64,000 nucleotides of DNA from Planctomycetota bacterium (GTDB taxonomy: Bacteria > Planctomycetota > B15-G4 > SIAN01): NCBI GenBank assembly GCA_031409275.1, contig JANNXA010000034.1:150120-214119 (forward strand), given 5' to 3'. The translations under genes and the position numbers were made by a program. Below are positions 1 to 64,000 of this stretch, piece by piece. How positions within the stretch are numbered: position 1 is the first letter of the stretch; every line of letters starts with the position of its first letter. The notes beneath the pieces were generated by a model. That model had not been told where the DNA came from. It saw nothing but the letters and a program-made list of their open reading frames with translations, and did no database searches.

Positions 1-3
1 CTG

Positions 4-1440
4 TTGGTCACCGGGCTCGACTTCACGCTGCTCGATGAATCGGTGGCGCCGCCGCTGCGGCTGCCGCTCACCGACCTCGAGGTCGAGGTGCGTCGCTTCA
101 CGACCCGTGCCTTCACCGAGCCGCGGCCGATCCCATTCCGCGTCGGCGTGACCGCGGGCACCGTCGAATTGAAGAAGCGGGATGCTGGCACGCTGCTGGG
201 AGGCTTCCTGCGTGCTGCGGCCGGTGCGGTGGTCGGCTCCGCTGCGGAAGTCGAAGTCGAGCCTCGCGCCGCTTGGGAGGAGCTCGTGCTGCAGGGCTCC
301 GTCGCGCTGTTCCCGGGGCCGACCGGTTTCGTTCAGCTCGACGTGCGCGCGCTGGAACTGCAGGCCTTCAAGGGAGCGGCAGCCGCGAGCGGCGTCGAAA
401 TCGGCGATGGGCTGCTCGACACCAACGTGCGCGTGCAGTTGCGTGGTGCGAAAGGGATGGTGCTCGACTCCGACACCACCTTGACGTCGCTGTCGGTGAC
501 TGAGCCGCCCAACGGACCGATCGCGACCTACCTCAAGTTGCCGGCGCCGCTCGACTCGATCCTCTTCCTGCTGCGCAACGAGGACGACGAAACGCGATTG
601 CCCGTCCGCTTCGAGGTCGCGGGCGACGGCATGAGCGGCGGCGAGATCGCGCGCGTCGCCACGACGACTCTCTTGCGCCTCATCGCGGATGCGGTCGCGG
701 CGGCGCCGATGCGCGTCGCCTCGGGCGCGCTCGACGCCGTGCAGCTCAAGAACCTGCCCGGACTCTCGAGTGTTCCGGGACTCGGCAGCCTGCTCGGAAA
801 CGCGGAGCCGTTGCCGTTCGATGGAACGCCGGTGGTGCTGTCGCTCGAGGCGGGCGCCGCGGCGCTGCCAGCCGATGCGCTGACCGCGTTGGCGCCGATC
901 CTCGCGCAGCTGCGGGCCGATCCGAGCCTGTCGGTGGTGGTCGAGCATCAGTTCGGCGGCGCCGACTTCGAGCGCATGCGCCGCTGGTCGCAGCCGCAGG
1001 ACGACGACCTCGCCGATCTCGCGCGCAAGCTGCGCGCGCGGCGCGACGTGCTTGGAGCGCAACGGGAAGCGGCGGCGAGCGCCGCGCGCCTCGCGTTCGG
1101 CACGAACCGCAGTGGCGACGGCGCTGGCGGGGCGCAAGCGCGGACGGCTCAGGAGCGGCTGCGCGAACTCGAGCAGGAGCTCGCGCGGACCGAGGCGGCG
1201 CTCGATGCGACGCTGGCGCTGCATGGCGACAGTCGCCGCGGCGCCGCGCAGCGCGTGCGCGCGGGAGCGCAGGCGCTCGCAACGACACGGCTGGCGTCGG
1301 CGCGCGATCTGTTGATGGGCGCGGCGGTCGAGGCGATCGGGACGCGGCTCGACGTGAAGCGTCCGCGCGTCACGCCACCGGTCGGCAGCGACGGTGGATT
1401 CCTGATCGTCACGCCGCGCCAGAAGCGGGGCGCGAAGTAG
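4..1440 (+). CDS. DUF748/AsmA-like envelope protein, C-terminal part (5' end outside window)
   Basis: Long open frame from the window edge; beta-rich segments, then a coiled coil and an OmpA-like C-terminal region; family by resemblance only. Confidence 0.55.
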   Translation: MVTGLDFTLLDESVAPPLRLPLTDLEVEVRRFTTRAFTEPRPIPFRVGVTAGTVELKKRDAGTLLGGFLRAAAGAVVGSAAEVEVEPRAAWEELVLQGSVALFPGPTGFVQLDVRALELQAFKGAAAASGVEIGDGLLDTNVRVQLRGAKGMVLDSDTTLTSLSVTEPPNGPIATYLKLPAPLDSILFLLRNEDDETRLPVRFEVAGDGMSGGEIARVATTTLLRLIADAVAAAPMRVASGALDAVQLKNLPGLSSVPGLGSLLGNAEPLPFDGTPVVLSLEAGAAALPADALTALAPILAQLRADPSLSVVVEHQFGGADFERMRRWSQPQDDDLADLARKLRARRDVLGAQREAAASAARLAFGTNRSGDGAGGAQARTAQERLRELEQELARTEAALDATLALHGDSRRGAAQRVRAGAQALATTRLASARDLLMGAAVEAIGTRLDVKRPRVTPPVGSDGGFLIVTPRQKRGAK

Positions 1441-1449
1441 GCGCGCCGC

Positions 1450-1821
1450 TCACGGCTTCGCGGCTGCGCCCTCGATCTGGCCGCCCACCTCGGTGATGAC
1501 CGGATGCACGAAGAAGCTGAGCGGCGGCAGGATGAACCAGAGCGTCAGCTTCGACGTCTCGGCGATGTCGACGCGCTTGCCGCCGCGGCCGCTCGCCTCC
1601 TTGGTGAACTCGGTGACGGTGCTCTCGAGGGAGCCGTCGCCGAAGATCGGGTAGACGAAGAGCCCGTGGAGCGCGTACGACGTCGTCGTCTGGTACTCGA
1701 TCGGTTCGCCGCGGATGCCAGGCACTCCCGACAGGTCGCTGCAGTGGGTGTGGGTCACGCAGCCGGCCAGCGGCAACGCGAGGACGATCAGGCCGGCAGC
1801 AGCTTGCAGTGAACGGTGCAT
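1450..1821 (-). CDS. Small lipoprotein (TRL-like)
   Basis: Signal peptide with lipobox LAGC; 123 aa. Confidence 0.7.
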   Translation of the reverse strand: MHRSLQAAAGLIVLALPLAGCVTHTHCSDLSGVPGIRGEPIEYQTTTSYALHGLFVYPIFGDGSLESTVTEFTKEASGRGGKRVDIAETSKLTLWFILPPLSFFVHPVITEVGGQIEGAAAKP

Positions 1822-2058
1822 CGCGGACTCCTCGAATGGAAGGAGCCGGCGAGTGTAAGAGCGCCTAGCAGAATGGACGCGTCGCGCCGAGACCGAGCGA
1901 GGCCGCCCAGGACGAGGAGGCCGAAGCAGGCGACTCCGAAGAGTCGCCGATGGAGGTCGACGAAGTCATGGGTGGCCGCAGCCGGTCGAACGCAGCGGAC
2001 ATTCTGTTCGGCGCTCGAAGAGTCTGCCGCGCGTGCGCGAGCGCGACGGCGCCGCGCC

Positions 2059-3124
2059 TCAGCTGTTGACCGGCATCGGCTTGCGCTGTTCGAAGCGCAC
2101 GCGGCTGCGGGCGGCGGCGACCGCCTCCTCGCGGCTGATCACGCCTTCGCGCAGCAGGAGGTCGAGCGAGTCGTCGAGTCGCCACATTCCCCTCTCGCGA
2201 CCGCCCTGGAGGCAGTTGGGAATCTCGTGCGTACGCCCCTCGCGAATCAGCGATTGGATCGCGGGCGTCGTCAGCAGCAGCTCCGTGGCAGCGACGCGTC
2301 CGTGGCGGTCTGCGCGCGTCAGCAGCGTCTGCGACAGCACGCCCTGCAGCGATTCGGCGAGCATCGCGCGCACCTGGTCCTGCTCGGCGATGGGGAAGAT
2401 GTCGATCACGCGGTCGATCGACTGCGAGGCGTCGTTGGTGTGCAGCGTGGCGAAGACCAGCATCCCGGTCTCGGCGGCGGAGAGCGCGGCGCGCGTCGTC
2501 TCGAGGTCGCGCAACTCGCCGATCAGCAGCACGTTGACGTCGGCGCGCAGCGCGTCGCGCACGCCGCTCGGGAAGTCGGGGACGTCGTCGCCGATGCAGC
2601 GCTGGTGGACCATCGAGCGCAGGTTCACATGGATGAACTCGACGGGATCCTCGATGGTGACGATGTGGCGCATGTACTGGCCGTTGATCACGTCGATCAA
2701 GGCGGCGAGCGTCGAGCTCTTGCCCGAGCCGGTCGATCCGGTCACCAGCACGAGGCCGTTGCGGACGTGAGCGAGCTCGTCGACTCCTTTGGGGATCCCG
2801 AGCTGATCCAGCGAACGGATCCCCGACTCGATGCGACGGAAGCTCGCCGCGAGGCCGGTGATGCCGCGGTAGTAGTTGACGCGGAAGCGCGTGCCATCCT
2901 CAGCGACGCAGGCGCAGTCGACTTCGCCGTGCTCCTCGAAGCGCTGGCGCTGCCCGTCGTGCAGCGACTGGTCGATCAGAGCGGCGAGGTCAGAGCGCTC
3001 GGCCACCGGCAGCCCTTCCGCGATCTGCAGCTCGCCATGAACGCGCACGCGCGGAGGCAGGCCGACGTGCAGGTGCAGGTCGGAGGCGCCCATCTCGTTC
3101 ACCAGGCGGAACAGGGCGGCGAGA

Positions 3125-3132
<8 letters not shown>
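2059..3132 (-). CDS. pilT: PilT/PilU family type IV pilus retraction ATPase
   Basis: ASDLHL, Walker A GSTGSGKSST, TIEDPVE, GELRD, TLHTN, AIQSLIRE; GTG start at 3132 with GGAGGAGG RBS, overlapping the upstream stop. Confidence 0.9.
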
Positions 3133-4444
<1,312 letters not shown>

Positions 4445-4552
4445 GGGGTGAGGACCTCGGCATCGATGTCGACCAATTCAGGCCGCAGGCCGAAATCGCC
4501 CGGGAGGGAAAGATCGGAATCCAAACTTTTTCTTTTTTTCGGAAGAAGCCTC

Positions 4553-4577
4553 AAACCAACTGGACGTTTAGGTCGTA
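4553..4577 (+). promoter_or_regulatory. Possible ECF-sigma promoter for the fasciclin gene
   Basis: AAAC-N17-CGTA in the AT-rich divergent intergenic region. Confidence 0.3.
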
Positions 4578-4664
4578 CTGTTGGACGAGTTGACCGTTTT
4601 AAGGGAACGCGAGCACCCGCAACTGCGGCCCAGCTCGCTTCAAGAACCACGGAGGATTCGTTCG

Positions 4665-5540
4665 ATGTTGAGCCTTCTCTCGTTTGCCTTCGCCGCAGCG
4701 CTCCCGACCACCGGTGGCACCGACATCGTCGACACCGCAGTCGGCGCCGGGAAGTTCAAGACGCTCGTCGCCGCCGTGCAGGCCGCGAAGCTCGTCGACA
4801 CGCTGAAGAGCGCCGGCCCGTTCACGGTGTTCGCGCCGAATGACGACGCGTTCGCCAAGCTCCCGGCCGGCACGGTCGAGATGCTGCTCAAGCCCGAGAA
4901 CCTCGCGAAGCTGCAGGGCGTCCTCGGCTACCACGTCGTCGCCGGCAAGTGGCTCGCGAAGGACGTCTCCACGATGACCGGCGCGGTGACCGTGAATGGT
5001 CAGCGCCTCGACTTCAAGATCGATGAAGGCAGCGTTCGCATCGATGGCGCCAAGGTGATCCAGGCCGACATCGAATGCAGCAACGGCGTGATCCACGTGA
5101 TCGACAGCGTCGTGATGCCGTCCGCGAAGAACATCGTCGAGACCGCCGCGGGCGCCGGCTCCTTCAAGACCCTGCTCGCTGCCGCGACGGCCGCCGGCCT
5201 CGCCGAGACGCTGGCCAAGGATGGGCCTTACACCGTCTTCGCGCCGACCGACGAAGCGTTCGCGAAGCTCCCCGCCGGCACGGTCGAGAACCTGCTCAAG
5301 CCGGAGAACAAGGACAAGCTCGTCTCCATCCTGAAGCTGCACGTCGTCAAGGGCCGCGTCTACAGCACCGAAGCGCTGAAAGCCGGCATGGCGACCAGCC
5401 TCTCGGCGGCCTCGCTCGCCATCGTCAAGGGTGAGAAGAGCGCGACCGTGAATGGCAGCGTCCTCCTCGCCACCGACATCGATGCTTCGAATGGCGTCAT
5501 CCACGTCATCGACACCGTGATCCTGCCCAAGGCGAACTGA
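4665..5540 (+). CDS. Secreted fasciclin (FAS1) protein, two domains
   Basis: Two copies of TVFAP(N/T)DxAF ... [11 protein letters not shown]; signal peptide; GGAGG RBS before ATG 4665. Confidence 0.93.
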
Positions 5541-5654
5541 TCTCAAGACCCTCTCGCGGGGCGGCGAACGGGACAGCGCCTTTGAGGCGCGCCGCGCGTC
5601 GCCCCGCTCTGTTTTGCCACCGCCGTGCTTACTGCGGTTTCTCAGGAGTTTCGA

Positions 5655-6224
5655 ATGCGTCGACTGGTTGCACTGGCGCTGGTGTTGGCGGGAGCGGCTG
5701 CCTGTCGCTCCGAGCGCGCGGCGCCGCCGGCCCTCGATGGCGCGACGTTCCCGTCCGTCACGTCCGAGGCGCTCGATGGCAAGCGCTGGAACCTGCCCGC
5801 CGATCTGGCGGGAGCGCCGGCCATCCTGCTGGTCGCGTTCGAGCAGGACGGCCAGTTCGACTGCGATCGCTGGCTGCTCGGCCTCGCCCAGGCAAAGACG
5901 CCGGTCAAGGTCCTCGAAGTGCCGACCATTCCCGGAATGGTCCCTGGCCTGTTCGCGGGCACCATCGACTCCGGCATGCGCAACGGCATCCCGTCGGAAG
6001 ATTGGGGCGTCGTCGTGACGCTCTATGGCGACGCCGCCCGACAGGTGTTCGATTTCACCGGCGGCGTCTCCGATCGCAACGCACGCGTACTGCTGCTCGA
6101 CGGTGAAGGGCGCGTGGCGTGGCATCACTCGCGCGGCTACTCGGCGCGATTGCTGGTCGACCTCGATGCGCGCGCGCGCGAACTCAGCGCGGTGCCGGTT
6201 CCGGAGGCGTCGCCGAAGCGTTGA
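5655..6224 (+). CDS. Thioredoxin-fold (ATP10-like) lipoprotein
   Basis: Lipobox-like AAAC; FPSV..EALDG...LPAD; VLLLDGEGRVAW; AGGAG RBS. Confidence 0.65.
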   Translation: MRRLVALALVLAGAAACRSERAAPPALDGATFPSVTSEALDGKRWNLPADLAGAPAILLVAFEQDGQFDCDRWLLGLAQAKTPVKVLEVPTIPGMVPGLFAGTIDSGMRNGIPSEDWGVVVTLYGDAARQVFDFTGGVSDRNARVLLLDGEGRVAWHHSRGYSARLLVDLDARARELSAVPVPEASPKR

Positions 6225-7680
6225 CGTGGCGCTCGGCGTAACGGCGAATCCCGGCGAGCATCCCGTTGAACACGATCGCGTGGAGCGGGACGACGGCGTA
6301 CCAGTAGGCGAGGCCCGCGAGGCCCTTCGGCCGGAAGCGCGCGGTCTGGATCAGCCGCGTGCCGGTGCCGGAGGGCTCGAGTTCGAAGGTCAGCGTCGCG
6401 ATCCCGGGCAGCTTCATCTCCGCGCGCAGTTCGAGGCGTTTGCCGTCTTCGAGTCCGGTGACGCGCCAGAAGTCGAGCGCCTCGCCGAAACCGACCGCGT
6501 CGGGATCCTTGCGCCGTCGTCGCAGGCCCGGTCCACCGACCAGCCGGTCGATCAGGCCGCGTGCACGCCACAGCAGATCGGCCGCGTAGTAGCCATGCCC
6601 GCCGCCGATCCGGACGACCGCGGCGAAGACCGCCGGCGCCGCCGCCGCCACGTCGCAGCTGCGGCGATCGACGAAGACGCGGCCGCCCGCCCAGTCGGGA
6701 TCGCCGGGGATTGCGCCAGCATCGCTCCACGCCGACTCAAGCCCTCCTGCGCGCTCCTTCGCCAACGCCTTCGCGATGGCGACGCGCACCGGCAGTCGCG
6801 CTCCCGGAAGCAGTTCCAGCGCGCGTGGATCGCGGCAGACCACGCGGTTGCGCAGCCCTTCGGCGAGCGGTCGCGCGATCGCGTGGTCGATCGGCGTGAC
6901 GAGGTGGATCCACAGCGAGGAGAGCCGCGGCGTGAGGACCGGCAGCGGCACGATGAGGCGCCGGCGCAACCCGAGTTCCTCCTGCATCACGTGCATCAGG
7001 TCGAGGTAGCTCAGCACGTCGGGGCCGCCGATGTCGAGCGTCGCGCCGATCGTGGCGGGCACGTCGAGGCAGCGGACCAACGCATCGAGGACGTCGGCGA
7101 CGGCGATCGGCTGCGATTCCGTGGTCACCCAGCGCGGGGTCACCATGACGGGCAGCCGCTCCACCAGGTAGCGCAGGATCTCGAACGACGCGCTGCCGGA
7201 GCCGAGGATCATCGCGGCGCGCAGGACGGTGAGCGGAACGCCGCCGCTCGCCAGAGCGGTCTCGACCTCGCGTCGCGAGGCGAGGTGTTCGGAGAGCCCA
7301 TCGCCGAGCTCGCCAAGGCCACCGAGGTAGATCAGGCGGCTGACGTTGGCGCGCTTCGCGGCCGCGGCGAACCCCGCTGCGAGGCGCTGGTCATGGCCGC
7401 GGAACTCGCGGCCCGCCGTCATCATCGAGTGGATCAGGTAGTAGGCCGCTTCGCAGCCCGCCATCGCCCGCGTCAACGCCGCTTCGTCGCCGACGTCGCA
7501 TTCGACGACGCGCAGTCGCGGATGGTGGATCCAGGTGCGCGCGCTGAGTTTGCGGGCATCGCGCGCGGCGCAGACCACCTCGTGCCCGGCGTCGAGCAGA
7601 CGTGGCACCAGGCGCCCACCGATGTAGCCCGTCGCGCCGGTGACGAAGAGGCGCCGGATGGGCTGGGCTGGATCGTTCAC
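6184..7680 (-). CDS. SDR family oxidoreductase with C-terminal DUF2867 (YbjT-like)
   Basis: VTGATGYIGG, GSGSASFE, LDFWRV, LRAEMKLPG; GTGA overlap with the upstream regulator. Confidence 0.88.
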   Translation of the reverse strand: MNDPAQPIRRLFVTGATGYIGGRLVPRLLDAGHEVVCAARDARKLSARTWIHHPRLRVVECDVGDEAALTRAMAGCEAAYYLIHSMMTAGREFRGHDQRLAAGFAAAAKRANVSRLIYLGGLGELGDGLSEHLASRREVETALASGGVPLTVLRAAMILGSGSASFEILRYLVERLPVMVTPRWVTTESQPIAVADVLDALVRCLDVPATIGATLDIGGPDVLSYLDLMHVMQEELGLRRRLIVPLPVLTPRLSSLWIHLVTPIDHAIARPLAEGLRNRVVCRDPRALELLPGARLPVRVAIAKALAKERAGGLESAWSDAGAIPGDPDWAGGRVFVDRRSCDVAAAAPAVFAAVVRIGGGHGYYAADLLWRARGLIDRLVGGPGLRRRRKDPDAVGFGEALDFWRVTGLEDGKRLELRAEMKLPGIATLTFELEPSGTGTRLIQTARFRPKGLAGLAYWYAVVPLHAIVFNGMLAGIRRYAERHVNASATPPEPAPR

Positions 7681-8564
7681 GCGTGCCGATCGGAGCTGGC
7701 TCGCGCGCGGTCCTGCAGCGAGGCGAGCGAATCCTCGATCACGACCCGCTGCGGATCGAGCGGCAATCGGGCGTCGCGCAGCTGGCCGCTGACGCGTCCA
7801 CCGATCACCAGCAACGTGCGCTCTTCCGCGAGCGCCGCGGCAAGCTCCTCGACGTAGGAGCGCGCCGCGCCGCGCGGCTCGTCGGAGGAGATCGAGATCC
7901 AGACCATCGCCGGTTGCCAGCGCTTCGTCGCCGCGACGACGGCGGCGACGGGCAAGCGTGCCCCGAGGTTGATCGTGCGCCAGCCCGCCTGCTGCAGCGT
8001 CATCGACGCCAGTTGGCTCGGGATCTGGTAGGGATCCCATTCGGGCGACCCGCCGATCGCCAGCGGCCCATCGCTCACCGGCAGCAGTCGAGTGATCTCG
8101 TGCAGCGCATGCAGGCACGCTTCCGTCGCCGCGTGCTCGATGACGATCCCGTCCGGTCCGTGGTGCCACAGCTCGCCGAGGTGCTCGAGCGCCGGTTGCA
8201 GGACGTCGCGCGCGAGCGTGACGAGCTCCACCCCATCGACGAAGGCATGCAGCAGCACGGCGTGCGCTTCCGCGAGCTGCCCGTCGACGAGGAAGCGGGC
8301 GAGCGTTCGCGCGTGTTCATGAGTCGGGAGCCGGGCGAGCTGTCGACCGCGTGCCGGCAGGCCGAGCAGTTCCGGACGTACGACTTCGTGGTGCTGTTTC
8401 TGGATGAAACGAATCGCTTCCGGCAGACGGATGCGGCGATGGCCGCCGCTCGTGCGAACGAGCTTCAGCTGTCCGGAGTCGGCCCACCGCTTCACCGATG
8501 ATTCGGAAACGCCGATCGCCGCGCCGAGGTCGCGCGGGCTCAGGAAGACCGGCAGGGAGGTCAT
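7677..8564 (-). CDS. MerR-type HTH, cobalamin-binding regulator (CarH/LitR-like)
   Basis: HTH GVSESSVKRW..RTSGGHRR; W-x9-EH motif (WHHGPDGIVIEH); Rossmann-like B12 domain; alternative start at 8600. Confidence 0.8.
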   Translation of the reverse strand: MTSLPVFLSPRDLGAAIGVSESSVKRWADSGQLKLVRTSGGHRRIRLPEAIRFIQKQHHEVVRPELLGLPARGRQLARLPTHEHARTLARFLVDGQLAEAHAVLLHAFVDGVELVTLARDVLQPALEHLGELWHHGPDGIVIEHAATEACLHALHEITRLLPVSDGPLAIGGSPEWDPYQIPSQLASMTLQQAGWRTINLGARLPVAAVVAATKRWQPAMVWISISSDEPRGAARSYVEELAAALAEERTLLVIGGRVSGQLRDARLPLDPQRVVIEDSLASLQDRARASSDRHA

Positions 8565-8947
8565 CGAACCAGGAGGGGAGGACGGTGAGGGATCGACCAT
8601 GGATCTTCTCGGCGGGAGGAGCTGCGCGCGGGTTTCCGGGACGTGTCGGAATCTGAACGATTTGGTTGTTTTATAGGAGGAGTTGCTGTGCCGCCAGTGG
8701 GCAGGCGCGCGAAATCGTGAAGCGAAGTGATGACGATGACGAGGTCTCCCGCGCGCCACTCCGCGGCGGCGCTCGGCAGCCGCCGCCCGATCTTCAGCCC
8801 CTCGAACTCGGCAGGTGAGAGAGCGTCCGGAGTGGCGCCGGGCCGCCGCGTCTCCACCCCTGCAACCGTCGCGTGGATGTTTTTGGGGCCGCTACAGTCC
8901 GCACCTCACGACGCCGTGGTGCCGTTGGCGGCCAAGAGGAGGATGCG

Positions 8948-11053
8948 ATGGTCCAAGCCTGGTTCGCCGCGTTGCTGGCGGCTCCGTTCGTCACGCTGAC
9001 GCCGGAGGTCCCGAAGGTCGGCGCCGACGTGCCTCCATTCCGGATGGCCGACCAGGATGGCCGCCTGATCAGCGCCGCGTCGCTGCAGGGCAAGCGCTAT
9101 CTGCTGGCCTTCTATCCCAAGGATTTCACCCCTGGCTGAACCAAGGAGCTCTCGGACCTGCGGGACAGGTTCGCCGAGTTCAAGTCGCGCGGCGTGATGG
9201 TCTTCGGTGTGGCGCTCGATGGGGTCGAGTCGCATCGCAAGTTCTGCGACTCGCTTGCCTTGCCCTTCCAGCTCCTCACCGACGAGGAGGGGCGCGCGTC
9301 GCGCGACTTCGGGGTCTTCCTCGAAGCGATGGGTGGCATCGCGCGTCGCACCATGTTCCTGGTCGGTGCCGGCGGCAAGCTCGACTACGTCGACGAGGCC
9401 TATGAACTGAAGAGCGACGCCGATTGGGAGGCGCTGCTCGCCGCGCTTGGGCCGCGGCCGGAAGTGCCAGGCGCGACCGCACTCATCCCCGAGAAACTCG
9501 ACGGCGAGGCAATCCGCAAGGATCTCCAGAAGCTGGCGTCGGACGAGTTCGAGGGGCGTGGCGTCGGCACGCGAGCCGAGCGGTTCACGGTCGACTACCT
9601 CGTCGAGCAGCTGACGGCGGCTGGCTTCGCGCCCGGCAACGGCCCGAGCTTCGTGCAGCAGGTGCCGCTGGTCAGCGTCCAGAAGGCGAAGTCGCCGCAA
9701 CTCGAACTTGGCAAGGTGCCGCAGCGCTTTCTCGATGACTTCGTGGTGATGACGCGGCGGCAGAAGGAAGCGGCGCTGAAGGCCAGCGGCGAGCTCGTCT
9801 TCGTCGGCTACGGCTGCAGTGCGCCCGAGTTCCGTTGGGACGACTACGCCGGACTCGATGTGAAAGGCAAGGTCGTGGTCTGCCTGGTCAACGATCCGCC
9901 GCTCGCCGATGGCCGCTTCGGCGGCAAGGCGATGACCTACTACGGACGCTGGAACTACAAGTTCGAGGAGGCGGCGCGCCGTGGTGCCGCCGGTTGCCTG
10001 ATCGTGCACGAGACCGAGCCGGCCGCCTATCCGTGGGAGGTCGTTCGCAACAGCTGGGGCGGCGAGCAGTTCGATTTCGCGCGCGCCGATGGCGGCGCTT
10101 CGCGCTGCGCCTTCGAAGGCTGGATCACGCGCGAGGCCGCGGTCGATCTCTTCCGTCGCAGCGGCGGTGGACTCGATTTCGATGCGGTGCACGCCGCGGC
10201 CGGCCAGGACGGCTTCCGTCCGGTCGCGCTTGGCCTCGACGCCAGCGTCCAGATCGAGCAGAAGGTCGCACCGATCGTGTCGCGCAACGTGCTCGGCGTG
10301 CTGCCGGGCTGCGATCCGCGCCAGAGCGGCGAATTCGTGCTCTTCTGCGCGCACTGGGACCACTTCGGCATCGATCTGACCAAGGTCGGCGACCAGATCC
10401 TGAACGGAGCGGTCGACAACGCGAGCGGTTGCGCTGGCCTGCTGGAGCTGGCGCGCGCTCTGGGTCGTGCGCCGCGTCCAGGCCGCTCGGTGGCCGTGCT
10501 CTTCGTCACCGCCGAGGAGCGCGGTCTGCTCGGCTCGCAGTGGTACGCCGAACATCCGCTGATCCCGCTCGAGCGGACGCTCGCCGCGATCAACCTCGAC
10601 GGGATCAACGTGTGGGGGCGCACGCGCGACCTCGCCGTCATCGGGATGGGGCAGTCCGATCTCGAAGAGCGGCTCGGCGCGGCGATCGTCGCGCAGGGGC
10701 GAACGCTTGTGGCCGACCCGGAGCCCGAGAAGGGCTCCTACTTCCGCTCCGACCAGCTGAGCTTCGCCAAGAAGGGCGTGCCGGCGCTCTATGTGAAGCA
10801 GGGCGTCGACTTCATCGGGCAAGGAGCCGAGTACGGCCTCGAGATCCGCCGCAGCTACACCGCAGAGCGTTATCACAAGCCGGGCGATGAGTTCGATCCG
10901 AGCTGGGTGTTCGATGGCGCAGTCGAGGACCTTTCGGCGCTCCTCTTCGTGGCGCGCGGCGTGTTGGCCAGCGAGCAGTGGCCGCAATGGAACGCAACCT
11001 CGGAGTTCAAGGCGCTGCGGCCGCAGGCGGGGCCCGCGGCAACCGGCCGCTGA
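8948..11053 (+). CDS. Selenocysteine-containing BCP/PrxQ peroxiredoxin fused to PA-domain M28 peptidase (UGA 9137-9139 = Sec64)
   Basis: FYPKDFTPG-UGA-TKE places UGA at the peroxidatic Cys; frame continues into M28 motifs AHWDH, GAVDNASG, AEERGLLGS, RSD, YH; GAGGAGG RBS. Confidence 0.85.
9151..9178 (+). other. Bacterial SECIS-like hairpin
   Basis: CTCGG-ACCTG-[CGGGA]-CAGGT-tcg-CCGAG; loop starts 21 nt after UGA and has G at position 2. Confidence 0.75.
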
Positions 11054-11070
11054 GCGAAGGAGGAGATCCC

Positions 11071-11670
11071 GTGTTCGTCGTCATCGATTGCGAGACCACC
11101 GGCCTGCCGCGCTCGTGGAGCGCGCCGAAGAGCGATCTCTCCAACTGGCCGCGCGTGGTCCAGCTGGCATGGGCGAGCTTCGACGCGCAAGGCAAGGCGA
11201 TGACGGCGCGCAGCCTTCTCGTGCGTCCCGACGGATTCACCATTCCCGCAGACGCCGTCCGCGTGCACGGCGTCTCGACCGAGCGCGCCCTGCGCGAAGG
11301 GTCACCGCTGGCCGAAGTGCTGTCGGCCTTCGCTGCGGCCATGAAGCCGGCGCGGTTCGTGGTGGCGCACAACCTCTCCTACGACGAGTCGGTGCTCGGC
11401 GCCGAGTTCGCGCGCGCGCGCCGTCCCGATCCCTTCGAAGGCAAGCAGCGCCTCTGCACCATGAAGGCGTCGACCGAGCTATGCGCGATCCCGGCCGAGA
11501 AGGGCTTCAAGTGGCCCAAGCTCCACGAACTCCACGCGAGGCTCTTCGGTCAGCCATCGGAGGAGCGGCACGAGGCGGCGTACGACGTCGACGTGTGCGC
11601 CAGGTGCTTCTTCGAGCTCCGGCGCCTCGGCGTGGTCAAGACCGCGCGTGAGCAGAGCCTTTTCGGGTAG
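11071..11670 (+). CDS. DEDDh 3'-5' exonuclease (DnaQ-like)
   Basis: IDCETTG, VAHNLSYD, HEAAYDV; GTG start with GGAGGAG RBS. Confidence 0.88.
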   Translation: MFVVIDCETTGLPRSWSAPKSDLSNWPRVVQLAWASFDAQGKAMTARSLLVRPDGFTIPADAVRVHGVSTERALREGSPLAEVLSAFAAAMKPARFVVAHNLSYDESVLGAEFARARRPDPFEGKQRLCTMKASTELCAIPAEKGFKWPKLHELHARLFGQPSEERHEAAYDVDVCARCFFELRRLGVVKTAREQSLFG

Positions 11671-11782
11671 CAGCGGCTCGGCGCACGATTTCATGGTCGG
11701 GAAAACGATCGGCGACTCGTCGGTAATGGAGCGGCGGCGCCGCGAGTGGCGCCGTCCTTCACAACCTCTTCAGGAGTGACGT

Positions 11783-12244
11783 ATGGACATGGAGATGCCC
11801 AAGCCCGGTCCCGCTCATCAGCAGCTCGCCAAGCTCGCCGGCCAGTGGACCGGCACCGAGACGATGCACCCGTCGCCGTGGGATCCGCAGGGCGGTCCCG
11901 CGACCGGCAAGGTGAACAACCGTGTCGCGCTCGACGGTTTCAACGTCATCCAGGATTACGAGCAGACGCGCGGCGGCGTCGTCACGTTCCGCGGCCACGG
12001 CGTCTTCTCCGTCGATTCGGAAAGCGGTCAGCCGACCCTGCACTGGTGGGATTCGATGGGCTGCACGGCGAGCCTCTTCACCGGCGCCTGGAATGGCAAC
12101 ACCCTGGTGATGACCAGCCAGTCGCCGATGGGCCACTCGCGCTGCACCTTCGGCCTCGCCGGCGCTCGCTACACCTTCCTGATGGAGATGTCGCAGGACG
12201 GGAAGCAGTGGGCGCCCGCAATGTCCGGCAGCTACACGAAGTAG
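11783..12244 (+). CDS. DUF1579 family protein
   Basis: MPKPGPAHQQLAKLAGQW, WWDSMG; AGGAG RBS. Confidence 0.8.
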   Translation: MDMEMPKPGPAHQQLAKLAGQWTGTETMHPSPWDPQGGPATGKVNNRVALDGFNVIQDYEQTRGGVVTFRGHGVFSVDSESGQPTLHWWDSMGCTASLFTGAWNGNTLVMTSQSPMGHSRCTFGLAGARYTFLMEMSQDGKQWAPAMSGSYTK

Positions 12245-12319
12245 GAACCCGCGGTGGGGCGGCTCCAGCGGGGAGCCGCCGCCGCCTTGCCGCGCGAGCG
12301 AGGGCGACGATCCGCGGCC

Positions 12320-12860
12320 ATGGACCCCTTCCCGCGGAACGAGCTCTCGCGCGGTCAGTTCACGATCGGCGCCCTGAGCGGGCTGCTGACGACGAGCGTC
12401 CTCCAGACCCTGCGGGCGGCCGTCGACTTCGATCGCCTCACCAAGGAGGTCGCGTTCCCCGATTCGGGCGAGCGATCGGTGGGCTTCGACTTCCCCCAGC
12501 CCCGAGGGGCTCGCGCTCACGTTCGGGAAGCAGATCTTCGTGCTCGGGAAGGGGCGCTCGATCGTGCCGCACGGACACAACAACATGGCCACCGCCTTCG
12601 ATGTCCTGAAGGGCGAGTTCCATGGTCGTCATTTCGAGCGCGTCGAGGACATGGTGATCGAGCCGACGATCGACCGCAAGTTCGGTCCGGCCGAGGCGTC
12701 GACGATCAGCGACTACAAGGACAACGAACCTCTTCGTTGCGGCCGCAGCGATCCGAGCAACTTCCTCATCGGGTCGGACGGTCGAATCGCGTGGCGGGCA
12801 CTCGGCTGCGACGAGACCGCCTTGCGCACGGCCCTCGAAAACGTCGTCAAGGCGAAGTGA
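12320..12860 (+). pseudogene. Frameshifted cupin-like gene fragment joined to a thioredoxin-like C-terminus
   Basis: Frame change in the C-run near 12500 joins ...FDFPQ to PEGLALTFGKQIF..PHGHNNM; ends PSNFLIGSDGRIAWRALG. Confidence 0.5.
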
Positions 12861-12893
12861 AGTGCGCCGCGATCGACCCTTCGGTCGTCGCGT

Positions 12894-14576
12894 TCACTTC
12901 AGCTTCACGTAGTCGACGTACGCCACCATCATCTCGTCGCTGGTCTGCTCGCCGACGTGGACCCGCTGCGAGGGGTCGGGGTTGCGCGGGTTCGCGGCGG
13001 AGTTGTCGTAGGCGGCGTTGAGGACGAGCTCGTCGCCTGGTTCGAGGCGCAGCGGATCGCGCAACTCGTAGGTGTGCTGCCAGCCGAAGTCGTAGCGCGG
13101 CACGTCGAGCAGGATGCGCCGCGTGCCGTCGACTCGCGCAAGCTCGATGCGGAAGGCGTGGCCGCGCCAATGCATGTGAGGCATCAGTGCCGTGACCAGG
13201 ATCGGCTCGCGGAACGGTTCGGTGCGCGTGAAGCGGGTGTCGGCTGCGAACGGCTCGAGCTCGACCTTCGGATTGGCGATCGTCCAGTTGGCGACTTCGC
13301 GCGTCACCGGAGCCCGCGCGAAGCGAAGCGCCATGCGCGTGCGATCGGTGGTCGCCTTGCCATTGGGCGTGTAGTGCAGTTGGAAGAGGAATCGCGTGCC
13401 ACGTGCGACACGTTTGGCCATTCCGTCCGCGAGCTCGATCGGCCGTCCGCCCGGCGCGCTGCCGGCGAAAAGGAGGTTCGGGTTCAAGACGCGCTGGTTC
13501 AGGCCGGGCGGCAGCAGGAAGACGCCGATGTGGTGGGTCACCTCCCGATTGCCGGGTCGCACCTCGATCGCCTGCACCAGGCGATCCTCGGTGAAGTGCG
13601 GGTCGACTGGCACGTAGCGGTAGGGGACGACCCCCTCCGCCGGGATCGGCTGCGGCGCGGGCAGCTCGACGACGACGTCGGGCGTGCCGATCGACCACTC
13701 GGCGCTGTCGAAGCGCGGTGCCGGTGGCGCGTCGCTCGCGTCGCCCAGCGCGGCGCCGCTCGCATTCCAGTCGTGCAGCGTCCGCTTCTCCGTGTCGGTG
13801 AGGCTGCGCTCGTTCGTGAAGTGCCCGTAACGCGGATCGGCATGCCATGGCGGCATGCGGCCATCGGCGACCACCTCGGCGATCTGCGGCGCCCAACCTC
13901 GCGTCTCCGCGCCATCGAGGAAGCTCATCGGCCCGATGTCGCCAGGATGGTGGCACTCGACGCAGCGCGTCCACAGGATCGGCGCGACGTCGCGGAAGAA
14001 CGTCGGTGCGGCGGGCGCGGCGGGGCGCAGCTTCGTCAACGCGACACCCGCCGACGTGCCGTCGTCGTCGGACGCAGCGGAGCTGGCGATCGGCTGCGCC
14101 ACCAACACCGCCGCGATCGCATCGGCCAGCGGTTGCGCGCTGGCGAGGTCGAATCGCGCGAGCTCGACGAACTCGCGGTCGAGCAGCAGCGCGGTCGCGG
14201 TCGTCGTCACTCCAAGCCGCTCGCACACCGCCTGCAGCGGATCGCGCAGCAGCGGGAAGTCGAGCTTCGCAGAGTGCGCGAAGGCCTGCAGCTCCAGCGC
14301 GTCGTCCGCCGCCGCCGGATCGATCGCGAGGAAGCGCACGCCGCGCGGCGCCTGCGCGCGCGCAAGCTCGCCCATCGTCGGTGCCAGCGTTCGCGTCGCC
14401 GCGCAATCGAGCGCCGCGATCCACAGCACCGTGCAGCGGCGCGCCGCGTCCTCGGCGACGAGATGGACGCGCTGGCCATCGCTCGCTTCGAGCAGGAAGT
14501 CGCTCAGCGGTCGCGCGTCGGGGGCGGCGAGCGACAGCGTGCCCAGCGCGAGGAGCGCAGCCAGCGGACGTTTCAT
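12894..14576 (-). CDS. Secreted redoxin + cytochrome c + copper monooxygenase-like (PHM/DBH-type) protein
   Basis: Signal peptide; AhpC/TSA-like N-domain; CVECH; MPPWHAD; HH, LHY, PHMH and DEMM motifs. Confidence 0.8.
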   Translation of the reverse strand: MKRPLAALLALGTLSLAAPDARPLSDFLLEASDGQRVHLVAEDAARRCTVLWIAALDCAATRTLAPTMGELARAQAPRGVRFLAIDPAAADDALELQAFAHSAKLDFPLLRDPLQAVCERLGVTTTATALLLDREFVELARFDLASAQPLADAIAAVLVAQPIASSAASDDDGTSAGVALTKLRPAAPAAPTFFRDVAPILWTRCVECHHPGDIGPMSFLDGAETRGWAPQIAEVVADGRMPPWHADPRYGHFTNERSLTDTEKRTLHDWNASGAALGDASDAPPAPRFDSAEWSIGTPDVVVELPAPQPIPAEGVVPYRYVPVDPHFTEDRLVQAIEVRPGNREVTHHIGVFLLPPGLNQRVLNPNLLFAGSAPGGRPIELADGMAKRVARGTRFLFQLHYTPNGKATTDRTRMALRFARAPVTREVANWTIANPKVELEPFAADTRFTRTEPFREPILVTALMPHMHWRGHAFRIELARVDGTRRILLDVPRYDFGWQHTYELRDPLRLEPGDELVLNAAYDNSAANPRNPDPSQRVHVGEQTSDEMMVAYVDYVKLK

Positions 14577-14580
14577 CGCG

Positions 14581-17500
14581 TCACTTCGCTTCCCATTGCA
14601 GGCGCGGTCGCGGCCGAGCTTCGGGCAGTTGCTGCGCCATGGTGCGCGCATCGAAGAGTCGGCCGTTCGCACAGGTGAGCTCGATCGAATCGCTGTTTTC
14701 GAGCCGCTCGAGCGGGTTCTTTGCCATCACCACGAAGTCGGCGAGCTTGCCCTGGTCGAGCGAGCCGAGCTCTCCGTCGAGGCCGAGGTACCAGGCGCCG
14801 TAGTGGGTCGCGCAGCGGATCGCCTCCAGCGGCGAAAGACCGCCCTGCCCCAGCATCCACAGCTCCCAGTGGGCGCCGAGGCCCTGCAGCTGGCCGTGCG
14901 CGCCGAGCTGCAGATGGCCGCCGGCGCGCAGGATCTTCGCGCACGCCTGGGCGACCTTGACGTGCTGGAAGTCGTCATCGAACGCGAAGACGTCGCGTCG
15001 GCGCGACTTCGCCTCGAGCCAGCCGGGCGGCGAGAGCGAGAGGAGCGGCTGCTTCTCGAAGACGCGGTCGTGCTGGTACCACCAGTACTCGCCGTTCAGG
15101 CCGCCGTAGGTGACGATCAGCGTCGGCGTGATGCCGGTGCCCGATTGGCCGAAGAGGTTGGCGACGTCGGCGTAGATCGGAGCCACCGGCAGGTTGTGCT
15201 CGACGCCAGTGTGGCCGTCGAGGCACATGGTGAGGTTGTGCGCCAGCAGCGAGCCGCCCTCGGGCACCACCAGCATCTGCTCTTCGCGAGCGGCCGCGAC
15301 GACCCACTGGCGCTGGTTGCGACGCGGCTGGTTGTAGCTCTTCACGCTGAAGGCGCCGACCGCCTTCAGCCGCTTCAAGTGGTGGCGCGCGTCGTCGAGC
15401 GAGTCGATCTCCGCCTTGTTCGGGTTCTTCGCGCCATAGAGGATGAATCCGGTCGAGTCGACGCGCGGGCCGACCATGCGACCACTCTTGACGAGCTCTG
15501 ATTGCGCGAAGACGAGCTCCGTCGGCGCCGAAGGATCGTGCGTCGTGGTGACGCCATAGGCGAGGTTGACCACGTATTCCCACGGCTGCGTCGGCTGCAC
15601 GTCGAGCGCGTTGTAGTGCAGGTGCGCGTGGACATCGATGATCCCCGGCATCACCGTCTTGCCGCGGCCGTCGACGACGGTCGTGCCGGCGGGGACCGTG
15701 GTGGTCGCGCTCGGACCGAGGCCGACGATGTGGTTGCCCTCGACGATCAGCGTTCCCTCCTCGATCACCTCGTCGCCGCGCATCGTGATGAGGCGCGCGC
15801 CAACGAGGGCGAAGCGACCGCTCGGTGCGTCGCCCGGTGCGCTGGCGTCGAGCGCCACGAGGCTCGCATCGGGGCGCACCCCTTGCGCATTGAACTCGGC
15901 GGGCTTGTCGGCGGGCTTCGTCTCCGCGGGCGGTGTCGTCGCCGGCGGGATCGCGGCGGCGGCCTTCGCCGCTTCCGGTGCGAAGAGCGGCGCGACTTCC
16001 TGCACGGCGAACTGCGGCCCGAGCGCCCACGTGAGGTACTTGCTGTCGGCGCTCCAGGTCGGCCAGCTCCCGCCGATCTCGGTGAGCTTCTTCACGGGCA
16101 TCGGGGCGCCGTTGCGGCCGATGGTCAGCGCGCGCCCGACGGCCGAAGGGAACGGCGCGACGTAGATTTGATGCTGCTCTTTCCAGGCGACCCACTTCAG
16201 GTCGGGTGAAGGTGCGATCTCCTCGGCATCCTCGTTGGTGGCGAGCGTCAGCTTCTCGCGTCCATCGAGCGTCGCGCGCACCAGCACCGTGCCGGCGCCC
16301 CCATCCTCGAACCACATCAACTGCTGGCCATCGGGGGCGAAGAAGAGGCGCGGCATGCGCCGGTTGGTGCCGCGATTGCTGGTCGTCGTGAGTTCGTGCG
16401 GTGGAGCGCCGGCGCTGGCATCGACGACGAGCCACGCGATGCGCAGCGAATCTCCCGCGAGCGATTCACCGCGCGCCGTCGCATCGCTGCCGAGCAGGAA
16501 TGCGATCTCGTTGCCAATCGGCGAGAACGCCGGATTGGCGATGATCCCCGGCTGCTCGTAGCGGACGCTCGGCGCGCCGCCGCCGTCGCTCGGCACCAGC
16601 CAGAGCTTCCCGCCGACGCCATTCTCGAAGGTCGTGAAGGCGAGCACGCGGCCGTCGGCCGAGAGCGCCGGCGCGTAGGCGAGCGCGCCAGGCGCGGTGG
16701 CGATCGCCGTCGCCGCACCGCCCGCGCGCGGCTGCTTCCAGATCTGTCCGAGCGCCTGGAACCAGATCGTCGCGCCGTCGGGCGACAGGAGCGGCCAGCG
16801 GATCATCTTCGCGTGGACGGTCGGCTCGAAGACGGGCCGCGCGAAACGCAGCGCTTCATGCACTTTGTGGGTGGTCTTCGCGTGGAAGGGAATCCACGTC
16901 GTGCGGCCGCTCGTCGCGCCCTCCGCGGCATCGATGCGCGCGAGCTTGCCGCCCGCCGTCACCACGATCGCCGAGCTGTCGGGCAGCCAGCAGTAGCCGG
17001 GAAAGGTGCCGTGCGTGGACCACGTCTCCATCGTGTCGTGGTCGAGCCCATCGAAGAGAAGGCGCTCGCGGCCCGATGCGAGGTCGCGCACGAAGAGCGC
17101 GGTCTTCAGTCCCGCGCGGCGTACCAGCGCCACCGACTTGCCGTCGGGGGACGGACGTGGCCGGCAGGCGCCGCCGCTGCCATCGCTGAAGGGCTCGCGC
17201 TTGCCGTTGGCGCGATCGATGCGCGAAACCGCGTAGATCCCCTGGTAGGGGTTCTTGTTGTAGGCGAAGTCGCCGGCGTGGCTGAAGTAGAGCCAGCGCC
17301 CGTCCTTGCTGATGGCCGGCTCGTTCACGTCCGCGGTGTTCGAGCTCTTCTCGGTCAGCTGGACCCCGGCGCCGCCGCCGTTCGCCGCATACATCCAGAC
17401 CTCGCCGGCGCCGAGCGACCGGGTGTCGGTGAAGTGCTTGCGCGCCAGGATCCACTCGCCGTCGGGCATCCACTCGGGGCAATGGACGAGACGGAAGTCC

Positions 17501-17985
17501 TCCTTGGTCACCTGGCGCAGGTCGCTGCCGTCGCGCGCGCAGCTCCAGATGTTGTCGGCGCCGCCGCGATCGCTGACGAAGGCGATGCGCGCGCCGCTCG
17601 GGCTGAAGCGTGGCTGCCACTCCCACGCCGCGCCGCCCAGCAGGAGTGTCGCCTCGCCGCCGGCGATCGGCAGCGTCCAGACGTCGCCCAGCAGATCGAA
17701 CAGCAGCGTCTGCCCGTCGGGGCTGACGTCGACCTGCATCCAGGTCCCCTCGTCGGTGTCGATGGTGACGTCGCGCGTCGGTCCGAACGGCACCGTGACA
17801 TCCCAGTCGGTGGGGGCGGCGCGCGGCGGATCGAGCAGCGGCCCGGTCGGGGCGCGGCCGCCCGCGCAGCACTCGTCGCCGGTCGGCGGCAGCGCGGCCG
17901 GCAATGCGGTTAAGGGCGCCGCGGCGGCGAGGCCGATGAGCGGCAAGAGAGTGCACGCGAAACGCGACGGGAGGTGGTGTGCCAT
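14581..17985 (-). CDS. Secreted amidohydrolase with TolB/PD40 beta-propeller repeats
   Basis: DVSPDG/FSPSG repeats; PGIIDVHAH, GVTTTHDP, GAHGQ, GKLADFV. Confidence 0.88.
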   Translation of the reverse strand: MAHHLPSRFACTLLPLIGLAAAAPLTALPAALPPTGDECCAGGRAPTGPLLDPPRAAPTDWDVTVPFGPTRDVTIDTDEGTWMQVDVSPDGQTLLFDLLGDVWTLPIAGGEATLLLGGAAWEWQPRFSPSGARIAFVSDRGGADNIWSCARDGSDLRQVTKEDFRLVHCPEWMPDGEWILARKHFTDTRSLGAGEVWMYAANGGGAGVQLTEKSSNTADVNEPAISKDGRWLYFSHAGDFAYNKNPYQGIYAVSRIDRANGKREPFSDGSGGACRPRPSPDGKSVALVRRAGLKTALFVRDLASGRERLLFDGLDHDTMETWSTHGTFPGYCWLPDSSAIVVTAGGKLARIDAAEGATSGRTTWIPFHAKTTHKVHEALRFARPVFEPTVHAKMIRWPLLSPDGATIWFQALGQIWKQPRAGGAATAIATAPGALAYAPALSADGRVLAFTTFENGVGGKLWLVPSDGGGAPSVRYEQPGIIANPAFSPIGNEIAFLLGSDATARGESLAGDSLRIAWLVVDASAGAPPHELTTTSNRGTNRRMPRLFFAPDGQQLMWFEDGGAGTVLVRATLDGREKLTLATNEDAEEIAPSPDLKWVAWKEQHQIYVAPFPSAVGRALTIGRNGAPMPVKKLTEIGGSWPTWSADSKYLTWALGPQFAVQEVAPLFAPEAAKAAAAIPPATTPPAETKPADKPAEFNAQGVRPDASLVALDASAPGDAPSGRFALVGARLITMRGDEVIEEGTLIVEGNHIVGLGPSATTTVPAGTTVVDGRGKTVMPGIIDVHAHLHYNALDVQPTQPWEYVVNLAYGVTTTHDPSAPTELVFAQSELVKSGRMVGPRVDSTGFILYGAKNPNKAEIDSLDDARHHLKRLKAVGAFSVKSYNQPRRNQRQWVVAAAREEQMLVVPEGGSLLAHNLTMCLDGHTGVEHNLPVAPIYADVANLFGQSGTGITPTLIVTYGGLNGEYWWYQHDRVFEKQPLLSLSPPGWLEAKSRRRDVFAFDDDFQHVKVAQACAKILRAGGHLQLGAHGQLQGLGAHWELWMLGQGGLSPLEAIRCATHYGAWYLGLDGELGSLDQGKLADFVVMAKNPLERLENSDSIELTCANGRLFDARTMAQQLPEARPRPRLQWEAK

Positions 17986-18049
17986 AGGGCGACCATGTTG
18001 CCGCGTCGTGCGCGTGCGGGAAGGGTATGGCCGAGTGGCAGGAGGCGCG

Positions 18050-19369
18050 ATGAGGTCCGATCGTCGATCGTTCGCGCGCGGCCTCGGCATCGTGGGGGGG
18101 CTGCTGCTCGCTCCGGCGCCAACGCAGGCTTCCGGCGATGGCGCGCGCGCCGCCAAGGGCCAGTTCCTCGGCCCCGCCACCTGCGACTCGACCCACTGCC
18201 ATGGCGCCGCACGACCCGCCGATGGCCGCGTCCGACAGGATGAGTTCGCGACCTGGTTCGCGCGCGACGACCATCGCCGCGCATGGGAAGCGCTCTCGGC
18301 GCCGCTCGGTCGCGCGATGGGCGAGCGGCTCGGGATCGACGCGACGAAGGCGGCCGAGTGTCTCGTCTGCCACGCCGGATCGGAGAGCGCCGGCGCCAAC
18401 GTCGCCGACTTCGGCGTCAGCTGCGAGGCGTGCCACGGCGCGGCCTCGGGCTGGTACGGGACGCACTTCCAACGAGGATTCGATCGCGCGACGGCGGTTC
18501 GCGAGCTCGGCCTCAACGACACGTTGGACCCGGTGGCTCTCGCCGCGACCTGCGTGCGTTGCCACGTCGGCGATGCGACGCACGTCGTCGACCATCGGTT
18601 GATCGCGGCGGGCCATCCCGACCTCGCGTTCGAAGCGGGCTCCTTCCTGCTCTCGATGAGTCCCCATTGGCGGCAGCGGGGCGCGACGAGCCGCGACTGG
18701 TTCACTCGCGCGGCGCTGGCGGGCCCGCTGGTGGCGCTCGAAGCGCAGCTCGAGAAGCTCGCGCGCGAGGCCGCCGGATCGCTCGACTTCTCGAGCCGCG
18801 AATGCTCCTCCTGCCATCACGACCTCGCGGACGGCGGATGGGATCAGCTACGCGAGTGGCGGCTTGCGCATGGTCTTTCGGTCCCGATCGGCCGACCGCT
18901 CCTCGACGCGTCGCGCTTCGTCACCGCGGGTGCTGTGGCGAGCGCGGTCGATGCGACTCGCGGCGCCGCGCTGCGCGAAACGCTTCACCACATGGAGCAG
19001 CTCGCCAACGCGCAACCGTTCGACGGCGCGGCCTTCACCGGCGCGGTCGAGCTTGCCGGCCAGCAGGTGCAGCCACTCTTCGACCTGTTGCAGGCGCGCA
19101 CCGAAGCGGAGTCGCTGGCGCGCGAGGTCGTGACCGCGCTCTCACGCGAGGGCGATCGCCTCGCCGGCCACGGCATGAAGGCCGCGGAGCAGGCCGCGCA
19201 GCTGATCCACTCACTGCAGACGACGTTCGATGAAGCGAGCTGGAACGTCGCGCCGGGCGGTGCCGCTGCGGCGATCCGCGCGCGCCTGCTGGCGCCGCTC
19301 ACGAGGCCGGCAGAGTTCCGGCCGGCCGACTTCGCACGCGAGTGGAAAGCGACGACCGAGCGGGAGTGA
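18050..19369 (+). CDS. Multiheme c-type cytochrome (c554-like)
   Basis: CDSTHCH, CLVCH, CEACH, CVRCH, CSSCH; signal peptide; GGAGG RBS. Confidence 0.85.
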   Translation: MRSDRRSFARGLGIVGGLLLAPAPTQASGDGARAAKGQFLGPATCDSTHCHGAARPADGRVRQDEFATWFARDDHRRAWEALSAPLGRAMGERLGIDATKAAECLVCHAGSESAGANVADFGVSCEACHGAASGWYGTHFQRGFDRATAVRELGLNDTLDPVALAATCVRCHVGDATHVVDHRLIAAGHPDLAFEAGSFLLSMSPHWRQRGATSRDWFTRAALAGPLVALEAQLEKLAREAAGSLDFSSRECSSCHHDLADGGWDQLREWRLAHGLSVPIGRPLLDASRFVTAGAVASAVDATRGAALRETLHHMEQLANAQPFDGAAFTGAVELAGQQVQPLFDLLQARTEAESLAREVVTALSREGDRLAGHGMKAAEQAAQLIHSLQTTFDEASWNVAPGGAAAAIRARLLAPLTRPAEFRPADFAREWKATTERE

Positions 19370-19633
19370 GAACGGGGCGGAGCGCCGCCGCGAGGTCCAC
19401 GCGTGCCGCAGTTCGCGCCGGCGCACCATCGGTCGCTTCCGATCCATATCCGGCGCACGTCCTACGGCGATGTTCTCGCCGATCGACGAAAGGTACGTGA
19501 TCGGCGCCGCGCTCGGCAGTCGTATGCGCGGTTTGAACAATCGTCCATGGATCGGTGGCCGGACCGGACGTCTGTCGCGTTGCGGGTCCGCGCACGTCGT
19601 TTGCATTGGCACGAACACTCCCTGGAGCAGTTC

Positions 19634-19870
19634 ATGCACAAGGCATCTGACGACTCGACACAGCTCTTCCGCGCGCGTGTCCGCCAACGCTGGGGGCATC
19701 TGAACGATGCGGATGTCGACCTGTTGTGCCTGCGCCGGGCGAAGGCGCTGGAGGTGCTTGGTCCGATGCGTTACGCGAAGCATGTGGCAGATGCGATGGG
19801 GTCGATCGAGTGGCTGCGCGTGCTGTCGGCGCCGCTGGCGCGCGCCACGAACGCGCAGCGCGCGCCATGA
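19634..19870 (+). CDS. Small protein resembling CsbD/YjbJ (divergent)
   Basis: VRQRWGHLNDADVD resembles the K..WGKLTDDDL motif; GGAG RBS. Confidence 0.4.
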   Translation: MHKASDDSTQLFRARVRQRWGHLNDADVDLLCLRRAKALEVLGPMRYAKHVADAMGSIEWLRVLSAPLARATNAQRAP

Positions 19871-20163
19871 GCGGTCTCAATGAAAATCCAGATCGCTTCG
19901 ACGGCGCCCTGAGCCTGCCGAGTCACCGAACGTTCGAAGGCGTGAGGAACTTCGGGGTTGCGACTCGGGAGGATGACGCGTTTCCGAATCAGGAAGCGGT
20001 CGAGCGCAGTCGGCGCTTCCTTGCTGCCGACTTCCTGTCCTTCAATCCGACGAATCCTCGGGTCCGCATCCGCGGATCGAATGACGGTTTGAGTTCTCAG
20101 CTGCTCGTCATCGCCATCTGCTTCCTGCTGCTCGCGACGCTCGGCACCCTGTCGATGTTCTAG
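19867..20163 (+). CDS. Small protein with C-terminal TM helix
   Basis: ATGA overlap with the previous ORF; hydrophobic C-terminus; stop TAG is part of the CTAG target site. Confidence 0.4.
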   Translation: MSGLNENPDRFDGALSLPSHRTFEGVRNFGVATREDDAFPNQEAVERSRRFLAADFLSFNPTNPRVRIRGSNDGLSSQLLVIAICFLLLATLGTLSMF

Positions 20164-21850
20164 CCCGAATAATTCACGAGCCATGAAACGCGAAAGCCCT
20201 CGGTGCGTACGAATCGCCTACCAGAGCTGATTCGAGGCAATCGAGGGGCTTTCAGCGTGTGCGACGATAACGAGCAGGGTGTTCTCTTCGCCAGTGGGTT
20301 GTCGCGGCGGATCGAGGTGCAGTTCGACGAGCCGGATACGACGTCGGATGGCGGTGCGGTGCTGCTGGCGCAGGTGGACCGCTCGCTCGGTCTGACGTCT
20401 TCTCTCGCGCGGGCGGTCCGCGAATGGCGGAGCGACTCCCGCATCGAGCATTCGCTCGAGTCGCTGGTGCGCCAGCGCGTGTTCGGCATCGCCTGCGGCT
20501 ACGCCGACTGCAACGACTCGGCGCGGCTGCGGCACGATCCGATGCAGCAGGAGCTGGCCGGCACGGCGGAGACTCACCTCGCCTCGCAGCCGACGCTGTC
20601 GCGCTTCGAGCGGCAGGTGTCGCGCGGGTCGCTGCTGCGGATGGGCGCGACGCTGACGGACTCGGTGATCGAGCGCCTGAAGAAGCGTCATCCTCGGGCG
20701 CGGCGGATCACGCTCGACCTCGACAGCACGGTCGATCCGACACACGGTCGCCAGCAGCTCTCGCTCTTCCACGGCAAGTACGGCACGTGGTGCTACCTGC
20801 CGCAGCTGTGCTTCGCGACGATCGACGGCGATCCGGAGCAGTACCTGCTGGCGGCGCTGCTGCGACCGGGGACGGCGCACGAGGTCGATGGCGGGCTGTG
20901 GCTGATCCGGCGGATGGTCGAGCGGCTGCGCGCCGCCTTCCCGATGGCGAAGGTGCGCGTGCGGCTCGATGCCGGATTTTCGGGTCCGGAGCTCTTCGCT
21001 CTGCTGAAGGAGCTCAAGGTCGAGTACGTGGTGTCGATGGCGGGGAACCCTGTACTCGCTCGCCGATCGGCGAAGCTCGTCGAATTCGCCTGGGAGCTGT
21101 CGGCGATCACGGGCCAGTCGGCGCGCTGCTACGGCGAGACGCGATACGCCGCGCGCAGCTGGAAGGGCGAGGCGCGGCGAGTGGTCTTCAAGGCGGAAGT
21201 GACGCGCGAGGGCGACAAGCCCGCGCGTGAGAATCCCCGCTACGTCGTCACGAACCTCCGCCGCGGCTCGCCGAAGTCGGTGTACGAGACGTACTGCCAG
21301 CGCGGCGATGTCGAGAACCGGATCAAGGAGCTGAAGGACGATCTTTCGATCGACCGCACCAGCTGCTCGAGCTTCGCCGCCAACCAGCTGCGGGTGCTGC
21401 TGACGGCGGCGGCGTACGCGCTCTATCAGGCGCTGCGCAGCGAGCTCGCACAGCGGGGCGAGGCGCGGGCGCAGGTCGGCACGATGCGGCTGCAGCTGAT
21501 CAAGATCGGCGCACGCGTCGTGCGCTCGGTGAGGCGCGTCGTGCTCCACCTTGCCGCGCAGCATCCTTGGCGCGACGCTTGGACAAGGCTCGCGCTGAGG
21601 CTCGGCGCGGTCCCGATCGCCACTCCGGCCTGATCGACGCCGACGCCGAGCGCGACGAACGGTGCCAAGAGCGGAGATGCTCCGTCCAGACCATGCGACG
21701 GAGCATGAAAACGGCTGTCGAAGCCTGCCTCAACCGCCCGAAAAGCAGCTCCGCGAGCAGGTCGACGCTGAACGCGCCGACGAAATCGCAACTAGGCGAC
21801 GCAGAGGGTGTCGACGGTGCCGGACGACTCGCGCTCATGAATAGGTCAGG
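20164..21850 (+). mobile_element. IS1380-family insertion sequence (1687 bp), CTAG duplication
   Basis: IRL CCCGAATAATTCACGAGC vs reverse-complemented IRR CCTGACCTATTCATGAGC (13/18); CTAG at 20160-20163 and 21851-21854. Confidence 0.9.
20257..21633 (+). CDS. IS1380-family DDE transposase
   Basis: TSDGGAVLL, LASQPTLSRFE, LDLDST, RLDAGF, YCQRGDVENRIKELK. Confidence 0.93.
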   Translation: MCDDNEQGVLFASGLSRRIEVQFDEPDTTSDGGAVLLAQVDRSLGLTSSLARAVREWRSDSRIEHSLESLVRQRVFGIACGYADCNDSARLRHDPMQQELAGTAETHLASQPTLSRFERQVSRGSLLRMGATLTDSVIERLKKRHPRARRITLDLDSTVDPTHGRQQLSLFHGKYGTWCYLPQLCFATIDGDPEQYLLAALLRPGTAHEVDGGLWLIRRMVERLRAAFPMAKVRVRLDAGFSGPELFALLKELKVEYVVSMAGNPVLARRSAKLVEFAWELSAITGQSARCYGETRYAARSWKGEARRVVFKAEVTREGDKPARENPRYVVTNLRRGSPKSVYETYCQRGDVENRIKELKDDLSIDRTSCSSFAANQLRVLLTAAAYALYQALRSELAQRGEARAQVGTMRLQLIKIGARVVRSVRRVVLHLAAQHPWRDAWTRLALRLGAVPIATPA

Positions 21851-21854
21851 CTAG

Positions 21855-22014
21855 CAGCCCGTTGGAGAACTCCCCGTGTCGCCTGGCGGCGTCTTTCAAG
21901 CCGCTACTTCGTCGGAGTCTCTCGACAACTCACAGGGGAGTTGGCTTCGAACCTCCTCCTCGTCCCGACTCGAAATCCGCTCGCCAGACTCGCGGTGACT
22001 TCTCCAACGGGCTG
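21855..22014. mobile_element. MITE (160 bp) flanked by CTAG
   Basis: Terminal IRs CAGCCCGTTGGAGAActCcCCG (20/22 match); CTAG at 21851-21854 and 22015-22018; no transposase. Confidence 0.85.
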
Positions 22015-22352
22015 CTAGAGCGCCTGATTCACGAGCCCCGTCGCCTGGCTACGCGGATCGTGAAGAAGTCGGGCGAACGCCTCGCGGGGCCATCTCGACG
22101 CTCCTCGCCATGCACTCGGCTCGAGGGCGGTATTCGCGTGAGCTGCGTGGCCGGCTGCAGCGAGGAGGTGTCCTCGCTCGTTGGAGCCATGGCCTCCGTC
22201 GCGACGCGGGAGGCTCAGGACGCGGAGGGAATGCACGGTTCTGGGGCGTCGTGCGTGCGAGGTCGAGCGGTGGCACCGCTGCGCAGGCACCCACCCGATT
22301 CTCCGGAGAGCCATCGCCGACGTCGTGCGACGACGGCGGCGATGGCGTCGCC

Positions 22353-22745
22353 TCAGCTCTTCGGCTTGACCGTGATGGAGATCGGCTGCGTGATGGCGAT
22401 TCCGCCAGCCCCGCTCGCCGTGACCCGCGCGACCGACTTCTCGACGAGCGCCGCGGAATCGGTGGCTCGCAGCGTGTAGGTGCCGCGGTCGCCAACGATC
22501 TTGGTGCCGGAGTCGACCACTTCGACCCCTTGCGGGAGGTCGGCGAAGTTGATCGAGACCTCGCCGGTCAACAGGTGGCGCTCGATGTGAAGCTCAGTGG
22601 TGGCCGTTCCGCCGCGCACGAGGCTGACACCCGCCGGGGCCTGCAGCGTGAGCTGAGCGCCGGAGGCGCCAGTCACGGTGGAGGACTTCTGGCAGCCTGC
22701 CGAAGCGAGCACGAGGAGGAAGAATGCGATCGGACGTTTCGACAT
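22353..22745 (-). CDS. Small Ig-like lipoprotein
   Basis: Lipobox SAGC; LPQGV motif; paralog of the adjacent gene. Confidence 0.75.
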   Translation of the reverse strand: MSKRPIAFFLLVLASAGCQKSSTVTGASGAQLTLQAPAGVSLVRGGTATTELHIERHLLTGEVSINFADLPQGVEVVDSGTKIVGDRGTYTLRATDSAALVEKSVARVTASGAGGIAITQPISITVKPKS

Positions 22746-22774
22746 GACGGACTCCAGACGAGGGGTGAAAGTGA

Positions 22775-23173
22775 TCATTCGACGACGGTGAGCGCGACCA
22801 CCTGCTCCGTGGCTTGACCGTTCGCCCCCTCGAGGGTGATCCGAATCGAGTGGTTCTGGAGCAGCGATGCCGTGCGCGACGCGCGCAGCACGAAGGTCGT
22901 CGCCGTGGTTTCGACTCGGCGCGACGAGTCCTCCGCGGAAACGCCATCAGGCAGTTGCGACAGCGTGACCGTGACGGCGCCGGTGAAGCGCTCGCGATCG
23001 ATGCCGACGGCGAGTAGCGCCGAGGCGCCCCGCTTCAGGTTGACGGAGAGCGGCGTGGTCACGGTGATCGACGTGCCGTCGTCACCATGCACGGTCGAAC
23101 TCTGGCAACCCATCGACATCAGCGACACGACGCAGCAGGAAGCGATGGCAATGAAGGCTCGGCGACAGTTCAT
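22775..23173 (-). CDS. Small Ig-like lipoprotein (paralog)
   Basis: Lipobox-like SMGC; LPDGV; aligns with 22353-22745. Confidence 0.75.
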   Translation of the reverse strand: MNCRRAFIAIASCCVVSLMSMGCQSSTVHGDDGTSITVTTPLSVNLKRGASALLAVGIDRERFTGAVTVTLSQLPDGVSAEDSSRRVETTATTFVLRASRTASLLQNHSIRITLEGANGQATEQVVALTVVE

Positions 23174-23236
23174 CAGAAGTCTCACGGTGGAATCGAGCGG
23201 TGGGGTCACGCAAGGCGCGTGACTGGCCTTGAAGAA

Positions 23237-23252
23237 CGCAAGGGGCGCGCCG
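23237..23252 (-). promoter_or_regulatory. Sigma54 -24/-12 promoter
   Basis: CGGCGCGCCCCTTGCG, about 64 nt upstream of 23173. Confidence 0.55.
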
Positions 23253-23381
23253 CGGCGCTTGGGTGCAGGCGGCCGGCGGTGCCCGCGAGCTCGCGCCCGC
23301 GACGCTTCTCGATTGCACCATCCGCTTGCAAATCGCGCCTCCGCCGTCCGGTCTCGTCGCCGCTCGGCCGGCCGCAACGAG

Positions 23382-23397
23382 TGGCACGCTTCGTGAA
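23382..23397 (+). promoter_or_regulatory. Sigma54 promoter, -12 GA variant
   Basis: TGGCACGCTTCGTGAA, about 39 nt upstream of 23436. Confidence 0.5.
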
Positions 23398-23435
23398 GAA
23401 GTGTTGCCAGACCCCAACTGCGCGGAGCTCCGAAC

Positions 23436-23585
23436 ATGCTTGAAACGATCGCTCTCGTCCTCGTCGCCTTGTGGCTGCTCGGACTCGTGTCGTCCTACAC
23501 CCTTGGCGGCTTCATCCACGTGTTGCTCGTCGTCGCCGTGGTGCTGATCTTGCTGCGCGTGATTCGCGGACGCCGGGTCGTCTGA
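23436..23585 (+). CDS. lmo0937 (DUF5670) family small membrane protein, 49 aa (absent from the ORF track)
   Basis: MLETIALVLVALWLLGLVSSYTLGGFIHVLLVVAVVLILLRVIRGRRVV; GGAG RBS. Confidence 0.88.
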   Translation: MLETIALVLVALWLLGLVSSYTLGGFIHVLLVVAVVLILLRVIRGRRVV

Positions 23586-23937
23586 CCCGTGCTGACGGGA
23601 CGCGCGTAATGGACCCCTCGCCATGACCGGGGCGTGGCCGTATGCGCCTTCACGAGTCACTCGACAATTCCGGAGCGTTCGCTTCGTGGCGCCCTATCGT
23701 CACGACCTTGTCGTCGCGGTCGAGCGGGGCGAGCGCTCCATGAAACCGCGTCCTCACGGGTGACGAGAGTCCTCACCCGGACGCTTCCCAAGCCACCGAC
23801 GCGATTCCTCCTGGGCGCCGGTGCGAGTCGGGCGACCCGTTGAGAAGTCGGACCCGTTCAGGGCCAACGCGCGGCGTGGCCAGAACCCCCACGCGATCGC
23901 GGGGGCGCGAAACAGGACGGGGCGAGGAGAGGCGTCG

Positions 23938-26880
23938 ATGCGGGCAAAGCCGGCCACCAAGCAACGACCGTCACGCGCAGCGGTGGCGCGACCGGGTCGG
24001 GCCCCGATCCCATGGATCGTCGGGATCGGCGCTTCCACCGGTGGGCTCAAGGCGTTCTCTGAGCTGCTGGCCGCGCTCGAACTCGATAACGGCGCTGCCG
24101 TCGTCCTCGTGCAGCACCTCGCTCCAACTCACAAGAGCCTGCTCACCCGGCTTCTAAGTGCGAAGACGCAGCTGGCGGTGGTGGAGGCCGGTGACGGAAT
24201 GGTGCTGCGCGCCAACCGCGTTGTCGTCATTCCTCCAAGCGCCGAACTGACCGTTGCGAAAGGACGTCTCCATCTCGTCCCGCGCCGGCGGGGTCCAGGA
24301 ACGCCGCGGCCGATCGACGTCTTCTTCCAGTCCTTGGCACAGGGGTGCGAGGGCAGATGCATCGCCATCGTGCTTTCGGGTGCCGGGACCGACGGATCGC
24401 AAGGGCTGCGAGCAGTGCGAGCGGCGGGCGGCATCACGATGGCCCAGGATCCGGCGACGGCGGAATGCTCCGACATGCCGGTCGCCGCGATCGAAACCGG
24501 GGCGGTGGACTTCGTGCTCGCACCGGCCGCCATCGGCGTCAAGATCGGCCAGCTCGAGAAGATGTCGCCCGCGGCGATCCACCATCTCGCGGGTCGCCGC
24601 CGCGACGCGACCGCGCCCGGACTTGATCCGCTTACGGCAATCTTGGAAGCCGTGCGCCGACACTCCGGCGTGGACTTCTCGCATTACAAGCGCCCGACCG
24701 TGCTGCGCCGACTCCAACGCCGCATGCGGGTTCATCAAATCACCACGATCGCAGCCTATTGCAGGCTGCTGGGCGGACGCCCCGAGGAGGTCGGCGAACT
24801 CTTCCGCGACCTGCTGATCCATGTCACCAGCTTCTTCCGCGATCGCCCGGTCTTCGATGCGCTGTCCAGCGAGTTGCTGCCACGCCTTCTGGCGCAGCGT
24901 GCGGACGACGTCCCGCTGCGCATCTGGGCACCAGGCTGCGCGACTGGTGAAGAGGCCTACTCGCTCGCCATGTGCCTGATCGAGTCGATGGAGACCGCGA
25001 AAAAGACGGTGCCGGTTCGCGTGTTTGCCACTGACGTGAGCGAGTCTGCCATCGAGACGGCGCGTGCAGGTCTCTACCCACCGTCGATTGCCGCCGACGT
25101 CTCACCGGAGCGGCTCAACCGTTTCTTCACCCGCGTCGACGGCCACTACCGAGTGACGAAGGCGGTGCGCGACCTCTGCATCTTCGCGCGACATGACGTC
25201 AGCCGCGATCCGCCCTTTTCGCGACTGGACTTGATTCTCTGCCGCAACCTCCTGATCTACCTCGATGCACCGCTACAACGTCGTCTGCTCACCGCCTTTC
25301 ACTACTCGCTGAAACCGGGAGGCGTCCTGGTGCTCGGCGCTGCCGAGTCGATCGGAGCGCAGACCGGGGAGTTCGGCCTCGTCGATGCGTTGCACCGCAT
25401 CTTCGTTCGCAAGCCGTCCGACGCGGTGGTCGTCGCCTCGATGCGGTGGCCGCCGCCCATTTCGCCGCTCACGCTGCTTACGCCGCTCAATCCGCTCACG
25501 CCGGCGGACGCATGCGAAGTCCCCGGGCTGAGTGAACGCGCAGACGCGTTGATCCTTGCGCGCTTCGCACCCGCGGGAGCGATCGTCGATGCCGATGGAC
25601 GGATCGTCAACTTCCGCGGCGCAACCGGGAACTACCTTGAAGCGCCGTCCGGCGAAGTCACGCTGGATCTGCTGAAGATGGTGCGCAGCGGGCTGCTGCG
25701 CGGGACTCGGGACGCGCTGCTCGAGGCGCGCCGCACCGGGCTAGCCGCCGAGCGTTCGGCGCTGCTTGTCGAGAAGAGGTGTCGGGTCAAGGTGGTGGTG
25801 CTGCCGATGGCACCGCCCGGGCCCAACTGCCACCGTCTCGTTCTGTTCGAAGACGGCGCGATCGATTCCAAGGCGTCTGGGCGGCGGAAGCTGGCCGCAT
25901 CGGAGCTGCGCCGCGTTGTCGGATCGACCGAGCTCATTTCGCAGCTGCGAAACGAGCTTGCGGCGAGCCGCGACTATCTGCAGACGATCCAGAACGACTT
26001 CGAGGCGGCACACGAGGAGCTGCAGTCGGCGAACGAGGAGATCCTCTCCAACAACGAAGAGCTGCAGAGCGCCAACGAGGAGCTCGACACCGCGAAGGAG
26101 CAGACGCAGTCCTCGAACGAGGAGCTGCGTTCCGCCAACAATGAGCTGCGCGCTCGTGTCGATGAACTCACGCGCTCCGGTCGCGACCTGATCGACCTGG
26201 TCGCGTGCGGTTCGACGGCGGCGTTCGTGGTGGATGCCGAACTGCGCGTGATTTGCTTCACGCCGAGCGCAAAGGAGCTGCTCGACCTGGTGCCGGCCAA
26301 CGTCGGCCAGGCTCTCGTCGCGGTCGTCGCGTCGCTTGCACTGCCGGAACTCGAGTCCCGGTTGCTCGCGGTCATCGACGGCGGCGCCCCGTTCGTTGGC
26401 AGTGTGCGTGACGCGAAGGGGCGCCCCTTCACGCTGCACCTCCAGCCGCGCCTCGACCCGAATGGGGAGATCACAGGAGCCATCATGATCCTGGCGGGAA
26501 CGTCTCTCGCGATCCACGACGGCTCCCGACTTCCAGCGCCGCAGACGCTGGTCGACCGGTTGTTTGCCATGTCGCGCGAGCCGCTCGCCCTGCTCGATGG
26601 CGATCTCCGCCTTCTGCGATTCAACGCGGCGTTCGTCGCGGCGCTGAAGTTGCCACCGCTCGATGTCGCGTCGCCGCTCGCGGCGCGTCTCGCCGATGGC
26701 ACGGCACGAAAGCAACTCGGCGAACTGCTCCAAGCGGATGCGCCGAGCGGGACCGCTGACATCACGTTGGACGCTGCGTCGGGCGAAGAGAGCGTCCTAT
26801 TGCGCGCCACGCGCTTCAGAGCCGACGACGCCTCCCCGAACCTGCTCCTCGAACTCGCGAGAGCCGGTGGCGCTTCGTGA
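23938..26880 (+). CDS. CheB methylesterase / CheR methyltransferase / coiled-coil / PAS fusion
   Basis: GIGASTGG, VQH, SGAGTDG; VTSFFRD, GCATGEEAYS, CRNLLIY; ELQSANEE repeats. Confidence 0.92.
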   Translation: MRAKPATKQRPSRAAVARPGRAPIPWIVGIGASTGGLKAFSELLAALELDNGAAVVLVQHLAPTHKSLLTRLLSAKTQLAVVEAGDGMVLRANRVVVIPPSAELTVAKGRLHLVPRRRGPGTPRPIDVFFQSLAQGCEGRCIAIVLSGAGTDGSQGLRAVRAAGGITMAQDPATAECSDMPVAAIETGAVDFVLAPAAIGVKIGQLEKMSPAAIHHLAGRRRDATAPGLDPLTAILEAVRRHSGVDFSHYKRPTVLRRLQRRMRVHQITTIAAYCRLLGGRPEEVGELFRDLLIHVTSFFRDRPVFDALSSELLPRLLAQRADDVPLRIWAPGCATGEEAYSLAMCLIESMETAKKTVPVRVFATDVSESAIETARAGLYPPSIAADVSPERLNRFFTRVDGHYRVTKAVRDLCIFARHDVSRDPPFSRLDLILCRNLLIYLDAPLQRRLLTAFHYSLKPGGVLVLGAAESIGAQTGEFGLVDALHRIFVRKPSDAVVVASMRWPPPISPLTLLTPLNPLTPADACEVPGLSERADALILARFAPAGAIVDADGRIVNFRGATGNYLEAPSGEVTLDLLKMVRSGLLRGTRDALLEARRTGLAAERSALLVEKRCRVKVVVLPMAPPGPNCHRLVLFEDGAIDSKASGRRKLAASELRRVVGSTELISQLRNELAASRDYLQTIQNDFEAAHEELQSANEEILSNNEELQSANEELDTAKEQTQSSNEELRSANNELRARVDELTRSGRDLIDLVACGSTAAFVVDAELRVICFTPSAKELLDLVPANVGQALVAVVASLALPELESRLLAVIDGGAPFVGSVRDAKGRPFTLHLQPRLDPNGEITGAIMILAGTSLAIHDGSRLPAPQTLVDRLFAMSREPLALLDGDLRLLRFNAAFVAALKLPPLDVASPLAARLADGTARKQLGELLQADAPSGTADITLDAASGEESVLLRATRFRADDASPNLLLELARAGGAS

Positions 26881-28529
26881 AAAAATCAACCGGCCGCACA
26901 AAGACGCGTCCCGCCATCGCAAGGCTGGATCAGGTGAAGAACGACTGCGAGCTCGACGATCTGCAAGTGCACCACGAGGAGCTTCAGACGCAGAACGAGC
27001 AGCTCGTCGAGGCGCAGCAAGCGCTCGAACTGAGCCGTTTGCGCTACCACGAATTGTTCGACCTGGCGCCAGTCGGCTATTCGACGCTCTCCAGCGTGGG
27101 CACGATCGAAGAGGTGAATCTCGCGCTCGTCCGACTGCTCGGCCGCGAGCGGCATCAGCTGGTGCGACGGTCGCTCCGGACCTTCGTTGCACCAGACCAT
27201 CGCCGGCGTTTCCTGGCGCACCTCGCGGACTGCGGTTCCGACGAACGCATGCACTGCGTCGACCTCGATCTGCTGGCCGGCGACGGCGAGAACGTCCCGG
27301 TTCGCCTCATCACGCAAGCGATTCAGCCCGGCTCGTTGTGGACGGTGATCACCGACCAGCGCGAGCAGGTGTCGATGCGGGCGGAACGAACTCTCGCTGA
27401 GAAGCGCGAGGCGGTCGCGGCGGCGACGATCGACTCCAAGGACCGTTTCCTCGCCATCCTCAGCCATGAACTGCGCACGCCGCTGACGCCGATCCTCGCG
27501 GCGGTCACGAGCCTCATGGACCTCGCCGAGCTGCCGACCTCGTTGCGCCCGCTCCTCGATGTGGTGTGTCGCAACGTGCGCGTCGAGGCGAGGCTGATCG
27601 ACGACCTTCTCGACCTGACGAGTTTCGAGCACCAGAAACTCAGTCTCGAAGTCGAGTCGGTGAACGTCCACGACGTCGCTCGAGACGTCGCGGCCGCACC
27701 CGGTGAGCCGGGTTCCGGCGAGCATTCAGTGCAACTTGAGTTGAACGCGACGATGGCTTACGTCGCGGCCGACCGAATGCGCCTGCGGCAGGTGCTGTCG
27801 AATCTGCTCAGCAACGCACGGCGCTATTCGCCGAAGGGCGGCAACGTCGTGATCAGGACGAGCGATGTCTCGACCGGCTTCCTCGAGTTCTCGGTCGAGG
27901 ACAATGGCATCGGCATCGATCGCTCGCTCCTCGTCCACATGTTCGAGCCGTTCGTGCAGCTGACGAAGCGCCGGCCAGGATTGCGCGGTCTTGGCCTCGG
28001 GCTCGCGATCTGCCGCGGAATCGTCGTGACACATGGCGGCCAGATCGAGGCGCACAGCGACGGCCTCGGCAAGGGAACACGCATCGTCGTGCGATGGCCG
28101 ACGGCTTCACGAGTCGCGGCGACGCCGCCACCCGTCGAGTCGCCAAAGGAAACTGCGCGGCCGCTGCGCATCCTCCTGGTCGAGGACGACGAGGATTGCG
28201 GGATCTCGCTCGCATTCCTCCTGCGACAAGCCGGCCATTCGGTCGAAGTGGCATCTTCATGCGCACAAGCGCGTGTGGTGTGTGTTCCGCCGCCGGACCT
28301 CATCATCAGCGACCTCGACTTGCCCGACGGAAACGGCTACGACCTGCTCGTCGAGCTGCGACAAGGGCGACCGTTGCCTGCGCTCGCACTTTCCGGATTC
28401 GGCGCTGCCGAGGATCGACGCAGGAGCCTGGCGGCCGGGTTCGAGGAGCATCTCATCAAGCCGATCGAGCGCAGCGCTCTGCTCGCCGCCGTAGCCAGTT
28501 CCGTGCAACGCAGTGGCGTGCTGGTCTGA
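26877..28529 (+). CDS. Hybrid PAS sensor histidine kinase with receiver domain
   Basis: SHELRTPL, NLLSNA, DNGIGI, GLGLGL; LLVEDD..SDLDLPD..KP; GTGA overlap. Confidence 0.93.
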   Translation: MKKSTGRTKTRPAIARLDQVKNDCELDDLQVHHEELQTQNEQLVEAQQALELSRLRYHELFDLAPVGYSTLSSVGTIEEVNLALVRLLGRERHQLVRRSLRTFVAPDHRRRFLAHLADCGSDERMHCVDLDLLAGDGENVPVRLITQAIQPGSLWTVITDQREQVSMRAERTLAEKREAVAAATIDSKDRFLAILSHELRTPLTPILAAVTSLMDLAELPTSLRPLLDVVCRNVRVEARLIDDLLDLTSFEHQKLSLEVESVNVHDVARDVAAAPGEPGSGEHSVQLELNATMAYVAADRMRLRQVLSNLLSNARRYSPKGGNVVIRTSDVSTGFLEFSVEDNGIGIDRSLLVHMFEPFVQLTKRRPGLRGLGLGLAICRGIVVTHGGQIEAHSDGLGKGTRIVVRWPTASRVAATPPPVESPKETARPLRILLVEDDEDCGISLAFLLRQAGHSVEVASSCAQARVVCVPPPDLIISDLDLPDGNGYDLLVELRQGRPLPALALSGFGAAEDRRRSLAAGFEEHLIKPIERSALLAAVASSVQRSGVLV

Positions 28530-28545
28530 CGGTCGCCGTACTCGT

Positions 28546-28947
28546 TCAGCGGCCACGCGGGCGTTTCTTGGCGGCTTGATCCATGCCGATGGCGATCTGC
28601 GCCACCTGGGCCGCCTTTCGCTCCTCGACCGATCGTTCGGCCGAAGGCTGGTGAGCGACGGTGGAAGACGGCTCCATCGGAAAGACCGACGGAGCGGGCG
28701 GTGGAGTCGCTTCGGGGGAGCGAGTGCGGCGCTTTGCGAGCGGCCGCGCTTCGGCGGTGTGTCCGCCGCCGGCCGCTTCCATCTCTCCCCGACCATCGCC
28801 GACTCCATCGGCGTTGGCACCGGACTTTTCGGTCAGAAGCCGGTCCGGTTCGTTGCGTTTCGGATCGAGCGTCGGCAGGTGCCGATTCGGATCGACCGCG
28901 GGCGCACGCATGCGGGGTCGCGGGGCATTCGGGGATGGAGGGTTCAT
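28546..28947 (-). CDS. Hypothetical protein
   Basis: AAGGA RBS; hydrophilic 133 aa ORF downstream of the PRC genes. Confidence 0.4.
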   Translation of the reverse strand: MNPPSPNAPRPRMRAPAVDPNRHLPTLDPKRNEPDRLLTEKSGANADGVGDGRGEMEAAGGGHTAEARPLAKRRTRSPEATPPPAPSVFPMEPSSTVAHQPSAERSVEERKAAQVAQIAIGMDQAAKKRPRGR

Positions 28948-29043
28948 GAATTCCTTGCGATGGCGGTGGTCGTCGCATTGCGGACGGGCACGGCTCCCCG
29001 CCCGGCGCCGAGTGCGGCGACGGGCGGGCAGCCGAGAACGATT

Positions 29044-29910
29044 TCAGCGCGGCAAGGTGGCCAGTGGGTCCGACCCTTCGGAACCGACCCACCACGGCTG
29101 CCGTCCGTAGTAGCGGTGCACGTCCGTGCCCCAGGTGCGATCGGCGAAGTTCGGCCAGTGGTGCTTGTCGAAACCGGGCGCTTCCGCGAGGCGCTGCTTG
29201 GCGACGTCGAGGATCAGCGTCTGACGTCCATCCACTGCGGTCGATGTCAGCGAGGACCACGGCAGTGCGAACAGCTTGTCGCCCATGCCAAGGAAACCAC
29301 CGAACGAAAGAACCGCGTAGACGATGCGATCGGAGCCATCCTCGATCGCGAGGTCGGTCAACGTGCCGACCACGGCACCCGACGGATCGGCGACATCGGC
29401 GCCAATGACGTTGGAAGCGCGCTCGAGGCCGCGGGCGTGCATGATCTCGGGGTCGAGTTCGACCGAGCCGACCGGTCCGACGGTCCGGTTCAGGGTGCTC
29501 GGCGAAGTGGCGCGGTAATGGGAGTTCACCGACTCGGTGTACTTGCGGTCGAACTGAGGCCAGGAGCCCGGCGCGAAGCTAGGCGCCCCTTCGAGCTCGA
29601 CACGCGAAAGGTCGGAGACGACGAATTCCGAGTCCGACGTGCGCTTCAGGCGGGAGAGCGGTACGGCGAAGTGCTTCTCGCCGATGCCGAGGAATCCGCC
29701 GAAGGAGAGCACGGCCGATGCGAGGTAGCCGGCGCGCTCATCGACGATGAGTTCCTCGATGGCGCCGATCTTGTCGCCCTTCGCGTCGCGAACGTCGCAT
29801 TTCAACAGCTGCGTGGCGCGGCGAACGCGATGCAATGTCGTGCGCGGGGTGGCGGTGGACCCGAGAGGGGTGGAGCCGGCGAGCGGCGCCGACGGGTAGG
29901 GTGGGTTCAT
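29044..29910 (-). CDS. PRC-barrel protein (two barrels), cytoplasmic
   Basis: Two YAVLSFGGFLG.G.K.FA.P-type motifs; APGFD...WP. Confidence 0.88.
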   Translation of the reverse strand: MNPPYPSAPLAGSTPLGSTATPRTTLHRVRRATQLLKCDVRDAKGDKIGAIEELIVDERAGYLASAVLSFGGFLGIGEKHFAVPLSRLKRTSDSEFVVSDLSRVELEGAPSFAPGSWPQFDRKYTESVNSHYRATSPSTLNRTVGPVGSVELDPEIMHARGLERASNVIGADVADPSGAVVGTLTDLAIEDGSDRIVYAVLSFGGFLGMGDKLFALPWSSLTSTAVDGRQTLILDVAKQRLAEAPGFDKHHWPNFADRTWGTDVHRYYGRQPWWVGSEGSDPLATLPR

Positions 29911-30014
29911 GTGTTGTCTTCCATCGGGAGCGCGCGAGGGCACGCTCGGTGAATCGTGACGCGTACCTCGCGGCGGCCAGTCAGCCGCCGCGAGGACGCG
30001 TCACGATGGATAAA

Positions 30015-30956
30015 TCAGCGGCCTGCGCTCGGCGGGTTGGTCTTCGCCTTGGGATCAATCCAATAGGGGTCCTGACCGTAGTAGCTGTGGATCTCGATCC
30101 CCCAGCGAGGATCCGCCATGTCCGGCCAGTGCTTCTGATCGAAGCCTGGGGCTGCCTTCAAGCGGTCCTTCGAGACGTCGAGGACCAACCGATCCTCGTT
30201 CTTCATCGACTGCTTCATCGCCTTCCATGGGATGGCGAAGTACTTGTCGCCCATGCCGAGGAAGCCGCCGAATGAAAGGACGGTGTAGACGATCCGGCCG
30301 GTGCCGTCGTCGATGACCAGCTCCTGCACGTCGCCAAGCGACTTGCCGTCGGTGTCTTCGACCGAGCTGCCGATCACCTTCGAAGCGCGACGCATGCCGC
30401 GCGCTCGAAGATGGTCCTTGTCGAGGGCGTCCTTGGTGATGCGAGTGGCATCCTGGTGCGGGACTCCGCTCGCAGCCAGCCAATACGGCGTCGCCTTGTA
30501 GTAGGTGTGGACCGTCTCGCCGTACGTGCGATCGAACGTCGGCCAGTTGTCGGAAGCGAATGCGGGCGCCTTCTCGAGCGTCGCCTTGGTGATGTCGGCG
30601 ACCACACAATGTTCGTCGTCGGTGCGCACGACGTTGGCGAACGGGATCGCGAACAGCTTCTCATCGAAGCCGAGGAAACCGCCGAAGGACAACACCGCGT
30701 AGGCGATATACCCCTCGTCCTCGTCGATGATGAGGGCCTCGACTTCACCGATCTTGCCACCCTTGGCGTCCATGACGTCGCAGTCAAGGAGTTTCGTGAC
30801 GCGGCACACGCGGCCGCGCACGACTTCCTTCGCAGGGGCCGGGATGGAAGGCTTGTCCTGGCTCTTCGCGGGAGCCACGCCGTCCTGAGCGAACGCGGAG
30901 TTCGCGAACGTCAGGAGTGTCACCGCAATCGATGCGGCATTTCGATGCAAGGTCAT
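30015..30956 (-). CDS. PRC-barrel protein (two barrels), secreted paralog
   Basis: Signal peptide ending AFA-Q; same motifs; GGAG RBS. Confidence 0.9.
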   Translation of the reverse strand: MTLHRNAASIAVTLLTFANSAFAQDGVAPAKSQDKPSIPAPAKEVVRGRVCRVTKLLDCDVMDAKGGKIGEVEALIIDEDEGYIAYAVLSFGGFLGFDEKLFAIPFANVVRTDDEHCVVADITKATLEKAPAFASDNWPTFDRTYGETVHTYYKATPYWLAASGVPHQDATRITKDALDKDHLRARGMRRASKVIGSSVEDTDGKSLGDVQELVIDDGTGRIVYTVLSFGGFLGMGDKYFAIPWKAMKQSMKNEDRLVLDVSKDRLKAAPGFDQKHWPDMADPRWGIEIHSYYGQDPYWIDPKAKTNPPSAGR

Positions 30957-31017
30957 TTACTTCTCCGAGGAGTGTCAAATTCGCTGCGAGACGAAGCTCG
31001 CGACGCAGGGGAGCAAG

Positions 31018-31033
31018 CGCAACCGTCATGCCG
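31018..31033 (-). promoter_or_regulatory. Sigma54 promoter
   Basis: CGGCATGACGGTTGCG, about 62 nt upstream of 30956. Confidence 0.7.
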
Positions 31034-31215
31034 CCGTCCGGCGCTGTCGCTCCCTGCGGGCGCGCGCGATCGCCGCTGGCGATCGCGTCGATTGCTACAA
31101 CCGTTGCAAACGCCCGTTCCCCCGGTCGTCGAGCGCCGCACGTTGAATCGAAACGTGGTGCCGCGAGCGGTGATGCGCCCGAGACTGGCGCGACCCGCTC
31201 GATCCGGCGCGGTGG

Positions 31216-32079
31216 TCAGCGGTCGAGCAGGTGAGTCACCGCCACTGGCACAGTGACCGGCGTGGCATTGAAGTCGGTGAGCCGATAGTTCATCGCGAAA
31301 TCGAGCAGCTCGGCGGCCTCCGGCGCCAGACGAGTCGTCGCTTCCTGTGAGAAGCCCGGCCGCAGCGGGGCGATGATCAGCTCAGCGACGGCGCCGTCAC
31401 GCACGACGATGCGCACGCGCAGCGAAATCGCGCCTGCCGTCGCGCGCGGGTCGGCGCCTGACGGCAGCTCGCAGTCCCAGGCGAGAGCTCCGGCATTGTC
31501 GCCATTCGTGATGCGCGTCGCGCTCGTGATGCGCGTCGCGCTGTGGTCGAGGATCTGGTGAGGGGCGAGGAATCGGACGAAATAGGGCAGCGCCGCAAGT
31601 GGCGGCGCCCCCGACGCGAGCGGCTCCGCGGGCCGCGCCGCGTTGCGCAGCAGTTGCCAGTCGTCGCCGCCTTGCAGGCGGAAGACGAGTCGCCCACGCG
31701 CGCGGAACGCCTCCACGCCGGCGCCGGTGATCTGGAGCGGCAGGGGGCGGGCGGAGCGGCCTTCGAGCTCGAAGGTGGCGGCCTTCGCCGACGTGCTCCA
31801 CGCCGCGGGGGCGGTACCGGCCAGGAGGAAGCGGTAACTCTCGAGCTCGTCGAAGGCGATCAGCGCGGCGCGCAACTCCGCATCGATCGCGAGGCGAGCG
31901 TTCGGATCGATGACGCGCGGCGTCTCCAGTGGTGGCTTCTGGGGTGTCGTTTGCGGAGTTTGGGGCGGCGTGTTCTGCAAACTGGTGCGCCACGGTCGGT
32001 GGCCGAACGATCGTGCCGTCGGCGAGAACGTGCTGGACGGCAGGATCACGAGCAGGAGCAGCAGGGCAGCGATCAACAT
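31216..32079 (-). CDS. Hypothetical exported protein
   Basis: Hydrophobic N-terminus, Pro/Thr linker; GAGG RBS. Confidence 0.6.
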   Translation of the reverse strand: MLIAALLLLLVILPSSTFSPTARSFGHRPWRTSLQNTPPQTPQTTPQKPPLETPRVIDPNARLAIDAELRAALIAFDELESYRFLLAGTAPAAWSTSAKAATFELEGRSARPLPLQITGAGVEAFRARGRLVFRLQGGDDWQLLRNAARPAEPLASGAPPLAALPYFVRFLAPHQILDHSATRITSATRITNGDNAGALAWDCELPSGADPRATAGAISLRVRIVVRDGAVAELIIAPLRPGFSQEATTRLAPEAAELLDFAMNYRLTDFNATPVTVPVAVTHLLDR

Positions 32080-32147
32080 GGGCGAGCCTCGGTCGGTGGC
32101 GCGGTGGCGGCGGGACGCCACGACCGAACGCCACGCCCACCGACCTT

Positions 32148-32163
32148 GGCAAGACGCATGCCG
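32148..32163 (-). promoter_or_regulatory. Sigma54 promoter
   Basis: CGGCATGCGTCTTGCC, about 69 nt upstream of 32079. Confidence 0.65.
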
Positions 32164-32166
32164 CCG

Positions 32167-32934
32167 TTACGGCGCGTCCGGAAAGTCGATCCTCATGCGC
32201 CCGTCGAGTCCGAGCGTGCCGACGAGCGAGAGCTCGCCGTCGCGGGTTCGGATCAGCTCGCGCGCGAGACGCAAGGCGAGGCGATGGGGGCGCGGGATCG
32301 CGCACGTGCCAGAAGCAGGCAGCGCTTCGAAGTCGATCGGAGCCAAGGGCTCCGACGCGGGGTCGGAAAAGCCGAGATCGAGGTGGACGCCGCCGGCGTC
32401 GCTGGTCGTCACGACCGCGGCCGTTGCGTGCTCCCGCGTCGCCAGGACCTTGTCCAGCATCAAGTAGGCGCGCCACGCGAACCCAACCACGGTCGGGTCG
32501 ATCTGCACGCGGTCGCTGCGAAGCGGGCCCTTCGCGCGCGACGGCGCGTTGCGTCGTGGCACCCATTCGCCCTCGAGTTCGGCGACGATGGTCTGCAGCA
32601 GCGCGTTCGGCTCGATGGCACTGGTTCCCGGACTCGACGCGGCTACCAGCGTCGCATCGAGGAGCAGCTGCAGCATTTCCGCGGTCTGCATTGCCTGGCT
32701 GCGGATCCGCGCGAGAAGATCGCGGCGCGCTTCGCCAGAGATCGACGGGGCTTCCTCGAGCACGGAGGCGCAGGTGACGATCGTGGAGAGGGGCGTCCGC
32801 AGGTCGTGTCCAAGCGACATGCGAACCTGCTCCATGAACGCGCGCAGCTGCGTGCGGCGGTCGGGGATCGGCGCCAAGGCTTTGAGCAACTGCGGGCTCC
32901 GTGGTGCGTTGGTGTGCCGATCGCGGGGCTTCAA
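32167..32934 (-). CDS. HisKA-domain protein with degenerate ATPase domain (pseudo-kinase)
   Basis: GHDLRTPL H-box intact; no N/G1/G2 boxes, only an LALRLARELIRTRDGEL remnant; TTGA overlap with the activator. Confidence 0.7.
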   Translation of the reverse strand: MKPRDRHTNAPRSPQLLKALAPIPDRRTQLRAFMEQVRMSLGHDLRTPLSTIVTCASVLEEAPSISGEARRDLLARIRSQAMQTAEMLQLLLDATLVAASSPGTSAIEPNALLQTIVAELEGEWVPRRNAPSRAKGPLRSDRVQIDPTVVGFAWRAYLMLDKVLATREHATAAVVTTSDAGGVHLDLGFSDPASEPLAPIDFEALPASGTCAIPRPHRLALRLARELIRTRDGELSLVGTLGLDGRMRIDFPDAP

Positions 32935-34322
32935 GGTGCTCCGGCGCGATATACGCTCAGTCGGTTGTAGAGCGTCTTGAGGCTGATCCCGAGCAATCGA
33001 GCAGCTGCTGGCTTGTCGCCATGAGCGTGATCGAGCGTCGCGACGATCAACTGCCGCTCGGCATCAGCGATCGAGGCACCGACTGCAATCGCAAGCGACG
33101 CACCAATCGGCGTCGGCGTCACCGGGATCGCTTGCGTTGCCTCGGCTTCGAGCGTCGTGTCGGCGAGGATCCATGCTCGGTAGACGGCGTTCTTCAACTC
33201 GCGCACGTTGCCGAGCCAGGCGCGCTCCGTCAGCGCTTCGAGCACGCCGTTTCCCCACTCCTTGTGGGTGCCGTGCGCGCGGTTCAACAGGTCGAGAAAG
33301 TGGATCGCCAGCGGCATCACGTCGGCGCGCCGATCGCGTAGCGGCGGCAGGTGGATCGGGAAGACGGCGAGGCGGAAGTAGAGGTCCTCGCGCAGGCGGC
33401 CGTCGCGAATCGCCTCGAGCAGATCGCGGTTCGTCGCGGCCAGAACGCGCACGCTCACGGCGAACTCTTCGGCACCACCGACGCGCTGCAGGCGGCCACT
33501 TTCCAGCACGCGCAGCAGCTTCACCTGTGCCTGCAGCGGCATCTCGGTGATCTCGTCGAGGAAGAGCGTGCCACCGTCCGCACGCTCGAAGCACCCGCGA
33601 CGCAGCTTGTCGGCGCCGGTGAAGCTGCCGCGCTCGTGGCCGAACAGTTCGCTCTCGATCAGCGTCTCGGGAATGGCTCCGCAATTGACGGCGATGAGCT
33701 TTCCCGCCGCCCGGCTGCTCGAGTCGTGAATGGCCTGCGCGATCACTTCCTTGCCAGTGCCGCTCTCGCCGCTGATCAGGACGCTCGCTTCGGTCGGTGC
33801 GATGCGTGCGACTTGTTCGAGCACCGCCTGCATCGCGCGCGAGTTGGCCACCACCGGTCCGCCTGCGCGATGGGCGAGCAGCTTGGTGCGCAGCTCGATC
33901 ACCTCACGCTTCAACGCACGCGTACGACGCAGCTGGGCGAGCGTGCTCTTCAGTTTGACGCGATCGACCGGCTTGGTGAGGTAGTCGAACGCACCGCCTT
34001 TCAGTGCATCGACGGCCGAGTCGACGGTTGCATGCCCGGTGATCACGACGAACTCGGCGCTGCCGTTGCGTGAGGTTTCGAGCAGAACGCTGCCGTCGCC
34101 GTCGGGGAGTTCGAGATCGGCGAGGATGGCGTCGAACGTGGTCTTTGCCAGCGCGGCGCGTGCGGCAGCGCAACTGGCGACTCCCGTCACCGAAAAACCC
34201 TGCTGTTCGAGCAGCAAACTCAGGCTGCTGCGGAAGTCGGAATCGTCTTCTACGACGAGCAGCGCGAGAGAGGGCTCGCAAGCGCGCTCGGTCGCGATGA
34301 GCGCTTTGGCGGTGGTGGCCAT
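32931..34322 (-). CDS. Sigma54-dependent response regulator (NtrC/AtoC family: REC-AAA+-Fis HTH)
   Basis: VVEDD, ADLELPD, GESGTGKE, GSFTGA, FLDEI, GNVREL, LGISLKTLY. Confidence 0.95.
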   Translation of the reverse strand: MATTAKALIATERACEPSLALLVVEDDSDFRSSLSLLLEQQGFSVTGVASCAAARAALAKTTFDAILADLELPDGDGSVLLETSRNGSAEFVVITGHATVDSAVDALKGGAFDYLTKPVDRVKLKSTLAQLRRTRALKREVIELRTKLLAHRAGGPVVANSRAMQAVLEQVARIAPTEASVLISGESGTGKEVIAQAIHDSSSRAAGKLIAVNCGAIPETLIESELFGHERGSFTGADKLRRGCFERADGGTLFLDEITEMPLQAQVKLLRVLESGRLQRVGGAEEFAVSVRVLAATNRDLLEAIRDGRLREDLYFRLAVFPIHLPPLRDRRADVMPLAIHFLDLLNRAHGTHKEWGNGVLEALTERAWLGNVRELKNAVYRAWILADTTLEAEATQAIPVTPTPIGASLAIAVGASIADAERQLIVATLDHAHGDKPAAARLLGISLKTLYNRLSVYRAGAP

Positions 34323-34468
34323 GGGAAGAAACTCCTGCGAGCGACCGGGAATCGGCGTGCGAGCGCGTGCCGAACGCAGGCGGAGAGTAATTGCACCAAC
34401 CCTCGCGCAGTTGAACAATCGCTCGTGAGAAGTCGGAGCAATCGTCGTGCAGGCCGGTCGGATCCAAG

Positions 34469-34484
34469 TGGTACGTGCCTTGCC
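34469..34484 (+). promoter_or_regulatory. Sigma54 promoter
   Basis: TGGTACGTGCCTTGCC, about 32 nt upstream of 34516. Confidence 0.65.
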
Positions 34485-34515
34485 ATCCGGCGGGACAGGT
34501 CGTCGGCGGCGGGCC

Positions 34516-34827
34516 ATGGTTCCGGGCGCCGACCGAGCGACCGTGGAGGACGACTTGCCCGAACGCCCGATCGACGACCCACGACGCCCCGATTCAGACT
34601 TGCGTCGATCGGCGCGGCGGGTGGTCGAGGACGTCGAAGCCCTCGGAGGCGTCGTGGCCAGGCGGGTCACCGATGGCGCGCGCCGCGCGGTGGCGGCAGA
34701 CGGCGCAAAGCCCAAGTCGTTTCGTCGGCGGGCGCACGCTTTCGTCATCGCGGAGCCATTGGTGGCGCTCTTCGCCGCGGTCGTGACCAGCGTGCTGCTC
34801 GCCCTCGGCATCTGGTGGTTGCTCTGA
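34516..34827 (+). CDS. Small protein with C-terminal TM anchor (DUF883-like layout)
   Basis: Amphipathic helix followed by EPLVALFAAVVTSVLLALGIWWLL. Confidence 0.55.
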   Translation: MVPGADRATVEDDLPERPIDDPRRPDSDLRRSARRVVEDVEALGGVVARRVTDGARRAVAADGAKPKSFRRRAHAFVIAEPLVALFAAVVTSVLLALGIWWLL

Positions 34828-35185
34828 GCGCCGACCGGCCGAGCTGACTCGAAGTTCACATCAAGTCACCGCACGCTCCGCGGAACCGCCGCGTCGAGCC
34901 CGCGATTCTTCGCGTTGCGCAGCCCCCGTCTCCCGCCGCCCCGCATCGCGAGCTCGGAGCGAGGAGCCTGGCGACGTGTGTCGTCGACGACGACCCAACA
35001 GCACGATTCCCAGCCATCGGAGCGGCAGCTCGTTGCACGACTCGCTGAGCAGGCGAGGCGTCGTCGTGCGTGATTCGAGACACACAAAAATCCATCGCCG
35101 CCTTCGGTCACAGTTCGCGAACAGCGAACGGCGCACGAAAGCGGCGATGGCACATCCAAATCAAGCGGCGACAGGCGTCACCGCA

Positions 35186-36676
35186 TCAGGGGGCGATTGC
35201 TTCCAGGGCATTGCTCGCCGAGAAGTTCTTCACGCCGGCCGGATCGATGATCCAGGCCTGCAGATAGAACGTGTCGCCGGTGGTGGCATCGCTCGGCCAG
35301 GTGTCCTGGAACGTGAAGCCGCCGTTGCCGTCGAGCACGCACGGCAGGATGGCGTTCAGCGCCGGCACGAAGGTGCCGCCGGCGAAGGACGCGTCGATCC
35401 GGCTCACGCCGACGATCAGGAACGCGGTGGCGTTTGGCAGTCCGTTGCCGATGACGGCGGTTGTCGTCGACAGGGGCTCCAGAGTTCCGATGCCCAGCAG
35501 CGTCGGCAGCCCGGTGGAACCGGCGAGAGCGAATCCGAGGTCGGAGAAGGCCGAGACCGCCGAGTTCACCAGCACCGAGATGCTGTTGCCCGATTCATTG
35601 GTGGTGACCAGGTCGACCGATCCGTCTCGGTCGAGGTCGCCCATCGCGAGGTGGCCGGGATCCGTTCCGGTCACGAAGATCTGCGCGAGGCCGAACGAGC
35701 CGGCGCCGTCGTTCGCGAACGTCGTCAGATTGCTCGAGTTCTCGTTCACGACCGCGATGTCCATGTCGTAGTCGAGGTCGAAGTCGCCGGCGATGACCGC
35801 GCTGGGGTCGGTGCCGGTCGTCGGATAGTTGATGCCGCCGGCGAAGACGCCTGCGGAGGTCTGGATGAAGATCGTCATCCGGTTGAGGCCGCTGTCGGAG
35901 CCGGCCGAGATGAGGTCGTTGTCGCCGTCACCGTCGAGGTCGCTGGCGAAGACGCCTTCCGGCTTGAGCGGCGCCATCTGCAGCGAAGCGGCGGCGGCGA
36001 ATACGCCGTTCCCGTCGTTCATCAGCATGAAGATCGCCTCGGAGTCGTGGGCCGCGGCCGAGAGGTCGAGGTCGCCGTCTCCGTCGAGATCGGACGGGCA
36101 GAGCGCGCGGGTGTCGAGTCCGGCGGGGAACGCCGCAGCGGCACCGAAGAGTCCAGCGCTGGTCTGCAGCAGCACGTCGACCTTGCCGCTATCGCGGCAG
36201 GACGCCGCCAGATCGATGCTGGCGTCGGGATCGAAGCGGCCGACCACGACGTAAGTCACACCGTGGCTCACCGGGTAGCTCGCGCCGAGAGTGAAGGAGC
36301 CGCTGCCCTGATTGATGACCACGAGCAGCTGGTCCTGGCCGTACAGCGCCACGACCAGGTCGAGGTCGAGGTCGCCGTCGAAGTCCGCGCAGGCGATTCC
36401 CTTCGGCGAGCTGCTGCTCGGCAAGTTGACGTCGTTGCCCGCGCCGAAGGTGCCGGTGCCGTCGTTCACGAGGATGGTCACCCGGTCGGGGCCATCGCTG
36501 GTGATGGCGAGATCGAGATCTCCGTCGCCGTCGAAGTCGCCGACCGTCGTCTGATCGGGCGTCGAGGTGACCTGGACGTCGACGTGGGGAGCGAACGCGA
36601 TCTGGCCGGCTGCGTAGCCTCCGACCGCGATTGCGGCGATCGACGCGATGCCGATCGCCGGCAGAAGTTTGGTCAT
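35186..36676 (-). CDS. Secreted FG-GAP/VCBS repeat protein
   Basis: Seven GDFDGDGDLD-type repeats, signal peptide, C-terminal beta domain. Confidence 0.88.
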   Translation of the reverse strand: MTKLLPAIGIASIAAIAVGGYAAGQIAFAPHVDVQVTSTPDQTTVGDFDGDGDLDLAITSDGPDRVTILVNDGTGTFGAGNDVNLPSSSSPKGIACADFDGDLDLDLVVALYGQDQLLVVINQGSGSFTLGASYPVSHGVTYVVVGRFDPDASIDLAASCRDSGKVDVLLQTSAGLFGAAAAFPAGLDTRALCPSDLDGDGDLDLSAAAHDSEAIFMLMNDGNGVFAAAASLQMAPLKPEGVFASDLDGDGDNDLISAGSDSGLNRMTIFIQTSAGVFAGGINYPTTGTDPSAVIAGDFDLDYDMDIAVVNENSSNLTTFANDGAGSFGLAQIFVTGTDPGHLAMGDLDRDGSVDLVTTNESGNSISVLVNSAVSAFSDLGFALAGSTGLPTLLGIGTLEPLSTTTAVIGNGLPNATAFLIVGVSRIDASFAGGTFVPALNAILPCVLDGNGGFTFQDTWPSDATTGDTFYLQAWIIDPAGVKNFSASNALEAIAP

Positions 36677-36767
36677 AGACGTGATTCCATGGGTGTAGAA
36701 ACGCGCCGACCAGTCGGCATGAAACGAAGTCTCCGACGAATTCCGTCGACGCGCATGGCTGCGGCAT

Positions 36768-36783
36768 TGCAAGCGTCATGCCT
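36768..36783 (-). promoter_or_regulatory. Sigma54 promoter
   Basis: AGGCATGACGCTTGCA, about 92 nt upstream of 36676. Confidence 0.7.
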
Positions 36784-37013
36784 GCGGCCAGCGCCGCGCG
36801 CCTCGTGGTTCACCTGGACGGGGGGACCAGCCTTCGGTCGCCCGGTGCGTCGGGAGTGCGCGGACGACTCGATCGACACCTCCCCGCTCGCGACGTCCGA
36901 TCGGAGCGGTTCATCGCGCACGACGCGTCACGCCGTCGACGTCGGCATGTCGTGGCTCGACGAAGGCTCGGCCGAGGCGGCGCCCAGAGAATGCGGTCGC
37001 CCCCGGCGGCAGA

Positions 37014-37029
37014 CGGCTCGGCGGTTGCG
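37014..37029 (+). promoter_or_regulatory. Sigma54 promoter
   Basis: CGGCTCGGCGGTTGCG, about 81 nt upstream of 37110. Confidence 0.5.
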
Positions 37030-37109
37030 GATTCCGCAGGGCATCCACCCGACGCCGCGCCGCCCCGTCTCTCGCCGCGAGCGCGATGGGACCACTTGTA
37101 GAAAACTCC

Positions 37110-38900
37110 ATGCCTTACCCCCGTCTGCTGATGCTCGCCGCTGTCGTGATCGTGGTTGCGGCGCTCTACCTGGCGCAGACGGTCCTGATGCCGGTCGCGA
37201 TGGCGATCTTCCTCAGCTTCGTGCTTTCGCCGCTGGTCACGTGGCTGGAGCGTTTTCACCTGGCGCGCGGCGCGTCGGTTTTCTGCGTTGCCTTGCTCGC
37301 CTTCACCGTCATCGGTGCGGCGGGTTGGTTCGTGGCGCGGCAAGCGGTCGACCTCGTCACGCGGCTTCCGGAATATCACGCGAATCTCGACGCCAAGCTG
37401 GCGTTGGTCCGCGATCGAATCCATGCGCCGCTCAAGCGCGCGAGCGACGCCGTCCACGAGTTCGAGCGGAGCGCGATGGGAAACGCCCCCGCGCACGTCT
37501 CCACCGTCGCGAACGATCCGGCGCCTCTCGCCGTGGCCGAGGAGCCGTCGCCCATTCTTGGATGGACCGCTGGCGGCATCGGAGCGCTCGTCTCCGTGCT
37601 CGGCACCGCGGGCGTCGTCGTGCTGCTCGTCGCCATGATGCTGGTGCAACGCGGCGACCTGCGCGACCGGTTCGTCGCTCTCGCCGCTGGCGGAGTCGTG
37701 GCGACGACGCAGGCGCTCGACGAGGCCGCGTCGCGCCTGAGCCGCTACCTCCTCGCGCTCACGGCGATCAATGCCGCGCACGGGACTGCGGTCGGCGCGG
37801 GCCTCTGGCTGATCGGAGTTCCGAACAGCCTGCTGTGGGGGCTGATGGCCGCCGTCCTGCGCTTCATTCCCTACGCCGGTCCTTGGATCGCCGCCGCGGT
37901 TCCGCTCCTCTTCTCGTTCGCGATCAGCGACAACTTCATGGTGCCGATGCTGACGCTCGGGCTGTTCGCGGCGCTCGAGCTCTTGACGAACCTCGTCGTC
38001 GAGCCGCTCGTGCTTCCGAATCGCATCGGAGTCTCGGCGACGGCGCTGGTGGTGAGCGTGGTCTTCTGGACATGGCTCTGGGGAGCGCCAGGCCTCGTGC
38101 TCGCGGTGCCGCTCACCGTCTGCGTCGCGGTGATGGGAAATCACATCCCGCGGATGCGTTTCCTGTCCACGATTCTCGGCGACCAGTCCGTCCTCTCGGC
38201 GTCGTTGCGTCTCTACCAGCGCCTGATCGTGGGCGAAGCCGAGGAGGCGTGGAATCTGGTCGCTGCAGAGCGGAAGGACGGCCTGTCCGTGCTCGAAAGC
38301 TGCGACTCGCTGTTGGTACCGGCACTCTGTCTCGCGCAGCGCGATCGGCTCGATCTCGTGATCGACGAGTCCACGTTGATCAAGGTGGCCGACCGCGCTC
38401 GCGAACTGGCCGAGGAGATGGCGGATCGTCGCGATTCGAGTGAGCCGGCCGTCGTGATTCGCGATCCGTTGCGCGTCGTCTGCGTTGCGGCGGGCAAGGA
38501 GGTGGACGGGGCTGTCGCCGAGATGCTGGGCACCATCCTGCGGCACACGGGCATCGACGCGGTCGTGCTGCCTCACGGCACGCTGGTCGGCGAGGTGTTG
38601 GCGCTGATCGCCTCGACGCGCGCCCAGGCGGTCTGCCTCTCGCAGTTGCCGCCGCTTTCCTACAGCCGCCTTCGCTACCTCAGCAAGCGGATCGCCGAGC
38701 GCTTCCCCGCGCTGCCGATCCTGGTCGGCACATGGACCGTGAGCCTCGATCCGACGCGTTTCCACCAACGTCTCGAGTGCGATGGCGGCATCGAGGTGGC
38801 AGGGTCGATCGCCGAGATGCTCGAACAGATCCAGAGGGTCGCCGCTCGTGTGCGCCCGGAGGCGTCGCCCCCGGCCGCGTTGCTGTCCAGCACCGGCTGA
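37110..38900 (+). CDS. AI-2E family transporter with cytoplasmic C-terminal domain
   Basis: LRFIPYAGP, VEPLV, WTWLWGAPGLVLAVPLT; multiple TM helices. Confidence 0.9.
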   Translation: MPYPRLLMLAAVVIVVAALYLAQTVLMPVAMAIFLSFVLSPLVTWLERFHLARGASVFCVALLAFTVIGAAGWFVARQAVDLVTRLPEYHANLDAKLALVRDRIHAPLKRASDAVHEFERSAMGNAPAHVSTVANDPAPLAVAEEPSPILGWTAGGIGALVSVLGTAGVVVLLVAMMLVQRGDLRDRFVALAAGGVVATTQALDEAASRLSRYLLALTAINAAHGTAVGAGLWLIGVPNSLLWGLMAAVLRFIPYAGPWIAAAVPLLFSFAISDNFMVPMLTLGLFAALELLTNLVVEPLVLPNRIGVSATALVVSVVFWTWLWGAPGLVLAVPLTVCVAVMGNHIPRMRFLSTILGDQSVLSASLRLYQRLIVGEAEEAWNLVAAERKDGLSVLESCDSLLVPALCLAQRDRLDLVIDESTLIKVADRARELAEEMADRRDSSEPAVVIRDPLRVVCVAAGKEVDGAVAEMLGTILRHTGIDAVVLPHGTLVGEVLALIASTRAQAVCLSQLPPLSYSRLRYLSKRIAERFPALPILVGTWTVSLDPTRFHQRLECDGGIEVAGSIAEMLEQIQRVAARVRPEASPPAALLSSTG

Positions 38901-38930
38901 GAGAGAGGGCGGCGGCCGAGAGGTCCGAAC

Positions 38931-39212
38931 TCAGATGACGATCAAGACGAGCACGAGCGCAAGGACGACGACGGCAGCGACGCCGATGCCGCCAAGGGAG
39001 GCGCCGTTGTGGCCGCCAGCGAAGTCGCGAAGTTCTGCGGCCGTCGATTCGCGAACAGCGTAGGCGACTTCCTCTGCGAGCGTGGCATCCGTCGGGGTGT
39101 CGGTGCGGACGACCGAAGCGGCAACGACGTCGTCAGGGGCGGAGGCATGCGCGAAGGGCGTCGCCGCGGCTGCGCTGAGGATCGATGCGAGGAGGAGGCG
39201 AGCGAGGGTCAT
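38931..39212 (-). CDS. Small secreted protein with ELRDFAGG motif and C-terminal TM helix (PA2779-like layout)
   Basis: ATGA overlap with the C39 gene; GGAG RBS; signal peptide; 93 aa. Confidence 0.7.
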   Translation of the reverse strand: MTLARLLLASILSAAAATPFAHASAPDDVVAASVVRTDTPTDATLAEEVAYAVRESTAAELRDFAGGHNGASLGGIGVAAVVVLALVLVLIVI

Positions 39213-39835
39213 GGTGAGATCTCCGACGAGTGCATGTCCACCGCGTTCGAGGTCGTCCGAGTTGATGGCCGCAGGAAGACCATCGAAAGGCGGCCGGCCG
39301 GCTCCCACTCGTCGAGGAAGCCGCCGAATGTGTAGTTCTGCCAACCGCGTGCCGGATCGAGCGTCACGACACGGTCGTTGGCGCGACTGACGCCAACGAC
39401 GACGGCGTAGTGCGTCCATTCCGCGTCTGACCACCTCTGCTTCAGCCCGACCACCAGCGGTCGGCCGTGTGCGAGCTCGTGCTCGAGGTCGGCGAACTCT
39501 CCGCGAATGATCCACGCCGACAATTCGTGGGCACGGGCGAGGTCACGCAGCGCCACGGCGCGGACGCCGACTCCTTCCGTCGGCGGGCAGGCGACGCGCA
39601 CCTCCTCACGACCGACGGGGATCCGCCAGTACGCGAAGATCATCGCGAGTGCCGCGCTGCCGCAGTCTTCACGACCGATCTGCGCGACGAACGGAACCCC
39701 TTCGACGGCGGTCAGGCCGCAGTCGGTCCGCAATTCCGCGGGGGCGGCGCTCGTCGCACTGCCGAGATAGGTGGCGGTGCAGCCGGCGAGCAACGGCAGC
39801 GAAACGGCCAGGAGTGACGCGGCGAGGCGATGCAC
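39209..39835 (-). CDS. C39-family cysteine peptidase lipoprotein (PA2778-like)
   Basis: Lipobox LAGC; QIGREDCGSAALAM, HYAVVVG, LDPARG (Q/C/H/D). Confidence 0.88.
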   Translation of the reverse strand: MHRLAASLLAVSLPLLAGCTATYLGSATSAAPAELRTDCGLTAVEGVPFVAQIGREDCGSAALAMIFAYWRIPVGREEVRVACPPTEGVGVRAVALRDLARAHELSAWIIRGEFADLEHELAHGRPLVVGLKQRWSDAEWTHYAVVVGVSRANDRVVTLDPARGWQNYTFGGFLDEWEPAGRLSMVFLRPSTRTTSNAVDMHSSEISP

Positions 39836-39838
39836 GCG

Positions 39839-40105
39839 TCAGCGCCGTGAACGGGCGCGAGCCCGCGCGTCGAGGGCGATGCGTCCCGGCATCGACGGTC
39901 CACGCAGCGAATCGCGCAGGAGGACGCCTTGCACGATCAGCGGAACGATGAGCCATCGCCTGTGCCCGAGCAGCCCCACGGCGATCCCGAGCAGGGAGAT
40001 CGCAGAGGAGTGAGTCCGCAGGCGACGCTCGTCGTTCCGCTCGTTGTCATCCGCGCGCATCCGGGCGTCGCGATTCTCGATCGCAGCGGGGGTTCGCGCT
40101 TTCAT
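39839..40105 (-). CDS. Small membrane protein (DUF2892-like)
   Basis: LLGIAVGLLGHRRWLIVPLIVQG. Confidence 0.45.
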   Translation of the reverse strand: MKARTPAAIENRDARMRADDNERNDERRLRTHSSAISLLGIAVGLLGHRRWLIVPLIVQGVLLRDSLRGPSMPGRIALDARARARSRR

Positions 40106-40109
40106 TCGC

Positions 40110-40511
40110 TCAGCAACCCGGGTTCTTCGGCGCCGCGGGGTTCGCAGGATTCGCGCCCTTCTTCATGTCGCTGCCGCCGTCGGACTTCGAGGGTGAGTCG
40201 CAGCACTCGCCGTCCTTCTCCATGTTCTTCGGGCTGGTCGACGCGTTCGACGCCGGCGCGAGCTTGATGCTGCCGCCGAGGACTGGCCGCGACTGGTCGA
40301 TCTTCTTGTCGCTGTCCTTGCGCTCGTTGTGCGTGTCGTTGTTGCCGCGCGAGGGCTCGTCGATCATCCGCTTCGATTCGTTCCGACGGCCGTCCTTCTG
40401 GGCGTCCTTCGGTGGGGCGAGCGGCGGTGTGTTCTTCGGGGCCGTCGGAGGAACACTCGACGGGGCGACTGGAGTATCGAATCGCGGGTTCGGAGCGTCA
40501 GGAGTCGTCAT
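40110..40511 (-). CDS. Hydrophilic low-complexity protein
   Basis: Pro/Lys/Asp-rich ORF; probably leads the operon toward the C39 gene. Confidence 0.5.
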   Translation of the reverse strand: MTTPDAPNPRFDTPVAPSSVPPTAPKNTPPLAPPKDAQKDGRRNESKRMIDEPSRGNNDTHNERKDSDKKIDQSRPVLGGSIKLAPASNASTSPKNMEKDGECCDSPSKSDGGSDMKKGANPANPAAPKNPGC

Positions 40512-40662
40512 TGTGAGGAGCTTTCTGTGTGAATCGAGGCCCGGAAATACGGGCTCGATGTAGGTGTCTTCAAGTCGTTTGAACGATTGGACGTGTGAAG
40601 CGATCGACCAAGCCGGATCCGTTTCGTGGGTCCGCAACGAACTGCGCTGCGGCTCGACCGCG

Positions 40663-40875
40663 TCAGGTGGATCGTCGAGTGGAAGACAGTTTCGTGAGGC
40701 CGATGGCAGCCGCGATCACGCCGACCAGCAGCATCCAGATCGACTTGTCGCTTGGCGCTCCCTGGAAGAAGCGCGAGAAGCGCGACGAAAGCGAGTCGCC
40801 CGCTTCGATTCCGTAGAAGATCAATGCCGCACCCACCAGCAGCAGCACCAGACCGACGATTCTTCCGTTCGACAT
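40663..40875 (-). CDS. DUF3185 family protein
   Basis: RIVGLVLLLVG...SRFSRFFQGAPSDKSIWMLLVG. Confidence 0.85.
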   Translation of the reverse strand: MSNGRIVGLVLLLVGAALIFYGIEAGDSLSSRFSRFFQGAPSDKSIWMLLVGVIAAAIGLTKLSSTRRST

Positions 40876-40921
40876 CGCATGTCATCCAATTTGAAAGCGT
40901 TCGTGTTCTTCCACGAACAAA

Positions 40922-40937
40922 CGCAACTCGCTTGCCA
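40922..40937 (-). promoter_or_regulatory. Sigma54 promoter
   Basis: TGGCAAGCGAGTTGCG, about 47 nt upstream of 40875. Confidence 0.7.
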
Positions 40938-41017
40938 TCGTCGATCGGGTGCGGGATCGAAGACGAAAGGCGAAGCGTTCGGCCGTGCGACTCGCTCGGA
41001 AACTGCGCCGCGCGCGA

Positions 41018-41033
41018 CGGCCCATCGATTGCA
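41018..41033 (+). promoter_or_regulatory. Sigma54 promoter
   Basis: CGGCCCATCGATTGCA, about 55 nt upstream of 41088. Confidence 0.55.
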
Positions 41034-41087
41034 ACCCGGGCGGAGACCACGAGTCGCCATCTTGCGACCGGGTCAGGGGCCGTACCG

Positions 41088-41267
41088 ATGAGTCGTCGAG
41101 CGCGAGGCATTCCCGACGGTCCGGGCAAACCGCCGAACCCAGCGCCTGAGCCGCCGATCCGCCCGGAAGAGCGGCCGGTCGAGCGGCCGTACGAGACCCC
41201 GCCGGTGCCGCCGCAGCCGACGGACGACCCGCTTCCCGAAGAGCCGCCAATCTCGCCGAGCTTCTGA
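41088..41267 (+). CDS. Small proline-rich protein
   Basis: PPNPAPEPPIRPEE...PISPSF; preceded by a sigma54 site. Confidence 0.45.
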   Translation: MSRRARGIPDGPGKPPNPAPEPPIRPEERPVERPYETPPVPPQPTDDPLPEEPPISPSF

Positions 41268-41432
41268 CTCGTGGAGAGGTGGGCATCCGCGGCGCGCGCA
41301 GAGGCGGCGTGCGGCGCCGCGCGAGCGCAGTGCGCGGGCAGGTGTAAGGAGCGTCTCGCAGTTGCACAATCGCGGCGCAGTCGCTGCGGGGCCTCATCGC
41401 CGGAGGCGGCGGCGGCTCGCGGCGGATGACGC

Positions 41433-41448
41433 CGGCATGCAGATTGCC
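41433..41448 (+). promoter_or_regulatory. Sigma54 promoter
   Basis: CGGCATGCAGATTGCC, about 88 nt upstream of 41536. Confidence 0.7.
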
Positions 41449-41535
41449 CTATCCCGTCGGCGGCCAAACCGGCCGCAGCGGAAACCAGCGTGTGGTCGAC
41501 CAGGTCGACCACGCCCTGCGACGGAGCGACGGTTC

Positions 41536-41838
41536 ATGATCGATTCCAAGAACGGCAACACGGTGCGTCCCCGGACGGGCGGCCGCAACGTACGCAATCA
41601 GTCCCAGCGCATCCTGCAGGACGTGAAGGACCTTGGTTCCATCGCGGCCCACGACGTCACGCTTGGCAAGCAGCGCCTCGCGGCTCGCGGCCGCGAGCTG
41701 CTCGCCGATGGGCGGCAGGCGATCTCGAACTACGAGGACAACGCGAAGCAGTACATCGCCGAGCACCCCTTCAAGACGCTCCTGGTGGCGCTCGGTGTCG
41801 GGACGCTGATCGGCCTGGTGATCCGTCGTCGGTCCTGA
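41536..41838 (+). CDS. DUF883 / ElaB-YqjD family tail-anchored protein
   Basis: YIAEHPFKTLLVALGVGTLIGLVIRRR. Confidence 0.85.
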   Translation: MIDSKNGNTVRPRTGGRNVRNQSQRILQDVKDLGSIAAHDVTLGKQRLAARGRELLADGRQAISNYEDNAKQYIAEHPFKTLLVALGVGTLIGLVIRRRS

Positions 41839-41860
41839 TCCAGGGCCGAACGAGCCAGCG

Positions 41861-42388
41861 ATGGACTTCGCGCAAGACTCCAACGGAACGAGCGGTCGGC
41901 CGCCGACGGAAGCGCCGCGTCGCGCGTCCTCGGAGGCGGACAAGCAGCTTGGCTCGCTGTTGGAGCAGGCGGCGCAGCATGTCGTCGCGCTGGTGGAGAA
42001 GGCCGGCGAGCTCGCGGCTCTCAGCTGGAAGCGCTTGCATCTGCGCGCCGTCGATGCGACCTACCGAGTCGCGCTCGTCGCGACGGCCATCGCGGCCGGC
42101 GTGACGATCGTCATCTCGGCGTCGCTGTTGTTGGTGAGCGGGACCTGCGCCGCGCTCGCGCGCTGGTCGCAAAGCGAATGGGTGGGTGATCTCGGTGGCG
42201 GAGCGATTGCTCTGTCGCTGCCGTTCCTCGTCCTCACTGCGCTGCGCTGGAGCAGCCGACGCACCTTGCTCGAGAAAGCGCTGCGTCGACGGGTTCGTCC
42301 GAGCGCTGCACCCGCAGCCGCCGCCACGGTGTCACCGGTGACAGCGGACGCCATGCCGAAGGTCGTGGGCCAGGATCATCCTCCATGA
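41861..42388 (+). CDS. YqjE-like (holin superfamily III) membrane protein
   Basis: Two TM helices; position directly after DUF883. Confidence 0.6.
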   Translation: MDFAQDSNGTSGRPPTEAPRRASSEADKQLGSLLEQAAQHVVALVEKAGELAALSWKRLHLRAVDATYRVALVATAIAAGVTIVISASLLLVSGTCAALARWSQSEWVGDLGGGAIALSLPFLVLTALRWSSRRTLLEKALRRRVRPSAAPAAAATVSPVTADAMPKVVGQDHPP

Positions 42389-42675
42389 ACTACTCCGACC
42401 GAGTCGATCGCGCCTTCGTTCGCCGCCGCCGCGAGCTCATGCGCGAACTGATGGACGACGGTGCGCAGGTGATCGACGAAGTCGTCGCAGTCATCGGCGC
42501 GACCGCCGCGGGGCATCCGCTTGCCTACGTTGGTGTGGGCGTCGCCGCCGGGGCCGCCATGGGCGCGCGCTCGAGAATCGGCGCGCCGACTCGCCGCTCG
42601 AGCGTGAGCCGAGTCGTGCGGGTGCTGACCCGCGTCATTGGATGGGGCGGTCGCAGTTCGATCGGAGCGCCGTGA
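42385..42675 (+). CDS. YqjK-like small membrane protein
   Basis: ATGA overlap; HPLAYVGVGVAAG. Confidence 0.5.
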   Translation: MNYSDRVDRAFVRRRRELMRELMDDGAQVIDEVVAVIGATAAGHPLAYVGVGVAAGAAMGARSRIGAPTRRSSVSRVVRVLTRVIGWGGRSSIGAP

Positions 42676-42700
42676 AGTTCACCGCTCGGGCTTGACGCGC

Positions 42701-43057
42701 TCAGCGCGCCGCCTCGCTCAAACGACTCGCGACCGACGGGATCGCCAGCCCTTGTGCAGCGAATCGCATCCGCAGCCCCTGCACCGCCGTGCGGGTCAAC
42801 ATCGCGCCGACGAAGATGCCCACCAGCGTCGTGGCACCGACCATCAGGAGCGCCGCGATCCACTGGGCACCGATCCACCCGGAGCCGCCCGACGTGGAGG
42901 CGCTTTGCGTGGCGACCAGAAGGGAGCCGAGGATGGCACCGATCGCGCCGCCGCCGATTGTGGAAATCAACAGTTGGGTGCGGTCGGCGAAGGCCCATCG
43001 TCCGGAGGGTGGCGCATTCGGCTCGGTGAGCGCGGGAGTTCGCGTCGCAGACTCCAT
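42701..43057 (-). CDS. Small two-TM glycine-zipper membrane protein
   Basis: GGGAIGAILG; AGGAG RBS; weak sigma54-like site at 43127-43142. Confidence 0.6.
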   Translation of the reverse strand: MESATRTPALTEPNAPPSGRWAFADRTQLLISTIGGGAIGAILGSLLVATQSASTSGGSGWIGAQWIAALLMVGATTLVGIFVGAMLTRTAVQGLRMRFAAQGLAIPSVASRLSEAAR

Positions 43058-43186
43058 GTTTGGCACTCCTTTGGAGAACTCGTCGTGTCGATCGGCGCCG
43101 CCGATCCCCCTCGATTCGAGAACCAACGCATATCGCGCTCCGTGCGCGGTCGGCGTCGTCGCACCGCGTTGCCCGGTCCTTGCCGG

Positions 43187-46100
43187 TCAGGGCGTGTCCC
43201 GCGGCGCCGTGTGGCCCAGGACGACTTCCACGACATGGTCACCTCCGTCGTCCGTCCACGGGATCGCGCGCGCGTCCACCGCGGCGCCGTCGAGCGTCGC
43301 GCTCGCCACACCTCGGCAGCGACGCAGCGGGTTCTCGATGGCGATCCGATAGCGCGTGCGGCCGCTCTTCCAATGCAACGTGCAGTGCGGCCACTCGGCG
43401 GGGATGCAGGGATCGACCGCGAACGTCGGCCCGTGACGCGCGAGACCCAGGATGCTGGTCACGCCGAGCTGCCATAGCCAGCCGGCCGAGCCGGTGTACC
43501 AGCCCCAGCCGGCGCGTCCGAGGTGGTTCGGGTGGGCGTAGACGTCGCCAGCGCTGACGTAGGGTTCGCCTTTGTAACGCTGCACATCCTGTGCGGTGCG
43601 CGTGTGGTTGATCGGGTTGATCATGTGGAACAGCTCGACCGCTTCGTCACCGTGACCGAGCTTCGCGATCGCCATCGCGGCCCAGATGGCTGCATGGGTG
43701 TACTGACCGCCGTTCTCGCGGATTCCGGGCACGTAACCCTTGATGTAACCAGGGTCGCGCGCACCGTGGTCGAACGGCGGCGTCAGCAGCAGCACCAATC
43801 CGGCGTCACGTCGAATCAGCTGCGTGCGCACCGAATCGGTGGCGAGTTCGGCGCGCCGCGGATCACCCGCGCCGGACAGGACGGCGAACGACTGCGCGAT
43901 CGCATCGATGCGGCACTCATCGTTCTGCGCCGAGCCGAGCGGCGTTCCGTCATCGAAATAGGCGCGGCGATACCACTCGCCATCCCAGCTCTGCTCCAGC
44001 CGTTCCGCGAGGCGCAGCGCTTCGGCGCGGTAGCGCGTCGCGCGCGCCGCGAGTTCGCTGCGCGTTTCGCAGAGTCGCGTCATCCGCTGCAGCACCATGT
44101 GAAGGAACCACCCGAGCCAGACGCTTTCGCCCTGGCCGAGGTGGCCGACCCGGTTCATCCCGTCGTTCCAGTCGCCGCTTCCGATCAACGGCAGGCCGCG
44201 TGGCCCGCAGTTCAGCGCTCGATCGGTCGCCCGCAGGCAGTGCTCGAGCATCGTCTCGCCCGTCGCCGAACTGGCCGGGCTCCCGTAGCTGCTCTCCTCG
44301 CCCGGAGCGATCTCGGGCGCGACGAGGAAAGGGACGAGTTCGTCGAGGAGCGCCCGGTCGCCGGTCGCTTCGACGTGCTCCGCGACCACGAACGGCAGCC
44401 AGAGGAGATCGTCGGAGCAGCGGGTTCGCACGCCGACGCCGCTGCCGGGATGCCACCAGTGCTGAACGTCGCCCTCGGCGAACTGGCGCGCCGCGGCACG
44501 CAGGAGGTGCTCGCGACCGAGTTCCGGTTGCGTCAACGTCAACGCCAGCACGTCCTGCAGTTGATCGCGGAAGCCGTAGGCGCCGCCTGGCTGGTGGTAG
44601 CCGCTGCGCGCCCATAGACGGCAGGCGATGAGCTGGTAGAGCGACCAGCGGTTCACAATCAGGTTGAAGGAATCGTCGGGGGTCTCGACCTTGATCGAGT
44701 CGAGCAGTTCGTCCCAGCGCGCCTCGACGCGGATCAGCGCGGCGCTGGCGGCAGCGATGTTGGCGTGGCGTTCGATCAGGTCGCGCGCATGCTCGCGGCT
44801 CGTTCCCTGGCCGAGGACGAAGACGATCTCGCGCGTCTCGCCGGCGGCGAGGTCGATGCGCAGCTGCAGCGTCGCGCACGCGTCGAGTCCGGCGCCGACG
44901 TTTCCCGAGAGCTCGACGCGACGCAACGCGGCGGGGTCGCGCGGCGAGCCATTGCGGCCGAGGAACTCGGTGCGATCGCCGCTGACGGCGACCGGCCGTT
45001 GCGAGGCGGCCGAGAAGGCGACCCTCGCCTTGAAATCCTGCTGGAACGGGTTCCTCGCCAGCACGCCGCCCGACCTGGGGTCGAGTTCGGTGACGATGTG
45101 GTGGCGATGGCCTGGGCGCGCCGGACCGAGCGCCCACTCGTCGTACGCGAAGACGGTGAGCTCGCGGCGTCGCCCGCTGTGGTTTCGGAGCACGAGCGTC
45201 GCGAAGCGAACCGGGTCCACCGTGTCGACGAAGAGCGTGAGCTCTTGCGCGATTCCCGCCACGCCGCGCTGCCAGCGCGTGACGCCGGCGCCGTGGCGCA
45301 CGATCCAGCGGCCGCCCCCTTGCACGCGCTTCAGCGGTCCGGGCGTCGCGCTCCACGTCTCGCCGCTCTCCTCGTCTCGCAACAGCAGCAGCGACGACAG
45401 CGGGTCGCTCACCGGATCGTTGGCGAACGTGGTCAGGCGGTTCTCGCGACTGTTCTCGGCCCACGTGAAGGCGATCCCGGAGGTGGTCACCAGCGCGCCA
45501 AAACCCGGATTCGCCAGCAGGTTGCTCCAAGGCAGCGGCGTCTCGGCGTCGCCTTCGAGCACGACCACGTACTCCTTGCCATCCGCCGAGAAGCCGCCGA
45601 GCCCGTTCATCAGCCGCAGCGCTGGTACCGCTGGCGCGATGCGAGCCGTCACCTGCGCGGTGTCGGCCGCCGTTTCGCTGGTCGGTAGGCGGCGAGGCTC
45701 GAATCGAGCCGGCAGCAGCGGGCGCGGTGCGCGCGGTCGCATCTGCTCGAGCAGCGAGCCGCGATCGCCGTGCAGCACCGCGCGTGCGGCTGCGGAGATC
45801 AGCAGCTTCGCCGCCGATCCCATCGTGTCGCCGCGCAGCAGGAAGACGCTGCCGCCTGCGCGTCCTTTGGTCGCGGCCCAGGAACCGCTCTCGATCAGCG
45901 CGGCCAGCTGCTCCTGCAAGAGGTCGCGGTAACTGGTCGGATGGTCGTTCAAGAGCACGATGTCGGCCGCGAGCCCCTTCAGACGCCACAGGTCGACCGC
46001 GCGCAGCACCTGACGCACCAGCGGAAGCCCCTCGTCCCCGACCACGCGCACCAGCAGCAGCGGCAAGTCGCCGGAGATGCCGTGGGGCCACAGTTCCCGC

Positions 46101-49100
46101 TGCCCCTGCTCGTTGGCAGCGACCACTTCCGATTCGGCGCGCAGCGAAGGATCGGCCCAGAAGATTCGCGAGGCGAGGTCCATGCACAGCTGTGCTTCGT
46201 CCGGATTCATGCCGAGGTGGGCGAGCTCCACTCGCGCGTTGGTGTAGGCCAGCGAGAAGGCTCGCGCCGCGGCGGTCGGATCGTGGTACTGCTCCGCCAG
46301 CGCCAGCGCCCGCGTTCGGTCGCTCGCCATTCCGGTCGCGAATGCCATTCGAATCGATCCGCCCGGCGCGAGCCGGATGCGCAGCCGCAGGCTCGCGATG
46401 GGATCGAGCACCGCGCCGGTGGTGCCCGAGAGCGAGCGCCCGTCGAGCGCGATCGGGTCGTCGAGTTGGTGCCCGCGGCCGATGAAGCGAGCACGATCGG
46501 TCTCGCACTCGACCGCGCCTTGCAGGTGCCCTTCGACGCTCAACACGTGAATCGCGAAGGCGCCCGGTTCGTCAGCGGCGCGCGGTCGACGCGAGCAGAG
46601 GATCGCAGCGCATGCCGGCAGGTAACTGGTCTCGAGGAACAGCTTGCCGAACGCGGGGTGGGCGAGGTCGTCGACGAGCGAGGCGAGCGAGAACTCGACG
46701 TAGCTGGTCACGTCGATCTCGCGCGCGCGGTGGCTCTTGTTGGTGACGGTGAGGCGGCGCACCTCGACGTCGCTCTCGGGCGACACCGTCACCTCGAGCT
46801 GCGTGTCGATTTCGTCATCGCTTCGTCGGAACAGGGCGCGTTCGGGCAGGAAGGTCGCGCTGTAGCTCTCGGGCTCGCGCACTCCGGGTTGGTGGGTCGC
46901 CGACCAGACGATGCCGCTGCGGACGTCGCGCAGGTAGATCAGCTGGCTGCCGCCGTCACGCGTCTGATCCTCGCGCCATCGCGTGACGGTTCGGCCGCGG
47001 CAGATCGATGCGCCGCCGCCCGATTGCGTGACGATCGCGGTGTAGCCGCCGTTCGACAGGAAGTGCGCCTGCGGATGGAGCGTGTCGGCGGTGGTGTAGC
47101 GGCGCGGCGCGCTGGCCGATGCTGGTGTCCGCGCGCTCATCTCCTGCGGGCGCGGCCGGGTGATCGGCGCGTTCCGTGGCACGCGCTCCTGCAGCAGCGC
47201 TTCGGTGCTCTGGATGTACGGATCGGCATGGAAGCGCGCGACCATGTCGGGGCCGAGCAGCGCGGCACCGAGGGCGACGAGCGTCATCCCCTGGTGGTGC
47301 GCCATGAAGGTCCGCACGATCACTCCGTCGCCGATCGCAACGCACGGAGTCCCGATCGACGGCGCGTTGCTGAAGTCGATCGCTTCGTAGCTGCCGTAAC
47401 GGCCGTCAAGGCCAAGTCGCGACAGCGCGCGCAGGTTGTCGCTCGCCTTGCGCGGATCGACGATCGTCGCGAGCGCGGTCGCATAGGGCGCGAGGACGAG
47501 GTTGTCGGCCAGGCCGCGTTTCAGGCCGAGCCCCGGCACGCCGAACGCCTTGTACTGGTAGTGCCCGTGGCGATCGACGAAGGCATAGGCCGACTCGGAG
47601 ATGCCCCACGGCACGCCGCGTTCCTCGCCGTAGTCGATCTGGCGCCGCAACGCGGCTCGACAGCTCGCCTCGATCAGCGTGTCGGGATAGGAGCGCAGCA
47701 ACAGCTGCGGCATCAGGTACTCGAACATCGACGCGCTCCAGGACACGAGCGCCGGTTCGCGATGGACTGCGACGAGGGAGCGGCCGAGTCGGAACCAGTG
47801 TTCCTGAGGAACGTCGCCCTTGGCGATGGCGATGAAGCTCGCGAGCCGGGCTTCGGACGCGAGCAGGTCGTAGCAGCTCACGTCGAGGCGCCCCTCCGAG
47901 TCGGCGTCGGCCAGCAGCCAGCCGATCGAGAAGAGCTTGCGCCGCGGTTCGTAGAGGAAGCGGAAGTTCATCTCCGCGACCAGGAGGCGCGCACGCTCCG
48001 CGAGCGCCTCGATCGGCGCGACGAGGTCGGCCGGCACGTGCAGCTCGAAGGTGGCGGAGAGCGCGTCGGCGAGGGCATTCGACCAGTGGATGAGGTCGCC
48101 GTCGGCACGATCGGGCGATTCACGCTCGGCGATCCGGGCAGCTTCGCTCCGCAGCATTCCGGCGTGCGCCCGCATCGCGTCCGGCAGCGCTTCGGTGGCA
48201 GGCGTGTTGGCGAGCCACTTGACGAACTCGTCGGCGAGACGCTGCAGCGTGGCGCGGGACGCAGCTCGTGCCGCGTCGGGTTCCGGCGCGATCGAAGCCC
48301 GATTCGCGACCGCTTCCTGCAGCAGCTCGGCGGTCGCCAGCGCCGCCGCGTGCCGGACGGCGGGGACCAGCGGCTCGTGAACCAGGCGCGGCAGTCCCGC
48401 CGCCAGGGTGATCAGCGCACCCGCGAGGTTGCCGCTGTCGACGGTCGATACGTAGCGGCGCGGCAGCGGTGCGAGGCTGACGGTGTCGTACCAGTTGAGC
48501 AGATGTCCTTCATGGCGCTCGAGCGACTCGACGGCGGTCAGCATCGAGTCGAGGCGCGCGGCCATGGTGCGCGCATCGATGAAGCCGAGGTCGCGTGCTG
48601 CGAGCGTCGCGAGCAGGCCGACACCGATGTTGGTCGGAGAGGTCCGATGCGCCAGCGCCTCGACGGGCGCCTCCTGGAAATTGTCCGGCGGCAACCAATG
48701 GTCGTCCGGGCCGACGAAGGTCTCGAAGAAGCGCCACGTCCGCCGCGCCATGCGCCCGAGCAGCGCGCGGTCGCTGGCGGGGAGCGTCGTCGTGACGGGG
48801 CGCGCCGTTGCGCTGAGCCAGGCGGAGATCAGTGGCGCGAACAGCCAGCAAGCGACGAACGGGGCGGCGATCGGCAACGCGGACGGCCGCTGCCAGGCGA
48901 TCGCGCCGAGCAACAGGCACGCGAACAGCGGGCTCGCCGCCATCTCTCGCAGGAATAGCGTCCGCGTCCCCTTGGCGCGCGAGCCGGGGGCGCTGGCGCC
49001 GGCCGCGGCGGCGCTCTGCCATTCGAGCAGGTTGCGACGGGTGATCGCGAGGCGGAACAGCGTGACCGCGATCGCGTACAGCGTTGACCACGTCGTGTAG

Positions 49101-51739
49101 GCCAGCAGCACGAGGGTCACGCCGACCTGCTGGGCCGCGAGCGCCGCGTCCTCGCGCACTCCTTCGAGGAAGACTCGCAGCGGTTGCTGCGGCGGCGGGC
49201 CGCCGAGCAGCCGCAGCAGCTCGCGCAGCAGCGGTTGGCCGAGGACGGCGAGCACGCCGAGCGTCCAGGGCAGCGGTGCGCCTGGCAGGACCGTCCAGCT
49301 CATCGCCAGCAACGCGAGGCAGGCCGGTGCGACGAGGCTGCGGCGCAGGTTGTCGGCGATCTTCCAGCGGCTGATCCATGGCAGACGGTCGCGCACGCGA
49401 CCATTGCGGGGCGCCACGCTGCCGAACAGCCATGGCAGCAGTTGCCAATCGCCGCGTGTCCACCGTTGCGCGCGGCGCGCGTGAAGCAGCACGCTCGACG
49501 GGTAGTCGTCGACCAGCTCGACGTCGGAGACGAGCGCGACGCGAGCGAACAGCCCCTCGAAGAGGTCGTGCGAGAGCAGCGTGTCGTCCGCGACGCGCCC
49601 CTCGAGTGCCGCGCGGAACGCGTCGACGTCGTACAGACCCTTGCCGGTGAAGATCCCCTCGCCGAAGAGGTCCTGGTAGGTGTCGGAGACCGCGGTCGTG
49701 TAGGGGTCGACGCCGACGTTGCCAGCGTGGATCCGCGAGAAGCGCGAGCCGGTCGCGCTCGAGAGCGTGACGCTCACCCGCGGTTGCAGCACGCCGTACC
49801 CCTCGATCACGCGGCCGCGCGCCGGATCGAAGCGCGGTCGGTTCAGCGGATGGAGCGCGATCGAGACCAGCTCGCGCGCGGCATCGCGTGGCAGGTTGGT
49901 GTCGGAGTCGAGGGTGATGCAGTAGCGGACGCTCGGCAGCAACCCGAGCGCTCCGACCTGGCAGACGAACGAGGTGTCCGTCGCGCCGCGGAGCAGCCGA
50001 TGGAATTCCTCGAGCTTCCCGCGCTTGCGCTCCCAGCCCATCCATGCGCCCTGCGCCGCGCTGAAGCGCCGCGCGCGGTGGAAAAGGAAGAAGCGATCCT
50101 CCTTGCCGACGGCGTGGCGGCGGTTGAGCCGTTCGATTCCGGCGACCGCCGCGGCGAGCAGCGCGGCGTCCTCGGGCCGTTGCTCGGTCGTGGCGTCCGT
50201 GAAGTCGCTGAGCAGCGCGAAGTGGACGTGCGGTTCGGCGTTCCCGAGCGCCTGCACCTCGAGGTGTTCGAGCAGATGCTCCACTCCTTCGAGGCTCGCG
50301 AGCAGGGTCGGTACCACCACCATCGTCCGCGCGGAAGCGGGTACGCCTTCCTTCAGTTCCAGGCGGGCGAGGCGACGCGGTGGGGCGAAGGCGACCGCCG
50401 CGACGTGCAGGAGATCCGCGGCAAGCTGGCTTGCCGGCACCACCACGAGCAGCCCGATGAGCAGTCGCCAACCGCTGTCGTCGATCGTGGCCACCGCCGC
50501 TGCCGTGACGAGCGCCGTCAATGTCATCAGCGCGCCGAGGTAGAGCAGCGTCACGTGGCAGAAGCAGGCGCGTCGCAGCAGACGCAGCCACGGCGGCCGG
50601 AACGCGACCGCGGTCTCGAGCGCGCGCCGGCCGCGGCCGAGCAGATGCCAGCCGACGTGGCTCGCGCGCGCGTCGACACCCGGCTCCCCGCTCGCAGCGC
50701 GCGCGCTCTCGACCGCCCGCAGCGCCACCTTCAGCTGCTCCTCGGCGGTCGGACCGGCAAGCTCCTCGATGGCATGGCGGCAGCGGTCGCGTGTGGCGAA
50801 CTCGGCCTGGCCGTGGATGCCCGCGGGATCGCGCAGCAGCACCTGCTCGACCACGCTCTCGCGTTCGACGAACTCGGTCCAGTCGAGGTTCGAGCAGAAG
50901 CGCAGGCTGGTGACCGCGTTCTCCATCGAGACACGCCTCGCGGCGACTCCCTGGATGTCGGCGCGAATGGCGTCCTCCGCCTCGATCTGCGACGCGGCAA
51001 GGCGCGCCTCGAGCACGGCGCGGATCGGCGCGCAGCGCGGGCCGTGCTCGCGCAGGCGCAGCAGAAGTTGGGCGGTGTACGCCATGGTCGGCGGCTCCGG
51101 CAGCGCCGGCAGCTCGACGTTCGGCTCGCCGCGAGCGACGCCGTTCCAGACCGCGTCGGCCTCGAGCCGGCAAGTGCGTCGCGCGAGGATCTCCTCGGCG
51201 AGGCCCCTCACGTTCTCGATCAGCCGCACCTTCAGCATGGTCGGCCACGCCCACAGCTCGCCGATGGTGAGCGGTGCGAGCGGCTGGAACGCCGCGAGCA
51301 GATGGTGCATTCGCTCGGTGCTGAGGCGGCTGTCGCTGACCCGGATCAGTTCGACGGCGAGCGCCTCGATGCGCGACGTGCAGGCCGATTCGAGCGCGGT
51401 CAGCTTCGGGAGCTGACGGAAGTAGTCACGGGGCAGGTTGCGACGCGTCTCGACGATGTCGGCGTCGATGGTGTGGAAGGCGTCGAGCAGCCATTCGGTC
51501 GCAGGCTCGATTGGCTGGTCGCTGCGGGCGTCGTCGGCGAGGACGAGGAACGCCTTGCGCAGGAAGCGTTCGTTGTCGGCGAGGCGGCCGAAGAACCGAC
51601 GCGAACCGCGACGCGACCGGCGCGCGAGCCCGAAGCGCGCGGCGAGGACGCGGGCGTGCTCTTCGAGGCCGTCGATGCCGAGCAGTACGCCAGCGAGCGA
51701 AGCCCCCTCGCCGCCATTCTGGCCGCTCCGTAGCTGCAT
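43187..51739 (-). CDS. ndvB: Cyclic beta-1,2-glucan synthase (Cgs/NdvB/ChvB; GT84 + GH94)
   Basis: About 2850 aa; [60 protein letters not shown]. Confidence 0.95.
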
Positions 51740-51797
51740 CGACTCCGTCTCTGCGATCGCGAGCCGCGAAACGCGACGTCGTGGGCGGGACGCCGAA

Positions 51798-51813
51798 AGC
51801 AATCGACGTTCCT
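51798..51813 (-). promoter_or_regulatory. Sigma54 promoter of ndvB
   Basis: AGGAACGTCGATTGCT, about 59 nt upstream of 51739. Confidence 0.65.
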
Positions 51814-51951
51814 CGTTCGCCGGGCGGGCCTCCCGTCGTGGGCGAACGGTGCGGCATCACGTCGGTCGGCGTTTTGTAGATCGCGCTGCACGATCGACGG
51901 GTTGGGCCGCCGCGAAGCGGTGGTCGCTCGATGCGGGCTCGCCGCCCGCGG

Positions 51952-53481
51952 CTACTTCACGCCGGACATGCTCGAGTGGGTGTTTCCGAGCAGGTAGCTG
52001 TAGACGATGCTGGTGGTCTGGACCGTCTGGTGCACGTTCGCAGCGACGGCGTTGGGCACGTCGCGACGCGAGAGGTCGTACTGCAGGCCGATCGCATGGC
52101 GTTCGTGGATGCGAAACGTCAGTGCGGCCTGTTCGCGCAGGATGTTTTCGGTGTGGCCGCTGTCACTCGATCCGGCGCCGCTGATGTAGTAATCACGCGC
52201 CGAAAGGTCGAGCATCGCGACGTCCCAGAAGATCAGCCGGATCGCGGCGATCGCTTGCGGCGAGATCCCGTAGTGGTACTCGTCCTCGAGGTCCGAATCA
52301 GACTTTCGGCCAGCGGCGCCGTAGCCGACGCCCCCGAGGAGGTTGCCCTGCAGCGCGATGTGGTTGGTGCACCACCATTGCATCGTCGTGCCGAACGAGA
52401 CGGCCGTCGCCGACAACTGGAACAGCTGCGGCGAGAGGTAGCAGTAGGTGCCGTAGACACCGGCGAGGCCGTGCAGCGTGCCGGAACCGTATTCGGTTCC
52501 CACCAGCAGCCCGCGAATGAAGGCGTTCTCCACGAACGCGTCGGTGCTCGAAGTCAGGGAGCCTTCGAGGTGGAAGTAGTCGAACGGATCTTCCCACTGA
52601 TCGCTGCGCTTGCCTGGCAACCCGTAGTCGATCTCGAAGTTCCCGACGACATGGTTGCGGTCGACGTCACTGGCGCGCCCTTGACGCGAGACTTTGGTGC
52701 TCAGGCTGCCCCCAAGGCCGACGCGCGCGAAGATCGCCGGCTCGTCGTGGTCGTACGGCGCGCGGAAGCGGTCGCCGAAAGCGTGCCGGTTAACCCAGGT
52801 CGGCGGCGAAATGACGCCGGCGGCCGCCTCGCGCCATCCGTCGGGCTCGATCTCCCCGGCGAGGATCCAATCGGCCGTGCGGTAGAAGGCCTCGCCGATG
52901 AAGGTCCCGCCGAAAGAGGTCACGATCTGATCGTTCAGCGACGGTGGCACCGTCTCGCCGGCGATCTCCCAGAGCGCGCTGCCGAGGAACGTGTAGCCCG
53001 ACGCTTCCCAGAAGCTCAGTCCGGCGGAGCGCGCGAACCCGAAGTAGAGCGACCCCGCGAACGGGTGCCACAGCTGGTTGACGTCGAACGGATCATGATC
53101 GACGACCCAGCTCGAGCGCAGATTCTCGGAGATCGAGGACGAATCGCTGCCGTACTCCTCTTCATCGATGAAATGGCGATTCCACTGATTCAGGAGCAGT
53201 TCGAAGCTGACGATCTCGAAGGCCGGAATCAGGTAACTGCGGTTGTCTTCGAGGTCGAGCGGAAAGGCGAAGCTGTATTTCATCGCCGCCGGGTCGCCGT
53301 GGAACATCGTCGGCGATGCGTCCACCGGGTCGCCAGTTGGAGTGAGCGGGCGTGGTGCGCTCGAAGCGGTGGTCGCCAGCGGTCGGGAGAGGGGCGCTGG
53401 GTCCGGGCTGCGATGAGGCTTCGTTGCGCAGCTCGAGCTGAGCGCCGCGAGCGACATCAACGCGATTCGATTCGGATTCAT
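51952..53481 (-). CDS. DUF3943 domain outer-membrane-type protein
   Basis: DHDPFDVNQLWHPFAGSLYFGFARSAG, WEIAGET..PSLND; beta-stranded C-terminus. Confidence 0.82.
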   Translation of the reverse strand: MNPNRIALMSLAALSSSCATKPHRSPDPAPLSRPLATTASSAPRPLTPTGDPVDASPTMFHGDPAAMKYSFAFPLDLEDNRSYLIPAFEIVSFELLLNQWNRHFIDEEEYGSDSSSISENLRSSWVVDHDPFDVNQLWHPFAGSLYFGFARSAGLSFWEASGYTFLGSALWEIAGETVPPSLNDQIVTSFGGTFIGEAFYRTADWILAGEIEPDGWREAAAGVISPPTWVNRHAFGDRFRAPYDHDEPAIFARVGLGGSLSTKVSRQGRASDVDRNHVVGNFEIDYGLPGKRSDQWEDPFDYFHLEGSLTSSTDAFVENAFIRGLLVGTEYGSGTLHGLAGVYGTYCYLSPQLFQLSATAVSFGTTMQWWCTNHIALQGNLLGGVGYGAAGRKSDSDLEDEYHYGISPQAIAAIRLIFWDVAMLDLSARDYYISGAGSSDSGHTENILREQAALTFRIHERHAIGLQYDLSRRDVPNAVAANVHQTVQTTSIVYSYLLGNTHSSMSGVK

Positions 53482-53562
53482 GAGGTTGGAGGCGCCGCAG
53501 CAACTCGATCGGATGGATCCGTCCGCGACGCATCTCGTGAATCCGACGTCGCCATCACCATC

Positions 53563-53578
53563 AGCACGTCGTATGCCG
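53563..53578 (-). promoter_or_regulatory. Sigma54 promoter
   Basis: CGGCATACGACGTGCT, about 82 nt upstream of 53481. Confidence 0.6.
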
Positions 53579-53682
53579 ATCGCAGGATCGAAGCGCGGGT
53601 GGAACGCGGTGCGACGTCAGAAGTCCGGTTTCGTCGACCAGGGACGACTCGATTTCGCGGCTTGATCGGCGCTGGGCAACTC

Positions 53683-53698
53683 CGGCTTCGAAGTTGCG
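53683..53698 (+). promoter_or_regulatory. Sigma54 promoter
   Basis: CGGCTTCGAAGTTGCG, about 42 nt upstream of 53740. Confidence 0.55.
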
Positions 53699-53739
53699 TC
53701 GCGTCGGCAAATGGCCAAGACGACGCCCGTGACCCTTCG

Positions 53740-54543
53740 ATGAAGAGCCTCTCCGCGGTTGCGTTCAGTGGCGCGAGCCTCGGCCTGTCGATGCTCGCCT
53801 GTTGCACCGCCACTTCGCACGAAGGTTGGTGGGAGCGCCATACCGACGTCGACACCTGGGCCCATGCTGCGGGGCAGCAGGTCAACGACCCGCTGCGGCT
53901 CATCCCGCAGGCGTCGCTGCTGTTCGCTGCTCCGGTGCTGGTCGTCTACGATCGCGTGCTCGAGCGTCGCTCTGTCGCCCATCCGCGCCTGACGGACGGA
54001 AATACCTATGGCGGAAACGTCGCCACCGTCGCGCTCGGCGCCACGGCGCTTGGTGTAGCCGCGGGTCATTGGATGGGGGGCGACTCCGGCAGCTCGTTCG
54101 AGGTGCTCGCCGAGTCGCTCACCGCGACGATGGCCACGACTGGCCTGCTGAAGCTCACCATCCCGCGCTCGCGACCTGGAAGCGGACGCGGCTCGTCGTT
54201 TCCGTCGGGGCACACGGCGTTCGCATTCAGTACCGCGACCTGGCTCGCTCGCTCGACGTGGGATTCGACCGACACATGGTGGCGCGGAGTCGGGTTCCTG
54301 AGCTTCCTGCCGGCCGCCTACGTCGGCATGAGCCGGATCGAGGGCAATCAGCACTACCCCTCGGACGTCGCCGTAGGCGCTTTCGTTGGCGCGGCCCTCA
54401 CCAACTGGATCTATGACGCGCACGTTGGCGATCCGGCGACCGGCCGCGACGGTCTGCTTCCTGAGTCGAATCGGTTGAGCGGGAGCTTTGCCCCCGTCAT
54501 CGAGGAAGACGCGGTCGGAGTGGCGTGGTCGATCCGCTTCTAG
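53740..54543 (+). CDS. PAP2 family phosphatase
   Basis: KLTIPRSRP, FPSGHT, SRIEGNQHYPSD. Confidence 0.9.
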   Translation: MKSLSAVAFSGASLGLSMLACCTATSHEGWWERHTDVDTWAHAAGQQVNDPLRLIPQASLLFAAPVLVVYDRVLERRSVAHPRLTDGNTYGGNVATVALGATALGVAAGHWMGGDSGSSFEVLAESLTATMATTGLLKLTIPRSRPGSGRGSSFPSGHTAFAFSTATWLARSTWDSTDTWWRGVGFLSFLPAAYVGMSRIEGNQHYPSDVAVGAFVGAALTNWIYDAHVGDPATGRDGLLPESNRLSGSFAPVIEEDAVGVAWSIRF

Positions 54544-54600
54544 CCCGCCTGACCCACGATTCCCTGCTGCCGCTCGATTGGTCGAAGCCTTCGCGTTCGC

Positions 54601-54632
54601 AACAAACTCCCCGTCGCTTGGCGACGGGGAGT
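54601..54632 (-). terminator. Intrinsic terminator hairpin between convergent PAP2 and csbD
   Basis: Perfect 12-bp stem ACTCCCCGTCGC/GCGACGGGGAGT, 3-nt loop, T-rich tail on the minus strand. Confidence 0.7.
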
Positions 54633-54651
54633 GCGAGTCACGCGGGCACGA

Positions 54652-54852
54652 TCACTTGTCGTCAGCCAACTTGCGCTGAGCCTTGCCGACGAGCTTCTGC
54701 GCCCGGCCTTCGATCTCCTTGGCTTCGCCCTTGCGCTGCTCGGACTCGCTGCCGATCAGCTTGCCGACGACGTTGCGCACCTTGCCGGCGCCCTGCTTCG
54801 CCCCGCCCTTGATCTCGTTTGCGATGCCGCGTTTGTTCAGATCCGAGCTCAT
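54652..54852 (-). CDS. csbD: CsbD family general stress protein
   Basis: IKGGAKQGAGKV...GEAKEIEGRAQKLVGKA; 66 aa; GGGGAG RBS. Confidence 0.85.
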   Translation of the reverse strand: MSSDLNKRGIANEIKGGAKQGAGKVRNVVGKLIGSESEQRKGEAKEIEGRAQKLVGKAQRKLADDK

Positions 54853-54915
54853 GGAGACTCCCCTTGCGGATCGGCGTGAGGCCGATCTTGACCAACGTGT
54901 GAAACGTTGGAGGAG

Positions 54916-54931
54916 AGCAAGCAACGTGCCG
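54916..54931 (-). promoter_or_regulatory. Sigma54 promoter of csbD
   Basis: CGGCACGTTGCTTGCT, about 64 nt upstream of 54852. Confidence 0.75.
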
Positions 54932-54952
54932 CGATCGCCACGCGCCGCCGCA

Positions 54953-55510
54953 TCATCGGGCGGCGACGAAACCCTCGCGACCGGGATCGATCCGGTCGAG
55001 CGTCTGCATCGCCTTCGGGTCGCCCTTCTCGGCGGCGGCCAACAGGAGTTCGTGCGCGCGGCCGAGGTCGAGCGGCACGGAATCACCGAGCAGATGGAGC
55101 ACCGCGAGGTTGTTCATCGCCGCGGCGAATCCTTGTTCCGCGGCTCGGCTGTACCAGAGCGCCGCCTCGGAGTGGGAGCGCGCCACGCCGGAACCGACGT
55201 AGCAGAGGTAGCCGAGATTGTTCTGCGCGGCGGGATGGCCTTGCTCGGCGGCGAGCTGGTACCAGCGGGCCGCCGTCGCGTCATCCTCCGGCACGCCCGC
55301 TCCTTCGTCGTGCAGCAGTCCGACGAGGTATTGCGCTTCGGAGTCGCCGCGCTCGGCCAGCGGCTTCCAGGACGCGAGTGCAGCGACAGGATCACCGTGG
55401 CGGTAGGCGTCGTCGCCGCGTTCGCGCGCCGTGACGCATCCGGTTGAAGCGAGGAGGGCGCTCGACGCAGCCAGCCACGAGCCGGTGCGTGCAAAGTGGT
55501 GGAGTTGCAT
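54953..55510 (-). CDS. Sel1-repeat lipoprotein
   Basis: AQYLVG, AAEQGHPAAQNNLG, AAEQGFAAAMNNLA; lipobox-like STGC. Confidence 0.85.
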   Translation of the reverse strand: MQLHHFARTGSWLAASSALLASTGCVTARERGDDAYRHGDPVAALASWKPLAERGDSEAQYLVGLLHDEGAGVPEDDATAARWYQLAAEQGHPAAQNNLGYLCYVGSGVARSHSEAALWYSRAAEQGFAAAMNNLAVLHLLGDSVPLDLGRAHELLLAAAEKGDPKAMQTLDRIDPGREGFVAAR

Positions 55511-55617
55511 GGAAGGAGCGATCGGCGACGCTCCTTCTTTATCTGAAGCGAAACCTTCACGCCGCACGTCAACTTCTCTTCATCGAACGCGCGGCTCGAC
55601 GCCACGAAGCCGTTGCG

Positions 55618-56949
55618 TCAGCGTTTCGCGGCAGGCTCCGCGACCGAAGTGGCGGTCGCTTGCGCTCCGAGCAGCACGCCGCCGTCCCACTCGACGGTCA
55701 CGAGGAGCGGTCCGGTCGCGGTCGTCGGCACTCCCACGGAGGCCGTGCAGAAGGTGCCTCACATGAAGCCGGAACGGGCGGAGCCGAGCAGGTCGCCGCG
55801 CGCGCCACGCAGCTCGATCCGCGCGTCCGACGTCGTCGCGGAGACGATGCGCAGCCCTTCGCTGGAAGAGAGCTGCGGCTGCACCGAGTAGGCGTTGCCG
55901 CTGCTGCCGATCGGCGTCACCTCGGCTCCGAAGTTCAGCGTGCCGAGTGGATCGAAGGTGAGCTCGCCTTCACGCGTGAGCGTGTGCCAGTCGCTGTCGC
56001 GGCCGTCGCGAGCTCGCGTGAAGACATAGGTCGTCGAGCCGCTGTGCGCGTCGGAAGCGACGTCGACCGTCAGCGCCACGACGCGATAGTCGCCCGGCGG
56101 GAGCTCGAGCGTCGGCTGCTCGCCCTTCGCGCGGAAGGCGGAGCCGTCGCGCGCGCCGAGCGTCACCTGCAGCGACGCGACGCGCGTGCCCGGCAGCGGC
56201 GCTGCCACCACCAGCTTCACCTTGCCGACCCCCTGCACCTCTTCGAGGCTGAGCGCCCGGCCGAACTCGTCGGCATGCACCGCGAAGCGCTGGCCCCACA
56301 GCTGGATCAACGGCACGCAGGCGAAGCGCTCCTCCAGCGGATCCCACTCGCCGCTGCCATCGAGGTCGAGCCAAAGCGCATCTTGCAGATCGCCGAGCAG
56401 CCCGTTGGCATCGCCGTCGACGCGGCGCACCGTGATCTCGCGGCCGGCGACTTTGGCGGTCCCTTCGAGCCAGCCGCGCACGGCGCACGCGAGCACCGCA
56501 CCGCTCTTGCCGACACGAAAGAAGAGGTCGCGACTTGGCTGCGCGCCGGCGCCATCGCCTGAGTTCTCGTCTGAGTCATCGCCTGCTGCGAGCGCCACGG
56601 TGAGCGGCACGATCCAACCATCGGAATCGCGGCGCGCGAGTTCGCTCGTCTCGATCAGGCGATCGCGGTTGGTGTCGGCGTAGAGGTCGCGCGTGCCGTC
56701 GGCTGCGCAGTCGAGCAGGAGTGCGACCCGTCGCGAGTCGGGGGTCCCGAAGCGCAGCTGGGCGTAGCGCGCCTTGCCGCGCGGCGCCACTTTCACGACG
56801 ACATTCGCGGGCGGCGTCTCCTCGAGCGTCAACGCGCGCAGCGGCGCGCCCGCGAACTTCGCGGCAGCGTTCGCGTCCGCGGGCGGCGCGACCCAGTGCC
56901 AGTCGCTTCCGGCGGCGAACCCACAGACCGCGGCAATCAGCACGAGCAT
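55618..56949 (-). CDS. Secreted protein of unknown function, candidate selenoprotein (UGA 55759-55761 = Sec397, U-G-T-F-C); 55759-56949 if UGA is a stop
   Basis: Signal peptide; EF-hand-like DTNRD/DGDANG/DLDGSG motifs; frame stays open 46 coding-like codons past UGA; hairpin directly after UGA. Confidence 0.65.
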
Positions 56950-56965
56950 GGCAGCCTCCTCGCGG

Positions 56966-59900
56966 TCAATCCTCGGTGTCGGGAATCCAGACGCCGAGCG
57001 CACTCTCGAGCGCGGCGTCGAATCGCTCGCTGCTCGGGCGAGCGAGCATGCCGATGACGGCGCCTCGCCGGTAGTCACGTGACGTGGTCGCCCGCGATGG
57101 GTCGATCCGCGCGGCGTCGCTGTCGAGCAGCTGGCATGCATGGTCGGGATCGATCAGCGCCCACGCCTGGAGCGCGAAGGTCGTCTCTTCGTGGTCGCCC
57201 GCGAGCAGCTCGGGGAGCGATGGATCGAGCGATGCGAGGAGGTGGCGCGCGGCGTCGCGGTCGTAGCGCGCGAGTCCCAGCGCGATCGAGCCGTCGCGCT
57301 GCACGATCCAGCCGTCGAGCTCCCAGTCGGGGGTGACTCCTTGCGCGCGCCGCCACGAGAGTGCGCGCCACAGGAGTTCGTCGACGAGCTCGGGCGCGAC
57401 GGCTTCCGCCGTGACGAGGTGCGCCAGTCCGAGTCCAGCGACGCAACGGTCGTAGTTGGTGAGGATCTCGTCGCCGCGGCCGATCGTCTCCAGTTCGGCG
57501 AAGCCGCGCAGCAGCAGTTCACGGGCAGCGTCCGGCTCGCCATCGGCAAGCGCGCGCGCCATGAAGAGATGCGCTTGCGCGCGCAGCTGTGGCTCCCCGA
57601 TGCGCTGCGCGATCGCCTCGGCGCGCGCGAGGTCGAGCGGCGCCATCCGGTAGCAGACCCGCAAGGTTGCGCGGTCGCGACGGGTGGGTTGGCGCACCTC
57701 GCCCAGCACTCGCTCGGCGGCTTGCGGATCGCGACCTGCCAGTTCGTGCGCGATGTTGGCGCGATGGCGGTCGTACTCGTTCGGGTCCTTCAGGCTGTCG
57801 CAAAGCGCGAGTGCGCGCGGCAGGTCGAAGCTCGCCAGCTCCTCGGCAAACGCGCCCCGCGCGTATTCCTCCCAGTCGTCGCTCCCGAGCTGGCCGGCGT
57901 TGGGCATCGCCTCGGCGAGGATCCGCTGCGCGAGCTCGGGGTCGTCGTGTTCTGCGAAGTGTTCGGCGACGCGGGCGAGCACCACGACCCGCATGCCGGG
58001 CGAGTCGATCTGGCGGGCGTTGGCCAGCGCCTCGAAGAGCAACGCTCGTCGCGTCGCGGCGTCCATGTCGGGACGCCGTTCGACCGCGTCGAGGAAGCCG
58101 GCCGTTCGGAACTGCGCCGTCTCCATCGACTGCACGACTGCGAGCGCATCGTCGAGATCGGCGGCGAGCAGCTGCTGCGCGATGGGCCGCCGTGCGTAAT
58201 CGCGAAACCAGCTGTCCTGGAAGAGGCCGTGGTCGATTGCCGTCAGCCCACGCGCCGGATCGACGCAGGCGAATTGCTGGAGCAGGCGGTGGTTGGGTCC
58301 GTCGTCGGGATGGGCGCGCGCCACGTCCATCACGGGCGCCAGTAGCGCGTCGGCGGTGGCGAGCTCTGCGGCGCGATCGATGGGGGGCGCAAGCGTGTGC
58401 AGCGCGCGCCAGGGCGGCTCGTCGCTGCGGGCGAGCGCGAGCGTGACGTCGCTGGTGGGCGCCACGATCGCCATGCCGCGCCGTCGATATCCGGTCGCTT
58501 CGGCGAAGAGGAAGCCGTTGCCGGGGAGGTAGCCAGCGAGTTCGAAACGGCCGTCCGCGTCGCTCCTCGTTTCCGTGCGTCGCGGCCCGTCGCCGGATTG
58601 GAAAAGGCGAACGCCGGCCAGCGGTCGACCGCTGCGATCGACGACGCGACCGCGGATGGCCGCGAGCGGTCGGAGCGTCACGCGGGCGGGAGCGTGGTCA
58701 CCGCCGTCGCCGTCGAGCCGGAACCACTCGCTGGTGGCGAGCGCGAAGCCCGTGGCGGAGACGACCCAGCGATACTCCGACGTGGCGTCGATGCGACGCG
58801 GATACGTTGCGCGTCCGTCGGCGTCGGTGAGCGCGGTGGGCGTCTCGCCCGACTCGCCGTCGACATCGCGCTCGAGGCGCATGCCGTGCTGCGGTTCGAC
58901 GTAGCGCCGCCAGAGCTTCGGCCGCGCGCCAACGATCGGCTCGCCGCTCTCGCGCACGACGAGAACGCTCGGACCAAGCGCGCCGGTCGATTCGACGGCG
59001 ATCTCGAGGCCGATGACGTCCTCGTCGGTGGCGTCGATGGTGATGGGCTCGCGCAGCGCTTCATCGCCACGTTGCGCCGTGAGCAGCCAGCTCAGCCCGC
59101 GTTCGATCCCGGTCAGCGCGAAGGCTCCAGTGGAGTCGCAGATCGTCGCGGTTGGCCAGCGAAACGTGCGCAGGTCCTGATCGTCTGGCCGAGCGAGCTT
59201 CACCCACGCGCCAGCGGCCGGCTTGCCGTCCGCTGTGTGCACCTGTCCGCGGATCGCACGGCCGCGCGCGACAGCGAGGGGGGCGGCGATCGGCGCGGTC
59301 GTGTTCGTTGCGGTCGGTACCGCCACTTCGACGTAGGGTCCCTTCGGCAGCACGCACCACGGGCGGGGAGCTTCACGAACGACGATCGTGGGTGCCCGCA
59401 GCGCCGTTGACCACAAGCGATACGCGCCCTCGCGGTCGCTGACGACGGAGCTCGGCGGGACGGCGACCGACTCGACCACCGCGCCGGCGATCGGCGCGCC
59501 GTCGCCGGCATCGACGACGCGCCCCGCCACTTCGAAGGCCCAAACGGCGTCGATCTCGACGCTCGCCACCAGGTCCTTGTCGAGGAGCAGGGTCTTCACG
59601 AGCTGCCATGGAAAGGTGCGATCGGGCTCGAGCTGCAACGCCACGGTGCCCTGAAGCAGATGCTCCAGCGTGATGGCGCCCTGATCGTCGGTGAGCAGGC
59701 GCCGCCGCTCTTGACGCGTCAGCGAGGATTCGAGCGGATCCACAAGAGTGACCCGGACGTCGACGGTGCGGCCGGCAGGAAGCGGCGCGCCACCGGCCGT
59801 GAGCGTGACGTGGATCTTCGTGGTGGCGCCGAGCGTGACCTGCGGCAAGTGGCTTCCGTTGGTCCACGTCACGAGCTGAGAGCTGCGATCGGGCGAAACG

Positions 59901-60490
59901 ACCAGGACGCTGCCGAGTGCGGCGGCCTCCACGAGTGGCAGTGGCGCGACCCCTTCGTGGTCCGTGATCCCGGCGGCGCGCTCGCACAGCTCTTGCGGCG
60001 GGATCCAGCGATCGTCGCCGACGCATTGCGGTGTGACGCGCGCACCGACGATCGGTGCGCCGGAAGAGTCGAGCACCATCAGTGGCTGCGTGAACTCGGC
60101 CGGCAGCTCGACCAGCACGGGGCGGCCATTGGGTGGTTGGAAGAGGTTGACGAGCCCCTTGCCGAGCGCGTGGCCGGGGGCGTGGGCCCAGAACGCGAGG
60201 CTGTGGCTGCCAAGCTCCTGCACTTCGTCCGCGTCGACCTCGAAGGCGAACTGCCCATCGGCATCGCACACGGGGCGCGCGAGGACGACCGTCGCCGCTT
60301 CGGCGCCGAAGAAGGTCGTCGTGGTCACGAAGACGTCGGCATGGGCGATCGCGACCCCATCGGCGCCGACCACCTGGCCGCGGATCGCGACCGGCTTGCG
60401 ATCCGCGGCCAGGCCGGCCGCAGCAAAAACCGCGGTCACCAGCGCCACGCAGAGCCCCAGCGCTGCCGGCATCGTTCGCCACTGCTGCAT
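56966..60490 (-). CDS. Large secreted protein with carboxypeptidase-regulatory-like (Ig/transthyretin) repeats and helical C-terminus
   Basis: Repeated IRG.VV...G.P..GA / TDADGRF units; alpha-helical repeat tail; signal peptide. Confidence 0.8.
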   Translation of the reverse strand: MQQWRTMPAALGLCVALVTAVFAAAGLAADRKPVAIRGQVVGADGVAIAHADVFVTTTTFFGAEAATVVLARPVCDADGQFAFEVDADEVQELGSHSLAFWAHAPGHALGKGLVNLFQPPNGRPVLVELPAEFTQPLMVLDSSGAPIVGARVTPQCVGDDRWIPPQELCERAAGITDHEGVAPLPLVEAAALGSVLVVSPDRSSQLVTWTNGSHLPQVTLGATTKIHVTLTAGGAPLPAGRTVDVRVTLVDPLESSLTRQERRRLLTDDQGAITLEHLLQGTVALQLEPDRTFPWQLVKTLLLDKDLVASVEIDAVWAFEVAGRVVDAGDGAPIAGAVVESVAVPPSSVVSDREGAYRLWSTALRAPTIVVREAPRPWCVLPKGPYVEVAVPTATNTTAPIAAPLAVARGRAIRGQVHTADGKPAAGAWVKLARPDDQDLRTFRWPTATICDSTGAFALTGIERGLSWLLTAQRGDEALREPITIDATDEDVIGLEIAVESTGALGPSVLVVRESGEPIVGARPKLWRRYVEPQHGMRLERDVDGESGETPTALTDADGRATYPRRIDATSEYRWVVSATGFALATSEWFRLDGDGGDHAPARVTLRPLAAIRGRVVDRSGRPLAGVRLFQSGDGPRRTETRSDADGRFELAGYLPGNGFLFAEATGYRRRGMAIVAPTSDVTLALARSDEPPWRALHTLAPPIDRAAELATADALLAPVMDVARAHPDDGPNHRLLQQFACVDPARGLTAIDHGLFQDSWFRDYARRPIAQQLLAADLDDALAVVQSMETAQFRTAGFLDAVERRPDMDAATRRALLFEALANARQIDSPGMRVVVLARVAEHFAEHDDPELAQRILAEAMPNAGQLGSDDWEEYARGAFAEELASFDLPRALALCDSLKDPNEYDRHRANIAHELAGRDPQAAERVLGEVRQPTRRDRATLRVCYRMAPLDLARAEAIAQRIGEPQLRAQAHLFMARALADGEPDAARELLLRGFAELETIGRGDEILTNYDRCVAGLGLAHLVTAEAVAPELVDELLWRALSWRRAQGVTPDWELDGWIVQRDGSIALGLARYDRDAARHLLASLDPSLPELLAGDHEETTFALQAWALIDPDHACQLLDSDAARIDPSRATTSRDYRRGAVIGMLARPSSERFDAALESALGVWIPDTED

Positions 60491-60662
60491 AAGTGACCCC
60501 TTCGTCCGGGCCCGACGGTGGTTGAGTCGATTCGTCTACGGGGCCGGGCGACGTTACCTCGCGGCGGCTGAGCTGGGGGCCGCTGGCGGCCCTGCCTTGC
60601 CCGCGCTATGCCGTAGCCATTCGCCGCCGAGGCCCGGTCTGGGTACTTCGTGGAGTGAGTCG

Positions 60663-63464
60663 ATGGCGATGAAGCAGGTCTTCGGGTTGCTGCCGTTCAC
60701 GCTGACGGCGGTGCTGTCGCTGGCGGCGGCGTTCGCTCAATCGGCGCCAAGCGGCAAGTGGGCGCGAGGCAGGTCGTCGCTCGGTGCGACGCTGACGACG
60801 ACGCTGGCGCCCGGTACGGTGGTCATGGCCGGGGATCTGGTGGAGTTCACCGTGCGGGCGACCAGCCCACAGCCGGCGAAGGTGACGCTGGCTCTTTTGA
60901 ATCCGCCGCCGGGTTGCATGTTCGTGCAGGATCGTCAGCAGTGGTTGCTTGGCCGGCTCGGAAAGCCCGGCACCGGTGACTGGGTGACGGCGATCGGCAA
61001 GGTGCGCTGGCTGGTCCCGAACAACGTCGGCGGGCTGCAGCACTTGACCTTCCGAGCGACCGACCTCGCCCACCCCGACGTGCCCGTGTTCACGACGGTC
61101 GACCTGCGCGTCGAGGGCGAGACCGTCGCGGCGATGATCCAGATCGGCGACGTCACCGGTGATGGTGTGCTCGACACGGTGGCGGGAGCGCAGTACGCGA
61201 ACGCACGTGGCATCGTGGATTCTGGAGCGGTCTACATCTGGAAGGGGGGCGCGTCACCATCCGGCGCTCCCGACGCGACCCTCTCGGTTCAAGGGGCGGC
61301 CAAGTACGACCGGCTCGGGGAACCGTGGAAAGGTCAAGGGCTCCAGCTCGCCGACGTCAGCGCGGATGGAGTCCTCGACATCGTGGTCGGGACCTACGAA
61401 GCCGACGTGGGGGGCGCCGTCCAAGCAGGGGCAATCTACGTCTGGCAGGGAGGATCGACGCTCACCGGCACGCCGGCGCCGCTTGCCACACTGACGATTC
61501 CGGGCACAAAGGCCTACGACTCTCTCACTGCGCGCAGTGGACAGGGGATCCAACTCGCGGATGTCTCAGGCGACGGGGTGATCGACATCGTCACGGGGGC
61601 AATGGAAGCCACTGTCAATGGTGTCCCATCGGCGGGCGCCCTCTACATATGGAGAGGTGGGCCGATGCTCGCCGGCACCCCGGCGCCGTTTGCGACGCTC
61701 ACAGCACCGACCGCGGTGGCCTACGACCGCTTGGGGATGTCCGTCACGCAGTTGGTCGACGTGACGGGTGACTCGGTGCTGGACGTCATCGCGGGCTCGA
61801 ACTACACCGACGTGAACGGCGTCGTCGATGCCGGCGCGATCTACGTCTGGAAGGGTGGCGCTGCGTTGCAAGGGGCGCCCGCGCCGCGCGCGACGCTGAC
61901 GATCCCAGGGGCCGCCACCACCAGCATGCTGGGCTACGTGGGCGATCCCTACGACTTGGCGGCGCTGCTCTATCCCGGCACCGTCGGGCAAATCGTTGAC
62001 GTGACGGGCGATGGCATCGCTGACCTCGTCGTCGACACAATTTGGGCCACCGCCGGCGGTGTCGCCGGAGCGGGGGCGATTTACATCTGGAGAGGTGGCG
62101 GCACGCTGACCGGAGCGCCGACGCCGATCGCAACGCTCTCGGTGCCAGGCGGCCAATACGCCGACCAGCTCGGCCTGATCGACTTCGGTGGGGTAAGCGG
62201 TCGCGGGATGCTTCTCGACGACGTGACCGGTGACGGCCGGATCGATGTCATCGCGGCGGCCAGCAACGCCGACGTCGGCGGAGTGCTCGACGCGGGCGCG
62301 GTCTACGTCTGGGACGGCGCGGCGCTGATCGGGACGTCGGCGCCGCTCGCGACGCTCGCCATCACCGGTGCGGTCGCCTTCGACTGGCTCGGCGACGCGC
62401 TGGGCCAGGGCGTGCTGGTCGACGATGTGACCGGGGATGGTGTGCTTGATCTGGTGGTGGGCGATCGCTTCGCAGACCTCGCGGGGGTAGCGAATGTCGG
62501 TGCGATCTACGTCTGGAGCGGCGGCGCGTCGCTGGTCGGGACGCCCGCCCCGTTCGCCACGCTGACGGTCCCCGGAGCGCAGGCGAATGATGTGCTGGGG
62601 TCGACGGGAGGGGGGACCTTCTTCGTCAAAGCGGGGCTCTCGATCCAGATCGCCGACGTCACGGGAGACAACTACGTCGACATCATCGTAGGATCGATTT
62701 GGGCGGACGTGCTCCCAGGCAAGTCGGATGGGGGCGCGGTCTACGTCTGGGCCGGCGGCCCGATGCTGAGTGGCCCGCTTGCGCCGCTCGCGGAGCTCTA
62801 CGCCCACAACGGCAATACGAACGATTTCCTCGGTGACCTCGGAGGGTTCGCGCAAGGAGTACAGCTTGTCGATCTGAGCGGCGACGGCGTTCTCGATGTG
62901 GTGACCGGTTCGATTCGATTCGACGTCGGCAGCAACTTGGACACGGGGGCACTCTTCGTTTGGACGGGTGGAGTCACGCTCACTGGGACTCCCGCTCCAA
63001 GCGCTGAGCTGAGAGCGTCGAATCGTCGCGCGTCTGACTTCCTCGGTTTGGCGACTGGGCAGTCGATCCAGATTGCAGATGTCACGGGTGACGGCTTGCC
63101 TGATGTCGTAGCCAGCGCGCAATACAAGGACCTCAATGGGAAGCAGGATGTTGGTGCGCTGTACGTCTGGGAGGGAGGCTTCGTGCTACAGGGCACCCTT
63201 GATCCAAGGGCCGACTTGGTCGATTCAGCTGCCAAGCAGCTCGACTTCATGAGTCGAGCGACCGCGCAGGGTTACTACCTCGCCGACGTCACAGGCGACG
63301 GTGTTCTCGACATCGCGAGCGGAACACCATGGGCGGATCTCAATAGGGTGGATGTCGGCTCGCTCTATCTATGGAAGGGTGGCGCAGCAATCGTTGGCAC
63401 ACCAGCACTGCTCGCCAAATTGACAGTGCCCGGCGCTGCGCAAGGGGACGCTCTCACGAAGTGA
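60663..63464 (+). CDS. Secreted FG-GAP (integrin-alpha-like) repeat protein
   Basis: Eleven DV(T/S)GDG..D...GA.Y.W.GG repeats; signal peptide. Confidence 0.88.
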   Translation: MAMKQVFGLLPFTLTAVLSLAAAFAQSAPSGKWARGRSSLGATLTTTLAPGTVVMAGDLVEFTVRATSPQPAKVTLALLNPPPGCMFVQDRQQWLLGRLGKPGTGDWVTAIGKVRWLVPNNVGGLQHLTFRATDLAHPDVPVFTTVDLRVEGETVAAMIQIGDVTGDGVLDTVAGAQYANARGIVDSGAVYIWKGGASPSGAPDATLSVQGAAKYDRLGEPWKGQGLQLADVSADGVLDIVVGTYEADVGGAVQAGAIYVWQGGSTLTGTPAPLATLTIPGTKAYDSLTARSGQGIQLADVSGDGVIDIVTGAMEATVNGVPSAGALYIWRGGPMLAGTPAPFATLTAPTAVAYDRLGMSVTQLVDVTGDSVLDVIAGSNYTDVNGVVDAGAIYVWKGGAALQGAPAPRATLTIPGAATTSMLGYVGDPYDLAALLYPGTVGQIVDVTGDGIADLVVDTIWATAGGVAGAGAIYIWRGGGTLTGAPTPIATLSVPGGQYADQLGLIDFGGVSGRGMLLDDVTGDGRIDVIAAASNADVGGVLDAGAVYVWDGAALIGTSAPLATLAITGAVAFDWLGDALGQGVLVDDVTGDGVLDLVVGDRFADLAGVANVGAIYVWSGGASLVGTPAPFATLTVPGAQANDVLGSTGGGTFFVKAGLSIQIADVTGDNYVDIIVGSIWADVLPGKSDGGAVYVWAGGPMLSGPLAPLAELYAHNGNTNDFLGDLGGFAQGVQLVDLSGDGVLDVVTGSIRFDVGSNLDTGALFVWTGGVTLTGTPAPSAELRASNRRASDFLGLATGQSIQIADVTGDGLPDVVASAQYKDLNGKQDVGALYVWEGGFVLQGTLDPRADLVDSAAKQLDFMSRATAQGYYLADVTGDGVLDIASGTPWADLNRVDVGSLYLWKGGAAIVGTPALLAKLTVPGAAQGDALTK

Positions 63465-63617
63465 TCGGAATCATGTCCTCGAAGAATGAAGTCACTTGGC
63501 ATGCGCAAGCGTCCATTGGCTCCAGCCAGTGTCGGGCTGAGAGTTGCGGAGATCCTTCACTCGTGTTGACCGCGAGGCTGACAATGGGTGGGCCGATCAA
63601 GAAGAGGAGCAAAGATC

Positions 63618-64000
63618 ATGCGAGCTCGAATTGCGCTGGAAGTCTTGCTGACGATGTTGGCCGTGATCGCCACAGCAGAGGCTCGGCAAGGGACGCCCGG
63701 ACTTGGTTCGTGGGCACAAGGGTTCGACCACCCGACGCTGAACGGCCCCGCAGCATGGCCCCCAACTCTTACGACATTCGATGCGATCAACATGGCGGTG
63801 ATCCCGTTGACTGGAACGGGCACGCCATCCGATCCATTCGGAGAGGTCATCGTCTGGGACGTACGCGTCACGTGAACCCCGCCTTGCCTCGTCGCCGAGC
63901 CTGGTCGATCGTCTCCGTCTGGAGACTTCCCAATGGCAGAGCGAGCGAGGGTCCCGTGGTCGGTAAGGCGCGAACAGGTCGCGGATCTGCGATCGCGGCA
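63618..64000 (+). CDS. N-terminus of a secreted protein, interrupted at UGA 63873-63875 (frameshift, pseudogene or readthrough unclear)
   Basis: GAGGAG RBS, signal peptide, AINMAVIP..GEVIVWD resembling kelch/galactose-oxidase-type starts. Confidence 0.4.

Follow-up and report, generated by a model that had tools for sequence, protein, structure and literature searches.

Bacterial systems close to the locus described here are known for each of its two parts. Peroxiredoxins (PF00578) that carry selenocysteine (Sec) at an in-frame UGA have been described in bacteria (PMC13188914), and in Caulobacter the peroxiredoxin PprX is reduced by TlpA and ScsB (PMC3322552). M28 aminopeptidases with a PA domain are represented by Pseudomonas aeruginosa PaAP (8ACR), Aneurinibacillus AM-1 (2EK8) and the Shewanella amazonensis protein 3IIB, none of which includes a peroxiredoxin.

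In a 64,000-nucleotide stretch of Planctomycetota DNA (the window; all coordinates below are window positions on the plus strand), both parts lie in one gene, a combination also found in other members of a small bacterial lineage. Full-text literature searches turned up no paper on a peroxiredoxin–M28 fusion, in agreement with the preliminary description of this DNA, which was aware of no characterized example; such proteins may be entered as plain peroxiredoxins in selenoprotein databases or in papers behind subscription, and the main text of the review of Sec-peroxiredoxins cited above (PMC13188914) does not contain the word ‘peptidase’. The automatic JGI names of two related proteins, P0005 and P0006, already state both domains.

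One reading frame across a TGA codon

The fusion gene (8948..11053; 701 aa, stop TGA 11051–11053) starts at an ATG 5 nt downstream of a Shine–Dalgarno sequence read from the DNA (GAGGAGG, 8936..8942). The architecture is one that gene callers split in two: the table-11 open reading frames 8873–9139 and 9194–11053 share a frame, and the TGA at 9137–9139 is the sole break between them. When this codon is translated as Sec (U), the frame from ATG 8948 yields 701 residues with U64 in FYPKDFTPG-U-TKE. Numbered from that ATG, Pfam assigns residues 24–147 to AhpC-TSA (E 1e-31), 280–357 to PA (E 3e-5) and 447–654 to Peptidase_M28 (E 1e-41). Modelled with AlphaFold from a 10-row alignment, the full-length chain forms two folded regions and a linker (mean pLDDT 74, pTM 0.63). 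The preliminary description had proposed exactly this, a frame interrupted by UGA alone and running from a peroxiredoxin fold into a PA/M28 peptidase with its metal ligands. It had also suggested confirming the linker near 9440–9500 with reads, and had named an assembly artefact as a refutation. Single contigs from two sequencing runs that are possible sources of this DNA (X1 and X2) span 8700–10042 and 8700–10044, across both TGA and linker, with 0 differences, and a single contig from run X4 spans 8997–9460 including the TGA; together with the same-genus genomes and metagenome loci in which the fusion recurs, these contigs rule out an artefact.

Upstream of the gene, TACAGT (8893..8898) was recognized by eye as the -10-like hexamer of a likely promoter; on the same by-eye comparison TACAGT or TACAAT lies 30–65 nt upstream of the start in loci L020–L026, L157, L158 and L161, and was not seen upstream of L156 and L160. 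A scan for sigma-70 promoters and terminators found no full promoter and no terminator. A 3'-5' exonuclease gene (PF00929; 11071..11670) begins 17 nt past the fusion stop, as it also lies 3' of the fusion in same-genus relatives; it is likely to be co-transcribed with the fusion gene, and we make no claim for a role in the function of the fusion.

Probable selenocysteine, hairpin and possible selenium dependence

The genome of this DNA (G000; 5.6 Mb, 69% GC, 93% complete) encodes SelA, SelB, SelD and a tRNA-Sec (selC, anticodon TCA), all above curated cut-offs, so that the refutation named in the preliminary description, absence of Sec machinery, does not apply; its SelD gene itself carries a TGA. 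The in-frame TGA (9137..9139) likely encodes Sec64, the peroxidatic residue: TGA occupies the peroxidatic position in 10 fused loci and TGC does so in the fused locus L157, so that a conserved UGA stands in the place of a catalytic Cys and has Cys counterparts, the pattern by which selenoproteins are recognized. In a crude dN/dS estimate over six full-length TGA genes, the stretches on either side of the TGA gave 0.36 (5' part) and 0.43 (3' part), the linker 0.38 and the peptidase 0.36. Taken together with codon-level selection on the hairpin described next, machinery, conserved TGA and TGC counterpart bear out the 701-aa read-through product put forward earlier, and the fusion is real and almost certainly a selenoprotein.

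A predicted bacterial SECIS hairpin occupies 9146..9181, with an 8-bp upper stem (9153–9160/9166–9173), a 5-nt loop (CGGGA, 9161–9165) and a folding energy of -19.5 kcal/mol, 21 nt past the TGA. The bacterial model as set out in PMC13188914 has a loop of 3–9 nt, an upper stem of 4–16 bp, a G in the first two loop positions, a distance of 16–37 nt from the UGA and a minimum free energy of at most -7.5, and hairpin 9146–9181 agrees with it in each respect. Loop and distance are as first described; the span given then, 9151–9178, is superseded. Against dinucleotide shuffles the folding energy is not significant (25 of 200 fold equally well). Among synonymous recodings of the same peptide, 6 in 1000 fold as well at this locus; over the 10 TGA loci the figure was 0–26 per 1000 in eight and 126 and 128 per 1000 in the remaining two, and at the TGC locus it was 580 in 1000. 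The stem is almost invariant, and two-sided covariation was seen in 0 of 14 pairs (nine distinct rows). Codons +6 to +10 read GAC CTG CG(G/T) GAC AGG in all 10 TGA loci; the codon at U+10 is thus AGG in 10/10, and AGG accounts for 1.4% of the genome’s Arg codons and, in the remainder of these genes, for 4 of 391. Synonymous identity in the codon window +5 to +14 is 0.98, the highest of 371 windows (median 0.75). Because the loci are kin, the ten TGA loci are not ten independent events. Codon-level selection on the putative SECIS is strongly supported by these codon patterns.

Termination at UGA 64 would leave only a 63-residue piece, and the supply of peptidase would therefore follow selenium; ATG 9197 is not preceded by a Shine–Dalgarno sequence, and the linker contains no Met. 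For this lineage it follows logically that synthesis of the peptidase would be selenium-dependent. Across the clade such dependence is not maintained, as there are relatives with Cys and relatives without the peroxiredoxin, and G000 itself has five other M28-like genes without a TGA. In Treponema primitia, selenium controls transcription of fdhF through translational coupling, according to PMC3892789.

The two halves, their predicted export and their relatives

The peroxiredoxin domain (9008..9448; PF00578, model pLDDT 93.6) has a complete catalytic set, P57, T61, U64 and R134, on a thioredoxin-like fold, as judged by alignment, model and fold search. In Foldseek its model is closest to BCP/PrxQ and AhpE structures (TM 0.81–0.88), and Mycobacterium tuberculosis AhpE, at 0.86–0.88, matches equally well or better. 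PrxQ-like signatures are present (FYPKDxTPG, SHxKF), AhpE structures are also among the top sequence and fold matches, and the best NCBIfam match, PRK09437, scores 86.7 bits against a cut-off of 140, with no model reached at its cut-off. Since BCP/PrxQ and AhpE match about equally and no NCBIfam cut-off is reached, the domain is called PrxQ-like and is not firmly placed in a subfamily.

No CxxxxC motif was found in the peroxiredoxin domain, and the HRKFC cysteine that had been nominated in its place fits well: Cys100 (9245..9247; SHRKFC) lies in predicted helix 93–103, at the helix-3 resolving position, U64+36, and is predicted to be the resolving Cys. A Cys at +36 occurs in 10/10 TGA fusions and in L157 and is absent from P0004–P0006; in none of the 78 unrelated BCP loci listed do C+5 and C+36 occur together. 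A strict pairing of Sec with a resolving Cys was considered and is refuted by L157 (TGC with C+36) and L159 (TGA without it). In BCP/PrxQ proteins the resolving Cys lies in helix 2 (C+5) or helix 3 (C+36), or there is none. In the Xanthomonas campestris PrxQ/BCP, C48 and C84 have catalytic roles. The titles of the PDB entries (5IIZ series, 3GKK–3GKN) name C48S and C84S, a 36-residue spacing that equals that of U64 and C100; this enzyme, a fold match at TM 0.81–0.83, is of the helix-3 resolving type, a type that makes up about 6% of PrxQ as reported in PMC4749874, but it differs from the fusion in being cytoplasmic, Cys-dependent and single-domain, with 28–29% identity.

A Pro-rich linker of variable length (9449..9502; pLDDT <50 at residues 171–180), which in the Cys forms falls about 15 residues short of its greatest length among TGA forms, leads to the M28 co-catalytic metallopeptidase with its inserted PA domain (9503..11017; Pfam, Foldseek). 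H469, D490, E523, E524, D551, Y642 and H643 are invariant in the 11/11 fused sequences that cover them, so that the five metal ligands, the general-base Glu and the Tyr that mark M28 enzymes are all in place; H296, D308, E340, E341, D369, Y466 and H467 of PaAP form the same set of H, D, E, E, D, Y and H, according to PMC11313473. The best Foldseek matches, 2EK8, 8ACR and 3IIB (E 1e-25 to 1e-19), are all PA-containing M28 aminopeptidases, which share the fold at 18–20% identity. Fused peptidases have 3–9 Cys per 500 residues, as against a median of 1 in outside relatives (n = 138). C290, found in 14/14 fused and 0/148 outside sequences, and C387, found in 11/12 fused, sit in or beside the PA insert; C467 and C495, near the ligands H469 and D490 in sequence, are present in 6/11 and 9/11 fused sequences. 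Two stand-alone M28 paralogs of G000, L010 and L014, are as Cys-rich as the fusions (1.3–1.4%), and the peroxiredoxin-less genes of G005 and G007 keep the clade cysteines; Cys enrichment as a hallmark of the fusion is weakened by both.

Residues 1–20 (8948..9007) form a hydrophobic leader, predicted by hydropathy to be a signal peptide. Its best 9-residue Kyte–Doolittle mean is 2.24, as against -0.11 to 0.77 in six BCP genes from the family that lack a leader, including a second TGA gene of G000. Such leaders occur in the fused loci (those of L022 and L023 were read directly from the gene sequence) and in none of the six BCP genes compared, and G000 has similar ones on its fasciclin, TlpA-like and FG-GAP genes. 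The leader of the fusion is short and lacks basic residues. Export of the protein, also proposed in the preliminary description, is likely on this hydropathy prediction. In the same genome a DsbD-like gene ends in a domain with U-I-N-C (U-x-x-C), its TGA being kept in 7/8 family genomes; three leader-bearing genes have W-U-GPC, and the one that was domain-scanned is ResA/TlpA-like; an MsrBA gene also carries a TGA. The leader and this inventory suggest an exported PprX-like peroxidase that may be fed by a selenium-based envelope relay.

Searches for further fusions, Cys versions included as had been advised, recovered TGA fusions, the TGC fusion L157 and the Cys fusions P0004–P0006. Of 40 relatives searched, the genomes from the same genus (4/4) contain the complete fusion with a single TGA (71–81% identity). 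Eight loci came from scanning metagenome contigs with a pattern: six TGA fusions (L156, L158, L160, L161, L162 and L163), L157, and a lone TGA peroxiredoxin (L159). The L162 sequence duplicates another in the count, contig ends cut off L156, L160 and L161, and the L163 frame stops 264 codons past the TGA. A protein search with residues 15–175 returned 15 matches, 10 of them with M28; P0004–P0006 are full-length with Cys at the protein level and the others start after the TGA, six of the ten (P0003, P0007–P0011) being truncated after it and one more starting later still. P0011 is recorded as coming from a Planctomycetes bacterium. No further fusion was found in 42 genomes of the order, among 17 other best peroxiredoxin loci in a sample of 401 phylum genomes, or in a weak search of 1233–3520-aa proteins. 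When 1.84 billion representatives were searched with a profile, only one of the 150 best matches, the fusion’s own cluster, covers the peroxiredoxin; 149/150 lack it.

Trees hold the fusions together (M28 100/100; peroxiredoxin SH-aLRT 94). In the M28 tree and AU test (20 rows), the unfused peptidase genes of G005 and G007 are sister to the Cys fusion P0006 (100/99), and a fusion-only clade excluding them is rejected (p-AU 2.7e-64). Both genes keep the same neighbours, a BlaI-type repressor upstream and DUF1579 downstream, and G005 retains a piece resembling the linker; both genomes retain SelA. The nested position, the kept neighbours and the linker remnant in G005 together indicate that the peroxiredoxin was lost again in these two. 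In the best trees the Cys forms are nested among TGA forms, which, together with the TGA sisters L159 and L186, favours Sec as ancestral to Cys; this order is not proven, since the AU test does not reject a clade made up of TGA forms alone (p-AU 0.196). Sister leader-peroxiredoxins stand alone in L159 and L186; in five loci of family f59 they are fused to another domain, a C-terminal one that had no Pfam match and gave only NTF2-like Atlas leads below 0.9. The peroxiredoxin–M28 fusion probably originated by attachment of a peroxiredoxin module with its leader to the front of an M28 gene.

Coupled or independent halves, and comparison with known systems

We favour, at a probability of roughly 0.6, one exported selenoprotein chain that tethers two autonomous enzymes, a peroxiredoxin and a di-zinc peptidase. 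The hairpin would guide SelB and tRNA-Sec in inserting Sec at codon 64, and the predicted leader would direct the chain to the cell envelope. There, by analogy with PrxQ chemistry, U64, positioned by P57, T61 and R134, would reduce H2O2 or organic hydroperoxides and be resolved by C100 to an intramolecular selenylsulfide; re-reduction may come from the exported TlpA-like thioredoxins or the DsbD-like carrier with TGA at their UxxC sites, a route that would parallel the Caulobacter ScsB–TlpA–PprX pathway. The PA–M28 module would act as an exopeptidase of the usual kind, with a likely role in scavenging peptides or in turnover of the envelope; as a by-product of the join it would be made only upon Sec insertion. 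Because close relatives dropped the peroxidase half, the two halves are likely to work side by side, neither controlling the other. Independence is the most likely arrangement also in view of the low-confidence, variable linker, the stand-alone state of outside relatives, the loss in G005/G007 and the occurrence of other cargo domains. Conservation of the fusion across the clade, whose fused members are 56–80% identical, suggests some benefit of the join. The clade-specific cysteines could reflect thiol-linked coupling or a cytoplasmic location. Seven of 12 long M28 relatives scanned, each a single representative, appear to carry other, unrelated domains, which also speaks for independence.

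The redox-coupled peptidase of the preliminary description found no support: no evidence of coupling was found, and the 149 of 150 best profile matches and the G005/G007 genes manage without a peroxiredoxin. The tethered peroxiredoxin might protect its own Cys-rich, metal-bound peptidase from envelope peroxide by local scavenging or sulfenic acid removal, which would make the join functional without its being a switch; the Cys enrichment, with C467/C495 near H469/D490, and the long retention of the fusion speak for this, but G005 and G007, with eight Cys each, nevertheless lost the peroxiredoxin, and L010 and L014 do without one at their Cys content, so we regard it as unlikely, if the least improbable of the alternatives. 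Marginally less probable would be a selenium-gated, peroxide-responsive envelope peptidase whose supply follows selenium and which the Sec-peroxiredoxin, recharged by an all-selenium DsbD–TlpA relay, controls or preserves via C290, C387 and C495; if true, it would be the first selenoenzyme wired to a protease in the bacterial envelope. A strict switch, in which the peptidase would respond through a relay to how oxidized U64 is, with proteolysis turned on or off by peroxide, is distinctly improbable. Its routes would be a mixed selenylsulfide with C290 or C387, whose positions at the PA insert suit it, or gating by the PA domain, the movement of which gates PaAP as described in PMC11313473; the cysteines persist after peroxiredoxin loss, however, the intramolecular resolving Cys of all TGA forms would compete with a relay, and the linker differs in length by about 15 residues.

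Somewhat less improbable than such a switch, and still doubtful, is an exported precursor cut in the linker to free peroxiredoxin and peptidase, the fusion then sharing only promoter and signal peptide. The poorly modelled, variable linker would allow it, but the linker alignment has no conserved cleavage motif. Pro-rich linkers are also mostly resistant to cleavage. Proteolytic processing is described for secreted M28 enzymes such as PaAP (PMC11313473). Two further readings are very improbable. That the TGA is a stop and the peptidase arises from an internal start (GTG 9194 or ATG 9197) would account for the truncated database products and for the Met at that place in 9/10 TGA loci; yet the site at 9197 lacks a ribosome-binding sequence and L160 has CGG there, the product would have no leader and only half a peroxiredoxin fold, purifying selection is equally strong ahead of the TGA, and full-length Cys counterparts exist. 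A cytoplasmic fusion with a degenerate leader, recycled by cytoplasmic thioredoxin, would agree with the short leader devoid of basic residues and with peptidase Cys above that of outside M28 relatives, and is equally hard to credit given that the leader marks the fused loci, is missing from the leaderless BCP genes and has counterparts of the same style on fasciclin, TlpA-like and FG-GAP genes.

The reach of these findings is limited in that both families are well known and the lineage is small and known from assemblies alone. The fusion draws attention to a probably exported module of Planctomycetota, a Sec-peroxiredoxin that occurs alone or with varied cargo domains. It also hints at a selenoprotein pathway for peroxide in the envelope, comprising DsbD-like, TlpA-like, peroxiredoxin and MsrBA members. 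The locus also offers a natural series (Sec with resolving Cys, Cys with or without it, and peroxiredoxin lost), in which the contributions of Sec and of fusion could be told apart.

Compared with the Sec-containing peroxiredoxins described in PMC13188914, the fusion is alike in its PxxxTxxU motif, in-frame UGA and predicted SECIS within the coding region, and differs by its leader and by 530 more residues of peptidase. Caulobacter PprX, a BCP/PrxQ-type enzyme as described in PMC3322552, resembles the PrxQ-like fusion in its leader of about 20 residues and in a distant resolving Cys, which in the fusion is predicted, and DsbD-family and TlpA-like genes are common to that system and to G000. 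PprX, however, is a stand-alone Cys enzyme, whereas the fusion would use Sec, is joined to a peptidase and has putative partners with TGA codons of their own.

Candidate selenium-dependent redox genes in the same genome

Further genes with an in-frame TGA in the genome that contains the window lie on contigs C51 (minus strand, TGA at 106506), C47 (+5887), C16 (+170423), C7 (-86341), C37 (+62433), C45 (+88346) and C27 (-33213), and they comprise a DsbD-family protein (U-x-x-C), three leader-bearing TlpA-like proteins (W-U-GPC), an MsrBA, a leaderless BCP peroxiredoxin and a SelL-like redox protein. Jointly, this set is a candidate for a selenium-based envelope redox relay.

Other TGA read-through candidates of this genome (C14:-295797, C34:-64177, C30:+17689, C43:+63697 and C23:-25248) are FG-GAP-repeat-like proteins, with the TGA in the contexts DL-U-SFW, DT-U-STY and PTG-U-C, and two thioredoxin-like proteins (LGCV-U-NNG and ESC-U-GSG). 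Three of the four of these proteins that were scanned gave no NCBIfam match, and the C14 protein gave just weak, TlpA/DsbE-like ones.

Peroxiredoxins alone and joined to other domains

In the stretch L159:3600-7090, a TGA-containing, leader-bearing peroxiredoxin is unfused and lacks the resolving Cys; directly 3' of it lie genes for a di-haem cytochrome c peroxidase-like protein and for SCO1/SenC. Sister leader-peroxiredoxins of family f59 (L175, L178, L183, L185 and L189) carry an extra domain of ~170 residues, for which NTF2-like matches lead weakly; four have Cys and one has TGA, with a second Cys at +6. In two further proteins, P0012 and P0013, a leader-bearing Cys BCP (C+36) is joined to an AstE/AspA-like metallo-hydrolase domain, which is an independent fusion. 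The window itself encodes, at 12894-14672 on the minus strand, a fusion of a leader-bearing AhpC-TSA-like domain with a copper type II monooxygenase C-terminal domain.

Upstream regulators and neighbouring genes

A divergent BlaI-type repressor gene (PF03965) lies 5' of the peptidase gene at L021, L023-L026, L157 (the TGC fusion), L158, L160 and L161, followed by an M56 sensor wherever the locus extends far enough. The palindrome (T/G)ACA-AA-YGTA, presumably akin to BlaI operators, occurs 120-220 nt 5' of the peptidase start in all nine repressor-bearing loci and in none of the four repressor-less ones (L020, L022, L156 and L159). Because it adjoins the repressor's own start, the repressor is probably autoregulated through it.

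This divergent arrangement with its palindrome is absent at the window. Downstream there lie a PD40-repeat amidohydrolase (14581-18705, minus strand), a protein with several CxxCH motifs (17910-19369, plus strand) and a DDE_Tnp_1_4 transposase (20203-21633, plus strand). Divergent from the fusion gene is a CarH/LitR-like regulator (7677-8759, minus strand), composed of HTH_17 and two B12-binding domains, which adjoins an NAD-binding/DUF2867 gene (6184-8169, minus strand) and a double fasciclin gene (4581-5540, plus strand), a group that we take to resemble B12 light-response clusters.

What the first reader, a model, noticed from the sequence alone, without database searches (positions are those of the whole stretch)
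22353..54931. A sigma54-wired general-stress island: about 15 -24/-12 promoters over 33 kb
Seen: GG-N10-GC boxes lie in intergenic DNA, in the correct orientation, about 30-95 nt upstream of starts. Positions: 23237(-), 31018(-), 32148(-), 34469(+), 36768(-), 37014(+), 40922(-), 41018(+), 41433(+), 51798(-), 53683(+), 54916(-), all with TTGC; plus 53563(-), 43127(-) and the GA variant 23382(+). Targets include csbD, DUF883-yqjE-yqjK-like, PRC-barrels, lmo0937, DUF3185, AI-2E and ndvB. Established: CsbD and ElaB/YqjD-type genes belong to SigB, RpoS or EcfG general-stress regulons in model bacteria, and sigma54 needs an AAA+ activator; one is encoded at 32931-34322. Inference: a general stress or stationary-phase response run by RpoN rather than a sigma70-type stress factor.
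Basis: partly seen in the sequence, partly recalled or inferred. Interest (0 to 1): 0.8.

Follow-up and report, generated by a model that had tools for sequence, protein, structure and literature searches.

The report
Sigma-54-run stress gene island
In an uncultured planctomycete, a 35-kb block of small stress-type genes carries conserved sigma-54 promoter motifs and a second shared DNA motif, so one locally encoded ATP-driven activator likely switches on a survival programme that model bacteria run with dedicated stress sigma factors.

Summary
All 15 boxes are present, 32-92 nt before a start. GG-N8-TTGC precedes 11 of 21 island genes against 190 of 2553 elsewhere; wrong spacings are not enriched. 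This is the genome's densest cluster. Ten boxes recur at orthologous genes in relatives; 41018, 43127 and 53683 are weak. rpoN is present. No RpoS or SigB passes its cut-off and no NepR was found.

New here: a second motif (TTGTAGAAA-like) lies 55-69 bp upstream of 6 of 15 boxes and is helically phased in relatives, as an activator site would be. The local GSFTGA activator belongs to one clade spanning Planctomycetota, Myxococcota, Acidobacteriota, Eisenbacteria, Binatota and Burkholderiales; 61 of 80 of its loci carry stress-type genes. Across Planctomycetota, csbD (12/13 in the order, 11/25 beyond), yciF (6/13) and Mn-catalase (2/2) carry boxes; tRNA synthetases 0/30.

The stress role is inferred: there are no expression data, and this genome lacks catalase, BON and otsA hits. 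Not found in print (10 searches). The scan noted this wiring before in several other genomes.

The parts
   Evidence: 15.5 bits
19591..19604 (+). decayed -24/-12 box (CG in place of GG)
19634..19870 (+). divergent CsbD-like ORF
   Evidence: no Pfam hit; 42-48% to CsbD proteins of relatives
20317..21633 (+). DDE_Tnp_1_4 transposase, single copy in the assembly
22353..22778 (-). putative lipoprotein, no family
22775..23173 (-). putative lipoprotein, target of box 23238
   Evidence: 52% orthologue in G002
23238..23251 (-). sigma-54 box, 11.2 bits
23305..23328 (.). upstream motif shared by the divergent boxes 23238 and 23383
   Evidence: conserved in G004
23383..23396 (+). sigma-54 box, GA variant, 10.7 bits
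   Evidence: GA variant kept in G004 and G002
23436..23585 (+). lmo0937/DUF5670 membrane protein
23938..26880 (+). CheB-CheR-PAS fusion (no box upstream); candidate sensor
26877..28529 (+). PAS-HisKA-HATPase-REC hybrid kinase; candidate sensor
29044..29910 (-). PRC-barrel protein, probably co-transcribed
30015..30956 (-). PRC-barrel protein
31019..31032 (-). sigma-54 box, 12.0 bits
   Evidence: conserved in G004, G005, G007
31085..31103 (.). upstream motif
31216..32079 (-). secreted-type protein, no family
32149..32162 (-). sigma-54 box, 13.6 bits
   Evidence: conserved in G004
32167..32889 (-). DHp-CA fold protein with an H-box but without recognisable N/G1/G2 ATP motifs; candidate phosphotransferase or phosphatase
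32931..34322 (-). REC-AAA(GSFTGA)-Fis sigma-54 activator
34403..34426 (.). upstream motif between the activator gene and box 34470
   Evidence: near-identical in G004
34470..34483 (+). sigma-54 box, 11.1 bits
   Evidence: conserved in G004
34516..34827 (+). small tail-anchored membrane protein, no family (start uncertain)
   Evidence: 49% to G004
35186..36676 (-). FG-GAP repeat secreted protein
36690..36708 (.). motif copy downstream of box 36769
   Evidence: 8.5 bits
36769..36782 (-). sigma-54 box, 12.1 bits (no orthologous promoter tested)
37015..37028 (+). sigma-54 box, 7.9 bits
   Evidence: stronger box at the same place in G004 and G002
37093..37111 (.). motif copy about 85 bp downstream of box 37015
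   Evidence: 15.9 bits; conserved in G004
37110..38900 (+). AI-2E family transporter
40663..40875 (-). DUF3185 protein
40923..40936 (-). sigma-54 box, 13.9 bits
   Evidence: conserved in G002, G004, G007, G013
41019..41032 (+). weak box, 8.1 bits, not conserved in G004
41088..41267 (+). 59-aa proline-rich ORF, conserved in G004
41354..41377 (.). upstream motif
   Evidence: 12.7 bits
41434..41447 (+). sigma-54 box, 12.5 bits
   Evidence: boxes before DUF883 genes in relatives
41536..42675 (+). DUF883 (41536-41838) plus two membrane-protein genes (41861-42388, 42385-42675)
   Evidence: 59-61% orthologues in G004
42701..43057 (-). small membrane protein, no family
43128..43141 (-). doubtful box, 6.2 bits
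43187..51739 (-). NdvB/Cgs-like cyclic beta-glucan synthase (GT2-like, glucoamylase, GH94 domains; name recalled)
51799..51812 (-). sigma-54 box, 9.3 bits
   Evidence: strong box in 2 of 7 orthologues
51871..51889 (.). upstream motif
   Evidence: 12.2 bits
51952..53481 (-). DUF3943 protein
53564..53577 (-). sigma-54 box, 11.8 bits
   Evidence: box plus upstream motif in G004 and G005
53684..53697 (+). weak box, 8.5 bits, not conserved in G004
53740..54543 (+). PAP2 phosphatase
54652..54852 (-). CsbD-like protein
54917..54930 (-). sigma-54 box, 15.8 bits

Best explanation
The island holds about a dozen conserved -24/-12 motifs and a second shared upstream motif, and it is likely the regulon of the activator at 32931-34322, which would switch on a general-stress-type programme through sigma-54. 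Shown: the boxes, their spacing and their conservation; an rpoN gene; the upstream motif, its position and its phasing; intact receiver, Walker, GSFTGA and Fis motifs in the activator; the activator's recurring linkage to stress-type genes in six phyla. Inferred: a signal sensed by the CheB-CheR-PAS protein and hybrid kinase passes a phosphate, possibly via the ATP-site-less DHp protein at 32167, to the activator's receiver. The phosphorylated activator would bind the TTGTAGAAA-like motif 55-135 bp upstream of the -24 GG, loop to sigma-54 polymerase and open the promoters. The site next to its own gene suggests autoregulation. The products (CsbD, DUF883 operon, lmo0937, DUF3185, PRC barrels, cyclic glucan synthase) would protect the envelope in stationary phase or osmotic and drying stress. 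Step odds: sigma-54 promoters 0.93; this activator uses the motif 0.75; general-stress output 0.6-0.65.
For: Enrichment and spacing controls. A blind gapped-word search ranks GGCA-N6-TTGC first near the activator in relatives (27 vs 0.72 expected), non-proteobacterial loci (25 vs 1.17) and proteobacterial loci (91 vs 6.66). Boxes are kept at orthologous genes despite reshuffled gene order. csbD genes found by family search alone carry a box of >=10 bits in 12/13 cases in the order and 11/25 elsewhere in the phylum; yciF 6/13, Mn-catalase 2/2, tyrS/trpS control 0/30. Upstream motif: 6/15 island boxes (5 distinct sites) vs 8/185 other box-bearing promoters, p 1.3e-4; phasing at 10.5 bp, Rayleigh p 1e-2 to 1e-6 over four settings, not at 9 or 13 bp. 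Activator clade of 72 rows, SH-aLRT 99, excludes E. coli NtrC, AtoC, ZraR, GlrR and the 18 other activators of this genome; recognition helix near-invariant, 102/126. Stress-type families lie within 10 kb in 61/80 loci and a second rpoN in 19; rpoN has a box in 16/19 and otsA in 26/28. csbD is found in 10/13 genomes with the activator vs 1/22 without. Papers: B. pseudomallei rpoN2 is needed for katE expression (PMC4745423); Ralstonia rpoN2 has a box and depends on rpoN1 (PMC4371752).
Against: No transcript, TSS, binding or mutant data for this lineage. Nine of 15 boxes lack the upstream motif, and with the model trained on other phyla the excess is weak (4/15 vs 11/185 at >=8 bits, p 0.017; 1/15 vs 7/185 at >=9 bits). 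This genome shows no catalase (PF00199), BON, Mn-catalase or YciF match and no otsA or ligD hit, so its set is narrower than a classical general stress regulon. Sigma-54 boxes also precede ClpB/C-type ATPases, Hsp20, SpoVG and a flagellar rod gene. In B. thailandensis the syntenic stretch lists no activator genes, yet otsA rises 9.2-fold in stationary phase and the probable rpoN2 (BTH_II2210, my assignment) does not change. 14/25 csbD and 7/13 yciF genes outside the order lack a direct box. Genomes are related, so cross-genome p-values overstate; the tree is a quick, midpoint-rooted one built from hits selected by similarity; the E<=1e-110 cut for the co-occurrence count was chosen after seeing the hits.
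Confidence: 0.6

Rival explanations
1. Same sigma-54 wiring and same activator, but the output is a narrower envelope or osmotic module (or a resting or surface-attached state), not a multi-stress response.
For: Many targets are envelope proteins: cyclic glucan synthase, AI-2E, PAP2, DUF3943, FG-GAP, lipoproteins. Cyclic glucans are typically made at low osmolarity (recalled). No catalase, BON, otsA or ligD hit in this genome.
Against: Loci of the same activator clade hold otsA, PfpI, LigD, DUF2383, BON, hemerythrin and SOD; Mn-catalase and yciF genes in the phylum carry boxes.
Confidence: 0.2
2. The promoters are sigma-54 promoters but are driven by other activators, or the second motif is bound by another regulator (for example a NarL/GacA-like protein); the local activator controls only some of them.
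For: 19 full-length activators in the genome; one at C49:12838 has a similar recognition helix; 9/15 boxes lack the upstream motif; LuxR-type regulators occur in some related loci.
Against: The motif and the helix are conserved together across phyla; the motif sits beside the activator's own gene and is conserved there; no LuxR-type gene was seen among the island proteins scanned.
Confidence: 0.11
3. Sigma-54 gives only one input (or blocks the promoters), and stress induction comes from an ECF or other sigma70-family factor.
For: 58 sigma70 region-2 matches over the cut-off; sigma70/ECF-type genes lie inside related clusters; stress-induced ECF genes in Rhodopirellula (PMC2754498); B. thailandensis otsA induced without the activators at that locus.
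Against: No -35/-10-type spaced word ranked near the top in the blind search of planctomycete or other non-proteobacterial loci; a phased upstream motif fits activation by looping.
Confidence: 0.08
4. Chance matches in GC-rich intergenic DNA.
For: GG-N8-TTGC is common (45 hits in the window); three sites are weak or unconserved.
Confidence: 0.01

Closest known systems
General stress regulons of RpoS (Gammaproteobacteria), SigB (Bacillota) and EcfG/PhyR/NepR (Alphaproteobacteria)
   Same: Same hallmark target families: CsbD, DUF883/ElaB-YqjD, lmo0937, and in related loci BON, OtsA, PfpI, LigD, YciF, Mn-catalase (families; regulon membership recalled).
   Different: Promoters are -24/-12 with an upstream motif; no RpoS, SigB or NepR match over cut-off; control would be by an ATP-driven activator, not by sigma stability or partner switching.
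NtrC-family two-component sigma-54 systems (NtrBC, AtoSC, ZraSR, GlrKR)
   Same: REC-AAA-Fis layout, 45-52% identity in the AAA domain, upstream binding motif, probable autoregulation.
   Different: Separate clade, GSFTGA loop, own motif; below the cut-off of all 25 NCBIfam families listed; a regulon of a dozen promoters rather than one or two operons; neighbouring DHp protein lacks ATP motifs.
Ralstonia Rsp1667/Rsp1668-rpoN2 locus and Burkholderia pseudomallei RpoN2-katE
   Same: Two GSFTGA activators listed next to rpoN2 with no function (PMC4676750); the Ralstonia loci L021 and L062 show rpoN beside two members of this clade plus DUF883 and YihY genes with boxes; RpoN2 controls katE (PMC4745423).
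   Different: Orthology to the GMI1000 genes is by synteny only, not aligned; this genome has one rpoN and one activator of the clade; the passages read do not frame these as a general stress regulon.
RsbK-RsbM-RsbY module of Bacillus cereus (recalled)
   Same: A CheR-type methyltransferase beside a hybrid kinase upstream of a stress response.
   Different: Output there is SigB; here a CheB-CheR-PAS fusion, whose link to the activator is untested.

Membership tests
sigma-54-dependent promoters | GG and GC exactly 10 nt apart, sense to a gene start | tested here: met
   one site has the conserved GA variant
sigma-54-dependent promoters | rpoN with core-binding and DNA-binding domains in the genome | tested here: met
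   (E 7e-58); 479 aa with an RpoN-box-like motif
sigma-54-dependent promoters | conservation at orthologous genes | tested here: met
   10 of 15 (51798 only in 2 of 7 orthologues); 2 not conserved; 3 without a direct orthologous promoter
sigma-54-dependent promoters | start site about 12 nt after GC and dependence on RpoN | not testable with these tools
   no RNA holder listed
bacterial enhancer-binding proteins, REC class | Walker A/B, GAFTGA-type loop, Fis HTH, receiver Asp/Thr/Lys | tested here: met
   loop is GSFTGA
bacterial enhancer-binding proteins, REC class | binding site about 80-150 bp upstream of the start, phased to the helix | tested here: inconclusive
   motif present and phased, binding not tested; 6 of 15 boxes
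NtrC, AtoC, ZraR, GlrR and other named activators | NCBIfam cut-off and tree placement | tested here: not met
RpoS general stress regulon | RpoS orthologue | tested here: not met
   best 272 bits vs cut-off 378.7
SigB general stress regulon | SigB/F/G orthologue | tested here: not met
   best 123 bits vs cut-off 234
EcfG general stress regulon | NepR anti-sigma factor | tested here: not met
   no match, genome 92.9% complete; EcfG and PhyR themselves not searched
general stress response (functional class) | hallmark target families under one regulator | tested here: inconclusive
   met for CsbD, DUF883, lmo0937; catalase, BON, otsA, YciF not found here but boxed in relatives
general stress response (functional class) | induction by many stresses and cross-protection | not testable with these tools
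   no expression data for this lineage; surrogate data inconclusive
integrative genomic island | integrase, tRNA site, strong GC shift | tested here: not met
   no tRNA, no integrase among island proteins scanned, GC 0.677 vs 0.69; orthologues lie at three or more separate places in G004

The most novel reading that the evidence does not exclude
A fourth architecture of the bacterial general stress response: one clade of GSFTGA sigma-54 activators with its own enhancer runs CsbD/ElaB/BON/OtsA/YciF/catalase-type genes in Planctomycetota, Myxococcota, Acidobacteriota, Eisenbacteria, Binatota and Burkholderiales, where it also feeds the orphan rpoN2, and is fed by a phosphorelay using an ATP-site-less phosphotransferase.
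Probability: 0.45. Interest if true: 0.87.

Novelty: new variant of a known kind. Interest (0 to 1): 0.7.

Why it matters
How phyla without RpoS, SigB or EcfG coordinate a general stress response is not established in the papers read. This names a candidate master activator, its binding motif and its targets, so the question becomes testable in cultured relatives. It also offers a role for the rpoN2 locus of Burkholderiales, which one paper calls enigmatic (PMC4371752).

Tried and rejected
RNA runs: no RNA holder listed. Rfam: 0 matches; tRNA: 0.

Surrogate expression data were inconclusive. B. thailandensis stationary-phase table, parts 28, 117 and 166 of supplement 1: the activators are not listed at the syntenic locus. 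P. phymatum rpoN mutant in nodules: a PfpI gene (log2 -1.55, p 0.011) and a 'transport-associated' gene (-1.80, p 0.004) are down; two csbD and two otsA rows are not significant; I could not map the activator locus. One supplementary PDF of PMC12322963 was too large to read, and the supplement store gave no answer, so other files may bear on this.

My early note that box 41018 has no gene was wrong: a 59-aa ORF follows it. The first EM matrix on relatives did not converge on a sharp motif (gamma 0.88) and was not used. The regex TG[TAC]A[GC]AA[AT]C (6 vs 0.47 expected) was designed after seeing island sites and is not counted as evidence; the independent core TGTA[GC]AA gave 2 vs 0.83. A motif-like match inside the activator's own HTH coding sequence (32962) was treated as coincidence.

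The tblastn screen missed small proteins known to be present (CsbD, DUF883), so its blanks count only for long proteins such as OtsA, LigD and YihY. The fold search of the 32167 protein gives ordinary kinases first and ChpT at rank 50, so it shows the fold, not a ChpT identity. A horizontally acquired element was considered and rejected (see membership test).

Literature searches, all 10 used. None listed a paper describing this regulon; (RpoN with DUF883, DUF1328, CsbD, PRC-barrel, DUF3309; at least 3 terms) gave 0. Subscription papers, such as the 2004 Pirellula sigma-54 analysis cited in PMC2754498, were not seen.
Full report
Setting. The window is G000:C34:150120-214119 of a 5.59-Mb assembly, 69% GC, 92.9% complete. 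The closest named relatives of its activator are Planctomycetota. No gene caller was available, so I trained a dicodon caller on the genome (about 4065 genes) and used it for island and background alike.

Observation. All 15 boxes exist and are oriented towards a start 32-92 nt away. GG-N8-TTGC precedes 11 of 21 island genes and 190 of 2553 others; spacers of 6, 7, 9 and 10 are not enriched. All 7 strict matches in the window lie in the island, against 1.87 expected. A matrix trained on non-proteobacterial loci of other genomes scores 10 of 21 vs 113 of 2553 at >=10 bits (one of the 10 lacks GG). Sigma-54 is used widely here: tandem intergenic regions show 71 sense vs 22 antisense hits among 1403. 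Of 20 other boxed genes that I picked from the 73 scoring >=11 bits, some are ClpB/C-type ATPases, Hsp20, SpoVG and a flagellar rod gene. The island is the densest cluster, not the only use.

Footprinting. In G002 and G004 (genus), G005 and G007 (family) and further genomes of the order, gene order is reshuffled but the boxes stay with the genes. Supported at orthologous genes: 23382, 31018, 32148, 34469, 37014, 40922, 41433, 53563, 54916 and, in 2 of 7 orthologues, 51798. Not conserved in G004: 41018 and 53683. No direct orthologous promoter: 23237, 36768, 43127. A blind search over 4+gap+4 words put GGCA-N6-TTGC first in three independent locus sets. To avoid selecting on the activator, I pulled genes by family alone and scored them with a matrix trained on proteobacterial loci: csbD 12 of 13 in the order (two are this genome's) and 11 of 25 in the rest of the phylum; yciF 6 of the 13 strong matches, Mn-catalase 2 of the 2 matches over cut-off, tyrS/trpS 0 of the 30 loci returned (8 weak yciF and 2 weak catalase rows left out).

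A second motif. Upstream of boxed promoters in relatives and in other phyla a TTGTAGAAA-like word is strongly over-represented. Cross-trained scans place it almost only 50-140 bp upstream of the GG, with peaks about 10.5-11 bp apart (p 1e-2 to 1e-6 depending on model and centring; sites are not independent). In the island, 6 of 15 boxes have it at -55 to -69, against 8 of 185 other boxed promoters; the second model gives weaker support (4 of 15 vs 11 of 185, or 1 of 15 vs 7 of 185 at a stricter cut). The copies at 23310, 31085 and 34403 stand out as conserved blocks in G004. Two divergent promoters (36769, 37015) instead have a copy 80-85 bp downstream; the AI-2E one is conserved in G004. The lead to look for such a site came partly from earlier scan notes; a related palindrome had appeared.

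The activator. P0001 has receiver, Walker, GSFTGA and Fis motifs and passes none of the 25 NCBIfam cut-offs listed. It is the only GSFTGA activator among 19 in the genome. In a quick tree of 94 AAA domains (30 redundant loci dropped) it falls in a 72-row clade (SH-aLRT 99) with proteins from Planctomycetota, Myxococcota, Acidobacteriota, Eisenbacteria, Binatota and Pseudomonadota, apart from E. coli NtrC, AtoC, ZraR and GlrR; rows were chosen by similarity, so clustering is partly expected. GSFTGA is in 116 and the same recognition helix in 102 of 126 locus proteins. Of the 80 loci, 61 hold at least one stress-type family and 19 a second rpoN. Stress-type genes carry boxes more often than their neighbours: 19 of 33 vs 60 of 251 outside Proteobacteria and 58 of 111 vs 124 of 590 within, at >=8 bits (L065 dropped as a duplicate; at >=10 bits 11 of 33 vs 44 of 251, p 0.03). 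Among 35 genomes of the order, csbD was found in 10 of 13 with the activator and 1 of 22 without (cut chosen after the fact; kin not independent).

Input. Next to the activator lies a 240-aa protein with an H-box and DHp-CA fold (pLDDT 87.7) but no recognisable N, G1 or G2 motif; 4 kb away are a CheB-CheR-PAS fusion and a hybrid kinase, also adjacent in G004. A relay through these is a guess that fits the anatomy; nothing here tests it.

Alternatives to sigma-54. No RpoS or SigB passes its cut-off and no NepR was found, but 58 sigma70 region-2 matches pass theirs.

Against the stress reading. This genome gave no match for catalase, BON, Mn-catalase or YciF and no otsA or ligD hit; of its two ferritin-family genes one has a weak box (8.6 bits) and one none. 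Half of the island's targets are envelope proteins. No RNA run was listed, and the two surrogate datasets were inconclusive or mildly contrary.

Literature seen. PMC4745423: abstract and first part of the discussion (RpoN2 needed for katE). PMC4371752: passages and section 20 (rpoN2 has a box, is induced in minimal medium, depends on rpoN1; role called enigmatic). PMC4676750: abstract and passages with Table 3 (Rsp1667 and Rsp1668 are GSFTGA activators beside rpoN2, no function). PMC12316311: passages (predicted sigma-54 control of chaperones, MscS and Usp genes in Planctomycetia; csbD and 'general stress' not mentioned in the main text). PMC2754498: passages and first part of section 5 (Rhodopirellula common stress genes; a sigma-54 promoter proposed for a thioredoxin). 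PMC3162934, PMC9045368, PMC5748707: passages, nothing on this regulon. PMC5979394 and PMC12322963: passages and parts of one supplement each. Ten searches listed no description of this regulon; the library lacks most subscription papers. That CsbD, ElaB, YciF and Mn-catalase belong to RpoS, SigB or EcfG regulons is recalled.

Verdict. The promoters are real and very probably sigma-54 promoters; the local activator and its upstream motif are the probable switch; the general-stress role is likely but inferred. The parts are of known kinds, the wiring was not found in print, and the scan has met it in several other genomes, which is repetition, not independent proof.

Noticed in passing
window 19525-19870: A divergent CsbD-like ORF with an intact upstream motif but a -24 element reading CG, next to a transposase: probably a decaying regulon member that extends the island leftwards.
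   Followed up: partly
L102 (G000:C35) 4129-4647: A second csbD and a divergent DUF3309 gene, each with a sigma-54 box, beside a group II intron reverse transcriptase (L102:1653-2792).
   Followed up: partly
window 36690-36708 and 37093-37111: Symmetric downstream copies of the activator motif in a divergent promoter pair; each is also about 315-320 bp upstream of the opposite promoter.
   Followed up: partly
window 32167-32889: Histidine-kinase-fold protein without recognisable ATP-binding motifs, following the activator gene in family-level relatives; similar degenerate proteins occur in Eisenbacteria loci.
   Followed up: partly
window 41088-41267: Unannotated 59-aa proline-rich ORF conserved in G004; similar proline-rich ORFs with boxes occur in Burkholderiales loci (L016:11649).
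   Followed up: partly
window 40110-40511: Hydrophilic low-complexity ORF; its G004 orthologue has a box and upstream motif, here only the motif (40571) is seen.
   Followed up: partly
L016, L021, L062, L064: Burkholderiales loci carry two activators of the clade, one without a receiver domain, divergently arranged, often with a boxed rpoN.
   Followed up: partly
L090:5607-6266, L091:8124-8816: ECF-like sigma genes preceded by strong sigma-54 boxes plus the upstream motif: a possible sigma-54-to-ECF cascade.
   Followed up: no
G000 C16:190074, C50:261675, C51:118011: ClpB/ClpC-type ATPases and Hsp20 with sigma-54 boxes but no strong upstream motif: a separate sigma-54 heat-shock arm is possible.
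   Followed up: partly
G000 C55:4327 and C17:37893: Two genes outside the island with both a box and a strong upstream motif (16.8 and 14.2 bits); no Pfam family.
   Followed up: partly
G000 C9:100324, C9:118290, C16:236831 (upstream regions): An identical 18-nt stretch recurs upstream of unrelated genes, as does another at C12:30084 and C45:22079: probably small repeats or IS ends.
   Followed up: no
window 39209-39835: Peptidase C39-like lipoprotein with small neighbours, syntenic in G004; a homologue in G025 has a box.
   Followed up: no
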